A stretch of 63,255 nucleotides of DNA, filler included, from Reclinomonas americana ATCC 50394 (lineage: Eukaryota), in assembly GCA_048213135.1 (NCBI GenBank). It is 7 parts of 5 records of this genome, joined end to end, with 100 filler letters (N's around TTAATTAATTAA, not from the genome) between each part and the next. Parts side by side here need not be neighbours in the genome. Positions count along the whole stretch, not along the records: positions 61,595 to 63,255 come from PS015357.1; 6 more parts are not named here. One strand, written 5' to 3'. Position 1 is the first letter of the stretch; every line of letters starts with the position of its first letter. This document shows, piece by piece, positions 1 to 63,255 of the stretch. Position numbers and translations under genes: made by a program. Below the pieces are notes generated by a model that was not told the DNA's origin, did not search any database, and was given only the letters and a program-made list of their open reading frames with translations.

Positions 1-29
1 CGTGTGTGTCGTCGTGAGTCGTCGTAGGT

Positions 30-76
<47 letters not shown>

Positions 77-156
77 CAGAGAGAGAAAGAGAGAGACAGA
101 GAGAGAAAGAGAGAGACAGAGAGAGAAAGAGAGAGACAGAGAGAGAGAGAGAAAGA
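30..156. repeat. (GT)n followed by (GA)-rich microsatellite, probably intronic
   Basis: gtgtgt... then gagagacaga/gagagaaaga units seen directly. Confidence 0.9.
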
Positions 157-336
157 GCCACAGTGTCCAAATGAAGTTGTGCGTGACACAGTGAGCTAGA
201 TTCCTTGAGTATTTGTGTGCATCACAATTTGTTGTTGTTGAGGGATAGAGTATTCCAGATGACGAAGTTTTGAGTGCGTGCCTGTCTGAAGTGGTCATGT
301 TATTCTCCTCACCTTCTGTCACTCTCTCCTTCTCAG

Positions 337-954
337 GTGTACTCGGATCGTGAACTGTCGCGTGAACTCGACTCGGTCTTTGACGCGATCAGCAACACCA
401 AGGGCGAGTGGAACGATCGAGTCGAGGCGCTGCGCAAGTTCCAAGCGCTTCTTCTGGGAGGTGCTCCCGAGTGGGATAGCTTTCTGGGTTCGTGTCGTCG
501 CTTCGTGGAGCCGATGGCGAAGCAGGTGCGTTCTTCCCCTTCATTTCGTCTCGTGTATCTGCTGGCTGCTCACTCCTGTCACCGAAAAGCTGGGAGACCT
601 GCGATCGGCGGTCGTGCGCGAAGCTTGCAACGCAGTGGTGCGCATGTCGGAGACGCTTGGTGATGCGTTCGACCCCTACGCCGAGGCCTTTATTCCTGCA
701 CTGTACAAGTTGACGTTTGTCACGATTCAAGTGATTGCCGACAGCGGCAATGCGTGCATGCGGGCCATTGTGCAGAACTCGAGATTATCGCGCGGCACGG
801 TGCAGAAGCTGCTGGATGGGTTGAACATGCGACAAGTGTGCGTGGGGTAACTGGGGAGGGGGAGGGTGAGAGGGAGGCGAAAGAGAGAGAGAGAGGAGGG
901 AGGGAGGAGAGAGAGAGACGAGAGAGAGAGAGAGAGGAGGAAGGAGAGAGAAGA

Positions 955-1024
<70 letters not shown>

Positions 1025-4000
1025 GGGAAGATGAGAAAGAATGAGTATGAGAGAGAGAGAGCGCAGAGAATTCTGTCGAGAGGATAACATGAGATGAACT
1101 CACTGCTTACTCACATTATCTTTGCCTTCACAGTGCTTGTCGTGTGCGTGCATGCGAGTTGCTGCTGCTGCTGGTGGAGCGCAACACCAAGGCATTTGTC
1201 GAGCGCAATGCCGAGGTGTTGACAGATGCCTTGCGCAAGGGCATTCAGGACTCGCAGGCGGAGGCCAGGCGTGCGGCGCGCTTCGCGTTCTGGGCGTTCC
1301 ACAATCACTGTCCGTCACAGGCACAAAAGTTACGTGTTCCGCTCCTCGATCCGCCGTCGATGTGCACTGACCTCTCTTTTGTCGTCGACAGGCTGATGTC
1401 GACGTTTGACAGCAGCACTCAGCGCGTGCTTATGGAGGACAAGGAGGCGTACGCAGAGTCGGCGGCTGCTTCCGCCGCTGGGCACGACTCATCGGTGTCA
1501 CCGGCTGGGAAGCAGACGAGTGCGCGGAAACCAGCAGGTTGGTGGATTGGGGAGAGAGATGGGAGATGGGAGGGAAGAGGAAGGGAAGGGACGGAGAGGG
1601 AAGGGAAGAGAAGGGAGAGAAAAGGAGAAAGGGAAGAATGGGGAGGGAAGGGCAGGGAGGGAGGAGAGGGATAGGGAGGGAGGAGAGGGATAGGGAGATG
1701 GGGGGAAAGGTAGGGAGAGAGAGAAAAGGAGGGATGAGAGAGATAAGGAAAGAAGAGAAAGGGAAGGGAAGGGAAGGGAAGACAAGTGCGAAGAATGAAA
1801 GGGGAAGGGACAGAGGAGAGGGATAGGGAGAGAGAGGGAATGGAGAAGAATAGAGAATGGAGAAGAATAGAGAGGGAGAGAGAAAGAAATTAAGAAAGAG
1901 ATAGAGAAGGAACAGAGATTAGAGGGATAGGGAGAGAGAGAGGGAATGGAGATGAATAGAGGAACAGAGAAAGGGAGATGAAGGAAGGAAGGCAGAAAGA
2001 ACGAATGAGAGAAAGAAAGAAAGAGAGAATTGATGTTGATCAGTGTCCCCTCTTCTCATGCTTCTCTCCCTTGCAGCCATTGCCCAACCGCCGAGAAGAA
2101 AACCGGCGACACCCAACAGCGCGGAGGGTTCTGTGACTGTGCCTGTGCCAGATGTGGGACCGAGCGGCTCACGCTCGTCCACCACGCGCACGCGTCCGAA
2201 TGAGGAAGCCGGTGAATTCCGTGCGCCTCTTGCGGAAGGTCAGTCGAATTTGTGTGCCATTTGGTGAGAGCAGTTCGTCGTCGCTCATTCCTTGGGTGGA
2301 ACTTGTGCAGGTGCGCGTCATCGTTCGTCGAGCGCCTTTATCACGCCGAAGCAAGAGCGCTCTGGTATGGCTTCGGCGGCAGCACCCGCTGCTGCTGCTG
2401 CTGCAGCTGCGGGTCCAGCAGGTGCGCCGGCGAACAAGCCTGAGCGTTGCGTTGGATAGGGAAGGGAGGCGAAGGGAGGGAGGGGAGAGTGACGGGAAGG
2501 AGAGGAGGGGGGAGAAGAGAGAGGAAAGGGTGGACAAAGATAGTGGAATGTTGACGAAAGACGGAGAGAGAGGACGGGTGGCGAAGAAATGGGAGGGAGG
2601 AAAGGATGACATGTGCCAGATTGGGAGAGGAATTGGGAAGAAGTGAGACTCAGTGACACAGTGAGCGAGAGAGCGAAACTGGAGCAGACAGGGAGGAGGA
2701 GAGCAGATTCATTCTCTTCCCGCTCCGTTTCTCTCTGCCTATGCATGCCTCTCACTTCTTTTTCCTTGCTTGTCTTCTTCTTTTCCTCCTTCCATCCTCT
2801 CGTCTCCTCTCGTCTCCTCTCGTCTCCTATCTTTCCTCCTTCCATATTCCCTCTCCTCTCTTTCCTCCTTCCATGTCCCCTCTCCTCTCGTCTCCTGTCT
2901 TCTCCTCTCCCTCTCCCTCTCGCTCCCTCTCCTTCTCACCTCTCCTTCTCCCCCCTTCAGTCGACCGAGTCATGTCACCCACTCGACCGCGCGGCAACTC
3001 CGCCATGGCCGCCCTGGGCCAGTCGCAGTCATCGACGCCGACCTCGCGTCGCAGTGATTCCATCGCCTCCTCTTCGTCGGCCCTCTCCACGCCGTCTTCT
3101 ACGGGACGATATGAGGAGTTGTCGGCCGAGCTGCAGAATGTGTTGAATCAGTTGCGCGCCCCGCACGTGGTTTCGTTTTCATTCACCACCTCCTCCCTTA
3201 CACACTGTCACGCACGGCAGTCGCAACGGACGCAAGCAACCGAATCGCAGATCGATGGGATTCGGCGCACGACGAGTGGAGGTGGAGAATGGTGGTACTG
3301 GTGGCGGTGGTGCCGCTGCCGCTGCGAATGGCGACAGCGATGCTGCTGGCGCCGACGTGACTGCGCCCTCCCTCATGCACCGTCAAGCGATGAGCTCACC
3401 GGCAGCCGGCAGTGGCGGCAACAGCAGTGGTGTGCCGCCGCGCTCGTCCAGCAGCACTCGGCCGTCGCTGGGCGGCGCACCGTCGCGAACCATGGCCTCG
3501 TCGGGCGTGGCTGCGTCGGCTGGCGCAGCGGCGGCTGCAGTGGGCGCGGTGGACGACTACGAAGACGACGCGGAAGCCGGACGCTTCCCGTACGACTCGG
3601 TGGATCGCGAGAGCGACAGCGGAGCGGGTGACGATGGGGACGACGATGGGTTTGCCGACGAGAGTCCGCGTGCCATCTCCACGCAGTACGGCGCCAAGCG
3701 CATACCGCAGCGACCGAGAGCCGGTGAGTGGAAGGGGTGGCGGTAGTGGTGGAGATGAAATGACGACTCACGACAGAGAGATTGATTTTATTGGCAGACC
3801 CGACCACTGCGCTGCAGAATGTCACGAACTTGCCGTCGCACGTGGCACCGACTGGCGCTCGCCGCATTCGCGTGTCGGACGCCGCCAGTGGACCACCACC
3901 TGTGTCGCAGCCGCCATTGATCCCCGCGTTCCAGCGTCCAATTGTGGACGACGACGTGTCGTCTGATTCGCGGTTGTCGGCCGTGTCGCCGACGAGGTCG

Positions 4001-7000
4001 CGCAAGTCGTCAGTGGCGGTGCGTGATGGAGACTTTTCTCGCTTGATTATCTCTTGTCCTCATCGCCGTCACTCGCAGTCGCAGGAACCGCCGTCGGCCA
4101 AGAGCGGCATGTCGCCAACAAGTCCTCGACCGCGCGCGGATTCGCATTCGTCGTCGGGGTCGCCCAAGACACCCGACATTCTCGGCGACCTCAGCTCCAT
4201 TCTCGCCAGTGGCTCCGACAATGACTGGCAGATTCGCATTCAGTCGTTCCGTGATATTCAGAGGTGCGGGGTTGGGGGGTGAAGGGGGGTGCTTGCTTGC
4301 TGTGGTTGTTTCCAGTTTTTATCTTGTTGATGGTGTTGGGTGTGTGCTTTTCCTCTTGCTCCTTGTTGGATTGCTTTTCCTTTTCTCTTGCCATTCTTGT
4401 TTGTTGTCGATTCCGTGCTGTGATGGTATTGTGAGGTGCTTCCTCTGCTTCTTGTTGTGATGCTTGTCTTTTTCCTCGTCACTTTGTTATTGTTTCTGCT
4501 GTTCTCTGTTGATGCTTTGTGATTGTGTTTCATCTTCTGTTTTGTAATGTTGCTGCCTGCTGCTTTGTTGCCGATTCCACGCTGCTGATGCTATCGAATG
4601 CGCTTTTCCTTCTGCCTCTTGTTGTGTTGCTGTTCTTTCCCCCTTTCACGCTGTTGCTAATCTTCTCCCTATATTTGCTCGCTCGCAGAGTGTCAAAGTC
4701 AGGTCGCTCGGGCGAAATCGCCAAGCACTTTGACAGCGTGTTGCACTTGCTGATGGAGAGATTGTCGGATCCGCATTTCAAGGTACTTGTCGAGTCCCCA
4801 CTGTCGTCTGCATGCTCTGCAGCTCTTCTCACTTCTACCATGCAGGTGGTCATTGCGGCACTGGAGGCACTGATTGATTTGGTGCCGGCGTATCGCACCA
4901 ATATGGAGAATTTGTTGGAGAGATTGTTGCCGCGCGGTTCGTTGTTGTGGTTCATCCCCTGCGATTAAGATGGTGGCTGACTGAAGTCTGTGTGTGTGTG
5001 TGTGATCGTGCAGTGATTCTTAATCTGTCGCACGCCAAGCAGCAGGTCAAGGAGTTGTCGTCGCAGGTGTTGGAAGTGATTGTGGCGAATTTTGCCAGTG
5101 AGGCGTTGCTTCCTGTGCTGTCCAAGGTGGGGAAATGGGAGGGGTGGATAAAGGGGGAGGGGGTTGAAAGGGGGAAAGGGTGGACGAAGGGGAAGGGTGA
5201 GAGGAGAAGAGAGGAACGAAAGAGGGGAGGGGCGAGAGGGGAAGATAGGAAGGAAAGAGGGGAAGGGTGAGAGGGGAAGAGAAGACGGAAAGAGGGGAAA
5301 AGAGGAAGGGTGGATAAAGGTGAAGGCTAAAGGGAAAGGGGGAGGGTGAGGGGGAAGAGAAGAAGGAAAGAGGGGAAAAAGGAAGGGTGGATACAGGGGA
5401 AGGCTAAAGGGAAAGGTGGGAGGGTGAGGGGGAAGAGAAGAAGGAAAGAGGGGAAAAAGGAAGGGTGGATAAAGGGGAAGGTTAAAGAGAAAGTGGGAAG
5501 GGTGAGGGGGAAGAGAAGAAGGAAAGAGGGAAGAGAGGAAGGAAAGAGGAAGGGTGGATAAAGGGGAAGGCTAAAGGGAAAGGGCGAAGAGTAAGAGGGG
5601 AAGAGGGGAAGAGAGGAAGGAAAGAGGGGAGGGGTGAGAAGGGAAATTGAAAGAGAATAGAGGATCGGTGAATTTGGAATGGTGAGAAGGGTGTTGAGAA
5701 GGGCGTTGAACAGAAAAGAGCTTTTACAAGGAGAGGTGCACGAGAAGAAGTGTTGGAGAAAGGAACTGGAGGTGGGATGGTGAATCGGCAGTAGTGAACT
5801 GTGCTTGTGGTTGGAAGTGCAGAGGGGAGCAATAGATGGAGAGCAGGTGGGATCGGACGATGAAGTGAGTGAATGTGGATGTGAAGGAGTAACTGATGGC
5901 GGGGAGCGTTTGCTGCTTGTGATTTGATACCATTACGCTCTTGGTGCTCATACCCTGATCCCAGGTCCTTGACAATCGCAATCCCAAGATCCGACTCGGC
6001 GCAATGGAATACTTGATGCACATCATCGGCCAGTCGCACGCGTACTTTTCGGCGGCATCACGTTTTGTGTCTTGCGCAGTTTCTTTCCCCTCCTCTCTGA
6101 CATCTCACTCCCCTTCGTTTTGCAGAAATGCGACTGTTCCTCAACCGACTGGTTGGGTTCACCGCCAACAAGAATGCCGATTTGCGCAAGGCCGCTGTGG
6201 CCACCACTGTTACTCTGTACAATGTTAACAAGGACGTATTCTTGTCGCAACTGGCGGTGCGTCGTGATTGTCATCATTTCCCACTGCTCGCTATTTGGTG
6301 ATCCTCATCGCCGCGCGTAGTGTCTGCCCGCTGCCGAGCAAGCGAGTCTGCGCAAGCTGATGCAACCGTATCTGGGAACGGATCTGGAGCTGGAGGTTCG
6401 CGCGCACTCTCGTCAGAAGCCGCCATCGGCGGCATCAAATCACTCCGCCTCTGGTTCCTCGGTGTCGAGTTCGTCGGCTGGCTCTGTACACGATGTTATT
6501 GTGCATCCGTATGGGGATCAAGACATGCCGCTGTCGTATCACGGCAGTGGGGCGTCCTCGGGCATGCCACGGTACACTGTGGATCTTGTGAGGTGCTTTG
6601 TTGGACACCAGTTCCTCACTCTTGTGTACTGCGCAGATCGTTGTCGCAGTCGCGACCAACTGCACCGTCGGCCGCGGCAGCAGCATCAGCGGCTCCGGCG
6701 ATTCCCATGACTGCGTCGTCACCGGTGGTGCCGTCCTCGCGGGCGCTTCCGCTCTCGTCCAGGAGTGCGGGGTCGTCGGCATCGGAGAGCAGTGTGATTC
6801 CGGATCCTGTTTTGTATCAGCAGAGGCAGGGAGGTGTGTGAAGGGGCAAAGAGGGAAAGGGGGCTTCGGGGGAAAGGGGGCTAGGAGTGAAATGGGGCTA
6901 CGAGGAAAAGGGGGCTACGAGGGAAAGGGGGCTACGAGGGGAAGGGGGCTAGGAGGAAAGGGGGTTACGAGGGAAAGGGGGCTACGAGGGAAAGGGGGCA

Positions 7001-10000
7001 AAGAGGGAAAGGGGGCGAAGAGGGAAAGGGAGCGAAGAGGGAAAGGAGGTTGGGAGGGAAAGGGGGCTAGGAGGGAAAGGGGGCTAGGAGGGAAAGGGGG
7101 CTAAGAGGGAAAGGGGGCTACTACAGAAAGGGGGCTACGAGGGAAAGGGGGCTAAGAGGGTGTTCGATTGCTGACTTTTCTGCGCCTTGTAGGACAAGCA
7201 CCGCTGGCGACCAACTAGTTGCGTCTGATGTCAGCTTTTCCATCACAGAAGCAATCCCCCTCATCATGTGTGCGTCCAGCGAACCTAGTCGACATGCCAA
7301 TGGCGCGTCGTCATATTCGTCGTCGTCGTCGTCGTCGTACGGGATTCCCGGCACTCCGGGTGTCAGCCACCCTGTATCAGCAGGGACGCCGATGCAACCG
7401 GCTGCAAGACCGATTCGGTCGAGCAGGTTTGTGTGCAGAAGCACGGCTGCCAATGATGATTGTAAGCTGATTTTGTTTGTCACAGTCCTGCTCGTGCGAA
7501 TATCGAGAGCCTGCTGGCGGGAAGTCCAAGCACGGCTGCTCGTACGGTGCGTTCTGCTGGGGGTTCGCCGATTTCCTGTGTCGCTGGATAATGACCATTT
7601 TTCCTTCCTACAATGCAGCAATCAAGTACCGCAACTGCCCCTGCCCCGGCTGCGTCTGCTCCGCGCTCGTCGACTGCCACGTCGTTGGCAACCAAGTTTG
7701 CATCACCAATGCGAGCAGGTGTGTGGGGAGGGGAAAGGGAAAGGGAGGAGCGAGGGAGAGGGAGGGAGGGAGGAGGGGGGGAAAGAAGGAGGCGGTTCTG
7801 TGAGACTTCGACAAGAAGTGTTGGTGAATGTAGATGCGAAGGGTTGGTGAGACAAGTAAGAGCAGGAGGGAGAGTAAGACTGTGAGGTTGGAAAGGAGAG
7901 CAGAAGGCAGTGAGTGTCGAATGGATTAATAATGGGGACAGCGAGTGCGACTGAGAGAATGAATTTTAGAGAGGCGGAATGGAGGATGTTGACTAAGAGT
8001 GGAGAATGTTGAGGGTGTTAGTATTGCGGGTTGGGGATGGAGTGTGAGAGCGATAGTGAGAGAGAAAGGAAAGAGAAAGTGCAGGAAAGGAAAGAGAAAG
8101 AGAAAGAGAGAAAGGAAAGAGAAGAGAAGAGAGAAGGAAAGAGAAAGAGAAAGAGAGAGAGAGAGAAAGGAAAGAGAAAGTGAGGAAGATCACATGCAGA
8201 GGGAGCGGAGAATATTGCGGGTTGGGAATGGAGTGTGAGAGCGATAGTGAGAGAGAAAAGAAAGAGAGAGGTAGGAGAGAGAAAGAGAGAAAGGAAAGAG
8301 AAAGAGATAAAGGAAAGTGAAAGTGAGAAAGTGAGAAAGATCACATGCAGAGAGAGCGGGAGTGTTGGGGTTGGGGATGGAGTGAGAGCGATAGTGAGAG
8401 AGAAAGGAAAGAGAAAGTGAAAGAGAGAAAGGAAAGAGAAAGAGAAAGTGAGAAAGATCACGTGCAGAGAGAGCGGAGAATATTGCGGGTTGGGGATGGA
8501 GAGTGAGAGAGAAAGGAAAAAGAGAGAAAGGAAAGAGAAAGTGAAAGAGAGAGAAAGGAAACAGAAAGAAAAAGTGAGAATGATCACGTGCAGAGAGCGC
8601 GGAGAATATTACGGGTTGGGGATCGAGTTTGAGAGCGACAGCGAGAATGAGTAAATGAGAATTGCGGCGCAGAAAGTACAGCCTGAGCCGGAGAGTTGAA
8701 TGTAGAGCAAGAGCGAGAGAGCTATAATGTGCGTATGAGAGTGTTAAAATTGAAAGGGAGAGTGAGCTCGGAGTTTAAAAGTGCAGAGAAGTGTGTGTGT
8801 GTGGGTGTGCGAGCGGGCAGTGAGGAAAAGCAAGTCTTTTTATGAGAGTGGGCCTCTTATGTGCACGTGACATCTTGTTGCTGATGTGGCTTCTTACATT
8901 GTTGCGATGCAGGTCCGCCCCGTCACACGACAGAAGAAGGCAGCGATCCGCACGAGGAGGAGACGGAGGTGTCGTGGGAGATTGAGTTCCCCACTCTCAT
9001 CTCGGATGCGCATTCGACCGGTGAGTTGATGTGGTGATTTCTGTGGATATTCGCTGTCATCGACACGATCCATTGTTGTGTGCACTTGAATCTTTTCTCG
9101 GTCTCCAGTGTGAGACTTGCGTGTGACCGCTGTGCATTGCCTCTCTTTTCCACAGCAGCGAGACTTGTCGTCTTATTGAGGTCACTGTTTTCCATCTCAT
9201 CTCGTCTTGAGAAATCATCACATAGGTTTCTTCTCATGGTTTCTGCGTGAGACTCGCGTGTGTTTCCTCGATGTGTAGCGTCTCTTTTTAAGAGCGAGGT
9301 TGTACTGCTGATTGTGTGGGAGTTTCAACGTGTTGAGGTCACTATGTTCCGTGTCGGTGGTTCCGTCGCACAATGCTTCTTCTCCCGGTCTTCTGCGACA
9401 CTCGCGTGCGTTTCCTCGGTGTATTGCGTCTCTTTTGAATTGTGAGAGTTGTCCTGTTGAGTTTCTGTGGTCACTGTAATTCCATCCTATCTGTTTTCGG
9501 GTTTCGTTGCACGTTGTTTCTTCTCACGGTCTTCTGCGTGAGACTCGCGTGTGTTTCCTCGGCGCATTGCCTCTCTTTTTGAATTGTGAGAGTTGTCCTG
9601 TTGAGTTGAGGTCACTGTGATTCCATCCTATCTCTTTTGGTTTTCGTCGCACATGCCTCGCGTTTGGTGCATTGCCTCTATTTCACAAGAGCAAGACTTG
9701 TCGTTCTGTCTGCACTTCATCATTGTGCATGTCCTCCTTCATGTGCTCATCAAATTCCGTGCCACAGGCGCTCGACGAACGACGGCGTTGCGCGGTCTCG
9801 TCCGCACGTGCTCCGAGGTGCACGCGAGCAGTGTGTGGAGCACGTACTTTTCGCAAGTACTGCTGGTGCTGCTGGAGTGCCTGGAGGATGCGGATGTTGC
9901 GTCGGGGAGGAGCTGTCCAGCCTCCCCTTTCCTGCGACTGACGCATTGTGTGCCGTGCAGGAAACCAATCGCGAATTGAGTCTGGTGGCCGTCAATCACT

Positions 10001-10511
10001 TGGTGCAGAATCAGGGGTCATTCTTCCGTGAGTACATTAGCGTGGTGCTCACGCGCCTGCTGAAGAAGTTCCGCGACCCTTCGCGTGCGGTGAGTGCGGG
10101 GACGGCAGTGACTACATGCGCCTCATTGCAAGCTGAGAACTCCTTTCGCTTTCACGCAGGTTGTGCGTGCCGCGGAGGTGTGCGTGAATCAATTCGTGTC
10201 GGTGATTGATCCGCGGTGGTCGCTGGAGGTGCTGGCGTCGTCGGTCATGTCGGAGGATGGGCCGGTGTTGCATGGTTCCATTTTGATGATTCACAAGTTG
10301 ATCAAGGGGATGACCAGTGATCAGTTGATGAATGTGCTGCCGACGGTGTTGCCGGGGTTGTTTGAGGTGGGTGGGGGTGTGTGAGGGGAAGGGGGTGAGA
10401 GGGAAAAGGGAGATAAGAGGGGAAGGATATGAGAGCGAAGGAAGGAGAGGAATGGGGGTGTTCGCGGGAAACGATGGTATTCATGAAATTTTGCACTTGA
10501 CATGATCGCAG

Positions 10512-10562
<51 letters not shown>

Positions 10563-11038
10563 ACGATGTATGTATGTTTGTCTGTTATTCGTTCTGTTAA
10601 ATTTCCAACTGAGAGCGAGGTTGGGAGAGAGAATGTGTGTGCGCATGCGTGTGTGTGTGTGTGTGTGCTTGTAGGTGTGTCTGAATGAGAGCCCGTCTGT
10701 TAGCGAAGGGTTTGGAGTTTACAATGCAAATTGTGTCCAAGATTCATCGCACTCTGCATGTCCATCTTCAAATGTGTATTTGTTTGTGAAAGAGGGAGAG
10801 AGAGACTGAGCCAGAGAAAGAGAGAGGGGGAGATAGAGTGAGTGTGGATTTCGGAATTTGTGAGGCAAGGTTTGTCAAGCATCGCTTGTGCTATGCACGA
10901 ACGCTATGTTTTGTGTGTCACTCTCTCTTTCTCTCTTGTGTCTTTTCGTGTGTGTATGAGTGTGTGTGCGTGCGTGATCGGATTGTTTGTTCTGATACGT
11001 GAGCAAGGTCGAGAATGGGTGCATGAGAGAGCGAGATT

Positions 11039-11079
<41 letters not shown>

Positions 11080-11099
11080 GTGAGACAATGAGAGGGAGG

Positions 11100-11131
<32 letters not shown>

Positions 11132-11479
11132 CGCTGGGGAGAGAAATGCACCCTTCGACTCCAACGTGCATTGTGCTTTCTCTGTTTGTATTGTGCACTT
11201 GAAAGCATGCGTGAACTTGTCTCCAATCCTGGCTCCATATCTCACACATTCTTCCACCAGGGCTTTCGCAACACCAACCCCGACATTCGCAAGGCGGTGG
11301 TCTTCTGCCTGGTGGACATGTACTTGACGATCGGCGAACCGCTGATGCCGTATCTGGGCGAACTGAACTCGAGCCAGCTGAAACTTGTGCAGATTTACAT
11401 CAGCCGGCACGTCAACCCGCGTGCGTCCGTCGGCAATGCGGCCGCCGCAACAGCTGTCGAATCGGGTCAGCCGTTGTGA
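337..11479 (+). CDS. CLASP: CLASP (CLIP-associating protein) family TOG/HEAT-repeat microtubule regulator, ~26 exons, 5' partial
   Basis: Spliced reading gives TOG2-like 'EWNDRVEALRKFQ..LGDLRSAVVREAC..KLTFVTIQVIADSG..GIQDSQAEARRAAR', a Ser/Pro-rich linker, TOG3-like 'DWQIRIQSF..ERLSDPHFKV' and C-terminal 'GFRNTNPDIRKAVVFCLVDMY..LNSSQLKLVQIYI' (stop 11479). Approx exons: 337-525, 590-837, 1134-1328, 1392-1537, 2077-2238, 2311-2445, 2961-3150, 3221-3723, 3798-4018, 4079-4263, 4689-4782, 4846-4935, 5014-5126, 5965-6061, 6126-6256, 6321-6571, 6637-6833, 7193-7217, 7280-7425, 7486-7546, 7619-7718, 8914-9020, 9768-9895, 9961-10089, 10160-10366, 11261-11479. Confidence 0.9.
6845..7160. repeat. Intronic ~17-bp G-rich minisatellite (gagggaaagggggctac-like)
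   Basis: Many tandem 'gggaaagggggcta' units inside CLASP intron 6834-7192. Confidence 0.85.
8015..8650. repeat. Intronic purine-rich tandem repeat, ~120-190 bp units
   Basis: Recurrent 'gatcacRtgcagaga..gaatattgcgggttggggatggagtg(tg)agagcgatagtgagagagaaa', 4-5 copies. Confidence 0.8.
9105..9710. repeat. Intronic degenerate ~140-bp tandem repeat
   Basis: 'gtgagactcgcgtgtgtttcctcg..ctctttt..gaggtcact..ttcc' recurs near 9110, 9248, 9400 and 9540. Confidence 0.75.
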
Positions 11480-11660
11480 GAGCGTGAAGAAGAAAAAGAA
11501 AAGGAGGGAGGGAGATAGGGAAAAGGAAGAGTTGAGCGTATGTTTGTGTGGAAAAAGACAAAAAGAGGAAAGAAGCAGCAGCAAGAAAAAGAAAATGAAT
11601 CGCCAAAGTCAGCATACAGCTTGCAGCGGACAACGAAGTTCCATTTTTATCATTTGAGAC

Positions 11661-14600
11661 ATGAGCGAAGGAAGTGGCTCTGCACCACCGGCGCCACCGC
11701 CACCGCCTCCTCCACCAGCACCGACAGCAGCAGCAGCATCGTCACAGGCGGCATCGACAGCTGGACGACTGGTCATTCAGGTGACCATGTTGGAGGAGCA
11801 GCGGAAGAGGTAAAGAGGGATATTGAAGAGGGTGGGAGGGAGATGAAGAGAGGAAGGGGGGGGGGGGGGAGGGGGAGGGGAGGAGGGAGGAGGAGGAGGA
11901 GGAGGGAGGGTAGGGTAGGGGAGGGGAGGGGAGGGAGGAGAGAGAGAGAGAGAGCGCACTTCCGGAGAACATTAGTACGCATGCGTGTTTGCGTGCGTGT
12001 GTGAGTGTGTGTGCATGTGTGTGTGTGTGTGTATGCGTGGGAGAGAGAGGGATTCGAATATATATGTGTGTGCGTTGAAGTGCTTTTCCACATGAGGGTT
12101 TCGTTTGCATTTTGTGAGATGAGTGCGATGAGAGAGTGAAGAAGAGGGAAGCGCAGTGCACCCTCGTTGACATCCTCGAATGCAGCTTGCGCAAGACCGA
12201 AACGCGAGTCAAGACACGCGGCGACATGGGTGTTGCGTTGCATGCACGGTGGCATTGTGTGTCTTCTGCTCTCTCACGATGATGCCTCTCTGCAGCAACT
12301 GTCGGCCGACGACGAGGACGACGTAAATCGGAGGTGAGGGCCACGTTCACGTCGTCCTCTCCCTCCCTCTTTCTCACACCCTCTCGATTGCAGAATTGTG
12401 TCACCACGGACGCTGGCGGCGCGCGGCGTCCCCCAGTCACTGTGGATCTCCAAGAGTCGCGATGGAGCGTCGTGGCACGTCAGCGGGTGCCCGAGCCAGG
12501 AGTTTGTGACCCCTGAAGCGGTGGCTCGTGTGCGGGAACAGTTGGAGGCCACCGGCTTGCCAGTTTCGTGGGGCACACTCTCTGTCGCTGTGCTCCTCTC
12601 TGTCGCTTTGTTCCACTCTGTCGCTCTGTTCCACTCTGTCGCTGTGCTCCCCTCTGTCGCTATGCTACTCTCCGTCGCTGTGCTCCTCTCCTGTCACTGT
12701 GCTCCTCTTGTCGCTTTGTTCCACTATCGCTGTGCTCCTTGTGTCGCTGTGCTCCACTCTGTCGCTGTGCTCCTCCTCTATCGCTGTGCTCCTCCTCTAT
12801 CGCTGTGCTCCACTCTGTCGCTGTGCTCCTCTCCTGTCACTGTGCTCCTCTCCTGTCACTGTGCTCCCTCTCTGTCGCTGTGCTCCCTCTCTGTCGCTGT
12901 GATCCCTCTCTGCCGCTGTGCTCCCTCTCTGTCGCTGTGCTCCCTCTCTCTCGCTGCGCTCCCTCTCTGTCGCTGTGCTCCCTCTCTGTCGCTGTGCTCC
13001 GTCGCTGTGCTCTTCCTCTTGTCGCTCTGCTCCTCTCCTGTCGCTGTGCTCCTTCCTGTCGCTGTGCTCCTTCCTGTCGCTGTGCTCCTCTCCTGTCGCT
13101 GTGCTCCTCTTGTCGCTGTGCTCCTCTCNNNNNNNNNNNNNNNNNNNNNNNNNNNNNNNNNNNNNNNNNNNNNNNNNNNNNNNNNNNNNNNNNNNNNNNN
13201 NNNNNNNNNNNNNNNNNNNNNNNNNNNNNNNNNNNNNNNNNNNNNNNNNNNNNNNNNNNNNNNNNNNNNNNNNNNNNNNNNNNNNNNNNNNNNNNNNNNN
13301 NNNNNNNNNNNNNNNNNNNNNNNNNNNNNNNNNNNNNNNNNNNNNNNCCGCTGTGCTCCTTCCTGTCGCTGTGCTCCTTCCTGTCGCTGTGCTCCTCTCC
13401 TGTCGCTGTGCTCCTCTTGTCGCTGTGCTCCTCTCTGTCGCTGTGCTCCCTCTCTATCACTGTGCTCCTGTCGTCGCTGTGCTCCTCTCTGTTGCTGTGC
13501 TCCCTCTCTGTCGCTGTGCTCCCTCTCTGTCACTGTGCTCCACTCCTGTCGCTGTGCTTCTCCCTCTTGCCGCTACTCCCTCTCACCCTTCCCTCTCTAC
13601 CTCTCTCCCTTCCCGCCTCTCTCTCCTCATCCTCCCTCGCCTCCCAGGTCACCTGGGTGGCCACTCCGCTAACATACACCCGCTGGCCGGCGCACCGACG
13701 GATTGCTCCACGTCGCTTCGATGAGACCACGGGAAAGTGGGAAAAATGTGAAGAACCGGTGGCTGTGTCGGCGAGCGGCGAGGCACCGCGCGAGCTCCGT
13801 ATTATGCAGTGGAATGTGTGGTTTGACGAGCAGGATCAGGAGCGGCGAATGCGGGGTATATTGGTATGTAATCAGCCGCTTCCACCAAAGACGTGCATCG
13901 CAATGACCTCGCGCTTGCGTGCAGGCTGTGGTGGCTGCCGAGCAGCCGGACATTGTGGCGCTGCAGGAGGTGGTGACGGAGACGATGCGCTTCATCACAT
14001 TGGATCCGTACGTGCGCTCGCATTTTTACCTGAGCGATGGGCCGGCAGGTGGCACGCTTGGCCAGTATGGTGGGTGGCGCGGGAAGAGAGAAGAAGCGTC
14101 AAGTCGCTGACTCGGTTGATTTCACAGGCTCGGTCATCATGTCGCGGTATCCGCTCGACAACTTGTGCCTGTTCGACTTTCCGTCGCGCTTGAATCGCGT
14201 GTTGTTGTGGGGTACCATTCGTGTGGGTGGATCGGCGGCGCCGGCGGATGATGTGGTGGTGGGGACGGTGCATTTGGAGAGTTTGCAGCGGTCGGTGGAG
14301 TATCGGCAGACGCAGGTGGGTGGGGGTGGGGAAGGGGGGCAAAGGGGGAAAGGGGGAAAGGGGTAAAGGGGGATGGGAAGGCAGAAGGGAGAAGGGAGAG
14401 AGGAGGGAGAAGGGAGAAGGGAGGAGAGGGAAGGAAGCGGATGAGAGGGAAGAGAAGGAAGGGAAGGAGAGAGGAAGGAGAAGGAAGGAGAAGGAAGGGG
14501 GAAGGGGGAGGTGAAGGGGAGAGAGATACAGGGAGGAAGTGATGGAGAGGACGGCTCAAGGCGGTAGGAATTCTTCTGCGTGATTCTGCTTCATCCTTTT

Positions 14601-16081
14601 CTCTCCTTTTTTCCTGAGCGAGCATGTGGAAAGATAGATGAGGACAGCACTTGCCCTGGGACTAGAATCTGACAACGCTGCTTGCTGATCTGTTGCTTGT
14701 GGCGTTGCACCCTCTCATCCCGAGTTTGTTTTCAGTTTCCTTCGATGTTCCGCTTCTCTCACTCTACTGAGTGAGCAAGGGCAGAAGTGAGGCGTGGGGG
14801 TGCGGGTGTGCTTGTTATTTAGATCGAGCTCTTTTGCCGCACTGGCGCTAGCGATGGGTCGTAGACTATTCTTCCCCTTCGGGGTTCCTCGTTTCTTGGT
14901 CTCGATGAATGAGTAAGCTAGCACGATGGTTGGAGTGGGTACGAGTGTCTGTCTGTTTTCTTGTTGTTCATTGAACTGCGATGCCTCTCAATCGAATGAG
15001 CGACTGAATTTTTAAGATTCGATAGCTGAGTATGTGAGTGGAGCCGGATAAATTAGAGTTCAGCTGTGGTGCTTTCTTCGTGTCCGTCTCTCTGAGTGAG
15101 CGAGTGCGAGGGCAACATGCATAGCGTGTGTTTCTCTGTTGTCATTCGTGCTTCGTTCCCTCCATCTGGAGCGTGGGATCGATAGTGAGCGTATGAGCAA
15201 CTCACTTTGTACACCTGCTTCGTTGGTTTGTCTTCCTTGTCGTCCGAGCGGGAAATGGAGAGTGCATGTTGTCATCGCGAATGTATATCTGACTCAGTTT
15301 ACTGCTCCTTGTCTCTCGCGCTGCTGCGTGTGTGAGAGTGGAGTGAGCTTGGGAGCGAGAGTGAGCGCATGAGCAGTTGTCTTTGTACTATTTCCTTGCT
15401 TGTCGCCTTGCTGAGTGTGAACAGTGAGTGCAGCAGTTGCTTAGAGTACAGTCAGTGAGGTTGATTGCGTCCGATGTTGCTCTGCCCCCCGCCCTTTCCT
15501 TCCCCGCTTTTTGTGCTCCGCTCACACTCTCCTTTCTGCGCAGCTCAACTTGGCATACGAGTTGCTCCGCGACCAGTGCTCCACGCAAGGCTGCTCCGCG
15601 GCGATCCTCCTTGGCGATTTCAACTTTACGCTGCCGACGGAGGACGGCAACATTCCGCCTGATTTTGTAGACGTGTGGGCGCGCTTGCACCCAGAGGATC
15701 CAGGTGAGAGGTGGTGCGAGTAGCAGGAGAATCAAGCACGCTCTCATGGATGTGGCAGGATTCACGCGAGATCCTGTGCGCAACGGCATGTGCCCGCGAC
15801 ACGAACCGCAGGCCCGCATCGATCGCATCACGCTGAGCGAGGTGGTCGATGCGCCGCCGGACATGCACTATCAGGAGGTCGCCGACGTTGACTTGATTGT
15901 GCGGAGTGATGTGGCGACCAAGCCAGCGGCCACCACGCCGCCGGTGGTGAATCACGCGTGGCGGCCCGTGGCCATTCGGTTGATTGGTACGGAGGCGATG
16001 GCGGAGGGTGTGTGGCCGTCGGATCATTTCGGGTTGCTGACGACGGTGGCGAGGGTGACTGAGGGGCGGGGAGGGGAGTGA
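11661..16081 (+). CDS. Endonuclease/exonuclease/phosphatase (EEP) protein, tyrosyl-DNA phosphodiesterase 2-like
   Basis: Motifs 'IMQWNVWF', 'PDIVALQEV', 'GTVHLES', 'LLGDFN', 'DVW..LHP..PGFT', 'RIDRI', 'WPSDHFGL'. Approx exons: 11661-11780, 12297-12332, 12394-12562, 13648-13863, 13925-14069, 14128-14315, 15544-15702, 15759-16081. Confidence 0.85.
12575..13560. repeat. Intronic ~18-21 bp minisatellite (ctgtcgctgtgctcc(t)ctct), spans an N gap
   Basis: Dozens of tandem units inside intron 12563-13647. Confidence 0.9.
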
Positions 16082-16282
16082 GTGGGATGAGGAGAAGGGG
16101 AGAGATATATGAATCCAGGGTCTGATTGTCAACCACGCTACGTCGTCACGCAGACTTTCTTTTTCTTTCTTGTGCCCTCCCTCATTTCTCAGCTCTCTCT
16201 ACGACACGAAGCAAATCAGCAAGTCCTCCAGTTGTCAGCCACAATGTATGGGTCAAGATGGATATCAACGATTCAAACGGCA

Positions 16283-16912
16283 TCAAACGAGCAACAGCAG
16301 TCTTGATGACCATGTCCAACCATTTCCAAAACATCAACACTCATGACACCTCTGCTTCTCGGCGGAGCAGGCGATGCCGTCTTTCCCCCTCTGAGCGTGC
16401 GCCTCCTTCACTCAGCTGGCTTACACTGCCACTCCTCTCGGCGGAGCAGGTGTCCACTTTGCGGAGCTGCAACTGATGCTGCGCTACGGTCGTCGTTCAT
16501 TATTGCTTTCGGATGCTCGTACGGTGGCATGCTGACGGCGTGCTTGCACCCAATACCCGCACGATGTGGCGGAAGATGCGACGTCCTCCGAGCCTTGATC
16601 TCCGAATGACCAGCGCACACCTTTTGTATGTGATCGGCAGCATGGTTTCGGATGAGGACGTGCCGTGCGCGAACCGCTGCGCAGAGTCAAGACGTGTTAC
16701 GAGTTTGCCAAGGGAGTGGCTATCAGAGAGAAAGAGTGCGTTCTCTTGGCCGCATCGAAGAATTCGAACTCGAGCGCAGCGTGTGAAAAGCGTCAAAAAG
16801 CGAAATGATGGCACGGATCTAACAACAACAAATTCTTTCGCCAACAAACAAGCAACAGCTGTCTTGATGACCAAGTTCAACCGTATCCAAACCATCAACA
16901 CAGACACCAGTC
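16283..16912. repeat. Two copies of a dispersed ~70-90 bp element (16283-16350, 16822-16912)
   Basis: 'caaacaagcaacagctgtcttgatgaccaagttcaaccgtatccaaaccatcaacacagacaccagtc', nearly identical to 24035-24118. Confidence 0.85.
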
Positions 16913-18799
16913 TTGAGGTAGCAGCAGGTTCCTTTTGTGTGTGTGTGTGTGTGTGTGTGTTCGCTCTCGGAACTCCGAACAAGTCGAGAACTGCGATTTT
17001 TGCGTGGACTGGCCTTGCTAAGGCCATGCAGCATGATGACAAGCGGATATAAATGCGCTGACAGCTTTCGCTTGCTGCGTTTAACATGCGTCAACAAGCG
17101 GTGGTGACACAATATCAGGAGGTGCTGCGCGATTTCCTTTTTCGCGATCGTACGAGTTTCACTCGGCGCCTTTCATGGCGCGCCGGATCTTCTGCACATC
17201 GATGTAGGCGTCACTTTGGTGAGGATGAATGCACTCACCGAAACCAGAATACGAAAGAAGGGAGAATGGCATGTGGGCGTCGCGATCGATCTGGTGTGAG
17301 CACGCGCACTCATCACTGCGTGGTGGCGCAGTGCTCTCTCCACGCTGTACAATAGAATGGTGAGAACATATGCACACAAGCACGCAGCACGGCGCTGTAC
17401 ACACGGGAGTGACTGCACATCAACAAGAGCCAGTATTGCACACCTCGAATCACCGCCTCGTAGTCCAGACGCAAAATGTGCACACGCTCCCTCGAGTTCG
17501 GCGTGCATGCGTCCGCGCCAGTGGCACTTGCTGACTGCTGCGGAGTGCAACAGTTTTCCGCAGAGCGTGCACCCGGAGAATCGACTTGGGCCTCTTCTGC
17601 GAGAAGGTGCGCATGTCCGGTTCGTCGCAATCTCGCCCTTTGATTTTGGAACCAGCGGCGGACGACTAATCTGTGAATGCAGCGTTGCAGTGAGCGCGTC
17701 TGAGAGGCAGTGCCTGCAACAAAGGGAGGACGAGGTGTGCGAACGAGGAGAGGTCGAGGTCCGAGGCCAAGCTCGCGCGCAATTGCTTGCTCGGGTACTT
17801 GTCGCGCTCGAAAGCACCACGCAGTGACATGAGCTGCGTCTCCGACAGGCACTGTCGTGTGGAGGAAAGCAGACATCATGACTTGGGAAAGCACTGGGAG
17901 AACAACGCGCCGCTCACTTGCGGCATTGACTCGGGCGGTCTCCGTTCCCGGCGACGAGCTGCAAGGTCAGCGACTGCCGGACTGCGGGTGGACGCGTCCC
18001 GATCGTCCACGCAGCACATATTGTCGTGTGTGCGCTGGCAAGCGGCCATCGCTCAGCAAGAAGAAAGAATGCGAGAGTGAAAAACGAGGAGTAATGTGGG
18101 ACGAGATTCAAACCAAGTAAGCGTGTTCTAGGAAATATGTGGTCTGGGTTTTATATTAGCCTGTGCTCTCACACGTCTTTCTAAGTAGAAAAAGGAGAAA
18201 ACAAAAGCTGGCACCGTCACTCTAGTGACTGATGCACTGCTGTCTTGTCGCACCAAACGTCAGTCAGTCACGCGAGGGGGAAAAGGGTCGGGACAAGGTG
18301 GGAGAGAGAAAGAAAGAGAGAGAGAGAGAGAGAGAGGACGAAGGGACGGGGGACGGGGGACCGGGGGGGGACGGGGGGAAGGGGGACGGGAGATAGAGAG
18401 AGAGAGAGAGTCTCGCAAGGACTCGCTCACTCTCTCTCCTCTCTCTCGTTCTCTCAATCTATCTCTCACACTTCTCTCTTTCTCGTCTCTCACTTAGTCT
18501 CTCTCTCTCTCTCTCACTCTCACTCTTTCATCCCTCACCTCCGCTTCCCTCGCTCACTTGCTCGCACACCTCCCACACAGAAACCTTCCGCCGGCGAGCG
18601 ACGATTCCCTCGGAAACAGAATACCGCCCTCAGCCAGGCTTCACCCACCTGTACAGGCAGCACGTAACGCACATGCACACAGAGAGGTGATGCAGCAAAG
18701 GCGTGTGCGTGTGTCAGTCCTGTCGCACGTTTGCCGTCCTGCATGACACATCGTGCCGACGCCAAAAAAACACGATCCCACACACCGCGGCGGTCGCCG

Positions 18800-19312
18800 G
18801 GTGAAGGGTTGGGGGTGGAGAGAGACACTCATCGGTCAAGGGTTGAGGGTGGAGGAGACATTGATCACACGCACTCATCGGTCAAGGGCTGAGGGGTGGA
18901 GAGAGAGACACTAATTGCACACACCGATCAAGGGTTGATGGTAGAGAGAGACGCTAATTCCACGCATACGGATCAAGGGTTGAGGGGTGGAGAGAGACGA
19001 AGGGTTGAGGGTGGAGGAGAGACACTGATCACACGCACACACCGATCAAGGGTCAAGGGGTGGAGGAGAGACACTGATCACACGCACACACCGATCAAGG
19101 GTTTGAGGGGTGGAGAGAGACACTGATCACACGCACACAACGATCAAGGGTTGATGGTGGAGAGAGACACTGATCACACGCACACACCGATCACGGGTCA
19201 AGGGGTGGAGAGAGACACTGATCGCGCACGTACACACATCGATCAAGGGTGGAGGTGGAGAGAGACACTAGTACTGATCACCCACACACACACCAATCAA
19301 GGGTTGAGGGTG
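18800..19312. repeat. ~45-48 bp tandem repeat array, ~11 units
   Basis: Unit ~'gagagagacactgatcacacgcacacaccgatcaagggttgaggggtg'; related array at 28241-28450. Confidence 0.9.
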
Positions 19313-19589
19313 TGTAGGGAAAAGTGGAGTGCTGCATAGAAGTTGATGCGCCTCGAGAGACTGCCTTGCTTCATTCTTCTNNNNNNNNNNNNNNNNNNNN
19401 AGAGATGGGACGGGGAAGGAGATGGAGAAGATAGAGAAGGGAGACAGTGGAGAGGGAGAAGGGAAACAGTGGAGAAGGAGAGACCGGAGAAGGGAGTCAG
19501 TTGGAGAACGGAGACCTAAGGTTAAGATACTGCAATGGTGAAAGGAGAGAGTGGTATTGAACGGGCTGGTGAGAGAAAATAATGAACAA

Positions 19590-20291
19590 ACCTCCCACGA
19601 GTGTCGTCGATGCGCTTGTTGCACAGGCTCTCCACGGCCTCGGCGCGCCGGAGGCAGCCCTTGGTGAGCATGTAGCTGGTGGGCGCCGGGTCGTTGGTGG
19701 CGTGGCACCAGTCCCAGTCATGAGCACGGCGCGATTCGCAAGCATACTTGTGCGTCTGGGCCACCTCGACGCAGGCGTTCTCGCAGAGGAGGGCGGCATG
19801 ATCGTCGCTGACGGCGTGGGAACGGAATCTGTTTGTGCATTCAGCGTTGCGGTCGGAGAAATCGAATATGCAGACAACGCGTGTGTGGAGGTCGACGCAA
19901 CGACTGGAGAGACACAGGCTGAGCAGTGCACGAGCTGAAGGCAAGCTCCGCGCGTTCCAGGCAGGCGTGCCGCAGACCGCTGTGAGTGGCGTCGGCGCGC
20001 TCACACGCGGCCGAGGCCTCGGTGAAGGCACTCACGCAGGCCACGTCCGCCTCACCAGCTGGGAGAGCCATCGAAAGTGCAGGTCAGTGGATGGTGGTGA
20101 GGCAGAGAGATGCGAAGTGACGAGAGAGAGGGACTGGTGACACTGAGATGCGATATGTTCGCAAAACCGCAGCACACTGCGCAGCACGCACGCAGTATTA
20201 CAATACACGCACCGGTAGACTGTTCACTGGCAATGGCGGCAGCCAGCAGCACGGTGGAGACGAGAAGGAGGAGACTGAAACGAGACAACAT
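19590..20291 (-). CDS. Small secreted cysteine-rich protein of unknown function, 3' end uncertain (runs toward gap)
   Basis: ATG 20291 'MLSRFSLLLLVSTVLLAAAIA' signal-peptide-like, GTGCGT donor, then exons 'GEADVACVSAFTEASAACERAD..HACLERAE' and 'LLCENACVEVAQTHKYACE..KGCLRRAEAVESLC'. Confidence 0.6.
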
Positions 20292-20382
20292 GATTCGCTC
20301 TCAGCAGCACAAGGAAAACGCAAGAAGTTGAGGATTCGAATCTCGCAATATTCGCATCTGCANNNNNNNNNNNNNNNNNNNN

Positions 20383-21739
20383 CGATCACCTACGCGCAGC
20401 CGTTCAACAAGGTGCCGCGGTTCCTGTTCGGTTTCGCCGCGTACACGGGTGCCTCGCTCAATGGCGCTGTTGCCGTCGACACCAACTTTGCGTGCACGGT
20501 GTTGAGCAACTTGACGTCGTCCACCGGCAATACCATCAGCTGCAGCTCGGCTGGTGCTGCGACGAGCAGCACCGTGATTCGTTGCGTCTTTGTGCAGGCA
20601 GAAGGGGGGGTTGCAATACTGCCTTTGACTCTTGCATCACAAAACTCCCTCTGTCTCTCTTTCTTTCTGTCTCTGTCTCTCTCTGTCTCTCAATCTCTCT
20701 GTCTCTCAATATCTCTGTCTCTCAATATCTCTGTCTCTCAATATCTCTGTCTCTCAATATCTCTGTCTCTCAATCTCTCTGTCTCTCAATCTCTCTGTCT
20801 CTCAATCTCTCTGTCTCTCAATATCTCTGTCTCTCAATATCTCTGTCTCTCAATCTCTCTGTCTCTCAATATCTCTGTCTCTCAATCTCTCTGTCTCTCA
20901 ATATCTCTGTCTCTCAATATCTCTGTCTCTCAATCTTTCTGTCTCTCAGTCTCTCTCATCTCAGTCTCTCTCTTTCTCTCCTCCTCTCTCTTTCTCTCTC
21001 TCTCTCTCTGTCAACTGCTTCCCTCAGCATGACTGAATCTCTCTCTTTTTTGTGACGCAGAGTCGCTCTTTCGCTTGACTCTTCAACATGTGATCCATGC
21101 TCTCCTTTTGCCCTGACTTTCTGAATACTACAACTGGACTCGGCTCCTCCTCCGTGATGCAGAGTCGCTTTCTTTTGCTTGATTTTCTTAACATCTGGTC
21201 TCTCCACTCTATTTGCCCCAAATCTCTGAGTACTGCAGTTGGACTATGTTTCTTCCTCTACGGCGATGTGCAGAGTCCTTCATCACCTGCTCTGTCGCTG
21301 TTATTCAAGCGTGCTAAGTTGACACCGAGAATGTGGTCATTTCTCTCGTTCACGCGCGGTTTGAGAGAACCCTTTCTTCTCGGTACTCCTTCATTACCGA
21401 CGACTGACAACCCACCCTCCTGCCATTTCCAACTTCTAATGTGATAGTTGTTGGTAGACACTCAGAGGCTTCGGGAGAAGAACGATTAGGAACCAACTCA
21501 TCTCAATTTTGTCGTCTCCTATCGTTCAACTTTTGTATACTTGTCCCCCACTTTGCCACTCAACCATTTACCAAACCTCGCTGTGCAGAGTACCTGGCAT
21601 TCGCGCAGGCAAGCAGCATGGTCAGCGCCAATGGCCTGGTGAGCCGCTCCAACAGCAGCGCCTGGAACTCGACGTCCACCAGCAAGAACAGCACTCTGGT
21701 TGCGTGCCACCTGCAATGCATTTTCTGGCAGTGCGTAAG
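20383..21739 (+). CDS. H-type lectin-like domain protein, partial at both ends
   Basis: 'ITYAQPFNKVPRFLFGF..' joined across intron 20581-21588 to 'QYLAF'; this resembles the H-type lectin pattern I-x-F/Y-x3-F-x3-P ... Y-x-A. Confidence 0.5.
20660..20945. repeat. Intronic 18-bp minisatellite (tctctgtctctcaata/tc)
   Basis: About 15 near-perfect tandem units. Confidence 0.9.
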
Positions 21740-21839
21740 NNNNNNNNNNNNNNNNNNNNNNNNNNNNNNNNNNNNNNNNNNNNTTAATTAATTAANNNNN
21801 NNNNNNNNNNNNNNNNNNNNNNNNNNNNNNNNNNNNNNN
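21740..21839. other. Artificial contig-joining spacer (N-TTAATTAATTAA-N)
   Basis: TTAATTAATTAA (stops in all six frames) embedded in Ns; the same spacer occurs at 29688, 40762, 47891, 59609 and 61539. Confidence 0.97.
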
Positions 21840-22196
21840 CTGAGGGAGGCGGCGGGGGTGGTGAAGGAGGGGGAGAAGGGAAAGGGGAAGGAGGGGAAGG
21901 AGGACAAGGAGGGGAATAAGGGGAAGGGGGAGACGATGGGAGAAATGTACAGTGATTGATCGACACATTGAAAGAGGATGTATCACGTGAGCGTGCTGTT
22001 GTTGTGCGGCACATCGGAGCGATGTCATAGCATAGCAGGCGGTAAATACAAAAACAGCGCGTCCTGCATGACACTAACAATCTCACGCCACGTGACACAA
22101 CGGAGCAGTCTGCCACGAGCATACTGTGTGTGAGAGACCTTGAGCAACAAGCTGCATCCTCCTCAAGAGCGAGAAACAACGAACTTCAAAGAGAGT

Positions 22197-23793
22197 ATGT
22201 CGGTGAGTGGGGGGACGCGAATCCGAACACACCACACGCGGAAAATCATCACTGTCGTCATTACTTGCGCATTCTGTCTGCGTGCCTGTGGTACAGTTCT
22301 CTGTGTCCGTGAGTGCGGCGCATGATTCGTCGCTGTCGGTGGTGGTGGAGGGCGTGACGGCCATGTCCACTCTCGCAGACTTGCTGCGCGAGGCCACTCG
22401 CTTGCTGCGAGAGAAGAGTGGGAATGGGGCGATGAAGATTGTGGGAGTGGAGAAGCCGCTGTCACTCGACATTGAGGAAGGAGGAGGGATGGAACTCGAG
22501 GATCTGGGTATTTCTGCTCACACGCCACTCATAGTGCGACTGGCCGTGACAGATGACCTTGCGAGCGCGCCAGAGGCCAGTGGCGGATCGAGTGCGAGGT
22601 ACGTAAAGATTGATCATCGCGCGATGTGCATTGTGGATTCGATGGGCTAACTGATGCGTGAATGCGCAAACAGGATAATTGGCGCCCATCGTGTGAGTGT
22701 TCTGCCGCCTCCATCTCCTCACGTTGCTTCTTCCGCTCGTCGCTCTTACTCATTGTACTTTTCCCAGGTCTTGAAGGGACACACACACGCTGTGCGATCC
22801 GTGTGCATCACGCCCTGTGGTGAATTCATCGTGAGTGGAAGTCTCGACAAAACAGTGCGAGTGTGGTATCTGGCGACTGGTGAGGAAGTGCGTCGGATGC
22901 AGGGACACACTCGTGGCGTGACCTCTGTCGCCGTCGCCCCCGACGGCCAGCACGTTGTGAGCGGCAGTCAAGATAAGACAGTACGCGTTTGGTCGCTGGC
23001 GAGTGGCGAGGAAGTGCGACGGTTGGAGGGGCACACTTACTGGGTGTGGTCTGTTGCTGTCACTCCCGACGGTCGGTACATCGTAAGTGGGGGAGATGAC
23101 CAATCAGTTAGAATGTGGTCTCTGGCAAGCGGAGAAGAAGTGCGAAGGATGGAGGGACACACTGGCTCTGTGTCCGCCGTCGCTGTTTCTCCCGATGGCC
23201 AGTTCGTGGTGACCGGAAGCTACGATACGACTGTGCGCATGTGGTCGTTGACGAGCGGGGAAGAAGTTCGTCGACTGGAAGGACCCAGTTGCTGGGTGTG
23301 GGCAGTTGCAGTGCCTCCCGATGGTCACCATGTTGTGAGCGGGAGTGACGACAAGATCGTGCGCATGTGGTCTCTGCAGAGTGGGGAGCGAGTGCGACAG
23401 CTGGTGGGACACGCCGGTCCAGTGTATTCTATCGCTGTCACTCCCGATGGGCAGCAGTTTGTATGCGGGAGCGAAGGAACGGTGCTTGTGTGGTGTGCAT
23501 CGAGTGGAGAAATGGTACAACGGTTGCCTGGCCACGTTGGGGAAGTGTGGTCTGTGTGTGTATCAGCAGATGGGCAGCATATTGTGAGTGCAGGGTCGGA
23601 CGAGACGATACGGATGTGGTCGACGCCACATGGCCTCGCCCGTATCGAACTCGACAGTGCGCGTTCGGCGCTGCAGGCTGTCATGGAAATGGAACGCGGT
23701 GCGCAGAGGACGGCGGACTCGCATTGTCTGCCGGAGACTGTGCTGCGCCGTTGTATTGTTGAAGACGCCGAAGTTGTTTTCTACCGTTGCTGA
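22197..23793 (+). CDS. WD40-repeat protein (7 repeats) with N-terminal ubiquitin-like domain
   Basis: Exons 22197-22202, 22297-22598, 22674-22692 (19-nt micro-exon restoring phase), 22768-23793. Seven 'GH..V.SV..PDG..IVSGS.D.TVR.W' repeats. N-terminus 'FSVSV..STLADLL..LEDLGISAHTPLIV' resembles a beta-grasp fold. Confidence 0.85.
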
Positions 23794-24034
23794 TTGGGTG
23801 AAGAAGAGTCGTGCACAATAGACAGTAAGTGAGTGAGAGAGTCAACTGATATCTGCATGTATTGGTCTTTGTTGTTCAACCTCTCTCTCCATCTGGGTTG
23901 TTTCATGTCTTGTGAAGGATGTGTGAATAAACTGCGTATGTGGGCAGAAAAAGAGTGTTCAGTCTTGGCTCACCAGTGGACGAAGAAAGCAAGATCTCTT
24001 GACCTCGCTTCCGTTTTACTGCAAGTCATAAGAT

Positions 24035-24118
24035 ACAACAACAACAACAGCAAACAAGCAACAGCTGTCTTTGTGACCAAGTTCAACCGTATCCAAAGCA
24101 TCAACACAGACACCAGTC
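24035..24118. repeat. Copy of dispersed element between convergent WD40 and ankyrin genes
   Basis: Near identity to 16822-16912. Confidence 0.85.
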
Positions 24119-24292
24119 ACTGTTTTCCACCAAAACACATTACTGTCATCCTCTCTTCAGATCGTCATGCAACTTTCTCGATGTGAAGATCGTGAATATA
24201 GTGCATTGGCTTGTTGATACATAAGTAGCGACACTCTGTGTCCCACCCGCAATCCATTGAACCGAGTTCCGCACTCTTTTACCTTTCACACA

Positions 24293-27200
24293 TCACTCCC
24301 TCTGCTGCTCCTCGACCAACTCCCGCAGAAATTGCACCACACCATCGTGCTCATTCTCCACGGCGCACAGCAGCGGCGTTCGGCCCCGCGAGTCCACTGC
24401 TCGCGCCACAGACGGCCGCTGCCGCACCAGAAACTGCGTCATGGCCAGACATCCACTGGCGGCGGCACAGTGAAGCGGTGTGGCATTGTCGGAAGAGCGC
24501 ACCAAATCCAGCAACTCTGGCTGTCGTTCCACCAAGTAACGCGCGACGTCCACATCGTCGACGCGGACGGCAACGTGCAGCGGCGTGCTCCCGTCGGCAC
24601 ACGCCGCCAGCAGAGACATGTGCATGCGCTCCGTCAAGAACTTCAGCACACGCACACTGTGACGCCAGCAGGCCAGGTGCACTGCAGAGGCGCCGGTCAG
24701 GCAGCCACCACCGGCTGTAATGGCGAAATCCAGGCATGACCCCTGCTGCTGCTGCTGCTGCTGCTGCTGCCGATCGACCAGAAACTCGACCACTTCCAGG
24801 TGATCGCCGGACGCTGCGGCGTGCACAGGGGCCCAACCGTCTTCGTCGCGTACCTCCGCCATCTCCGGTCGAGCGTGCACCAGTCGCCGCACGACTTCCA
24901 GGCGCCCGGCAGCTGCGGCAAAGTGCAGCGCCGTGGCGCCACTGGTGGCGACAGCTGACAGTAGCGCCTCCGCTCCGTCCTGCTGAAGCAGCCAGTCCAC
25001 CATCTCCACACTGCCTCCCCACGCAGCTTCGTGAAGTGGGGTACTGCGGGCAGAAGTGAGCAGCGAGAGCGCGGACGGCTCATGTTGCAACATGCACCGA
25101 GCCGAGGCCACACTGCCGCTGCCACATGCGCAGTGAAAGGCACTCATGTCGTTTGTCGACGGTGCGCGCACCAGAATCAGTGACGGGTCCTCTTGTACCA
25201 AGAATTCGACAATGGCCACGTGGCCGCACGAGGCGGCGAGGTGCAGCGGCGTCGCTCCGCTGTGATTGGCGGTGCGAACCAGACTCGGCTGCTGCCGCAC
25301 CAGCAACTGGAGGACGTCAAGGTGACCGGCTGTCGCCGCTGCGTGGACGGGCAACACACCATTGCTGTTGGCGCACCCGAGGAGCGACGGCTCGCGCTCC
25401 AACAGCACCTGCACCGTCGGCAAGTGACCGCCGGCCGCAGCGAGGAGCAATGCGGTCATGCCCTCCGCACCCTCCAACGTGGCGGTCGCCGACACGTTGA
25501 CCACGTGCGGCGGTTGCCGACACAGCACTTCAACGGTGCTCTGATCGCCGTTCAAAGCCGCCATATGCAGCGGGGTGAGACCGTCCGGAAAATCAACCGT
25601 AGCCAGTGTTGGTCGCTTCTCCAGCAGGTACTCGACCACCGCCGCGTGCTTGTTGCTGACAGCGATAAAAAGGGCGTTGGCACCGTGACCGGTGGTGGCC
25701 GTGATCAGCGCTTCGTCCTGCAGCTGTTCCACGATGAAGCGTACAATGTCGAGGTGGCCCTTGCCGGCGGCCACGTGCAGCGCGTTAATGTTGGTGCCGC
25801 CGTCAGAGGAAGCCATGACCGCGGCAACGTCGACCGCACCACCGCGCAGCGACTCTTGGCACAGGTACTGAAAGACGGCGACCGAGCCCGAATCGGCCGC
25901 CGCCAGCAGGGGCGTGACGCCGCGCTCGTACTCGACAGTCAGCACCTCCGGGTGCTTCTCCACCAAGTAGCTCACCGCCGCCAGGTTGTCAATGGCCGCT
26001 GCCAGGAGCATCGGCGTCAGCCCTGCCGTCTTCGTGACGTTGAGCAGGGCCGGACGCTGTGTCACCAGCAGCTGCACCACATCGATGTGGCCGTATGCGA
26101 TAGCCACGTGGAGCGCTGAGCCGAAAGTCGGGATCACACAGTCAGCGAGACTCGGCTCCGCTTGCAACAAGAACTGCGCGACCTCCGCCGCGCCCACTGT
26201 GGCTGCCGCGTGCAGGGGAGTGGCGCCATCAGTGGAGGTGACGTGGAGCAGCTCTGGAAATCGTCGCACAATGTACTCGACAGCGGCACGGTGGCGGAAG
26301 AAAGCAGCGGCGAACAAGATGGACATGCCCTGCATACCGGGGACGGTGGCGGCTTGCTCCGGCAAAGGGAGGTCGAGCACGTGGTGCACGAAATGCGGGC
26401 GCTGTCGCACAACAAACTCCAGGGCCTCGACAGATCCGCCAATGGCCGCAGCGTGTAGCGCGTTGCAGCCGTCCATGTCAACGCTGTCCAACAGTGCGGG
26501 ATCGCGGGAGAACACACGTTCAGCCGCCGCCCATTTGCCTGCGCACAACCCTGTCAAGAATGGGTTCACCATTTGCTTGTCGAGGCGGTGCAGCAGCGCC
26601 GGTCGCTGCTCGAGCACAAAGTCGACGAGGGCGACACTGCCGCCGCTGACCGCCGCGTGCAGCAGCGATTCGCCGCTGTCGTCGGGGGCGACGGCATCCA
26701 GCAGTGACGGGTCGGCGGTGATGAGTTGGCGTGCGAGGGAGTCGTCGCCGTCGCGGGATGCTGAGGGAGATGAAGGGGAAGGGAGATGATGGGAAAGGGA
26801 AGGGGGGACGTGAGAGAGGGAGAGAGGGAGAGGGAGAGGGAAGAGGGAAGAGGGAAGAGGGAAGAGGGAAGAGGGAAGAGGAAGAGAGGAGAGGGAAGAG
26901 GGAAGAGGGNNNNNNNNNNNNNNNNNNNNNNNNNNNNNNNNNNNNNNNNNNNNNNNNNNNNNNNNNNNNNNNNNNNNNNNNNNNNNNNNNNNNNNNNNNN
27001 NNNNNNNNNNNNNNNNNNNNNNNNNNNNNNNNNNNNNNNNNNNNNNNNNNNNNNNNNNNNNNNNNNNNNNNNNNNNNNNNNNNNNNNNNNNNNNNNNNNN
27101 NNNNNNNNNNNNNNNNNNNNNNNNNNNNNNNNNNNNNNNNNNNNNNNNNNNNNNNNNNNNNNNNNNNNNNNNNNNNNNNNNNNNNNNNNNNNNNNNNNNN

Positions 27201-27980
27201 NNNNNNNNNNNNNNNNNNNNNNNNNNNNNNNNNNNNNNNNNNNNNNNNNNNNNNNNNNNNNNNNNNNNNNNNNNNNNNNNNNNNNNNNNNNNNNNNNNNN
27301 NNNNNNNNNNNNNNNNNNNNNNNNNNNNNNNNNNNNNNNNNNNNNNNNNNNNNNNNNNNNNNNNNNNNNNNNNNNNNNNNNNNNNNNNNNNNNNNNNNNN
27401 NNNNNNNNNNNNNNNNNNNNNNNNNNNNNNNNNNNNNNNNNNNNNNNNNNNNNNNNNNNNNNNNNNNNNNNNNNNNNNNNNNNNNNNNNNNNNNNNNNNN
27501 NNNNNNNNNNNNNNNNNNNNNNNNNNNNNNNNNNNNNNNNNNNNNNNNNNNNNNNNNNNNNNNNNNNNNNNNNNNNNNNNNNNNNNNNNNNNNNNGGAAG
27601 AGGGAAGAGGGAAGAGGGAAGAGGGAAGAGGGAAGAGGGAGCTGATGGGAAAGGGGGGATGGGGAAGGAGAAGGAGAGGGAGAGGGAGAGGGAGAGGGAG
27701 AGGGAGAGGGAGTGGGAGAGGCAAGAGGGAAGAGGGTGAGGGAGAGAGGGAGAGGGAAGAGGGAAGAGGAAAAGAAGATTGAGAGAGGGTCAAGGAGGGA
27801 GAGAGGGAAGAGGGAAGAGGGAGAGTGGGGAGAGGGAGAGGGAGAGAAGAGGGAGGGAGGGAGAGGGAGAGGAACATGTGAAGCGAGAGGGAGATGGGAA
27901 GAAAGCATGAGGCAATGAACGGAACACGAGCGCAGAGAGAAGAACGCACCTTGGAACACTTGATGCACAGTGTCGGTCAT
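24293..27980 (-). CDS. Ankyrin-repeat protein (~830 aa, ~20+ repeats)
   Basis: Exon 1 27980-27950 (MTDTVHQVFQ, G|GTGCGT donor), then a single exon 26760-24293 with repeated 'G.TPLH.AA..G..E.V..L' motifs and an internal polyQ. Confidence 0.9.
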
Positions 27981-28240
27981 ACAGGCGTTGAGGAGCACAG
28001 GGGCGAGGAGGCAAGGGATGTGGCGTCACGCACACACGCACGTACTCTGTGAGAAGACGAACGAAGAAAGTTCTGTCGAAAAGGACAGCAGCAGCACACA
28101 CAGGCTGCGAACACTCACCACCTTCGCACCGCATTCACCACGAGCATCTTCTCTGTGTGACTAGGCATCGCTTGCAGGCCGTGCTCAAGCTGACTTTGGA
28201 GAGGGTGGTGAGAATGAAATTACAAAGCAAGTTGGAAGGC

Positions 28241-28450
28241 ACTCACGCGCACACACCGATCACAGACTGAAGGTGCAGGAGAGACACTGATTGCACACGC
28301 ACACAACGACCAAGGGTTGAGGGCGCAGAGAGACACTGATTGTATGAATACACCGATCAAGTGTTGAGGGTGGAGGAGAGACACTGATCGCACGCACACA
28401 CTGATCAAGGGATGAAGGTGGACAGAGACACTGATTGCACGCACACACAC
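28241..28450. repeat. Second array of the ~47-bp tandem repeat, 4-5 units
   Basis: 'gagacactgattgcacacgcacacaacgaccaagggttgaggg' units match 18800-19312. Confidence 0.85.
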
Positions 28451-29219
28451 TCTCGCCGACAGAGACGTCGACACAGCGATCCCAGGTAACCAGCAAGGTT
28501 TTTTAAGGGTTCGTTGATTGACTGGAACGTCGCGGTCATTTCAGCATTTATTCCGACGAGCACTCGCGCAGTGTCGATGGTGGGTTCATCTGCGCATTAT
28601 ATGTGCAGTTGTGCAGGAGAACGTGAATGCATGCATCTGCACGCGCGCGTGTGTGTTTGTGTGTTTGTGTGTGTGTGTTCGGATTTGACCGATGCGTGTT
28701 CGATTCCGTGTTTGTCTGGGTGTTGGTGAGCGTGTGTTGCGTGCAGCGCGATGCTGATCAGAGCAATGTCGCGTGCAGTTTACAATAGTCGGTTTCACCA
28801 CACACGATTCGGCTCTGATCGTCGTCAACGACGAGTCGGCCAAGTCCACGCGCGTTGACATTCCGTGCGAGCTCGAGGAGAGTGGAGGCGCGTCAGTGGG
28901 GAGAGTGGTTGTGGAGTCGAAGAGTGTGAGCTCCCTCGAGGTGAGATGACATTAATCTGTCGCTTGCACTCATTACCTGATTGCGTTTCGTGAAGGATAA
29001 TCCAACTCTCCCTGTCACGTCCACCCCCACGCTTGGAGTGCAAGAGGGGAGTGAGCAAATAGGGACAGTGGAGGCGACGGAGAACGGTGTCATCGGCAAG
29101 AAGAGCAACGTGTCGCGCGGAGGACGGTGCATGCGAATCGTGGCAGTCGCAGGTGTGAGGTGTGTTGGTGACGGGAGGAGCGCAGAGTGGTCGAGGCGGT
29201 GTACGTGTGCGCGTGTGTA

Positions 29220-29253
<34 letters not shown>

Positions 29254-29478
29254 AGAGGAAAAGTGAAGGGAGGTCAGAGTGTGTGAGTGAGAGAGAGAGA
29301 GAGTGGAGCGCACGGAGAAAGAGACAGACAGAGAGACAGACAGAGAGAGAGAGAGAGAGCGAGGGAGAGAGAATGACGAGGAAGCGAAGGGAAGCCAGAG
29401 ACAACAGAGCCTGAGAGACCACCGAGTGACTGAGCAAGGTAGAGAGAGGGAGAGAGAGAGAGAGAGAGGAGGAGAGAG

Positions 29479-29519
<41 letters not shown>

Positions 29520-29643
29520 GAGGGAGGAGGAGGAGGAGTGAGGAGGGAGGGTAGGTAGAGGTAGGAGGACGGAAGGGAAGGAAGGAAGGAAGGAAAGGAA
29601 GAGTAGTAGTACGTCGTCGTCGTTCTTCTTCTCGTACGCGTAC

Positions 29644-29743
29644 NNNNNNNNNNNNNNNNNNNNNNNNNNNNNNNNNNNNNNNNNNNNTTAATTAATTAAN
29701 NNNNNNNNNNNNNNNNNNNNNNNNNNNNNNNNNNNNNNNNNNN
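29644..29743. other. Artificial contig-joining spacer
   Basis: TTAATTAATTAA at 29688-29699 within Ns. Confidence 0.97.
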
Positions 29744-30383
29744 CTCACCCTGTGTGCCTTCGGCGAGTCTCTAGGAGAGGGAGGGAGGGAGAGGAGGGAA
29801 TGTGAGGGAGGGTGATGGAGAGTGCGGGAAAGAGAGGGAGAAGGAAAGAGAGAAGTTGGTCACTGGGTCTCTTTCTCACTCTTCTCCTACGTGGGTGAGT
29901 GAGTGAGTGAGTGATTGAGTGAGTGAGTGGGCGAGTGTGTGAGTGAGTGAGTGTGTGTGTGTGTGTGTGAGAGAGAGAGTGAGCGAGTGAGTGAGTGAGT
30001 GAGGGAGTGAGGGAGTGGGGGAGTGTGAGTGAGTGAGTGAGTGAGTGAGCGTGTGTGCGTGTGGTTGAGAGAGTGAGTGGGAGTGCTGAATAGAGCAACA
30101 GCCAGCAAGCGATGTGAAGCGGCAAAGAAATCAAAGAAAAAAGAGTGAGCGCGTCTCGCCTCTTCATCGCAAGTCGTATACCTTGCCCCACTTGCCTTCT
30201 TCATTTCCCTCACTTCTTTCGTTTCCCCGGCCCACCAGGCCCATCTGCCACACGCGCCGTAACCGCCTCGCCCTTCGTGGCGGCGGATGTGGAGCCTCGC
30301 GCGACACCGACGTCGCGAGTCATCCGTCTCCACTCGCTTCGCCGTCGGCCTCCAAGTATGCATTGGCGCCGACTGAACCGCCA

Positions 30384-33300
30384 ATGGCAAATGCGGCGCC
30401 AGCACCTCAGCCTCTCCCGGCTCTCCAGCAGAAGATTAACGCCCTTCACGAGGCCAACACCATGAAGGCCGTGCTCCCGCTGCCCAACGATCCGAACAAT
30501 CTCTCCACCCTGGAGTGCCTCGTTTCGTTGATGCTGGGAAGTAGAAAATGTGCGTGAGGTCTCTCATCTGACGCACTCGCCTCCGCCAGGTTCCTCTGTG
30601 GGCGAATCAGACCACAGCTCAGGCCGACTCGGCGGGCGGTCGTGCTACTGCGCAGCTGGCCGACGATGTGCTCGACAAGTTTGTCAGCCGGGAGAAGCCG
30701 ACGGACAAGGTGCGGCACTTTTGATTGGAGTGTACATTATGTCTCTCTTCTCGTCGCGCCTCCCTCTCTTCACACTCTTTTCTCTCCAGTCACTTCCTCT
30801 CTCCTCTTCCCCCATTCCTCCTGTCATGTATCTCTTCGTTTTCAATTTTCCTGGGTCTCTCGCTCCTCTGTTTGCTTCCCGTCTATCTTGCTTTTATTCA
30901 CCTCGCACTCTCCTTGATTTCTGGTTGGAGTTTGTTCGCCTATTCCCCTTTTTTCCATTCATCTAGATTGCTTTGTATCGTGCTGGTTCGCTTTACCCTC
31001 TGGCCCTTTCTTCACAGTCTGCTCGTCCGTGTTCCACTCTCTCGTATTGCACGCTCGCAAAGCCATGAAGTTCCTCTCCCTCCCTATCTCCCTCTCCCTC
31101 TCTCGTAACTCCATGAAGTTCCCCTCTCTCCCTCCCTCTATCTCTCCCTCTCCCTCTCTCTCTCTCGCCTGCATCACATCTCGCATTTTTTTGCACTCCT
31201 GCTTACGTCCGGGCTCTGTGCTGAGCAGCCCCTACTATATTGTCATCTGTCGTCCAAACATGTCTCGCTGATTTGGTGCTTCTCGACTTCTCAGTCTCAC
31301 GGATTGTGTCTTTTCATCCTAGGTGCTGGTGGTGGCCGGCTGGTCCGGCGGTGGCAAGTCCGTGCTGCTGCGGCACCTCACCACCCGCCTGCATGTGCGC
31401 GACGACACGCTGGTGTTGTCGGCTCGCCTTCCCGCCATTCCTCGTGAAGACGTGCTGCGCAAGCCAGGAGCGCTCCTGCCCTACCTCTTGCGTGAGGCGA
31501 ATGAGGCGGTGGGAGATGAGAAGACGCAAGTGACGGAGGACGAGGTGAGTGTGTCTTTACCTGGTATCCAGCTTGTCGCGATCGTCTCTCTTCCGTGGTG
31601 ATTCGCTTGCAATAGTGCGATGTCTGTGCGTGTATCGATGCGACTACGCCACTGCATGATGTGCTTCACGCATCTCCGGGCTCCATCTTTCTTTTTTTTT
31701 TCCTCTTCTTTCGCAAGGTGGTGCTTTCTCTCCCACTCTGTGAAGTCCCAGCAGTCTTTCTTTCTCTGTCGCTCTCTATAGAGTCGTCGCTCTGTTATCT
31801 CCATGCCTTCCATTCGCCGCCATTCTCCTTGCTGGCGATTGCTCTCGCGCCCTCGTTTTCACTCTCCCTGTGGAGTTCTCTGCCGCTCTCCTCGAGGTTA
31901 TCTTTCCTTTGGTCACTCTCTCTTCCTTCTATTGGGAGTCGTCTCTCTGCTCGCTCCATGTTTGCCGTGCACCTCTTTTCTCCATGTCTTTTTTTCTTTC
32001 GCACGCCTTCGTTCTCACTCTCCTTCCGTGGAGTGTTCTTTCCTTCTATCTATAAAGCGTTGTTTCTTCCTCGGTCTTTCTCAGAGTCTTCTTCTCTATC
32101 TCTATGTCATACTCTCCCACTTACTCTTTTCCTCGCTGTTGCTCCCGCACACTCTTATCCTCTTTCTACTTTCTCCACTCATTCTCTCTTAGCTTCTCTC
32201 CATCTCCCTTCATACGATCCCTTCTGCTTTCCTGGTGCCTTCCATTTCCTCACTCTCTCCTTGCCTCGCTCTTGCTGCCGCATACACATGTGCACATACC
32301 TCTCTCTCTCTCCCACTCGTACTCGTTCCCTGTCTCACAGTCTCTCAATCTGATACTCTATTCACCTACCCCTTCACAACGTACACAGCTCCGTCGCATC
32401 GGCACCGTAGTGTTGGTGCTTGACGGATACGACGAGTGTGGTGAAGCACCCGGCAACTTGTATGTCAATCACGAACTGGATGTTGCGTTGCCATTACCAA
32501 GGGGAGTGGCACAAGCTGCAGAGAGAGTGACTCACCAAGTCGTGCAGGGCTGGCACAACGTGCTGCTGGTGGTGTCGGTGCGACGCGAGTTCATCAGCCG
32601 CCTCGGCAACTTGTGGGCCGAGGGACACTTCGTGCCTGTGGACCCGAAGCTGTCGCGCGCCGAGCGGCTCCATCAGCCTGAGCGCACGCTCGTGCGATGC
32701 ATGCTGCGTCTGTTCTCTAAGGACGACGTTGATCTCTTTCTGCAAAAGTTGAGCGCGATTCTCGTGAAACTCCATATGCCTTGGCGCTGACATTCGCGTT
32801 GGGCGAGCAGGTTTGTGGAGTCGCGGGCGGATCGCTCTCGCTCCTGCGAGCAGTACAAGCTGAAGATCGAGCACACACCCGGTCTGGATGGTCTTGCCTC
32901 GTCGGTGAGTTGATGGGAAAGGGAAAGACGTGGGCTCGTCACAGCATTGGCAAAGTGAGTGTTGTAGAAGAGTTGCAAGAAATGGGGAGGGGCATCAGAT
33001 GCAGAAGAAGGAGTAGTGCCGTAAGAGGGTGCACGTGTCGGGATTGTATGGAAGAAGAGGACCACATTCGTAAGGGGAAGAGTGTTGTTGTGAAATAGCT
33101 TTTCTGTTTTTTTGCGAGAATGCTCAGTAATAGACGAAAGTTGTGTCGAGATCATGAGAAGGAGTCCGTCGCATGCTGAAGCAGAAGGATGGTACACGCA
33201 AAGTACTATCCAGATGTAGCAAAGTGAGCAGTTGTCAGAAATGCAAGAAGGGCGTTTCAACATCACCTCGGCACTTGACGTTGGTCTCACTTTACTCCTT

Positions 33301-36300
33301 CCCTCAACAGCCCCTGATGTTGAACATGATTGTCCTGGTGATGGATGATCTGGAACGGATGGAGCACCATCATGACGGCGGTGATCAGGTTGCAGCATCC
33401 GTGACGCGAGTGACTCGTGCACGGCTGTATGAGGCATTTGCCAAACACAAACTGCGCTGGGAATTTGAGCATCACCAAGTGCACATTTGTCAGGTGTGTT
33501 GTTGTTGGTGGCTGTTGTTTGTCAGTGTGTGGTACGTCTGCTCACCTGGTTGTACACGCGCAGTTATATGGTGACGGTGAGTCGGAAGACGATTTTTGCC
33601 TGCGAGTGTTGGACTTTTGCTCGGAGCTTGCCGGCGAGATGATGCAACACTCGCTGACTTCTGTAAGGCAAGGGAAGCTCGAGGTTTGTATGTTTCTTTC
33701 TTATTCTTCTGCATTTCCTGCCTCTTACCCTTCATCTCTCTCCCTTCGCAGTGCACTCAGCAAGCCATTGCAGAGCAACATGTGTGGAACAAGTGGTTTG
33801 ATCGAGATGACCCGCTGCAGAACTCTCTTGTTCGCGCTGTTGCGTTTTCGCGATGCAACCTCTCCCGTCGTCATATGTGTCCTTGCGTTCTCAATGGACA
33901 GGACGAGGCAGGCATTGCTGAAATGGAGCCGACTTGGAGCATCACAACAGCGTGTGGAGTTCATGCACAAATCGGTGCTGGAGTACTTTGCCGCTCAGTC
34001 GTGGCTGGCCGATGTGCGGCTGTTGGTCAATGAGGAGGTGGGGTTGGAGGTGAGCATCGTCGTGCTTTGCTGATTGTGCCAGTTGTATGATTGCCGACAT
34101 TTCTTCGTGCAGGATCGACTCGACAGACTGTGCTCCAGCTTCAGTGGCCAGCGGACGCTTCTCACATCGGATGAAGTGAGTGCACTGTTCCATTGACCTT
34201 TTTCGCTTCTGTGTTCACTTTTTTCGATGGTCCCAGGGCCTCAACTCCATTCTATCGTTCGTCGCCGAGCAAGTGCAGCCAGATGTGTCTCTCCATGACA
34301 CGCTGTGGAAGGTCCTTGCACTCTCTCGCACGGAGGAGAGAGTCGCAGCCGTGTCATCAAGTGCGGCCAGTGCGTTGTGCCTCGCGGAGGTGTCATTTAG
34401 TGGGCGAGATCTGTCGGGAGTGCGAATACCAGGTGCCGACTTGAGGGATGCTGTGATGCACAGAACGGTGTGGAAGGGGGCGGATTTGCGAGGGGTTAAT
34501 GTGTGCTCGGCTTTTGCGAGAGAGGCGGATTTCAGAGGGGCGGATGTGACGGGCGTGTCATGGCCAAGAATGCCAATGATTGGGCATGGTGGTCATGTGT
34601 GCGCTGTTGCTATCACTCCCGATTGTCAGTACATCGTAAGTGGCAGTGCTGACAAGACTGTTCGAGTGTGGTCAATGGCGAGTGGGGAAGAAGTTCGACG
34701 ACTAGAGGGGCACGCTGGATGGGTATTCTCTGTCGCTGTCGTCCTTGGTGGTCGGTACATTGTAAGCGGCAGTGATGACAGGACTGTGCGCGTGTGGTCA
34801 TTGGCGAGTGGCAAGGAATTACGACGGTTGGCGGGGCACACTGAGTCGGTGTACTCTGTCGCTGTCACCCCAGATGGTGAACACACTATTAGCGGGGGTA
34901 ATGACAAGACAGTCAGGGTGTGGTCTTTGGCAAGCGGGGAAGAATTGCAGCGGATGGAGGGTCACACTGCTGCAGTTTTATCTGTCGATGTCGCTTGCGA
35001 TGGTCAGCACATCGCAAGCGGTGGAAATGACGGAACTGTTCGAATTTGGTCACTTGCGAGTGGAAGGGAAGTCTTACGGTTGGAAGCGCACAGCAGGGCT
35101 GTAAATTGTGTCACCTTCACTCCCGATAGCGTGTACGTTGTGAGTGGCAGTGACGATGTGACAGTGCGCTTGTGGTCGCTGGCAAGTGGTACAGAAGTGC
35201 GACGGCTGGTAGGACACGTCTCGCCAATTTATGATGTTACCGTTACTCCAGATAGCCAGTATGTTGTGAGTGGAAGTGCCGACAATACACTGCGACTGTG
35301 GTCGCTTGCAAGTGGGGAGGAAGTGAAGCGCTTAGAGGGGCACGCTGATAAGTTGTACTCTGTTGCCGTCACTCTCAATGGTCAATGCATTGTGAGCGGC
35401 AGTGGGGATGGAACAGTTCGACTGTGGCCCATGGCGAGCGGAGAACAAGTGCGACGGTTGGATAGATGGGTCGAGGAAGTGCTGGACGTCGCCGCATCAC
35501 CTGATGGGCAGTACGTCGTTAGTGGTGGCATGGACGCGTCTTTGCAAGTACGGTCATTGGCAACTGGAAGGGAAGTGCGACGACTGGAAGGACACACTGA
35601 TGCAGTGTGTTCTATTGCTTTCACCCCCGACGGTAAGCACATTGTGAGTGGTAGCCGTGATAATACAGTGCGTATGTGGCTTCTCTCGAGTGGTGAGGAG
35701 ATACGACGGTTGGAGGGCCACAATGGTTCTGTGGGTTCTGTAACTGTTACTCGCGACGGTCTGTGCATCGTGAGTGGCAGCTGTGATATGACTGTGCGAA
35801 TGTGGTCGATGGTGAGTGGAGTGGAGGTGATGCAAATGAGGGGACACACTGGTGTTGTGACCTCAGTCGCTATCTCTTCCGATGGTCCGCACATTGTGAG
35901 TGGCAGTCACGACAAGTCGGTGCGAGTGTGGTCAATGGCAAGTGGTAAAGAAGTACGACGGCTGGAGGGACACACTGGCTGGGTGTGGTCAGTTGCCGTT
36001 ACGCCCGATGACAAGCATATAGTAAGTGCAAGTCACGACTGGACAGTGCGAGTGTGGTCAATGGAGACTGGGTTGGAAGTGCGACAGTTGAAGGGTCATG
36101 ATGGATGATGGAGAGGCGAACTCTGTCGCTTTCACTCTCGATGGTCAGCACATCGTGAGCGGCGGTTATGACAAGACTATTCGAGTGTGGTCACTGACAA
36201 CTGGAGACGAAGTTCGACGGTTTACCGGGCACACCGACACTGTGACGTTTGTTGCAGTTGCTCCCAGCGGTCAATTCCTTGTGAGTATGAGCGACGATCG

Positions 36301-36322
36301 GACAGTGCGAGTGTGGTCGTTG
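30384..36322 (+). CDS. NLR-like STAND protein: NACHT NTPase + pentapeptide repeats + 14 WD40 repeats (premature stop at 36106 in repeat 13; 5' end uncertain)
   Basis: Walker A 'VLVVAGWSGGGKS' (31323), Walker B 'VVLVLDGYDE' (~32410), 'LLVVSVRREF', 'PLMLNM' (33311), winged-helix 'EFMHKSVLEYFAA', 'FSGRDLSGVRIPGADLRDA..WKGADLRGV', then 14 WD40 repeats in one exon from 34237. Approx exons: 30384-30521, 30590-30709, 31323-31544, 32389-32747, 32811-32904, 33311-33493, 33564-33683, 33752-33838, 33912-34049, 34113-34175, 34237-36322. Confidence 0.88.
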
Positions 36323-36584
36323 GTGAGTGATGTCGGTGGAAAGACAACAGGTCAAGGGTCAAGGGNNNNNNNNNNNNNNNNNNNNNNNNNNNNNNNNNNN
36401 NNNNNNNNNNNNNNNNNNNNNNNNNNNNNNNNNNNNNNNNNNNNNNNNNNNNNNNNNNNNNNNNNNNNNNNNNNNNNNNNNNNNNNNNNNNNNNNNNNNN
36501 NNNNNNNNNNNNNNNNNNNNNNNNNNNNNNNNNNNNNNNNNNNNNNNNNNNNNNNNNNNNNNNNNNNNNNNNNNNNNNNNNNNN

Positions 36585-37425
36585 GTGCAACGACGGTTTG
36601 CCATTGTTGTGGCAAAATTTCTTGCGTGGTTTTTTGAGATGCTGCGTCAATGGGATGAACGCCAAGCTGCATGGCAGCAGGCGTGGCGTCTGTGCGAGGA
36701 GTGGGAGAGGGATGGCAGTGACGACATGACTGTGCTGGACAGGATTGATGCGTTGCGGTGCCTGATGTGGTTTGCTTACTATTCGAGCAACTTGCCGCTG
36801 CTGGTGCAGTGTCATGAGCGGCTGTGTGCGACACTGGGTGAGAGTCATCCATATTCGCTGACGGCCCTGTTCTGGCGCGCTAAGCATCACTATAATCGGA
36901 AGCGATTTGCAGATGCTGAGGCACTTTTGCGACAGTGCTGGGATATGCGACGACTGCTTCTTGGAGCTGAGCACCCTGACACGTTGGTATCCATGAACAA
37001 TCTTGCCGCATGCATCCAATATGACAGTCGTCTGCAGGAGGTGATCCAACTTGAACGAGAATGCTTGCGCTTGACACGGGCAACGCTGGGAGATCGACAT
37101 TCCGACACTCTTACTGCGATGCACAATCTTGCCATTTATCTCGAGCAGCAGAACACACCAGAATCACTGGCAGAAGCCGCTGATTTGTACCGTCAGTGCT
37201 TGGAGAGATCGCGTGAAGTGCTGGGTGACAGACATGAGCGAACATTAACTACGATGTTCAACTACGGCATTGTGCTCACGAAGCTGCAACTATGGGCCGA
37301 GGCAGAGGCGCTGCTGGTGGAGAGTGTGGATGGTCGGCGAGTGGTGCTTGGCGAAGAGGATTCGGATACGGTGGATGCCATCAAGACGCTGGCCGAGTGC
37401 AGACGTCGTCGTGACCGAGCTCAGC

Positions 37426-37462
<37 letters not shown>

Positions 37463-37508
37463 GCGGCAGCAGCGACAGTATGCGTCACAATCACCGCTGT
37501 CCCAGTAG
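36585..37508 (+). CDS. C-terminal exon with kinesin-light-chain-type TPR repeats and polyQ tail; 5' end in gap
   Basis: 'LGAEHPDTLVSMNNLA', 'LGDRHSDTLTAMHNLA', 'LGDRHERTLTTMFNYG', 'LGEEDSDTVDAIKTLA'. The first ~80 aa are paralogous to 41055-40818(-). Confidence 0.85.
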
Positions 37509-38317
37509 CAACTACCGCGTGATACCGCTGCCGCCTCACACCCCGTTCCCATGTGAAGATCGCCAAAGGGTAAACTTTCTGTCGTGACGATGTGCAATTT
37601 ACGGAACTCTCTCCAGGCGGAGTCAGGAGAGGCAAGACAGCTATTGCTTGGTTGTTGGTGAATGAATTTGTTGTTGTGCTTGTTTTTTTGCATTCGGGCA
37701 GCGCGCGGAAGTTGCGGTCTAAAGCTGGCGGCTTGCCAGTGGTGAAAGGTTTCTGAGAACGAAGAATGAACCAGCTTGAGGGAGGACAACTCGTTGCACT
37801 CCGCGAATCAGTGTTTCCAATCGCCAAGCACTCGACCCTCGATCACACCTTCTGCAAACCCGCGATCGCTCCCATCCCACTCCGCACACCATCGTCGACG
37901 TCTCCATGGCCAAAGAGCGATCGAATCGCGATTGCAGCGATCGCTTTTCACACGCACAATCGATTCCGTTTCCCACAATCACCGCTCGCCAACGAACCAC
38001 CCGTACTCCTGCATGCTCCTTTCATGCGTCACAAGTCGCGACAACTTCGCGATCGGGACAACTGATTCACGGCAAATTCGTCGAAATCGGACACCCCTAT
38101 CATTGCCGATTTCGTCACTCAACAGCCCGAGAAGAGAGCACACAACCACACACACCCACACAACTCTGTCTGTGACACACACTCTTGTCTCCCTCTTTGC
38201 CTGTCACTCAACTCCATCAGTGAGCACCACAACTTCCGCGCGACTCTCTCTCTCTGTTTCAACCGCCACTCGTCTTCATCAAACAGACTCTCTTTCCCCC
38301 TCTCCCTCTGACACACA

Positions 38318-38991
38318 ATGGACCGTGAGCTGCGAAAGCAAGAGGAGGAGACCTTCGAGAAGCCCAAGAGCGCTCTCAGGTGCGCGCGCGCCCGAAAAAA
38401 GACCTCACACAGACACGAATGTTCGCTTTCACACTCTGTCACTCACTCGTTGTCTCTGACACACACACAGTGACGAGGACGATGAGCTGCGTCTCAAAGG
38501 CCGCGACCTGGCGCCCTCAAACAGCAACGGGTAAGCTCACGCGCGCACACACAAGTTGTCACACACGTGCGCATATATAAACTGACGCGTGCCACTCACA
38601 GTCACTCAACAAGCAGTGTGACTACGACACCAACGCCCACTGCATCAGTGGCGCCTTCTCCGCCTGCGCAGCCTGTGCAGGCGACTGTTGCAGCTTCGGC
38701 ATCGCCCAAGACGCGCAAGTCGACTACGCGGTGTAATCATTGCAACAAGAAGCTCGGCCTGCTGAACTTCACGTGCAAGGGATGCGAGGCGCTGCTGTGT
38801 GCCGGGTGCCGCTTGCCCGAGGATCACACGTGTGCGGCCGATGAGTCGTTCCGAGAGAAGGTCTCTTCTGATACTTTGTAATCGATTGCCTTTGCCGATT
38901 TATTGACTCTTTGTGGGATGTGCAGGCGCGTGCGCGGTTGGCGGAGACGCTGGAGAAGGTGGCGCCGTCGAAGAAGCTCGAGTTTTTGTGA
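38318..38991 (+). CDS. AN1-type zinc finger protein
   Basis: Four exons (~38318-38379, 38471-38531, 38602-38860, 38926-38991) giving 'RCNHCNKKLGLLNFTCKGCEALLCAGCRLPEDHTC..ARARLAETLEKVAPSKKLEFL'. Confidence 0.85.
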
Positions 38992-39327
38992 ACTTGTTGT
39001 TGTTGTCAGTTGTCTCCTCCGCCCCCTTTTGTGCAATTTGGGTCTCTGTTTGTCTCTCTGTGTGTGTTTGTTGGCTTCGGCCGTCGCGTATTGTAGAAGT
39101 ATAGTGTACAGCCACCTTGCTGCTTTGTGTGGGAGGAGAGAGCGAGACGTGTCGGAGCTGTTTGTCCGCACCTGGTCCGCGTGGTTTTTTTCGGAGCTGT
39201 CGGCGTGTTGGGACATGTGGATTTGGCCAACAGGTGGGGAGGGTGCTTGCCATTTTCGAGGGCGGCGTGGCGTTGCTGGATGTGGTAACCATGGTGACAG
39301 GAGGCAGAAGGGGGAATCGACTTCACA

Positions 39328-39650
39328 GCGGGCGACTGGCGCCTCTGCGGCGTTCTCTGCGACCTCGGAGGCAGAACGGCAGAAATCGACATCATACTGA
39401 GCAACTGGCGCCTCAGCAGCGTGCTCTGCGAACTGAAGTGGCAGCGAGCGTCACCGGGAGGAGACAGTCCAGAACCGACGTCACACCGAGCAACTGGCGC
39501 CTCAGAACATCGAAGCGAGCGTCGCCGGGCAGGCATGGACGTGTTACCGAGCGACCGGCGCCTTAGCAGCGTGCTCTGCGACCTCGCATTGAAGCGAGCG
39601 TCGCCAGGGAGCAGAACGGCAGGAATGAGCGACTGGTCAGCAGCGCTAGC
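39328..39650. repeat. Degenerate GC-rich tandem repeat, 4-5 units
   Basis: Recurrent 'gagcRactggcgcct..cagcgtgctctgcga..agcgagcgtcRccggg'. Confidence 0.7.
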
Positions 39651-40079
39651 ATGCAAGTCCCGAGAACGAAGTGAGACGCCCGGCGATGCCATTAAGGTCT
39701 TGTGGGGAGTTTGGGAAGCCCTTGACTCTTGCAGCAGGTGTTCGAGTCCGCCTCGAGACAAGTGAAACAGGAGACAAGACACGAGCGCTCACCCCCGGCC
39801 CGGATCTGCCTCCGCGTGTCAATCGCCAAGCGGTATTCCTGCTGGCCCGGCGTCACATTCCCTAGGGGGCCAAGGTTGGTCGCTTTGTTTGCTTGTTGGG
39901 GATGGTTGCCGTTGCTTGCAGTGAGCGACGTTGACAGGAACCGATGGCGTCCTTGCTTGCACGCAATCAGCAAAGGTCTGTAAAAACGATTGCTTGCTTC
40001 GCTGAGGCGCCACCGCTGCAGGATCCGGAGCAAGCTCGACGCCCGACTTCCATGCGTGGAGTCTGGTGTTGGTATGCAA

Positions 40080-40455
40080 CAGTGGACGCAGTGAGTGACA
40101 GAGAACAGTGAGAAAGAAACAGGAACACGAAATACAGCCTGATGTGGAATTCGATATCTCTCGCGGTTCAAGGTTCTTCTCTGACTCTTTCTCGCGGTCA
40201 CGTACTCCCAGACGCAAGCTTGTAATAGCGGACGCAGTGAGTGAAAGAGAGAGAGAGTGGCAGAGATGTCGACGTCGTGATTTCGATATCTCTTGCAGCT
40301 GTCAAGGTCTCCTCCACCCTTCGTCACACGATCACGGAATAGAGGGTTCATTTGCAATAGTGGAAGCAGCGAGTGAAGGAGAGATAGAGAGGCAGAGGAG
40401 TCGACGTCGCGACTTCGATATCTCTCGACGTTCAAGGCCTTCCTCCGACGCTCCC
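40080..40455. repeat. Three ~132-bp tandem units
   Basis: 'ttcgatatctct' at 40150, 40282 and 40414, each preceded by a 'ggacgcagtgagtga'-like motif. Confidence 0.75.
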
Positions 40456-40717
40456 TCACGCATTCTCATCGCTCAACAAGCTGTAGTAACAGCTCCACCA
40501 GTCAAGCCACCCTCTCTGCACACCTAGAGAACGTCGACAAGCACAAAGACACAGGACATCTTCTCTCTCTTGCGCGAGACATGCGCCTCTTCGCCTGCCA
40601 CTCATGCATCGACGGATGGCGAGTGCGTCTCGTGTGCGCAGAGAAGCACCTGCATGATGTCGTGGAAGAAGGTGACATGAAAGAATGTGTGATTGATGAG
40701 CTCATTCTCTCTCTCCC

Positions 40718-40817
40718 NNNNNNNNNNNNNNNNNNNNNNNNNNNNNNNNNNNNNNNNNNNNTTAATTAATTAANNNNNNNNNNNNNNNNNNNNNNNNNNN
40801 NNNNNNNNNNNNNNNNN
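40718..40817. other. Artificial contig-joining spacer
   Basis: TTAATTAATTAA at 40762-40773 within Ns. Confidence 0.97.
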
Positions 40818-43800
40818 ACGCTCATGACACTGCATCAACAACGGCAAGTTGCTCGAATCATAAGCAAACCACATCAGGCACCGCAACGCATCAATCCTGT
40901 CCAGCACAGTCATCTCGTCACTACCATCCCTCTCCCACTCCTCGCACAAATGCCATGCCTGCTGCCACGAAGATTTGTGTTCATCCCATTGACGGAGCAA
41001 CTCATACAACCGGGCTCGACATTTAGCCACCACAATGGCGAACCGTCGTCGCACAAAACTCATGCCCACATCACCATCTCCACGTTGTCTGCATTCCGTC
41101 ACAAGCCGCACAAGCGAAGAGGCCACTGCTTCATCAAATCCAGCACATGGAAGTTTTTGATCTTCACACTGCTCTCGAATCCATTCCACCGCCCCACACT
41201 GCACCAGCAACCCATGCACGCCAACTGCATCCCTCGCCCACATCCCATCATCCTCACCCAATCGTCGCCACACTGCGTGGAGCACTCTGAGCAAGTCACG
41301 TGACACCAAGAGCACACCGTCGCTGTCATTCTGAGAATCAATGCCATTCAGCACACAACACACAAGTCGCACAATCAGTTGCTGCGCCCGTGACACTGCA
41401 TCGCCACACCGTCCCACAATCCACCCAGCAATCTCGTCGTGCACTCGATACTCCACCACCACATTACTCTCTCGCACTTGCTCACCGCACAACACACGAG
41501 CAACACTGTCCATGCTGCCACTGACACCCACCGTCGCCAGATTCGACAAGCACAGACCCTCCAGCACAGACTCCACCCCGTCGTCAACACCACTCACCAA
41601 CTCATCACGCTGCGCATGCACTCGTTGCTCCTCCTCCTCACTCATCTCGTCAAATTGCAGTCGCTCACCAACCACCTCGGGCACACGCCGTCGCCTCTCC
41701 TGTGCCCGCTCATGCAATCGCAGCCGACGCACACACTGACCCAACTCCACCAGTCGACTGGCCGCCTCCTCATCTTCCTCCACTGCAGCATGCTCGCCAT
41801 CACCACCACCCAAAGCCACCGTCATATCGGGAATCATCCGCAGCACGCCCAGTGCCACTCGTGCGAGTGCCACTGTCACTGGCAAACCAAGTTCCTTGCA
41901 CGCCGTGATCAGCACCAACAATCGGCGTGCTGCTGCCGTCTGCGACATCACATTGCGTTCCAGCAGCTGCGACAGTGCATCGCCACCAATGCCACTCAGC
42001 ACCTCCTCCAGTCGCGCTCCCACCAGCTGTGCTGCCGACTGGGACAGCAACCAGCTGCATGATGAAGAAGAGAAGAGACAGAAGAGTGAGCCTTATCATC
42101 CGTATCACCCACTCACTCACGACACTCACCCAACACACGCACTCACTCGCAGTGCACTCTTCTCCTGCTGTCCACTCTCCAGTGCCTCCACAATACGCCG
42201 TCGCACATCTCCCGACACCTTGTGGAGCAGTCGCTCCTCCACCAGCTGCACAATGTCCTCGCTCTCCACATTCTCCACTCGCACACACTCCACCTCCGCC
42301 TCGTGCATCATCGAGTCACGAAGCTCATCCGCCACTTGTCCATATCGACTCGTGACCAACACAATCGGTGCCACCATTCCATCTGCACAAAGACACACAC
42401 ATTATGCACATCAAGTCAGAATCCAACAACCAAGCAAGAATGAGAATTCTCTCACTTGACACAAACGCACCCTCAAAAGCACATTGAACAACATTCCTCA
42501 CTTGCTCCGCCGATCCCACATTATCAAGCACCATCACTCCACTCGATGCATGCATCAGCTGTCGCAGAAGATGACGTGCTGGTTCCACCTCGTCACTCGC
42601 CAGCAGTGCATCCACCTGGCCGGCCATCTTGCGTCCCTCCATTTCATCCACTCGCATCTGTGCCGTCACAAAGGCACGCAGGCACTCGCCCAGAGCACTC
42701 TCCGCCTGCAGCATGTAGCATGGAGAAGCAAGAGTGAGAATAACAGCATAAGGAGAACGGCACAAAATGAAAGGCAACATGCATGTTCCTCATACACACC
42801 TTTACATGCTCCCTCGCATCACCCACATGACCACGCATCTCCACCGACACGGCCGATCCCTTCCATCGACGAGTGGCCAGCAGCTCGGTCACCAGCAGCT
42901 CGGCCAGGAACGACTTGCCAGTGCCGCCATCGCCCGTCAGCACCACCATGATTGGATGACGTGCTGCACAGAAATCATCACCACCAACAAGATGAGACAA
43001 ATGAATGCAGGAGGAGGAAGAAGGGAGAATGACCAACCAACCTTCCACAGCATCCACAATGCGCATGGCGAGTGAGGCTGCCAGTGCACGCCGACTTGGG
43101 AAGCAGAACGTGGTCACTGGATTGACAGTGCGCGCGATGAGTGGTGTCGTGGATGGGCGACTGCTGTCTGGTGCTGTGTGGCATGGAAGGAGTGTGAGTG
43201 AGCAATGCACATTCCAATGCAAGTCCATCATGGAACACACCTGCAGCAGAGGGAGAAGTGGGTGATATGCTTATTGTGTCAAGCCGTTGGTGCACACGCT
43301 CCATCTCACCACGCATCTGACCAATCACCATACAAGTGAGAAACAGAGAGTTATCTTCAAGTGACCGCTTCCTCATGCATTCCCACTCAACTTGCTCCAC
43401 ATTGGCTGCTATCGATGCCTGGTCAGCTTGACTCAGTGCACCTGCATCCACACACAACCAGACAATATCAGAATCCACATTGAATCCAAACATCTACTCA
43501 CAAACAGCAGCCATCTCTCTCTCTCTCCCTCAAACACTCACCATCACGAGCCTCATTCAGCTGCACCACCAATTCCTCCTCCACATCCCTGCCAATCTGC
43601 AACTGCCGCACAAGCTGATGCAACTCGCCCTCTCCTCCTCCTCCATCACCGAGCAGAGGCACAAAGAGTACACGAGCTCGTGCGGGACTCGATTGCTCGA
43701 ACACCTCCCTCAGTCGCTCAATCGCATTGCGCTGTGACAATGAGAGAGTGAGAGGCACAATCACACACAGAGGGAGATCACCCTCCTCTCTCTCCAATCT

Positions 43801-44578
43801 CAATCTCACACACTCACCACATCGCCAGCTGGAATGAGACGATCTGGCTCGTCTCTCGGGTGCTCTCGATGACCCACCAGCAGCAAGATCGAGCAGCACA
43901 GCATCGCATCAAACGAGCTGCAATCATGCAACTGGCCTCGCCGATGCCACTCGCGCACCGTCTGCTGCTCCTTCTCGTTCAACTGGACACACATGTCCAC
44001 TCCGTCGGGCATGGTGCTGCATGTTGGAAAAAGCACAAAGAAAGACAGGATGCTGGTGAGTGAGGGAATGTGACAAGAAAGTGGGGGCATTCATCAGGGA
44101 TAGAATGTGGAGTCGTGTGGTGAGACATGAAGAGTGCGAGAATGGGGAGAAAGGGATGACCAGAGCATCACCATCTGCCAATGGCTTGTGACAATCTTTT
44201 CTCTTCTCCATTCTGCATCTTGCCATCACGTGCTTCCACATCCACCCCACACACACACTCACCGCACATCACGCTCACTCGGCGCCTTGCACCACTCGGC
44301 GACGTGATTCACACCGGGGTACGAATCGAGAAACGTCGGCAGCACTTGCTCGAGTTTCGATTGCAGAGCGCGGGTGCATGGACGAGACAGGGCTTTGGCA
44401 AGGCGCATCATGCAGTCCTCATCACCAGGATCGTGATGATGACTGCATGGGAGAGGAAGAGAGAGAGTGACATGAAACGAATCAGACACAATGTAAAAGG
44501 TGATGATGATGAATCTGACAACAACAACAAAGTGAGAGAGACACGCAACTCATGGGGCACTCCACTCCCACTCGCCAT
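40818..44578 (-). CDS. STAND (NB-ARC/AP-ATPase-like) NTPase, probably with C-terminal TPRs; 3' partial, possible frameshift near 42035
   Basis: Putative ATG 44578, Walker A 'VVLTGDGGTGKS' (~42910-42950), Walker B 'VMVLDNV' (~42520-42540), sensor 'IVLVTSR' (~42350), 'AAQLVGARL'. Its end matches the start of the TPR exon at 36585. Confidence 0.75.
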
Positions 44579-44649
44579 GATGACGTGTCACAATGCGAAG
44601 AACAACAAACAGCACAGAGACAGATGCACAGGGGAATGACACGCTCTCT

Positions 44650-45090
44650 CTGTATTGCACGGAGAAATGCAACAGCTCTCTCCTTCTCTCTTCGCACACA
44701 CACACACGCACACACACACGCACACACACACGCACACACACACGCACACACACACGCACAGCAGGTGATGATACTGACAGAGAAGCGAGAACACACAAGC
44801 TCACTTCTGCTCACAGCAGCAGCAGCAACAGAACCTGTTATCAACCAAACGAATGAACCACTGAAGTCCAGCCCTCTCTTCCCTTCTCCGCTCTCATGCG
44901 CCGCGCCAGTCACGACAGCGATGACGATGACGACGATGATGAAGAACCGGAGTCATTGCTGACACGCAAACGACGCATTCGCATGCCTACACCACCCTTC
45001 TACCAATGCTCCTCCGCCTCCTCCCGTGCTGCGGCCTGAACCACCAGTGCTGCCACCAATGGGTTTGTCTGTGTGCACAGAGAGAGAGAG
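44650..45090 (+). repeat. Direct repeat copy 1 (exon-like segment with splice sites, frameshifted)
   Basis: High similarity to 47330-47770, e.g. 'gaatgaaccactgaagtccagcc..gacacgcaaacgacgcattcgcatgcc..caatgggtttgtctgtgtgca'. Confidence 0.9.
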
Positions 45091-45177
45091 AGCAAGGAAG
45101 AAGAGGATGTTGCTCTTTTCCTCTGCGTCCCTTCACTTTCTCACTCTCACTCTCTCTCACTCTTCTCTCTCACACAG

Positions 45178-46030
45178 CCTCGTCGGTGGCATTGCCAGCA
45201 CCGCCTTCCTCGGCATCTTCTCATGGACGATCCTCTCGATGAACCACGCGATCTTGACGACGCGCGTTCCAACTTGGCCGAGTTGGTGGTGATCTTCCCC
45301 GAAGATCATCAACCTGCTGAAGGACCTGGACGAGGTTGTGCATCCGCGAGCACACGCTCGAACTCGCGGAACTGGTGGTATCTTCGGGTGCTCTCGGGAG
45401 TCATTGTCGAGCGAGACCAAGGGCAACAACCGCCTGCCGGGCATCATGTGACTCTCGGCTACATTGCTGCCATCTCCGACGCCCTCGCACAACACGTGAT
45501 TGCCACTCGGAGAAGGAGGATCACTTGCGTGCCTGGTCACTGGGTCAGATTGGTCGCCACTCGTCGGAGCACTCGAAGGCCGTCACCGACGCCGAAGTGT
45601 TGCCTCGACCCGCAATCGTCGGACGACCTGAAGACCAAGGCCAAGCGCGCACTCAAGTCGGTGGTGCAAAAATGCTTGCACTTGCCGGCGCTGCAACCAC
45701 TGCTCTCGCGCGCCCCCATCAACATCCTCACCCACGTCACTGGCCAGTACGCCAAGGTGCTGCCAGGCGATCGCGACAGCACGACGAGCGTTTGTGTCGG
45801 ACGGTGGTCTGGAGATGCTGCAACGCATATCCGAGCACGCACCCGAGGGCTCTGAGTTGCAGTTTCGTTGCTCTTCTTCACTGCTCTCCCACTCTCTTTG
45901 CTCGTGTTCTCGTCATGATTTCTCGTGTTACAGAAAGAACATTGACACGATCAACGCATGCTATCCCGACGAGATTGTCAAGTACTACTCACCTGGCTTC
46001 TCCAAGAACTTTGACACCGCCACTCGAGTA
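45178..46030 (+). pseudogene. SPAG6: PF16/SPAG6 (axonemal central-pair armadillo protein) pseudogene fragment
   Basis: Pieces in shifting frames: 'KIINLLKDLDEVV', 'HTLELAELVV', 'KGNNRLPGIM', 'TLGYIAA', 'EDHLRAWSLGQIGRHS', 'SDDLKTKAKRALKSVVQKCLHLPALQPLL..APINILTHVTGQYAKVLP', 'INACYPDEIVKYYSPGFS'. One intron remains (45862-45933); multiple frameshifts and short deletions. Confidence 0.85.
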
Positions 46031-46231
46031 ATGATTACCACGACAACAACAGCAACTATACAGAAGTAGCTTGTTGCTTGTTGTTGTGAATGATTGTTCT
46101 TTTTTCCGAGTCGCGAAGGCAACGGAGAGTGCACATTGTTTCTTGATTCTTTGCTTGCTAATGCTGGAGACTGCGATTGCCGGCCACCTCTTTCACTCGA
46201 TGATCCAACACAGAAATAGCGCGTTATTCAC

Positions 46232-47167
46232 TCAGTGGCCCGAAGAAGCTGGCGCAGAAGCAAAGTAGCCACCACGCTCGATGTCGTCCAGCAGGTTGGC
46301 CTCCTTGGGGGCCCACCCAAGCAGCTCTCGCGTCTTTTGGGACGAGGTGGGGTTGTCGATCCCCGCAAAGCCGGCAAACCATCCAAAGTGCTCCTTGGCC
46401 TCCTCGCCGGCGGCCTTGCTCACCGCGGGCACATTCAGCTGACGGCCAATCAGTTCGGCAATGTCGCGCAGCGGGACGCCTTCCTCCGCCACTGCATGAT
46501 ACACAGCTCCGGGAACGGCACGCTCCAGTGCCAAAAGATACACTCGCGCCGCATCCAGCCGATGCACGGCCGGCCACCGATTCTGGCCATCACCAATGTA
46601 GGCCGACTGGCCCTTCTGCCGGGCCAGCTGAATCAGCATGGGTACAAAGGCCACGTCACCACCATCGCCCTGGTGCACCGTTGGCGGCAGCCGCACAATG
46701 GACACGTTGGCGCCGCCGAATTCGGCCGCGCAACGCCGTGCCGTTTGCTCCGACACGCGAGGACCCGTGGCCGGCTCCGGCGCCGCCACGTCCTCCGTCG
46801 AGGTCTCACCCGGTGCAAGTCGGCTGAGCACCGACGGTGTGGCCGAGGTGACAATCAGCGGTTGCTGCGGCTTGAGTGCACCAGCCAGAGCCTCAATGGC
46901 GCGGCGGTCAACGTCGCAGCTTTCGGCGTACTTTTCAAAGTTGTGGATGAAACCCGTGTGGATGACGGCATCGGCGGCGGTCACTCCGCTGCGGAGCGAG
47001 TCAAGGTCCTCCAGGGAGCCCAGGTGCACGCTGGCCCCGGCCGCACGCAAGGTGGCGGCGGCGGTGTCAGAGCGCGCCAGACCGAGGACGGAGTGCCCTG
47101 CAGACAGAAGCTCGCGGAGGACTGCACTGCCAACAAAGCCAGTGGCGCCGGTGAGGAAGACCTTCAT
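46232..47167 (-). CDS. Atypical SDR / NAD-dependent epimerase-dehydratase family oxidoreductase, intronless, 311 aa
   Basis: 'MKVFLTGATGFVGSAV..GHSVLGLARSD', 'DAVIHTGF', 'IVRLPPTVH', 'YIGDGQNRWPAVHRLDAAR', 'KTRELLGWAP'. Confidence 0.92.
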   Translation of the reverse strand: MKVFLTGATGFVGSAVLRELLSAGHSVLGLARSDTAAATLRAAGASVHLGSLEDLDSLRSGVTAADAVIHTGFIHNFEKYAESCDVDRRAIEALAGALKPQQPLIVTSATPSVLSRLAPGETSTEDVAAPEPATGPRVSEQTARRCAAEFGGANVSIVRLPPTVHQGDGGDVAFVPMLIQLARQKGQSAYIGDGQNRWPAVHRLDAARVYLLALERAVPGAVYHAVAEEGVPLRDIAELIGRQLNVPAVSKAAGEEAKEHFGWFAGFAGIDNPTSSQKTRELLGWAPKEANLLDDIERGGYFASAPASSGH

Positions 47168-47329
47168 CTTGATAAGCAAGCTCTCGCTCAAGACAATGAA
47201 AACGAAGAGTCGTGTCATGCATATGCATGTCCGATATTTGTCCGCAGCGCTGGAGTGAGACGTCGGAGTGGAGTCCTGACCCCCCGGGATCGGACGGAGT
47301 GGTTGCTCCTGCAGCAAGCTAGGACGTCG

Positions 47330-47770
47330 GGCTGCATTGCACAGACGACGGAGAGGGTCGACTCGGAGAGGGTCGGAAGTTTGCTTCTTCGCAAGAGGTC
47401 CAGCACTCTCCCTTCGTCTCTTTTTCTCTTGCACACAATCACGCAGTGGAGAATAACACTGACCCGAGAACACAGCCTCACTTCCTGCAAAGCAGCACCA
47501 GCAACAGAACTTGTTGTCAACCAATCGAATGAATCACTGAAGTCCAGCCACTCTCTTCCCTTCTCCGCTCTCATGCGCCGTGCCACTCACGACAGCGATG
47601 ATAGTGATGACGACGACGATGAACCCGAGTCACTGTTGACACGCAAACGACGCATTCGCATGCCCACACCTCCTCTTCCACCAATGATCCCGCCTCCTCC
47701 CGTGCTGCTTCCTCCACCGCCAGTGCTGCCTCCAATGGGTTTGTCTGTGTGCAGAGAGAGAGAGAGAGAG
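47330..47770 (+). repeat. Direct repeat copy 2 (open Asp/Pro-rich exon-like segment)
   Basis: Matches 44650-45090; reads 'HDSDDSDDDDDEPESLLTRKRRIRMPTPPLPP..' and ends at a GTTTGT donor-like site. Confidence 0.85.
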
Positions 47771-47846
47771 AGAAGAAGAAGAAGAAGAAGAAGAAGAAGA
47801 AGAAGAAGAAGAAGAGACGACGACGACGACGACGGAGGAAGGAGAG

Positions 47847-47946
47847 NNNNNNNNNNNNNNNNNNNNNNNNNNNNNNNNNNNNNNNNNNNNTTAATTAATT
47901 AANNNNNNNNNNNNNNNNNNNNNNNNNNNNNNNNNNNNNNNNNNNN
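47847..47946. other. Artificial contig-joining spacer
   Basis: TTAATTAATTAA at 47891-47902 within Ns. Confidence 0.97.
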
Positions 47947-48044
47947 CCTCCTTCCCCCTTCCCTCCCTTCCCCTCTTTCCCCTCTTTCCCCTCCTACCCC
48001 TCTTTCCCACCTCCTTCTCCTCCTTCCCACTCCTTCTTCCGCAG

Positions 48045-51000
48045 CACCCTCGGTGGACTCCCTCGAGGATCTGGAGGGCTCCATGTCAGGCGACAGCGGC
48101 GACATGCACGTCTACACGGCAGCTGCATGGGCACCGGCACAAGGCCGTCCCAAGATGCTGATCAGAACCGTGCCGCTCGAGCAACCACATGATCTTGCAA
48201 TTGACTACATGGTGGAAGTTGGTGACGGGGACTACCTCGACGACGACGACGACGACGATGACGACGACAGTCACTACGATCAGTTCGGCTACTACGACGA
48301 CCACTACGACGAGGATGACGAGGACATTACGTCCAACATGCACTTCCTCCCGATGTACAGCAATCGGGAGTGAGGAGATACATCAATTTATGTACGCCGG
48401 TTTCTGTAGACCCGCCAAGAAACAGACAAATAGTATTGACCAAAAGCGTGGACTCCCTCCTCCACATATCACAGTGTGCGTCTCTGCTCGGCATGTCGAG
48501 CCCCACAGCAGTTGATGCACGCACAGCGGCATCCGTGCGTTTTCCAGAAATCCCGGTGTGTGTGTCTTATTCCACCACTCCATTCGCGCGCTCTGATCTG
48601 TGTTCCCTCACTCACTCTCCTTCCCTTGCACAGCGCAAGAGCCCCACTTCACCGAATGCTGCGGGCGGCAGCAGCGTGCTGATGCAGTACGCTCCTGCAG
48701 TCGCTGGATTTGTGCCGGCCGGGTGTCGCGATCCTGTCGCATGGGCCGCTCTGCCTGTGCGCGCACTCTCACCGCCTGTGCTGTTCGACGAGCCTGCGAC
48801 TGCCGCTCTCTCGCATCATGCCACCCCCGTCCCTGTGCACTTGGCGATGAATCGTTTCGACGAAATGGTGAGTCGTGCTGATGCACAAGTCGTCGTTTTC
48901 AGCAGCCCTCTCAACACTCTCCTTATGCTTGTGTGCAGTTCTCCGACGAGAGTCGCATTCGACGCCGTGCCTTGGCCGAAACAGGCGTGGAAGACCTGCT
49001 AGCACCGCAGCCTGACATTGTGGCTGCTCTTCGCCGGGAGTTTCCATTGCGACAGGAGGACCAAGTGTTGCGCCTGCATACTGTTTTCGCTGCTACCGAT
49101 TCTTGCTCCTCAATCCTCGCGTCGCCAGTGAGGTACTATCGCACTCCAACGAGACGATCGAGGAGGACGTTGCGCAGGCCACCGCACTGAAGGTGTTGTT
49201 GCAGCGGCTGCAGGAGGTGGAAACAGTGGCGAAGAGCAGCGCGGTACGCGAAACGCATGCGTTTCCCAGCGATGACCGCTCGTGTGGTCTGACAGAGTTC
49301 CATGTGCGTTGCCTACTGTGTGTTGGTATGTTCTCTCGTGTGCAGGATGATTCGGAGAGTGCAGAGACACGGTGAGTGAGCAAGAAGAAGAACTGCAGCA
49401 TTTGTGCTGCTTGCCGCTTACGATCATGCAATCATCACGCAGGATACAAGTGGCGGCGCTGGCCAAGTCATTGGCCCAGCAGCTGCGCACAGAGTTGGCT
49501 GCTGCTTCACCGACGAGTGGCATCGACAAGGTGGAGCTTGAAATCGACATCCTTGCACCGTTCACCACCGAGATGCTGGAACACGTGCGTTTCCTGCATT
49601 CGTTGTCGACCCTCTTGTTTGCGTGCGCGTTTACACCACTGTCGCAGGTCTCGCGCAACTCGCCATCACTCGGAAAACTCGCGAATGTCATCTTTCGCCG
49701 ACTGCAACACCACGTGGAGAACCAGACACGAGTGATCCATCACTTGCAGTCTGCGCCGGGCATCATCGAAACCCACAACCACGCACGCAGTCGTTCACAA
49801 ACGCACAGCGAGTGGTCACCGTCGCATGCTACTCGCCGAGGTCGCACGCATGGCTCGTCTCTGTCGCCCTCGTCACACTCGTCGTCACCTTCGTCGTCGT
49901 CGCCGCCGCCATTGCTGCAGCGGTCACACTCCCTCCACTTGTCGCGCGAGCAGGATAAGCGGCGGCGCGAGATCGACGCACTGAAGCAGACCATCCGGTG
50001 AGTCCTTTTTCTCGCAACAGCAGCCATCACCGTCGCCTTACTCACTTTGCGCAGAGCGCTGGAATTGGAAACAGAGAAATACCGCAAAACCGTGGAGGCC
50101 CTGGTTTCCATCATCGACGATCGCGATAATCAAGTACGAGATCTCGAGGACAGCGTCATCTTCCTGCGACACGCTGCACAGCGAGCCTCCGGACCCCATC
50201 CTGCGGTCGAGCATCTGCAACGCGAGAACGCGCGATACGAGTGCGTCATCTTCCCGTCACCGTCAATCTCCTCTGCCCCCTCTCATTCCTTCTTCGCGTG
50301 CAGGCGGCTGGTGCAGGAGTTGCAGCGACAACGTGCGTGGTTGCAGGCGCAACTGGAGGTGCAGGCATCGCTGGTGCATCGAACGACGACCTTGACCGGC
50401 GAAGCGGACCCTGGCGACAGGCCACCACCGACGCCAACCCTCCCCGCCAGAATACACAGGCATTCGTCGCCGCCTGTCAAGGAGGCAGACGCTCAGCCAG
50501 CTGACAATGTCGATGCGCTCTCGGCGGCGACGTCGGCAGGCCAGAGTGCCAGCGACACGCCCGCCGACTCACCCCGCCCCGAACCCAAGTAAGTCGACCA
50601 TGTTCATGTTTGGTCACAACCCCTCCGCTGACTCACAGCTTGTTGGTGTGCGCAGAGCGATTGAGCGAGACACCCTCGCCGTGCACGTGCCACCAGAGCC
50701 GCCTCGCCAGCAGTCTCCGTCGCGACGAGCAAAGCACTCGGTGCACTTTTCACCGACGACACTGCTGCACACGAGGTCGTCCAGCGTACCACCACCTTCG
50801 GCGACCGCCGGCAACAGTCGAGTGGGTTCTCCGGAAGCTCCGCCGGCATTCGTTTCGACCGCACACCACCCAACCCGGCGCACCACGCCGCCGAGCCGCG
50901 GACGCGGGCCCGGAGGAGCTGGCGGGGAGCGCCAGTCGCGCTACGACACCAAGACTCTCTCAGCAATGCTGGAGGGCGAATGGGCGGACCCGGTGGGAGT

Positions 51001-51070
51001 GCTAGCAGTGGCGGCCACCAAGAGAGTACGAGTAATGAGTCCTCCGAAGCGTACTACGCGACGAAGATGA
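48045..51070 (+). CDS. Multi-exon hypothetical protein with acidic N-region, coiled coils and Ser/Pro-rich tail; 5' partial
   Basis: Chain of ORF segments separated by ~60-100 nt GT-AG introns, e.g. 'RRREIDALKQTIR|RALELETEKYRKTVEALVSIIDDRDNQVRDLEDSV'; early exon phases unresolved. Confidence 0.6.
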
Positions 51071-51138
51071 ACGAATGGAGAAACCGCTAATGATTGTGGA
51101 TGATGAGAGTGGGTTAGTTGTGAGATAAATTAGTTGAC

Positions 51139-54100
51139 TCACAGGTCGTCCAGTTCGGCCAGCAAGCGCAGGTCTTCGGCGGTCAGCGGCTCTGAATCCG
51201 TTCCGACCGCACCCTCACCAGCCAGTACCCTCTCCAACTCGACAAATTCCGAGGTCGTTGTGTTAGACGTTGCCGTTGCCGCCGCCGCATGCGCCGTCTT
51301 GCCGGTCGGAGCGAGTGGCGACAACACCTGCAGGCGCGAGTCGCTCGCCGACACCGCATCACTCGACGAGCTGGTGTGATGGTCGATACTGGATTCGGAC
51401 TTGGGGGTGGCGGAGCGCGCTGGACCTGGCGATGGCGCCGGCACCTTGCTCCGCGACGCCACACGATTGGTCGACGACGGTGTGGGTATGCGCGAGGCAC
51501 CAGGTACCGGGATGCGACTGCGCAGTGGTGTGGCTCCACTCGGACGCGTGTTCTCCTGGTCCTCCCGAGCGCTGGTCGCATCTGTTGCCGGCTGAGGAGG
51601 AGGAGGTGGTGGTGGTGGAGGTGTGGCCACCACAGTCGCTGTCGGCACAGGAGGAGTAGGTGTCGGCACCGACTTGATGGCAACGACAGTGGGTGCCTTT
51701 GCGGACGGCTGTGGCCTCTTCGCGGCAGGTGCCGGAGGAGCCTCCGTTTCGTTGGACGCCGGCGGTGCATCCGTGGCAACAACACTCGGTGCTGATGCCG
51801 CAGCAGCGGTGGTGGTGGTGGTGGTGGTGGTCGTCGTCGTCGTCGTGACAGCAGTGTCGTCGGCAGAAGGGGCGTCAGTGCGCTGCGGCACTTGAGGCGA
51901 AGACGCTCGCCTGGGTGGTGGAATAAGAACCACCACATCGGGGACGTACGGCTGGCGCGCGGCTGAATCGGTCTTGACCACCTTGGGTGCCTTGGGTTTC
52001 GCGGCACGGCCTCGCGGAGGTGCCGCCGTCGCCACCATTGTGGTCGCAGACAGGTCGAGAGACGGGACTACCACAGAGGCTGGCGCGGCATGCTGCAGTG
52101 GCTGTTGTGATGGCTGCGGTGGTGGTGGAGGAGGAGGAGATGGCGTCTGGACAGCCGGGGACTGCGACCGCCGAGAGGCAGCTGCAGGTGGTGCTGTGGA
52201 CCGACGGGGTGGTGGCGGTGGTGGTGACGATCGCGGTGGAGGCGATCGTGATGCAGGAGGTGGTGGAGTCGACGGTGGAGAACCGCTCTTGCTGGGGGAG
52301 GAGTTGAGGTTGACTGCGAAACGCACGAGGGCTCAGTGAGGTCGTGAGGGTGGTATGCACTTGGCAAGCACGCGACATACCCTTGTCGCGCTCAAACTCC
52401 TCCTGTTGCTTCGACAGGAATTGGTTGATGCGCTGCGTGCGTGAAGTGAGGGAGAGAGCACAATTGCCATGAGTAGCAATCCGAGCACACCTCGTCTCGT
52501 CGTCGCCACTTCTCCAGCTCTGCGACCTTGCGCTGCTCCTCCATCTGTCGTTGTCGCTCCTCCTGTTCTTGCCGGAACGCTTTGGCTCGAGCAATGGCGC
52601 TGCGCAGCATGGAAAGATGATTAGTGGTCACCCATGCAACTCTCCCAATCTCAACCAGGCACATACCGCATGCGGGCGATGTTGGCTGCGCGATTCCGCT
52701 CTTCGTCAATCTCGCGCTTCACTTGCTCAATCTCGGCGTCCTGCTGGACCTGCTGAGAGACACCATTTTCAGAGAACAGCAATCAACATTGAGTATGCGC
52801 GCCACCAGCATCCTCGAGACCTGCACATTGAGGACATCGCGTGGATGGATGTTATCGGCTCGCTGGCGCGCAATCTCCGCACGCAGCGAATCCAGCTCGG
52901 CAAGGCGCCGCCTCTTCTCCTCCTCTCGCACCTTTTCCAGGCGTTCCTTTTCTTTCTCCTGGCGCTGCACGTTTTCGAAGAAAAAGATGAGCCTCCACTT
53001 GAGCAACGAGAGCAAGAAGCACATTGTCACACACATGAATCGCCGCAGCCCGACGCTGCGCCAGTCGGCGAGCGGTGTCTGGGTCCAACGCGCGTGATGT
53101 GTCCGAGTTCTGAACAAAAAAAGTGAGTGGCGCGAGATTGCAGCTCCTGCCTCTCTGTGTTCCTGAGCTCACCACCGACAGCATGGAACCACCCGCCAGC
53201 GAGCGACGCGTGGGAGAGATGCTGCCCGACGAGGCATGGAAGCTGGGGCGCGCGTTCTGCGTGCACGACAACATGAGGCGATGAAGCGACGTGCATGCAA
53301 TGCTCTTTCGGCATACCACGGGATCCACGTGCGACGCACTTCGCACCGGAGTAGGTCGACGACGTGCACCGACACTGGCGCTGCGAACAGGCGCACGTTG
53401 CTCTGCAGCTCGCCAGTGAGAACCGAAAAAGTGCGCAACTTCATCATCCGCCCCACGCACAACTCACCAGCTATTCTGTTCTCTCGCTCCTGCACCGCCA
53501 GTCGCGGAGGCGGCCGTACTGCACCTGTGCGTCTCCGTGGTGGAGCGTGGTGCACAATCAACTCCTCATCGTCCTCTCCGTGACCTCCCACCTCCTCATT
53601 TTCACCGTCCCCGTCGTCGCCTCGCTCCCGCGGATCAGAATGCCCCTGCTCTTCGTCGTCGCCATCATCACCAGTCTCCCGATCGTCGTATCTCTCCTCG
53701 TAATCTTCGTCTTCTCCTTCTCCTGCTTGCTCTTCTGGCGACACGTCGCGGACTCCTCGTCGAGGGCTGTCGGCGGACACGGAACCTGAGTCGTTGTTGG
53801 GTGTGCGATCGCCTGCACTCTCACGCTCACTGCGCCACATCCAACAGGTCAGACATGCGAGTTGTCGGCTGGTACACGTAAACTGCGACAAACCTCGTAC
53901 GACCATCATTCGAGGGATCGTCGTCGTCGGGAACAGCGACAATGGGTGACATGAACGGCGGTGGGTGTGGTCGGCGGATGATGGGCTGCGGCTCCACCGG
54001 CTGTGCATCCTCATCAGTGACGACATTGTAGTCGTCGTCATCGCTCATCGTGGGCACTTGCGAAGACAAGCCGTGCTGCTGCATCATGAAGGAGAAATCG

Positions 54101-57100
54101 CGTTCCGGGATCCACGACTGGGACGGTGGCGACCCGTGCTCCGCCGACAGCGCCGTCGTGTCATCCGTACCACCACGTCGACGCTCGTCATCGCCGCCCA
54201 GAGGCAGCTCATGGTCGTTGCTGTGGCCGTCGTGGCGGTGGTCTGTGATTTACGCAAAAATGAGCGAAGAACCAAACATGTGCGGAAAACTATGGTGTGT
54301 ACGCAACAGCTGGGTGGCGGCGACGGTCGCCGAGGGGGCGATGATTGTGCATGTGCGCCATGCAACGCCCGATCCGTCTCACTGGCCTCCAATCGCTGCT
54401 TTTCGGCCATCTTTCGGGCCACTCCCGGACGAGCCGGCGGTGGCGACGACGACGGCTGCGGCACGTGCGCCGGTCTCTTCTTGCCCTCCATCACCACAAT
54501 GGGTGGCGACGACGATGCTTTTGGTGACGGCGCGGTATCGTTGGTCGCCGGTGGTCGGCGCCATGGTCTCACTGTCGCAGAAGCCGCAACAGGTTGGGGA
54601 GGTGGTGGTGGCGGCGACTGCTGCCGAGGTGGTGGCGCCATTTGTTGCGGGGCGGTGGCACGAGGTGGTGACTGTGGTTGCCGCCGCATATCGGAAGGCC
54701 GCTCGTCATTGGTAGGACGTCGTCGCGGCAAGCTGGACGAACGTTCGACCTGGCGCGTCGGCTGCGATGCCGCGGTAGCGACGGAAGGTTGTGCTCGCGA
54801 CCTCACGGCAGCGGCATCCGGTGACACGGCCGCAGAAGCCACCGCCGCTGCGGCCGCCGCGTGCATCGATGCTACTGGTGATGGCGGCGCGGCGGGGGTG
54901 GTGCGCGATGGTTTTCGGGCTCCCACGGCATTGGCGGCTGGTGCTGGAGTCGTGGTTGTTGTTGTTGTCGATACCTGTGCCGCAGCAGGCGGTGCGCGTT
55001 GCTGCTGTTGCTGCTGCTGCGGAGCTTTCGCTACCGCTGGCGGTGCTGCTGCGGGTGCCTGCGTCTGCACACTGACGCTCACCTTTTGCGGTGACACCAT
55101 GGGAGACGACGGTCGCGACGATCGTGTCGACAGCACGCGGCCACTTGCAGAGGCTGCGCGAGGCCGAGCCCGCACCTGCTCGTGCGTGATGACCACACCA
55201 CCGCCGTCGCCGTTGCCGTCGGGGAAGAAGGCCTGCGGTGAGCCATTGTCGCTGTACCGCGACCCAAAGGGCGCAGCAGGCGGCGGTCCCAACAGCTGCT
55301 GCACATCGCGGTCGATAGAGCGCGGTATGGGTGTGGCTCGTTGAGCATTGTACAGGTGAGCCAAGCCGCGTGTGCCGCCTGTCGAGCTCCACAGTGGCCC
55401 TGCGTGTTGCTGCTGCTGCTGCTCCTCCGCCCACCCATGACTCGCCGCGTGCGTCCGAGAGAACGGATCCGGCGGCAACGGTCCAATACCGGGTGGTGGT
55501 GGTGGCGACGAACGCAGCAGTCGCGGGAACGCCCCGAAAATGTGGTCACTGGAGTCGCGATGGTGGCCAATAAACTCGGGACGCTGAGCAAGCAGCGTCG
55601 CGACCGATTGCGCCGCAGGCACCGATGCCGCGGCCGCCGCCACCGCCATTGCAGAATGCTGAGGAGGAGCATTGCGGACTGGGCTTGGCGGCGAGGCCAG
55701 CGCCGCGCGGCTGTGCTCCTTGAAGGGCGTGGAAGAAAACACGTGAACCTTCTCCGCCACTTGGCGGATCTCGTTAAGGAGGCTGCTGTTGACGCCTTCC
55801 ATCTCCTCCACCGTCTGTGAGCGATGGCAAGCGGGTGGGTGGGTGGGTGAGAGTGAGGTTGAAGCACACGGAGAGTGATTGTCAACGCACTTGGCGCTCA
55901 CTGGCCACTTGCTCGGTGAGTTCGCGGAGTTGCTGATGCAGAGCGTCGTGCTCGGCCTGCAGCTGATCGACGGTGACGATGTCGGATTCCAGGGCCTCGG
56001 CCACATCGTCAGCGCTCGACTCCAAACCCAGCGGCGCGCTTCGGCGATCCTGCTCCTGCATGGCGCTCGCCTTGTCCAGCAGCTGCGTGTAGGTGCTCTG
56101 CAGTCGGCGCAACTCTGCCTCCTCGTTGGCCCGCACGTTCTTCAACCGTTGCAGCTCATTCTACATTACAGTGAGCAGGGGTGACGACATGCGCTCGGCA
56201 CACGGCAATCAAACCTTCATGCTGCGCATGTGCGCAGTCTGCGCCTCTAGCCGCTGGAGATTTTCGCGCAACTCCTGCAGCACCTGCTGCAGCTGCACCT
56301 TCTCCTCGGCGATGAATTGCTGTGCATGGGCATGAGAGTTGAGTGCATACGATCAAAGACATGCACGCGATGGATGGCACCAACCTTGGTCTCCCACTCG
56401 TGACGCTCGCCCTCCAGCTTCCTAATGGCCTCCACCTCGTCGGCAATTGCCTTTTTCAGGTGCGTCTCCATCTTGCTCAGCACTTGCAGGTTGCCGGCGA
56501 CCACGGCGTTCTCCGCCTCGGCTTTTCGAAACGCGCCGGGATCCACGGGAACGCGGCCGTCCACCTTGTGCACGTCGGCATACTGCTCGTACCTACGAAG
56601 AGGAAGGCGGACAGGGTGAGCATGTCGGCTTGCAAGCCAATCACCGCTTGGCGATTGCACAGAACCGTTGTTTCATCTCAAACGCTTTCCGCTGCGCGTC
56701 AATGCGCTCCTGCGTTACGCGTCGCAGCTCGCGCTGCAGCGCGGCCACCACACTATTCTTTTCGTCGTTGATCTGATACAACAGGCGTCAGGGGATGCAA
56801 GGGAAGGGGCGTTGAGGGGAAAGCGACGAGTCGTACTCACGTAGCCCTCAAACGAGCGGACCATGGCATCACCATCATGCGGCCGCACCACTGCAGCTTT
56901 CGCGGTCCCCGCCGCGCCCAGCACCAGCGGCGATGGCGGCAGCGATGCAGAGCGGCTGACAGGTGGAGGCGAGCGCGGCGGCTTGCCGAGAGGCGACGCC
57001 CGTGACTGCGAAGTGGGTGATGCACGACTGCCTGCCGCTGCAGCTGCCAGTGCTGGCGAGGAGACTGACACTGTGGTGTCGATGCTCGGCAGAGTGGCAG

Positions 57101-59443
57101 CCCGCCGCCGCACCGAACTGTTGAGCTGCTCCGCAGAGGAGGACGACAACTGATGCACGTCCACCAGCGCCAGCTGCTGCAGCTCGGTGCGCGGCGGCGA
57201 ATGCAGTGGCGGCTTTGGTGGCGGCGCTGGGGACAGGTCGGTCGACGGCAATTGCGACGGCGACACGGCCTCGAGGGTGGTCAGCAGGGACGCCAGACTG
57301 CCGAGCGGAGGCACCATGGCCGCACTGACTTCAGCGGGCGACTGCGCGCCCGAGAAACCCACAGGCGACACCGAACCGCCGTCGTCGCTTGTCTGCAGCG
57401 ACGGAGAGCGATCCTCGCCACGCCAGTGCGGATTCACCAGCACGGGAGAGCGCCCCGACAACAAATCGTCGGGATCGATCTGCAGCTCATCGCCCGACGC
57501 ATTGTCGCCCTGCTCCACCAAGCTATCGCTGTCCTTGGCCGAGGTCGGCGGCGAATCGAATGGCGTACTGACGGCCTCGCCATTGCCGCGCCACGGCGAG
57601 TCGAGGCCAGTCGGCGTCGCCGCACCCAGCAAGATGCTCGGCCGCTGCTGCGGTCGTGAAGGCGCACTGTGAAAATCCTCGTCATCGAATGGCGTCGATG
57701 GAGTGGCGCTGGCGCGACGCGGCGCAGCTGGACTCGCCGACGCCAATGGCGAGGGCGCTTCGGGTTGCAACTCGGCGATCAGCTTCAGGCATTCTCGTCT
57801 GCCCGCGGGTGTGTGAGAAAGCGAGGGAAGAGTGGGGAGGAGGAAAGGAAGAAACGCAACTGCATCTGTGTCGCCTGCAACGCCTCGGCCAGACGTGCCA
57901 GCTGGCGAATCCACGCTGGACCACGCGCAACGATATCACGGAGATGCACCGCCAGCTGCTCCGCCGGCGATGGCGAACCAGCAGCAGCACGACGACTCTC
58001 AACGAGCTTGCGAACGCGCGTAATGACCGACACATTCTCGTTCATCGATCTCCGCTGTACACACACAAGAGATGAACACAGCAGACTGCGTATATAACAT
58101 AAGACAAAATCGCGCACCCACGACAGCATCGCGGCCAATCCCTCCTGTTCCGGCGGCAACAGCTCGCGCACATCCCTCTGCAGCGCCTGCTCAACGATTC
58201 CCAGCTGCTCCTCACTCAACGCCCGCGACATGTGCTTGACATGCATATCGACCACGCGTTTTCGCAACGCGTCCACCATCTCACTCGACACCGCCGACAC
58301 AGACGCAGACAACTCGTGCTCGTATCTCGATTGTCGTCGCAGCTCGTGGGCGAATTGCGTCGGTGCCAGTGTGTAAAGCAACCAGCTGGCGATCAGCGGT
58401 ACTGTAAACAGTTCGTTGGTGTGTTGTGTGCCTGCGTGTGCAGGAAGAAGGGTGTTGGCGGCGATCACGGTCTCCTCCTCTTGTTGTTGGTGTTGATCGG
58501 TCGGCATTGCCGGCACCGATTGGCGAAGTGTGCGCAGAGGGTATGAGGTGACTACCTGTGAGGGGGGAGATGGAGAGTGTGAGTGTGTGAGAGAGTGTGA
58601 GAAAGAGAGTGTGAGAGTACCAGTGTCTCGTGTGAGGTGTTGTCTTCGCGCACGCTCACTGAGCAGTGCTCCTCGGGGGACGATGGCAATCGTCGAATGA
58701 TCAACTGTGTGAGGCAGTGAGCGATGAGAGAGAGTGGAGAGAGGGAGAGAGGGAGAGACCATTGCGATCGCTCTCGTTGCCAACGATCGATGTTCCCGCC
58801 AGAATTCGAGGTCTACAGAACGGCTTTTGTAGGGCTTCAAACAACAACTTTCAGCTGCATGATGATCCATCCTGAGAGAGTACCAGAAACACGAAGTACA
58901 CGAGAAAAAATCGATACAGTCCACACCGTGTTGTCGATCTCGTAGCTCGAGGTTGGGTGGGTTGTCGACTTCGAGCACGGTGGTGGCGGCCGATGACAGG
59001 CTCCCTGGCGTTTCCGGATCCTGGACGGAAGTCCCTGACACGAGAACCGTGATCTCGACACTACTTTGTGACCCTTCCTTCACAGCTGGCACGTCAAGAT
59101 CTCTCGATCCCCTCAGCATTTGCTTATCACGCAGTCCACGATTTTAACAATACAAGCACCACAAAGGTCTTTACAATAAACAACGGCGAAAGACCAGCGT
59201 CATGGCTGCTTGTGATGGTTCGGTTGTGGTGTGAATAACCTCGCCAGCGGCGAGATCCAGGACGAAAAGGCGCTGCGATGCTCGGCGGCGGCCAGCTCAT
59301 TGCATTGCATGAGCGCGTCGAAGAGGCGATCGACCAGCGATTGTGAAAAGTGTGGTTTCTGTTCCAGGAAACCACCTGCGGAGTATTGCCGCGGCACCGG
59401 GCATTGTTCGTATGTTACATCGTTGGGGTGGAAGATGGCCAGC
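51139..59443 (-). CDS. Very large multi-exon hypothetical coiled-coil / low-complexity protein; 5' partial
   Basis: Most exons can be joined in phase from 59443 ('LAIFHPNDV') through coiled coils at 56770-55750 and 52980-52380 to stop 51139 ('LLAELDDL'); could be more than one gene. Confidence 0.6.
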
Positions 59444-59564
59444 TGCAAAAGGGGGAAGGGTGAGGGGAAGGGTGAGGGGAGGGAGAAGGAGGAGGAGAGG
59501 GGGAGGAGCAAGGGGGGAGAGCAAGGGGGAGGAGCAAGGGAGGAGAGCAAGGGGAAGAGAGGGG

Positions 59565-59663
59565 NNNNNNNNNNNNNNNNNNNNNNNNNNNNNNNNNNNN
59601 NNNNNNNNTTAATTAATTAANNNNNNNNNNNNNNNNNNNNNNNNNNNNNNNNNNNNNNNNNNN
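59565..59663. other. Artificial contig-joining spacer
   Basis: TTAATTAATTAA at 59609-59620 within Ns. Confidence 0.97.
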
Positions 59664-61109
59664 NGGGTGTGTGGCCTTGTTCGGCGTGATCTCTCTCTCC
59701 TCCTTCCCTCCCACTCACTTCATCCATGCAGGCCGTGCACGACACGGAGTGTGTGACGAGGTGGTACAATGGTAGCTTGGTTGGTGAATCGTTTTCGATC
59801 CCGACTGGCAAGTCGGAGCGAATCGATTATGCGCGCTCCTTGGTTGCTGCTGTCACTGCCGAGTGACCATGGTGGTGGCCACAGGAGACTGCAGGCACGT
59901 GCGAGGCCAGCAACATACGGTGCGTGTGTGTTCTACACGTGCGTTGAGGAGCAAGTTGGCGAGACTTGGAGATTTGACTGACTCGATTCTGTGCGTGATA
60001 TGAACACAGGCGTGCTGGCAAGTGACTGGCATGCGAAGACACGTGGTTCCGTGCCTTACAGTACATGCATGAGACGATTCACCGACCGAATGTGAGTGTG
60101 ATTGAAGGCACGAAACATTGATTGTGACTTGGGTGAGGGGAGGCAAGTCTCACGCCACCGCTGCCTCTTCCGTCGCTGTGCTACTGTGCTGGTCGTTCCT
60201 CTCTTGTTCCTTGTGACTCTCCTTCTTCATTGTACCATCATCAACCTTGCTGTGGGCTGGTTCAAGGAGGTGTGAGGTTTCGATGACTCCGTGCTCATCG
60301 GTTTCTCGGGTGTGCTAAGCCTGTGTGGCGTCAGTACAATTGCAACAGCTGCACATCCAAGCAGCCCGACATGCCAGTCCTCGTTGAGAGAGAATGCAGA
60401 TCAGTCAAAAGGCAATGTTGCTGAACAGCAGCACGGTGCAGTGGAGCGCCAACCTCGTGTCACCACCACCACGTAACCTTGCATGTCCATTCTGTCGATT
60501 TAAATTTCGCATAGACGAGTCCCATGTCGGTCTTCGAAAGCTCACTCGCATCATGGGAGTCACATCACTCACACACTACCGCATGCTGTGTGGGGTGCTG
60601 GCTGTAGCCTGGCGAGGGATGGACGACGTCTCGGAGCAANNNNNNNNNNNNNNNNNNNNNNNNNNNNNNNNNNNNNNNNNNNNNNNNNNNNNNNNNNNNN
60701 NNNNNNNNNNNNNNNNNNNNNNNNNNNNNNNNNNNNNNNNNNNNNNNNNNNNNNNNNNNNNNNNNNNNNNNNNNNNNNNCACGCACGCACGGAGAATGGC
60801 AACAAAGGTGAATGTGTGCGCACTTTTGCGTGGTCGGTGTCTGTGCGTGCATTCGTGTGCTCGTGCTTGTGTGCGGTCGTTGTTTGTGTGTTTGTGCATG
60901 TGCGTCTCACCACGAATGGTCGGNNNNNNNNNNNNNNNNNNNNNNNNNNNNNNNNNNNNNNNNNNNNNNNNNNNNNNNNNNNNNNNNNNNNNNNNNNNNN
61001 NNNNNNNNNNNNNNNNNNNNNNNNNNNNNNNNNNNNNNNNNNNNNNNNNNNNNNNNNNNNNNNNNNNNNNNNNNNNNNNNNNNNNNNNNNNNNNNNNNNN
61101 NNNNNNNNC

Positions 61110-61494
61110 ACAGATCATTCAGAGTCTCGCTTCCTCAGTGAGGTCCGTCGCCGTCACTCCCGATTGCCAGCACATTGTTAGCGGGAGCTGGGACTGCACA
61201 GTGAGAGTGTGGTCTCTGGCGAGTGGCAAGGAGGTGCGACGGCTGGAGGGACACGCTGGCGGGGTGTACACTGTCGCCGTCACAAATGATGGTCAGCACG
61301 TCATCAGCGGCGGCTGCGACAACACAGTGCGGGTATGGTCAATAGCGAGTGGCGAGGAGGTTCGACGATTGAAGGGACACTCCCGGGAGGTGCAGTCAGT
61401 TGCCGTCACACCAGATGGTCATCACATCGTGAGTGGCAGTGGGGATAGCACAATTCGGGTGTGGTCACTGGCGAGTGGTGAGGAAGTGCGTAGA
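61110..61494 (+). CDS. WD40-repeat fragment (3 repeats), same repeat family as 22768 and 34580
   Basis: 'VRSVAVTPDCQHIVSGSWDCTVRVWSLASGKEVRRLEGH..'; bounded by gaps. Confidence 0.85.
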
Positions 61495-61594
61495 NNNNNN
61501 NNNNNNNNNNNNNNNNNNNNNNNNNNNNNNNNNNNNNNTTAATTAATTAANNNNNNNNNNNNNNNNNNNNNNNNNNNNNNNNNNNNNNNNNNNN
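61495..61594. other. Artificial contig-joining spacer
   Basis: TTAATTAATTAA at 61539-61550 within Ns. Confidence 0.97.
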
Positions 61595-63255
61595 TGGTGT
61601 GATGGCCACTTGCATTGACGGATCGTCCGGATCTGTGCATCGCCCAAACAGAAGATGAGCACAGAGCGTTCAAAACTCCGCTGCATTTCTCTCGTCTCGC
61701 GCACCCGGGATAATGTCCTGCACGGTGGCATACTCGAGCTTCTTGGTGATTTCGTGCAGACGCCGATGTGCGACATCCAGTCGATCCCTGTAGGGAGTGA
61801 CCGTGGCCATCAACTCGGCGTGCAGCACCGCGTTGAGAACCCAGCTGCACAGACCCTGTGCGAGACACGAAAGAGTCGGAATAGGGCATGAAGAGATCGA
61901 AAACCCTCGAAGTATTGGTTGGCAAACCTGTGCCGCCTTGGAGATCTTGCCGACAGCATGCGGCGTGAATGCCGGGTCCTCCGTGTATGTCTTGACACGG
62001 CGCAACACTTGCGGCGTCAACTGCGTCTCAAAATCGTACTCCAGCAGCTGCTGTCGAAAGCGCGCCCCCTGCAACGTCTCCTTGGCGGCGTCAACCGTCT
62101 CAGGCCGGCCCAACAATACCATCACCGCTTTCAACACCTACACGTCGACCGGCGGGTTCAGAAAATGTGCATCGATCCGCATTGCTCCCCCCGAACTGCC
62201 ACGCAACATTCTCGACGAGTGGCGGTGCGTGCGCAAAGTAGCGCAATTGATTAATGTCGGAGAGTGCCACACTCGACAGCGACAGCAGCGAGGATTCGAC
62301 CAGCGGCGCCACTCCTTCGTACTCCTTCTCAGCTAACCGCACGGCCTCCAGCGCTTGATCACGCTCCAGCAACAGGCGACTAATGTCACTCCGACGACGC
62401 TGTACCGGGCGCAGTGAACAAGCCAAACGCAGACAAACAAAAGCATTCTCATGCATGCAAATATATGCACACCTTGGTGGAGAGTGGCGTCGTCGGCGGC
62501 ACATCGACATGTAACCTCCGACTGACGCGATCCAGTCCCTCTTGTGCCAGGCGCGCCAGTTGCCGCACCGGATCGAGGCGGTGCGTCATCAATCCAAATT
62601 TCTCCATACTGGAGGCCCAGTGGAACAGGCCAACAGCGGGCGGACACGTGGCCTCCACCGTCTTCCCAACGCACACATGAGGAAAATAAAGGCACACATT
62701 GCACATTTCTCGCCAAAAAAACTCACCTGTAACCGAAACTCGGGACGCTTGGTGTACTCGGCCGCCTGGATGAGCATGGTGGGCGAGATGGTGCCACGAT
62801 TAAAGTAAATAAGCTGTCGCAGACAGCTGGACTCCTTCAGCCACACTCGTGCCGCGCTCAGCGTCGGTGGCTGGCAGAGGAACACCATGATGACTTTGAG
62901 CACGGTCTCCACCTGACGTCGTCATTCGGTGAGTGATTAGGAAGACCATAGGATCACATGCACAACACATACCGGCGACGAAAGGAGCGGCAGAGAGCGC
63001 AGCTTGTGCACATCTTGCATGGAGAGGGCAGAGATGCCGGCCAGGTAGCGGTTGAGAGCGGGACCGCTCTTGCGCAGCGCACCGTCGGCCGCATCGCGGA
63101 TGCGCACAAGACGTCGCTGCAGCGCCGTCAACTCCTCCTCTCCGAGTCGATCCAGCGCCGCCTCGCTGACCTCCGACTCGCGCAGACGCATCTCGTTGAC
63201 ATCGTCGTCGGGAGGCGTGATCCAAATGGTGCCGCGCTGCTGACGCGCGGCCGCC
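61595..63255 (-). CDS. Protein with two tandem dynein heavy-chain stalk/microtubule-binding (MT) domains; partial at both ends
   Basis: Repeat 1: 'PALNRYLAGISALSMQDVHKLRSL..P|VETVLKVIMVFL..RPEF..|..AVGLFHWASSM..LDPVR'. Repeat 2: 'APLVESSLLSLSSVALSDINQLRYFAHAPPLVEN|VLKAVMVLLG..DPAFTPHAVGKISKAAQ|GLCSWV..VTPYR'. Confidence 0.75.

Follow-up and report, generated by a model that had tools for sequence, protein, structure and literature searches.

The genes in the 63 kb window (63,255 nucleotides, the whole stretch of DNA analysed, comprising seven contigs with N spacers between them) probably contain a real class of recurrent 5′ splice sites that, on the sequence evidence, read as the ordinary donor of this lineage with one T added after the GT. 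In these extra-T donors, the added base is T and no other, and several of the junctions are exact.

All 18 hexamers listed by the first-pass annotation were found at their coordinates and strands and, as it had claimed, fall on five of the seven contigs (table 1). By definition of the class, the 18 share a U at +3, a base other than G at +5, and a G at +6. Position +7, which lies outside the hexamer definition of that annotation, is T in 15 of the 18, and T at this position separates the GTTGCG words, being present in 10 of the 12 claimed as donors versus 4 of the 30 unclaimed. C occupies +5 in 16 of the 18 and A occupies −1 in 8. None of the 18 follows a G at −1, in agreement with the annotation, as opposed to 32 of 56 ordinary donors (Fisher p = 5e-6), a comparison set that is the output of our gene-finding HMM itself, errors included. 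The proposal of a recurrent ordinary-plus-T class holds for the identity of the extra base and for the junctions pinned by homology, but with its preference for C at +5 the class covers only part of what ordinary donors with an added T would comprise.

Within the 63 kb examined, which is the whole basis for calling the class a major one, extra-T donors account for between 8 of 72 and 13 of 75 of the introns predicted (about 10–17%, or one in six to ten). The 19 donor–acceptor pairs that we examined all start with GT and end with AG; 14 are 62–72 bases long, and 11 have a CTNAY motif 10–45 bases before the AG, as found in ordinary introns of the window. With the acceptor held fixed, an in-phase GT with G at +5 is absent from the 90 bases upstream of 11 of the 17 examined sites and present at the other 6.

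Table 1. Extra-T introns and candidate donors in the 63 kb window
Coordinates	Strand	Donor	Length (bases)	Feature	Basis and standing
1329..1391	+	GTTACGT	63	CLASP intron	homology-pinned
2446..2960	+	GTTGCGT	515	GA-rich candidate intron	ambiguous
3151..3250	+	GTTGCGC		candidate intron	frame change required here
6062..6125	+	GTTTTGT	64	CLASP intron	homology-pinned, frame-forced
7218..7223	+	GTTGCG		claimed donor, after a putative exon of 25 bases	no acceptor or frame assignable
9896..9960	+	GTTGCGT	65	CLASP intron	homology-pinned; donor-blind HMM pick
12232..12295	+	GTTGCGT	64	intron beyond the earlier list	HMM pick with pattern allowed
12563..12568	+	GTTTCG		claimed donor, intron entering tandem repeats and N gap	no acceptor assignable
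19808..19901	−	GTTGCGT	94	intron	HMM pick only with pattern allowed; weak
20581..21608	+	GTTGCGT	1028	intron	donor-blind HMM pick, kept under penalty; possible
30522..30589	+	GTTTCGT	68	STAND NTPase-WD40 gene intron	donor-blind HMM pick
32482..32547	+	GTTGCGT	66	in-frame candidate beyond the earlier list	first unconstrained HMM pass
32748..32810	+	GTTGAGC	63	intron	HMM pick once pattern allowed; probable
33839..33901	+	GTTGCGT	63	in-frame candidate intron	ambiguous
44443..44549	−	GTTGCGT	107	intron after 10-codon first exon	possible
45862..45933	+	GTTTCGT	72	intron relic in SPAG6-like copy	frame-disrupted gene copy
49067..49128	+	GTTGCGC	62	intron	donor-blind HMM pick, kept under penalty
54243..54307	−	GTTGCGT	65	intron	donor-blind HMM pick; probable
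57799..57860	−	GTTGCGT	62	intron between two long high-scoring exons	
62138..62207	−	GTTGCGT	70	dynein heavy-chain stalk intron	donor-blind HMM pick

Junctions compared with homologous proteins

Removal of the intron restores protein continuity and homology at 1329, 6062, 9896, and 45862; at the remaining sites, our searches returned no homologue by which the junction could be tested. The three CLASP junctions are pinned at codon resolution by a profile built from 72 homologues. When the junction was moved along the sequence, the profile score peaked at offset 0 in all three cases, as sharply as at two ordinary control junctions, which bears out the CLASP anchor proposed by the first-pass annotation. 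At 1329, the spliced product scores 90.6 bits versus 71.3 for the retained intron, and falls to 81.7 and 86.8 bits when the junction is shifted by −3 and +3, respectively. Of the six best tblastn alignments that span this place, four have a 21-residue gap in it, and 1329..1391 is the sole 63-base GT...AG pair here. The peptide spliced at 6062 is colinear with CLASP profile positions 874–949 (76 residues for 76 positions, 65.4 bits); its acceptor has no alternative in-phase GT, and a CTGAC-type motif lies 22–29 bases ahead of the AG. At 9896, the profile gives 62.9 bits versus 52.2 for the best alternative with G at +5 (9901/9980), and the two exons abut, the upstream one covering the profile as far as position 1099 and the downstream one continuing from 1100.

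The SPAG6 anchor stands in part. In an alignment of the read-through translation with the PDB SPAG6 chain 9ijj_AA, residues 468 and 469 of the chain adjoin while the query skips 24 residues, that is, the 72 bases of the intron at 45862. However, the gene copy itself is decayed, with several frame changes upstream of this position. For the dynein stalk intron at 62207, the alignment of the downstream exon with DNAH6 starts at residue 2 of the exon, and use of an alternative with G at +5 would drop this conserved start; there is no such in-phase GT within 90 bases. A search with the upstream exon among solved structures found no relative.

Placement of the other donors

As a word, GTTGCG is not over-represented: 42 occurrences were counted on both strands and 44.0 are expected from the trinucleotide content. 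At intron starts, by contrast, it is strongly concentrated, the enrichment being confined to donor positions. A gene-finding HMM whose donor knowledge was restricted to GT called 72 introns. Eight of these have GTT-N-H-G donors, a pattern found at 244 of the 7555 GT sites of the background (3.2%), and seven have GTT-N-H-G-T donors versus 0.73 expected (binomial p = 9e-6). With A, C, or G in place of the T at +3, the pattern was chosen for none of the 72 introns, for an expectation of 2.45. Among the 14 GTTGCGT words of the window, five are exact HMM donors, compared with 72 of the 7555 GT sites overall. When the extra-T pattern was allowed without penalty, it was used in 13 of 75 introns (5.3 per 100 words), versus 0.7–2.9 per 100 words for nine control patterns allowed likewise. 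Conversely, with 4 nats in favor of G at +5, the HMM was able to re-route most extra-T sites, and 65 of 74 donors then had G at +5. A 60-base coding-boundary test (5 of 74 extra-T words, p = 0.08) was uninformative, as it recognized ordinary GTNNGT words in just 28 of 601 cases versus 136 of 4513 for others.

The claim that reading frames point to the listed donors is upheld for several of them. The donor at 57860, which the HMM picked when donor-blind, was kept under the 4-nat penalty for a missing +5 G; reading through it meets a stop, no in-phase +5 G alternative exists, and CTCAC is located 19 bases ahead of the AG. The intron at 30522 has CTGAC 22 bases ahead of its CAG, and its acceptor has one other in-phase GT, 51 bases upstream. 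A rival pair at 30550/30617, with a GTGCGT donor, lacks a comparable branch motif. At 49067 and 44549, the phase fits this GT alone; the flanking exons score low at the former (7.9 and 9.4), and the first exon is too short for scoring at the latter. Read-through at 32748 also meets a stop and CTGAC lies 24 bases ahead of the CAG; longer alternative introns exist. Similarly, CTCAC lies 23 bases ahead of the CAG of the intron at 12232.

Standard in-phase donors compete with the listed ones elsewhere. Such rivals are found 75 bases upstream of 54307, at a cost of just 3.8 nats of coding score, 24 bases upstream of 2446, after a CAG and in a low-complexity region without homology, 9 bases upstream of 33839 (a GTTCG donor, the read-through being stop-free), and 36 bases upstream of 12563 (GTGTG). 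As its read-through is also stop-free, the intron at 32482 is not forced. At 3151, the rival is 3170–3236 (67 bases, GTTTCGT donor, AAG acceptor), which the HMM prefers; both solutions have extra-T donors. Coding evidence is weak on either side of 20581 and likewise at 7218 and 19901; in the last case, the donor-blind HMM chose a GT 12 bases upstream instead. We regard 2446, 3151, 7218, 12563, 19901, 20581, and 33839 as weak or ambiguous.

Three explanations would dispense with an unusual donor. The junctions might be misplaced, other nearby GT sites being used or in-frame stretches staying unspliced, with the recurrence of GTTGCG due to chance and selection by eye. The absence of word-level enrichment, the in-phase standard alternatives or in-frame stretches at 2446, 12563, 33839, 54307, and 32482, and the re-routing of most sites by the HMM once +5 G is favored all agree with such an artefact. 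However, the donor-blind HMM recovers the pattern about 10 times above expectation and with T at +3 only, the profile scores peak exactly at three sites, and T at +7 and the missing −1 G separate claimed from unclaimed words although neither entered the earlier definition; we consider this explanation unlikely. For the GTTGCG members, the true donor could be the in-frame GC three bases downstream, which would make them GC-AG introns and add one codon. At 9896, the sole GTTGCG donor among the three pinned sites, the +3 junction scores just 1.4 bits lower (61.7 vs. 63.1), but it also costs 3.8 bits at 1329 and 4.3 at 6062, and it is inapplicable to GTTTCG, GTTACG, and GTTTTG, which have the same layout. 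GC donors normally require a near-perfect surrounding consensus, and GTT/GCGT is without it, so this solution is highly improbable. Finally, the extra T could be an assembly or base-calling error, such as a homopolymer overcall, in ordinary GTGCGT donors, as the assembly is in pieces and contains numerous N gaps, and the SPAG6-like copy has frame disruptions. Random indels would not single out +3 in about one donor in ten, long exons are open elsewhere, such as a WD40 frame of 642 codons, and an error of this kind would neither remove −1 G nor enrich C at +5. Sequencing error is hardly credible as the source of the class.

Register of the extra-T sites

Extra-T introns are probably U2-type GT-AG introns whose donor corresponds to the common G-U-(G/A/U)-C-G-U of the lineage plus one U right after the GU. 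The G and U that usually stand at +5 and +6 thus stand at +6 and +7, and the register in which the site is read may be offset by one base. Both shifted and bulged registers are established in human cells, according to PMC4856993. We favor a fully shifted U1 pairing, in which G1 of the intron would face the U1 cytosine whose usual partner is the last exon base, while the U at +3 would face the U1 adenine whose usual partner is +2. The cut would still be made before the GU, presumably set later by U6, U5, and Prp8, and U6 would have to accommodate a spacing longer by one base from the cut to the block with which it pairs. Taken as a whole and judged from sequence, this is the best explanation, which we hold tentatively and at somewhat less than an even chance.

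Position −1 is informative in this respect. Considered alone, it gives a log-likelihood ratio of 7.7 nats for matching the −1 of the class to the −2 of ordinary donors, and a bulged U accounts less well for the lack of −1 G than a fully shifted U1 register does. The fit of the shifted register is imperfect, because the ordinary −2 is G in 17 of 56 donors and about 30% G would be predicted at −1 of the class, where none is seen in 18. The C at +5 is explained by neither register. In folding with the canonical U1 5′ end, from which the U1 of the host may differ in sequence, G+1 is opposite C9 at 5 of 21 sites, opposite C8 at 1 of 21, and opposite neither at 15 of 21. Nearest-neighbor duplex energies with this U1 end range from +0.5 to −4.8 kcal/mol, whereas two ordinary sites taken as models reach −8.1 and −12.5; in neither register does it form a stable helix at extra-T sites.

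The first-pass annotation had instead proposed a U at +3 bulged from the canonical U1 helix. With the bulge at +3 or +2, the exon side and positions +1 and +2 would pair normally, and the G-C-G-U block would come one step late. This agrees with donors that read exactly as ordinary ones plus one base, always a U, as suits a bulge migrating between two identical neighbors, and PMC4856993 gives experimental support for the +2/+3 bulge as a register of human sites. However, a bulge predicts −1 G at least as commonly as the 32 of 56 of ordinary donors instead of 0 of 18, and the folding yields the single C8 pairing and a bulged helix at 0 of 21 sites. As worded, the bulged register is not borne out, and we judge it unlikely. 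A second U1 (perhaps U6) snRNA variant, with an extra or changed base at its 5′ end, could alternatively pair without distortion to G-U-U-(N)-C-G-U. The poor duplexes formed with the canonical U1 end and the sharpness of the class (16 of 18 sites with C at +5 and 15 with T at +7) are as expected of a dedicated partner, and humans have expressed variant U1 genes according to PMC3561869 and PMC10870369. Yet ordinary GTGCGT donors likewise mismatch the canonical U1 at +4, and an Rfam search for snRNA genes within the 63 kb window gave no match. Such a variant is decidedly unlikely. With it, two snRNAs would serve the two donor classes. It is equally improbable that the major spliceosome of this under-sampled flagellate lineage works with two 5′ splice-site registers side by side, via distinct U1 (perhaps U6) variants, one of them built for G-U-U-(N)-C-G-U donors.

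Relation to known donors and significance

Human shifted-register sites are a rare curiosity, amounting to a few dozen, and their displaced block is A-A-G-U. The block is G-C-G-U here, which leaves few Watson–Crick pairs. The mammalian sites (Roca and Krainer 2009, as described in PMC4856993) otherwise resemble the extra-T donors, with a GU-U start and consensus G and U at +6 and +7; every U1 pair is moved by one position and the cut remains at the GU. The absence of −1 G and the A at −1 in 8 of 18 sites are compatible with this layout. The human bulge +2/+3 and bulge +3 registers likewise have an extra U beside the U at +2 and downstream pairs displaced by one; in Table 3 of PMC4856993, they number 54–68 and 36–51, respectively, among 201,541 sites, about 0.03% each, as compared with about 10–17% of the predicted introns in our 63 kb. 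The exon side without −1 G is a further difference, which a bulge in the canonical helix does not predict.

The ordinary short introns of the window (GT-N-N-G-T, CTNAY, YAG/AAG, about 61–77 bases) share their lengths, branch and acceptor motifs, and genes with the extra-T introns, which differ by one more T after the GT, by C at +5 (16 of 18), and by the missing −1 G. Introner elements, which are families of mutually similar introns that spread recently, likewise vary little in length and have a constant word at the 5′ end; however, an alignment of 14 of the extra-T introns is invariant only at GTT, G6, and the final AG, with a mean column identity of 35% and no shared interior. U12-type introns also stand apart from the main class through sharply defined donors of their own, but their donor and branch consensus is absent here, where the donors are GTT(G/T/A)CGT and the branch motifs CTGAC or CTCAC.

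If RNA confirms these junctions, roughly one donor in six to ten would be invisible to gene finders using a single matrix in a fixed register; such tools would shift or miss the introns and thereby corrupt predicted proteins. The lineage would then be a natural system routinely using a register that, by Table 3 of PMC4856993, is a 0.03% curiosity in humans. Were two registers to operate in parallel, the spacing from the cut to the snRNA-paired block would be heritable and set gene by gene. The upkeep of GU cleavage when the paired block moves, the tolerance of U6, and the co-evolution of snRNAs and donors would become testable, with the unexplained C at +5 and the missing −1 G as concrete handles.

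Position and base composition of the candidate extra-T donors

The first-pass annotation had listed 18 5′ splice sites with T at +3, a non-G base at +5 and G at +6 (extra-T donors, designated here by donor coordinate), alongside ordinary donors with G at +5. All 18 words are present where it had placed them, spread over five of the seven contigs. As GTTGCG is not over-represented in the window (42 occurrences for 44.0 expected), the claim depends wholly on word positions. The base 3′ of GTTGCG is T in 10 of the 12 claimed sites versus 4 of the 30 unclaimed ones, and among these four GTTGCGT words, two (12232 and 32482) resemble further introns of the extra-T class. The words at 21699 (+) and 28736 (+) are the only GTTGCGT in the window without a candidate intron. 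The former, situated after a predicted exon and 40 bases from where contig 1 ends, may be a further donor of this class. Two other GTTGCG words, at 36752 (+) and 40887 (−), are identical over the 12 bases before and the 14 bases from the word. The two places are on different contigs and opposite strands; one borders an N gap and the other is close to a contig end, suggesting that the assembly was broken by a repeat.

Position +4 of the extra-T donors mirrors position +3 of the ordinary ones (G in 13/18 vs. 39/56). Position +5 is a C in 16 of 18 sites, for 13 of 56 at ordinary +4, and +7 is a T in 15 of 18. As the first-pass annotation had remarked, no claimed donor is preceded by a G in the exon (0/18 vs. 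32/56 ordinary donors, p = 5e-6); in the extra-T subset chosen by an HMM, 1 of 13 is (p = 0.0015). Among the 19 candidate introns, 14 are 62–72 bases long, as are the ordinary short introns of the window, and 11 carry CTNAY 10–45 bases before the AG. Alignment of the extra-T introns revealed no common internal sequence, and they therefore do not form an introner family; intron alignment also led us to reject U12-type introns. An assembly error was likewise rejected as the source of the extra T.

Gene content and homology at the junctions

The seven contigs, joined by N spacers, have a G+C content of 55% and contain many N gaps. Pfam searches of 140 open frames identified a CLASP gene (+ strand, ~270–11500), an endonuclease/exonuclease/phosphatase-family gene, a STAND NTPase with WD40 repeats, a dynein stalk, and a bacterial-type SDR epimerase; a SPAG6-like stretch was detected through homology. 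Rfam gave zero matches on the window. We found 405 CLASP relatives among 1.84 billion representatives and, judged by the best of them (58% identity over one exon), the source organism is poorly sampled. The best-named relatives of CLASP and SPAG6 come from euglenozoan and glaucophyte transcriptomes of EukProt, with 43–50% and 42% identity, respectively. A word-indexed protein search gave one match for the CLASP exon, two for the SPAG6 stretch, and none for the NACHT exons, and no related genomic locus was confirmed in metagenomes for the long exon adjoining 57860.

The SDR/NAD-dependent epimerase gene (46235–47167 (−), 311 codons) is devoid of introns among the intron-rich eukaryotic genes of the same contig. 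The Atlas clusters nearest to it are 77–100% bacterial, and the gene may have been acquired horizontally. Two dynein stalk-like units (~62592–63254 and 61673–62585) are arranged consecutively, head to tail, within 1.6 kb at 61673–63254 (−). They share a similar helix-start motif and have introns at different codons; they may have arisen by tandem duplication of an exon block or be mutually exclusive exons. A long run of CT/GT-rich short tandem repeats (12580–13700 (+)) sits beside an N gap in the first long intron of the endonuclease/exonuclease/phosphatase-family gene, and other long introns are packed with microsatellites of the GA/TC and TG/CA types.

Rival splice models of the CLASP gene, with exons joined by coordinates, were scored on a profile of 72 homologues of at least 900 residues. 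Removal of 63 bases at 1329 yields one colinear match of 90.6 bits, versus 71.3 bits in two pieces when they are kept. Of the six best tblastn alignments that span this position, four have a 21-residue gap there, and the alignment with CLASP TOG2 structures ends at the 1329 donor with no resumption beyond. At 6062, where there is no other in-phase GT, the joined exons place 76 residues on 76 profile positions. At 9896, the upstream exon extends to profile position 1099 and the downstream exon starts from 1100, the best alternative with G at +5 scoring 10.7 bits lower. Moving any of these three junctions by 3, 6, or 9 bases lowers the profile score, and the same loss is seen at the ordinary control junctions 526 and 4937. 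A GC-AG reading was rejected, as the moved junctions score lower on this profile, by only 1.4 bits at 9896, where an in-frame GC lies three bases downstream. The introns 526–589 (+) and 3170–3236 (+) end in AAG and not YAG. The CLASP profile fixes the junction of the former (212 bits, peak at offset 0), indicating that AAG acceptors are in real use in this DNA.

At 45862, residues 468 and 469 of a solved SPAG6 chain are adjacent, and the read-through translation carries 24 residues more at this point, corresponding to a 72-base GT...AG stretch. The SPAG6-like stretch (45299–46030 (+)) covers the C-terminal half of the protein only, shows at least four frame switches with no room for introns, and misses short segments compared with a homologue of 506 residues. 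It has the look of a gene copy that has decayed or was badly assembled; the frame switches argue for decay, in which case the 45862 intron would be a relic. At 62207, the match of the downstream exon to dynein heavy chain 6 begins at the second exon residue. Solved structures and Pfam gave no match for the upstream exon, and homology fixes only one side of this junction. The proposal that homology fixes the junctions holds for the three CLASP junctions, for SPAG6 in a frame-disrupted copy, and for dynein on the downstream side.

Donor-blind prediction and grading of sites

The donor-blind HMM, an exon/intron gene finder, combines a three-periodic, third-order coding model, self-trained on Pfam-supported exons, with introns defined only by GT, AG, and a length of at least 45 bases. 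It has no donor matrix and a mild preference at acceptor −3, and predictions overlapping on opposite strands compete. Among the 72 introns with both flanking exons surviving, 38 have G at +5, eight the extra-T pattern (background 3.2% of 7555 GT sites), and four the same pattern with a base other than T at +3 (background 18.7%). The 22 with neither the +5G nor the +6G pattern are probably mostly misplaced. With T at +7, the extra-T pattern is found in 7 of the 72 donors for 0.73 expected (p = 9e-6) and the non-T version in none for 2.45 expected; ordinary GTNNGT is found in 22 for 6.7 expected. Seven of the eight extra-T introns belong to the 36 introns of at most 110 bases.

When the extra-T pattern was spared a 4-nat penalty for a missing +5G, 13 of the 75 introns used it, or 5.3 per 100 words, versus 0.7–2.9 per 100 words for nine control patterns. 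A test of coding boundaries over 60 bases at all 6948 GT sites lacked the power to set apart even ordinary donors.

Grading of the extra-T donors
Donor	Grade	Remark
1329	well supported	
6062	well supported	
9896	well supported	
30522	well supported	
45862	well supported	
57860	well supported	
62207	well supported	
32748	probable	
44549	probable	
49067	probable	
54307	probable	in-phase standard donor 75 bases upstream
19901	weak	
20581	weak	
2446	ambiguous or unverifiable	in-phase standard donor 24 bases upstream
3151	ambiguous or unverifiable	rival 3170, likewise an extra-T donor
7218	ambiguous or unverifiable	
12563	ambiguous or unverifiable	into N gap; in-phase alternative 36 bases upstream
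33839	ambiguous or unverifiable	in-phase standard donor 9 bases upstream; in frame
3170	additional candidate, beyond the 18 claimed	
12232	additional candidate, beyond the 18 claimed	
32482	additional candidate, beyond the 18 claimed	

Reading register and its rivals

According to PMC4856993, U1 can, though rarely, read human donors in a register that is shifted or that has a bulged base at +2/+3, the two bulge classes accounting for 54–68 and 36–51 of 201,541 sites. We tentatively favor the shifted register, where every U1 pair moves by one base, for the extra-T donors. Base composition points to it, the alignment of their −1 with the ordinary −2 being favored by 7.7 nats, but G at −1 is still rarer than this model predicts. 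The first-pass annotation had proposed a bulged register. A +3 U looped out of the canonical U1 helix would keep the exon-side pairs, and G at −1 should then be common; its complete absence from the claimed donors is contrary to this expectation and makes the bulge an unlikely reading. Neither register accounts for the C at +5 or for the absent −1 G.

Mis-set junctions, a somewhat less probable explanation again, would find an argument in the behavior of the HMM when only +5G is favored: most extra-T sites are then re-routed and 65 of 74 donors have +5G, which counts against the extra-T reading, with 3170, 20581, 49067, and 57860 kept even so. Each site folded with the canonical U1 end gave weak duplexes only, in no consistent register, which leaves room for a variant U1 or U6 or for a recognition little dependent on U1 pairing. 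A dedicated snRNA variant reading these donors is less probable than mis-set junctions, the bulge, and the favored shifted register.

Full-text literature searches, with the species comparisons of PMC2719486 and PMC3360564 lying outside their scope, returned no lineage with a common extra-U or shifted donor class. Although the register itself is known from human cells, its commonness in one lineage would, pending confirmation by RNA, be the apparently new element.

Follow-up and report, generated by a model that had tools for sequence, protein, structure and literature searches.

Two dynein-type microtubule-binding domains in tandem, with no motor module between them, on a small contig of Reclinomonas americana

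Introduction

In dynein heavy chains, six AAA+ modules, a linker and a C-terminal domain flank a stalk whose two strands, CC1 and CC2, are about 100 residues long each. There is one microtubule-binding domain (MTBD), located between AAA4 and AAA5, and the AAA ring sets its affinity via the stalk. Tandem microtubule-binding repeats are known from tau, MAP2, MAP4 and doublecortin, in which several weak sites joined by flexible linkers give avidity. The folds of those proteins are unrelated to the MTBD and show no homology to it; what they share with the protein described here is a proposed working principle.

According to PMC6629372, the tubulin intradimer interface is where the MTBD docks, and fusions engineered to carry the MTBD plus stalk, detached from the motor, bind microtubules when the registry is fixed. 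Seryl-tRNA-synthetase-MTBD fusions (PDB 3ERR, 6RZA, 6RZB) resemble the units in this report in having an MTBD on a short stalk detached from the AAA ring, but they are artificial and monovalent, with the registry set by the fusion partner, whereas the protein considered here comes from a natural gene with two MTBDs. Heavy chains that are orphan or non-motile and have insertions in the stalk are also known (PMC5100056 and PMC11785096). The latter paper describes DNAHX, a non-motile dynein derivative whose heavy chain is still complete, with all six AAA modules and a single, insertion-bearing stalk; DNAHX is reported as absent from protists. The contig discussed here differs from DNAHX in having two MTBDs and no AAA module. 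We found no prior description of tandem or motor-less MTBD proteins in the literature, and such proteins are not mentioned in the available portions of PMC5100056, PMC11785096, PMC6629372 and PMC5549309.

Results

The window, i.e., the whole 63,255-nucleotide stretch of DNA that was analyzed from R. americana ATCC 50394, consists of several contigs strung together through artificial N44-TTAATTAATTAA-N44 linkers. The gene occupies a separate small contig of 1.66 kb in a fragmented assembly, and sequence to the left of this contig is no part of the tandem-MTBD gene. The features of the contig are collected in Table 1. The predicted gene has six exons and five short introns, all GT-AG and all in phase 0, and the spliced product is 403 amino acids long, with all 403 codons open. 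The GC content of the coding sequence is 0.61 (0.74 at third positions), compared to 0.49 for the introns. Alignment of unit 2 to unit 1 and to canonical MTBDs fixes the position of intron 4 despite its weak donor; intron 5 is in frame and lacks a stop codon, and it is therefore read through in the raw open reading frame.

Both ends of the gene are predicted. The 21 codons between the candidate ATG and the window end are also open, and the ATG site could equally be a phase-0 acceptor (..GAG/ATG). At the other end, exon 6 read straight on reaches a TGA stop at 61670-61672, and an alternative donor at 61704 opens a sixth intron. The simplest model, plausible on the sequence, would be a complete protein of 393 amino acids, running from the ATG at 63191 to the TGA at 61670 and thus closed inside the contig; a product of this model would be basic, with a mass of 44 kDa and a pI of 9.2.

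Table 1. Features of the contig with the tandem MTBD gene (window positions)
Feature	Position	Strand	Description
Gene-bearing contig	61595..63255	-	left, linker N44 + TTAATTAATTAA + N44 at 61495-61594; right, window end
Candidate start ATG	63189..63191	-	predicted; residue 22 of the open frame
Exon 1	62973..63254	-	upstream segment with WITPPDDD, unit 1 CC1 stub, start of MTBD 1
Intron 1	62913..62972	-	60 nt, GTATGT...CAG, phase 0, in-frame stops
Exon 2	62727..62912	-	MTBD 1 core, N-terminal part; BLASTP match to exon 5, PDB dynein MTBD matches
Intron 2	62662..62726	-	65 nt, GTGAGT...AAG
Exon 3	62473..62661	-	MTBD 1 C-terminal part, short CC2 stub, proline-rich/basic linker (VDVPPTTP...KRRRS)
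Intron 3	62400..62472	-	73 nt, GTGTGC...CAG
Exon 4	62208..62399	-	linker end, unit 2 CC1 stub, start of MTBD 2
Intron 4	62138..62207	-	70 nt, GTTGCG...TAG; weakest donor among the five
Exon 5	61928..62137	-	MTBD 2 core, N-terminal part; ends ...DPAFTPHAVGKISKAAQ
Intron 5	61856..61927	-	72 nt, GTTTGC...CAG; insertion relative to every dynein compared
Exon 6	61670..61855 (61705-61855 in the 403-aa model)	-	GLCSWV..., end of MTBD 2, CC2 stub
Unit 1 module	62509..63131	-	residues 42-207 of the 403-aa product; distal-stalk stub, diverged MTBD, stub
Unit 2 module	61724..62336	-	residues 241-397 of the 403-aa product; distal-stalk stub, near-canonical MTBD, stub

The first-pass annotation had described two successive CC1-MTBD-CC2 units, and both are recovered from the spliced product, with the qualification that their stalks are short stubs. 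A canonical dynein fragment, P0003, gave two gapless full-length matches, at residues 80-200 (23.2 bits) and 266-387 (73.8 bits), and an MTBD profile scored 52.3 bits (3e-18) for unit 1 and 106.5 bits (5e-35) for unit 2. Across our own profiles the scores ranged from 52 to 60 bits for unit 1 (58.4 among them) and from 106 to 136 bits for unit 2; the real scores of 60.0 and 136.1 bits compare with maxima of 2.5 and 6.3 bits, respectively, in 1000 shuffles of each unit. Pfam MT (PF12777), of which the MTBD forms the middle part, matched the unspliced unit 2 open reading frame (E 2.8e-8, 33.6 bits, cut-off 24) and did not match unit 1 on separate exons or unspliced pieces, because these pieces are too short. 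With exon 2 of unit 1 alone as the query against the PDB, all six matches at E<=10 were axonemal dynein heavy chains, at their MTBD, the best being DNAH2 (E 0.0047); the best solved match of unit 2 was DNAH6 (E 6.5e-7). Both units align gaplessly with the stalk tip of axonemal inner-arm dyneins (DNAH6 and DNAH2; PDB 8j07, 9fqr and 9d2f), over the six-helix MTBD, the adjoining distal coiled coil and the two junction prolines. A home-made heptad score marked nearly the whole protein, was uninformative and yields no coiled-coil call.

The two units are related to each other (33% identity and E 1e-9 by BLASTP of exon 2 against exon 5), with 25% identity over the modules (38 of 151 columns). The low identity, the retention of both junction prolines and the lack of a repeat between the units at the DNA level point to an old duplication that has been kept in frame; a recent duplication or an assembly collapse is ruled out by the lack of a shared DNA repeat. 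The motif DPAFTP..V.KISKAA.GLCSWV, noted earlier for unit 2, is present there, with intron 5 separating KISKAAQ from GLCSWV. Both units are more diverged than every canonical MTBD sampled: of 41 conserved columns, unit 1 keeps 14 and unit 2 keeps 25, compared to 26-41 for the canonical fragments (n=44). Units of the motor-less multi-MTBD proteins described below keep 12-34 (n=11), a range that includes both units here. The conserved W and the DKDNI motif are absent from both units. Two further motifs are missing from unit 1, PP ahead of helix 2 and S.AA in helix 6. Given these losses, the affinity for microtubules may be low, or there may be none.

The spliced frame between the two units consists of stubs and linker only, with no AAA module, as the first-pass annotation had proposed. 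The proline-rich linker begins about 25 residues past MTBD 1, within exon 3, and the matches are separated by 33 residues with the stalk profile and 66 residues with the MTBD profile, roughly the 40-50 residues estimated earlier. Pfam AAA_6, AAA_7, AAA_8, AAA_9 and Dynein_heavy had no match on any exon or open reading frame of the contig, whose gene ends are those of a model. In the whole window, tblastn with two full-length and two partial dyneins and three multi-MTBD proteins found no other dynein part and matched only the unit 2 region, exons 4-6. The stalks are short as well: in a whole-stalk profile of 395 positions, unit 1 covers only 106-271 and unit 2 only 119-274. A dynein heavy chain has a single MTBD between AAA4 and AAA5 and a long antiparallel stalk, whereas here two MTBDs lie in one spliced frame on partial stalks with neither AAA4 nor AAA5 beside them. 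Because there is no AAA module between the units and no room for one, the layout is not that of a dynein heavy chain. The same lack of room for a motor, together with splicing that is consistent across the join, rules out two separate dynein gene fragments.

Motor-less proteins with two to five MTBDs were found elsewhere, for example in Tripos fusus, in Diphylleia rotans and in metagenomes. A HMMER search of representative proteins gave 59 matches, eight of which have at least two MT stretches and no other Pfam family reaching the cut-off. MT is the sole family at the Pfam cut-off in P0004 (five units), T. fusus P0061 (three units) and D. rotans P0051 (two units), and likewise in P0012, P0032, P0040, P0048, P0076 and P0014. 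As in the protein described here, the MTBDs of these proteins lie several to a chain and tens of residues apart, and P0051, at 386 amino acids, is close in length to the 393-residue model. Some of them, such as P0051, are nearly without coiled-coil stubs, whereas both units here have stubs. AlphaFold models of two such proteins of other organisms have MTBD modules with pLDDT >90 and low-confidence linkers, and the modules match solved dynein MTBDs (8i3j, E 1.2e-10; 6rza_X, TM 0.86; 6l4p_B, TM 0.79). As modelled, the two proteins appear to be MTBD beads joined by disordered linkers. This wider pattern of motor-less multi-MTBD proteins in distant protists is based on transcript-derived open reading frames and confidently predicted folds, and it is stronger than the single-contig case. 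A protein atlas queried with P0051 and P0004 gave scores of only 0.82-0.86, below the counting level, for small MT-domain clusters, mostly from molluscs, which are leads only.

A tree built from 52 MTBD units puts both units of the window in a weakly supported 11-row group (88/89, not starred) together with nine canonical axonemal units and none of the 22 units of multi-MTBD proteins; the placement of unit 1 is unsure, since its branch is very long. The per-domain score of unit 2 is 73-93 bits with canonical dyneins and <=55 bits with multi-MTBD proteins. Because the units group elsewhere in the tree, we regard the known multi-MTBD proteins as analogues rather than proven relatives, and the sequences suggest that the gene is likely to have originated independently of them.

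No close relative of the gene was found in HMMER or word-index searches of protein collections. The word-index search with the unit 2 open reading frame against longer proteins gave only one weak dynein fragment, and that with exon 2 of unit 1 gave no match; 384 pattern matches in metagenome contigs included no encoded relative. Only one HMMER match, P0002, fell below 1e-10; it is a protein of cysteine/histidine-rich repeats and was rejected as spurious. Its match, at query residues 87-127, lies around the end of the read-through intron.

Discussion

The explanation that we favor, with modest confidence, is that a small basic protein with two MTBDs and no AAA+ motor between them is encoded, wholly or for the most part, on the contig. 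Each module corresponds in sequence to the distal end of a dynein stalk, and would consist of a CC1 stub of about 20-55 residues, a six-helix MTBD and a CC2 stub of about 25-30 residues, the two modules being joined by the proline-rich basic linker. Both would derive from an axonemal inner-arm-type dynein heavy chain through an old duplication. The tandem, non-dynein layout that the first-pass annotation read as a non-motor protein stands; its extension to the whole protein is plausible, in the form of the closed 393-residue model. The existence of complete motor-less proteins with two to five MTBDs in other eukaryotes makes a non-motor reading more likely.

Other readings of the contig have to be weighed against this one. 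It could be a piece of a large aberrant dynein-like heavy chain, with its AAA modules off the contig and a duplicated stalk tip forming a forked or serial double MTBD. Such a chain is compatible with the frame that stays open to the window end and with a possible sixth intron after exon 6, and the higher scores of unit 2 with canonical dyneins and the weak grouping of both units with canonical axonemal MTBDs point in the same direction, as does the existence of orphan or non-motile heavy chains whose stalks carry insertions (PMC5100056 and, for DNAHX, PMC11785096). We nonetheless consider it unlikely: the proximal 105 positions of CC1 and the proximal 120 or so of CC2 are unmatched by either unit, helix breakers sit just outside the stubs, before the CC1 stub of unit 1 (WITPPDDD) and beyond the CC2 stub of unit 2 (..IIPG), the ATG-to-stop model closes within the contig, and there is no AAA sequence in the window, although its other contigs are unlinked to this one.

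It seems about equally improbable that the gene is a decaying relic, that is, a dynein gene fragment that arose by duplication and has lost expression and function. Neutral sequence whose units had drifted to 25% identity would not hold 403 codons open, and five intact GT-AG phase-0 introns, a strong GC bias at third positions, a gapless hydrophobic core pattern and the retention of both junction prolines are unexpected under neutrality; on the other side are the lack of a close orthologue in the protein collections searched, the loss from both units of residues conserved in >=70% of canonical MTBDs, and the tiny contig in a repeat-rich assembly. A fragmented, gap-rich assembly could also have produced a chimera of MTBD regions from two dynein genes, which we regard as very improbable. 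The units have no DNA repeat in common that could mislead an assembler, and the join would have to fall in the 73-nt intron and yet preserve both the phase and the splice sites. Moreover, one exon is enough to show that unit 1 departs from the canonical form: in exon 3, the CC2 stub is followed by the linker.

For the small two-MTBD protein that we favor, we infer the fold, the microtubule binding and the cellular role as follows. Each module would fold as a short antiparallel coiled-coil hairpin with the MTBD at its tip. Unit 2, which keeps most of the canonical motifs, would engage tubulin at the intradimer interface in the manner of a dynein MTBD, and would do so without ATP-driven registry control; unit 1, which has lost the PP and S.AA motifs, may bind more weakly or serve another role. 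Avidity could arise from having two weak sites on one flexible tether, and a protein of that sort could serve as a passive tether or cross-linker of microtubules, or could block the dynein/kinesin site. The dynein tip may thus have found a second use, binding microtubules passively.

A broader and more tentative proposal, to which we give somewhat less than an even chance, is that the dynein MTBD has been cut out of the motor and multiplied on several independent occasions, including in dinoflagellates, in Diphylleia and in R. americana, to give an undescribed class of ATP-independent MAPs with one to five MTBDs, of which the gene reported here would be an independent two-unit member derived from an inner-arm stalk tip. 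If this is true, such proteins would occupy the lattice site used by dynein and kinesin, and because that site would be taken, they could serve on axonemal or cortical microtubules as passive cross-linkers, as brakes or as gatekeepers for motors. A natural motor-less string of MTBDs would show that the MTBD is a portable microtubule-binding module, and a protein of this kind would be a natural minimal construct with which to study how the MTBD behaves when nothing controls its registry. It would also hint at regulators, possibly a whole class of them, that contend with motors for the docking site of the motors, and would illustrate the origin of a small new gene from one that encodes >4000 residues.

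Gene model

Six identical artificial joints divide the 63,255-base window into seven pieces, which are unlinked contigs rather than a single locus; the remaining runs of N, 20 to 686 nt long, are ordinary scaffold gaps. The gene with tandem dynein microtubule-binding domains (MTBDs) lies in the seventh piece, here called the contig, which is truncated by the window end. Linkage of anything left of the contig to this gene cannot be assumed. Dynein similarity in the contig is confined to the minus strand, and exons were set from the three reading frames, with a splice site at each point where the dynein-like frame switches. All five introns (60, 65, 73, 70, and 72 nt) are GT-AG and phase 0, and the GC content of the exons is 0.61 (0.74 at third codon positions), compared to 0.49 for the introns. 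The raw open reading frame runs through intron 5, since this intron is in frame and contains no stop.

Coordinates of features in the window
Feature	Position	Strand	Remark
Joint	21740-21839		44 N + TTAATTAATTAA + 44 N
Joint	29644-29743		44 N + TTAATTAATTAA + 44 N
Joint	40718-40817		44 N + TTAATTAATTAA + 44 N
Joint	47847-47946		44 N + TTAATTAATTAA + 44 N
Joint	59565-59664		44 N + TTAATTAATTAA + 44 N
Joint	61495-61594		44 N + TTAATTAATTAA + 44 N
Contig	61595-63255		seventh piece
Exon 1	62973-63254	-	gene model
Exon 2	62727-62912	-	gene model
Exon 3	62473-62661	-	gene model
Exon 4	62208-62399	-	gene model
Exon 5	61928-62137	-	gene model
Exon 6	61705-61855	-	gene model
Raw ORF	61670-62137	-	through intron 5
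ATG	63191	-	possible start
TGA	61670	-	exon 6 read onward
Donor	61704	-	putative
KRRRS	62397-62425	-	inter-unit linker
WD40 array	22651-23793	+	126-nt DNA period
WD40 array	34180-36108	+	126-nt DNA period
WD40 array	61110-61494	+	126-nt DNA period
Ankyrin frame	24293-26908	-	871 residues
Tandem repeat	19000-19269		47-49 nt
Tandem repeat	28248-28448		47-49 nt
Purine-/CT-rich	5252-5630		
Purine-/CT-rich	6843-7160		
Purine-/CT-rich	8093-8635		
Purine-/CT-rich	12578-13562		
Purine-/CT-rich	20649-21014		

The ends of the gene can be modeled in more than one way. An ATG directly precedes the first coiled-coil (CC1) stub of unit 1, the first of the two MTBD modules, and a TGA is met when exon 6 is read onward; with both, the model closes at 393 aa (44 kDa, pI 9.2), similar in size to the 386-aa two-unit protein P0051 of Diphylleia. 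The frame is open upstream of the ATG as far as the window end, and the ATG site could instead be a phase-0 acceptor; likewise, the putative donor at the end of exon 6 could open a sixth intron rather than being read through to the TGA. Such an intron would lead into a short Pro/Asp-rich stretch. Its faint resemblance to WITPPDDD, the segment that precedes unit 1, hints weakly that more units follow.

Other features of the window

The three WD40 repeat arrays lie on three different pieces, and their repeats are highly alike (VAVTPDG..SGS.D.T.RVWSLASGEEVRR); this similarity across pieces suggests a large, recently expanded gene family. Nearly the whole of the ankyrin frame is ankyrin repeats (Ank_2, E 1e-106), and a 686-nt gap interrupts it. 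One tandem repeat with the core CACACCGATCAAGGGT...GGGTGGAGAGAGACACTGAT occurs on two different contigs and is a dispersed satellite-like element. The first contig has a strong GC skew, which is explained by its tandem repeats, purine-rich (GA/GGA) or CT-rich, whose periods range from 16 to 151 nt; one of these arrays adjoins a 219-nt gap.

Two MTBD units with no motor between them

The spliced 403-residue product contains two full-length, practically gapless dynein MTBD matches, confirming the tandem pair that the first-pass annotation had proposed. With P0003, one canonical fragment, as the query, unit 1 (residues 80-200) scored 23.2 bits and unit 2 (residues 266-387) scored 73.8 bits. An MTBD profile of the 44 units that passed a coverage filter among the proteins collected at that stage, with the units of four near-duplicate proteins excluded, gave 52.3 bits (3e-18) and 106.5 bits (5e-35), respectively, and a 395-position whole-stalk profile of 10 canonical dyneins gave 58.4 bits (positions 106-271) and 134.0 bits (positions 119-274). 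Real scores of 60.0 and 136.1 bits stand far above the maxima of 1000 shuffles per unit, 2.5 and 6.3 bits. The home-built profiles were made from proteins retrieved with unit 2 and so are not independent evidence for that unit; as profile-independent checks, the ORF of unit 2 scores 33.6 bits with Pfam MT (PF12777), above the cut-off of 24, and DNAH6 tops its PDB matches. Unit 1 was not detected by Pfam MT on unspliced pieces of the gene. Its exon 2 alone gave six PDB matches at E<=10, all six being axonemal dynein heavy chains aligned at the MTBD, and exon 2 matches exon 5 with 33% identity (E 1e-9). Over the whole module, the units are 25% identical (38/151 columns), and a search for a DNA repeat common to both found none; the duplication is therefore old, and assembly collapse as the source of the two units is ruled out.

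Both units match only the distal portion of the stalk profile: ahead of the MTBD, unit 1 has about 35 CC1 positions and unit 2 about 22, and a short stub of the other stalk strand, CC2, lies behind it. About 25 residues past the MTBD, the CC2 stub of unit 1 passes into a proline-rich, basic linker (VDVPPTTP...KRRRS) within exon 3, so unit 1 is non-canonical within one exon, independent of the exon 4 join. The gap between the two stalk-profile matches is 33 residues. None of the contig's exons or ORFs carries an AAA or other dynein domain, and tblastn of the whole window with two full-length and two partial dyneins and three multi-MTBD proteins gave matches confined to the unit 2 region, exons 4 to 6. 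To the extent of this contig, the absence of an AAA module between the units, also part of the first-pass annotation, holds true, and it has precedents in other proteins. The annotation's inference of a non-motor, multivalent microtubule-binding or cross-linking protein is thereby partly supported. The KRRRS sequence directly precedes the CC1 stub of unit 2; this basic motif resembles a basophilic kinase site, and speculatively it might be a regulatory point.

Divergence was measured as identities at 41 columns conserved in at least 70% of 44 canonical MTBD fragments. Unit 2 has 25 identical columns and unit 1 has 14 (30 and 25 with similar residues counted), compared to 26 to 41 (median, 36) for the canonical fragments and 12 to 34 (median, 26) for 11 units of motor-less multi-MTBD proteins. 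The stalk/MTBD junction prolines are retained in both units, as are the tryptophan of helix 6 and the P.F motif, and the conserved W ahead of helix 3 and the DKDNI motif are missing from both; unit 1 additionally lacks the PP and S.AA motifs. This pattern fits release from motor constraints, and alone it does not discriminate new function from decay.

Related proteins and kinship

When the ORF of unit 2 was searched with full HMMER against 1.84 billion representatives, 59 hits emerged, with no close relative among them. Only P0002 fell below 1e-10; this repeat protein matches best at query residues 87-127, near where the read-through intron ends, and was treated as spurious. Pfam scanning covered 12 of the 59 hits. 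Eight have two to five MT stretches and no further family reaching the cut-off (five in P0004; four in P0032; three each in P0008, P0012, P0040, and P0048; two each in P0014 and P0051); three have MT with AAA_9, and one has a single MT stretch. P0061, a 979-aa cluster member from the dinoflagellate Tripos fusus, has three MT stretches and no AAA, P0076 has three units, and cluster look-up identified P0051 as a complete ORF of Diphylleia rotans. Of the retrieved proteins, 102 contain one unit or more, and 12 of these contain two or more, near-duplicates counted.

AlphaFold models of P0040 (mean pLDDT, 77.8; three modules >90, linkers <50) and P0051 (mean, 79.2; two modules >90, linker and tail disordered) represent proteins of like architecture, not the window's own protein. 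Foldseek matched the P0040 model to 8i3j (E 1.2e-10), 6rza_X (TM 0.86, rmsd 2.2), 2rr7, and 3err, and the P0051 model to 3err_A (E 8.1e-7), 6l4p_B (TM 0.79), and 6kio_M (TM 0.80). In the model of P0040, a motor-less dinoflagellate-type protein, a two-strand insertion (residues ~187-208) is predicted between helices 2 and 3 of the first MTBD, at the "flap" position of many axonemal dyneins; the window's units lack it. A protein atlas also holds clusters of 136- to 180-residue proteins (51 to 93 members each, MT domain in 14 to 54%, mostly molluscs) with scores below the counting level, which could be gene fragments or free-standing animal MTBDs. Searches of the literature, taken without supplements, turned up no account of MTBD proteins that are tandem or lack a motor, and portions of PMC11785096 (DNAHX), PMC5549309, and PMC5100056, which deals with orphan dyneins, do not mention them; the supplementary orphan lists of PMC5100056 might bear on this.

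The per-domain score of unit 2 is 73 to 93 bits against canonical dyneins and does not exceed 55 bits for any multi-MTBD protein. In a tree of 52 units, excluding five near-duplicate proteins and units not spanning profile positions 15-100, units 1 and 2 share a group of 11 rows with nine canonical units, including those of P0043 and P0056, whose cluster mates are from Percolomonas and Flectonema; all 22 multi-MTBD units lie outside this group. Support for the group is 88/89, under the tool's starred level, and the unit 1 branch is 3.1. The better reading, weakly supported, is that the window's gene arose independently, from an inner-arm-type dynein.

Proposed mechanism

In PMC6629372, the MTBD is described as six helices tipping an antiparallel coiled coil and docking at the tubulin intradimer interface, with its affinity switched when the AAA ring shifts the registry by half a heptad; stand-alone MTBD-plus-stalk fusions with fixed registry bind microtubules. 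The window's protein would have no driver of a registry shift, and each module should therefore stay in the state favoured by its own stub. A free MTBD reportedly rests in the low-affinity state, and the dynein and kinesin binding sites are said to overlap. Binding by unit 1 may have been lost. With two low-affinity sites joined by a flexible, basic linker, binding would then come from avidity, as would suit a cross-linker, a passive tether, or an obstacle placed where dynein and kinesin bind.
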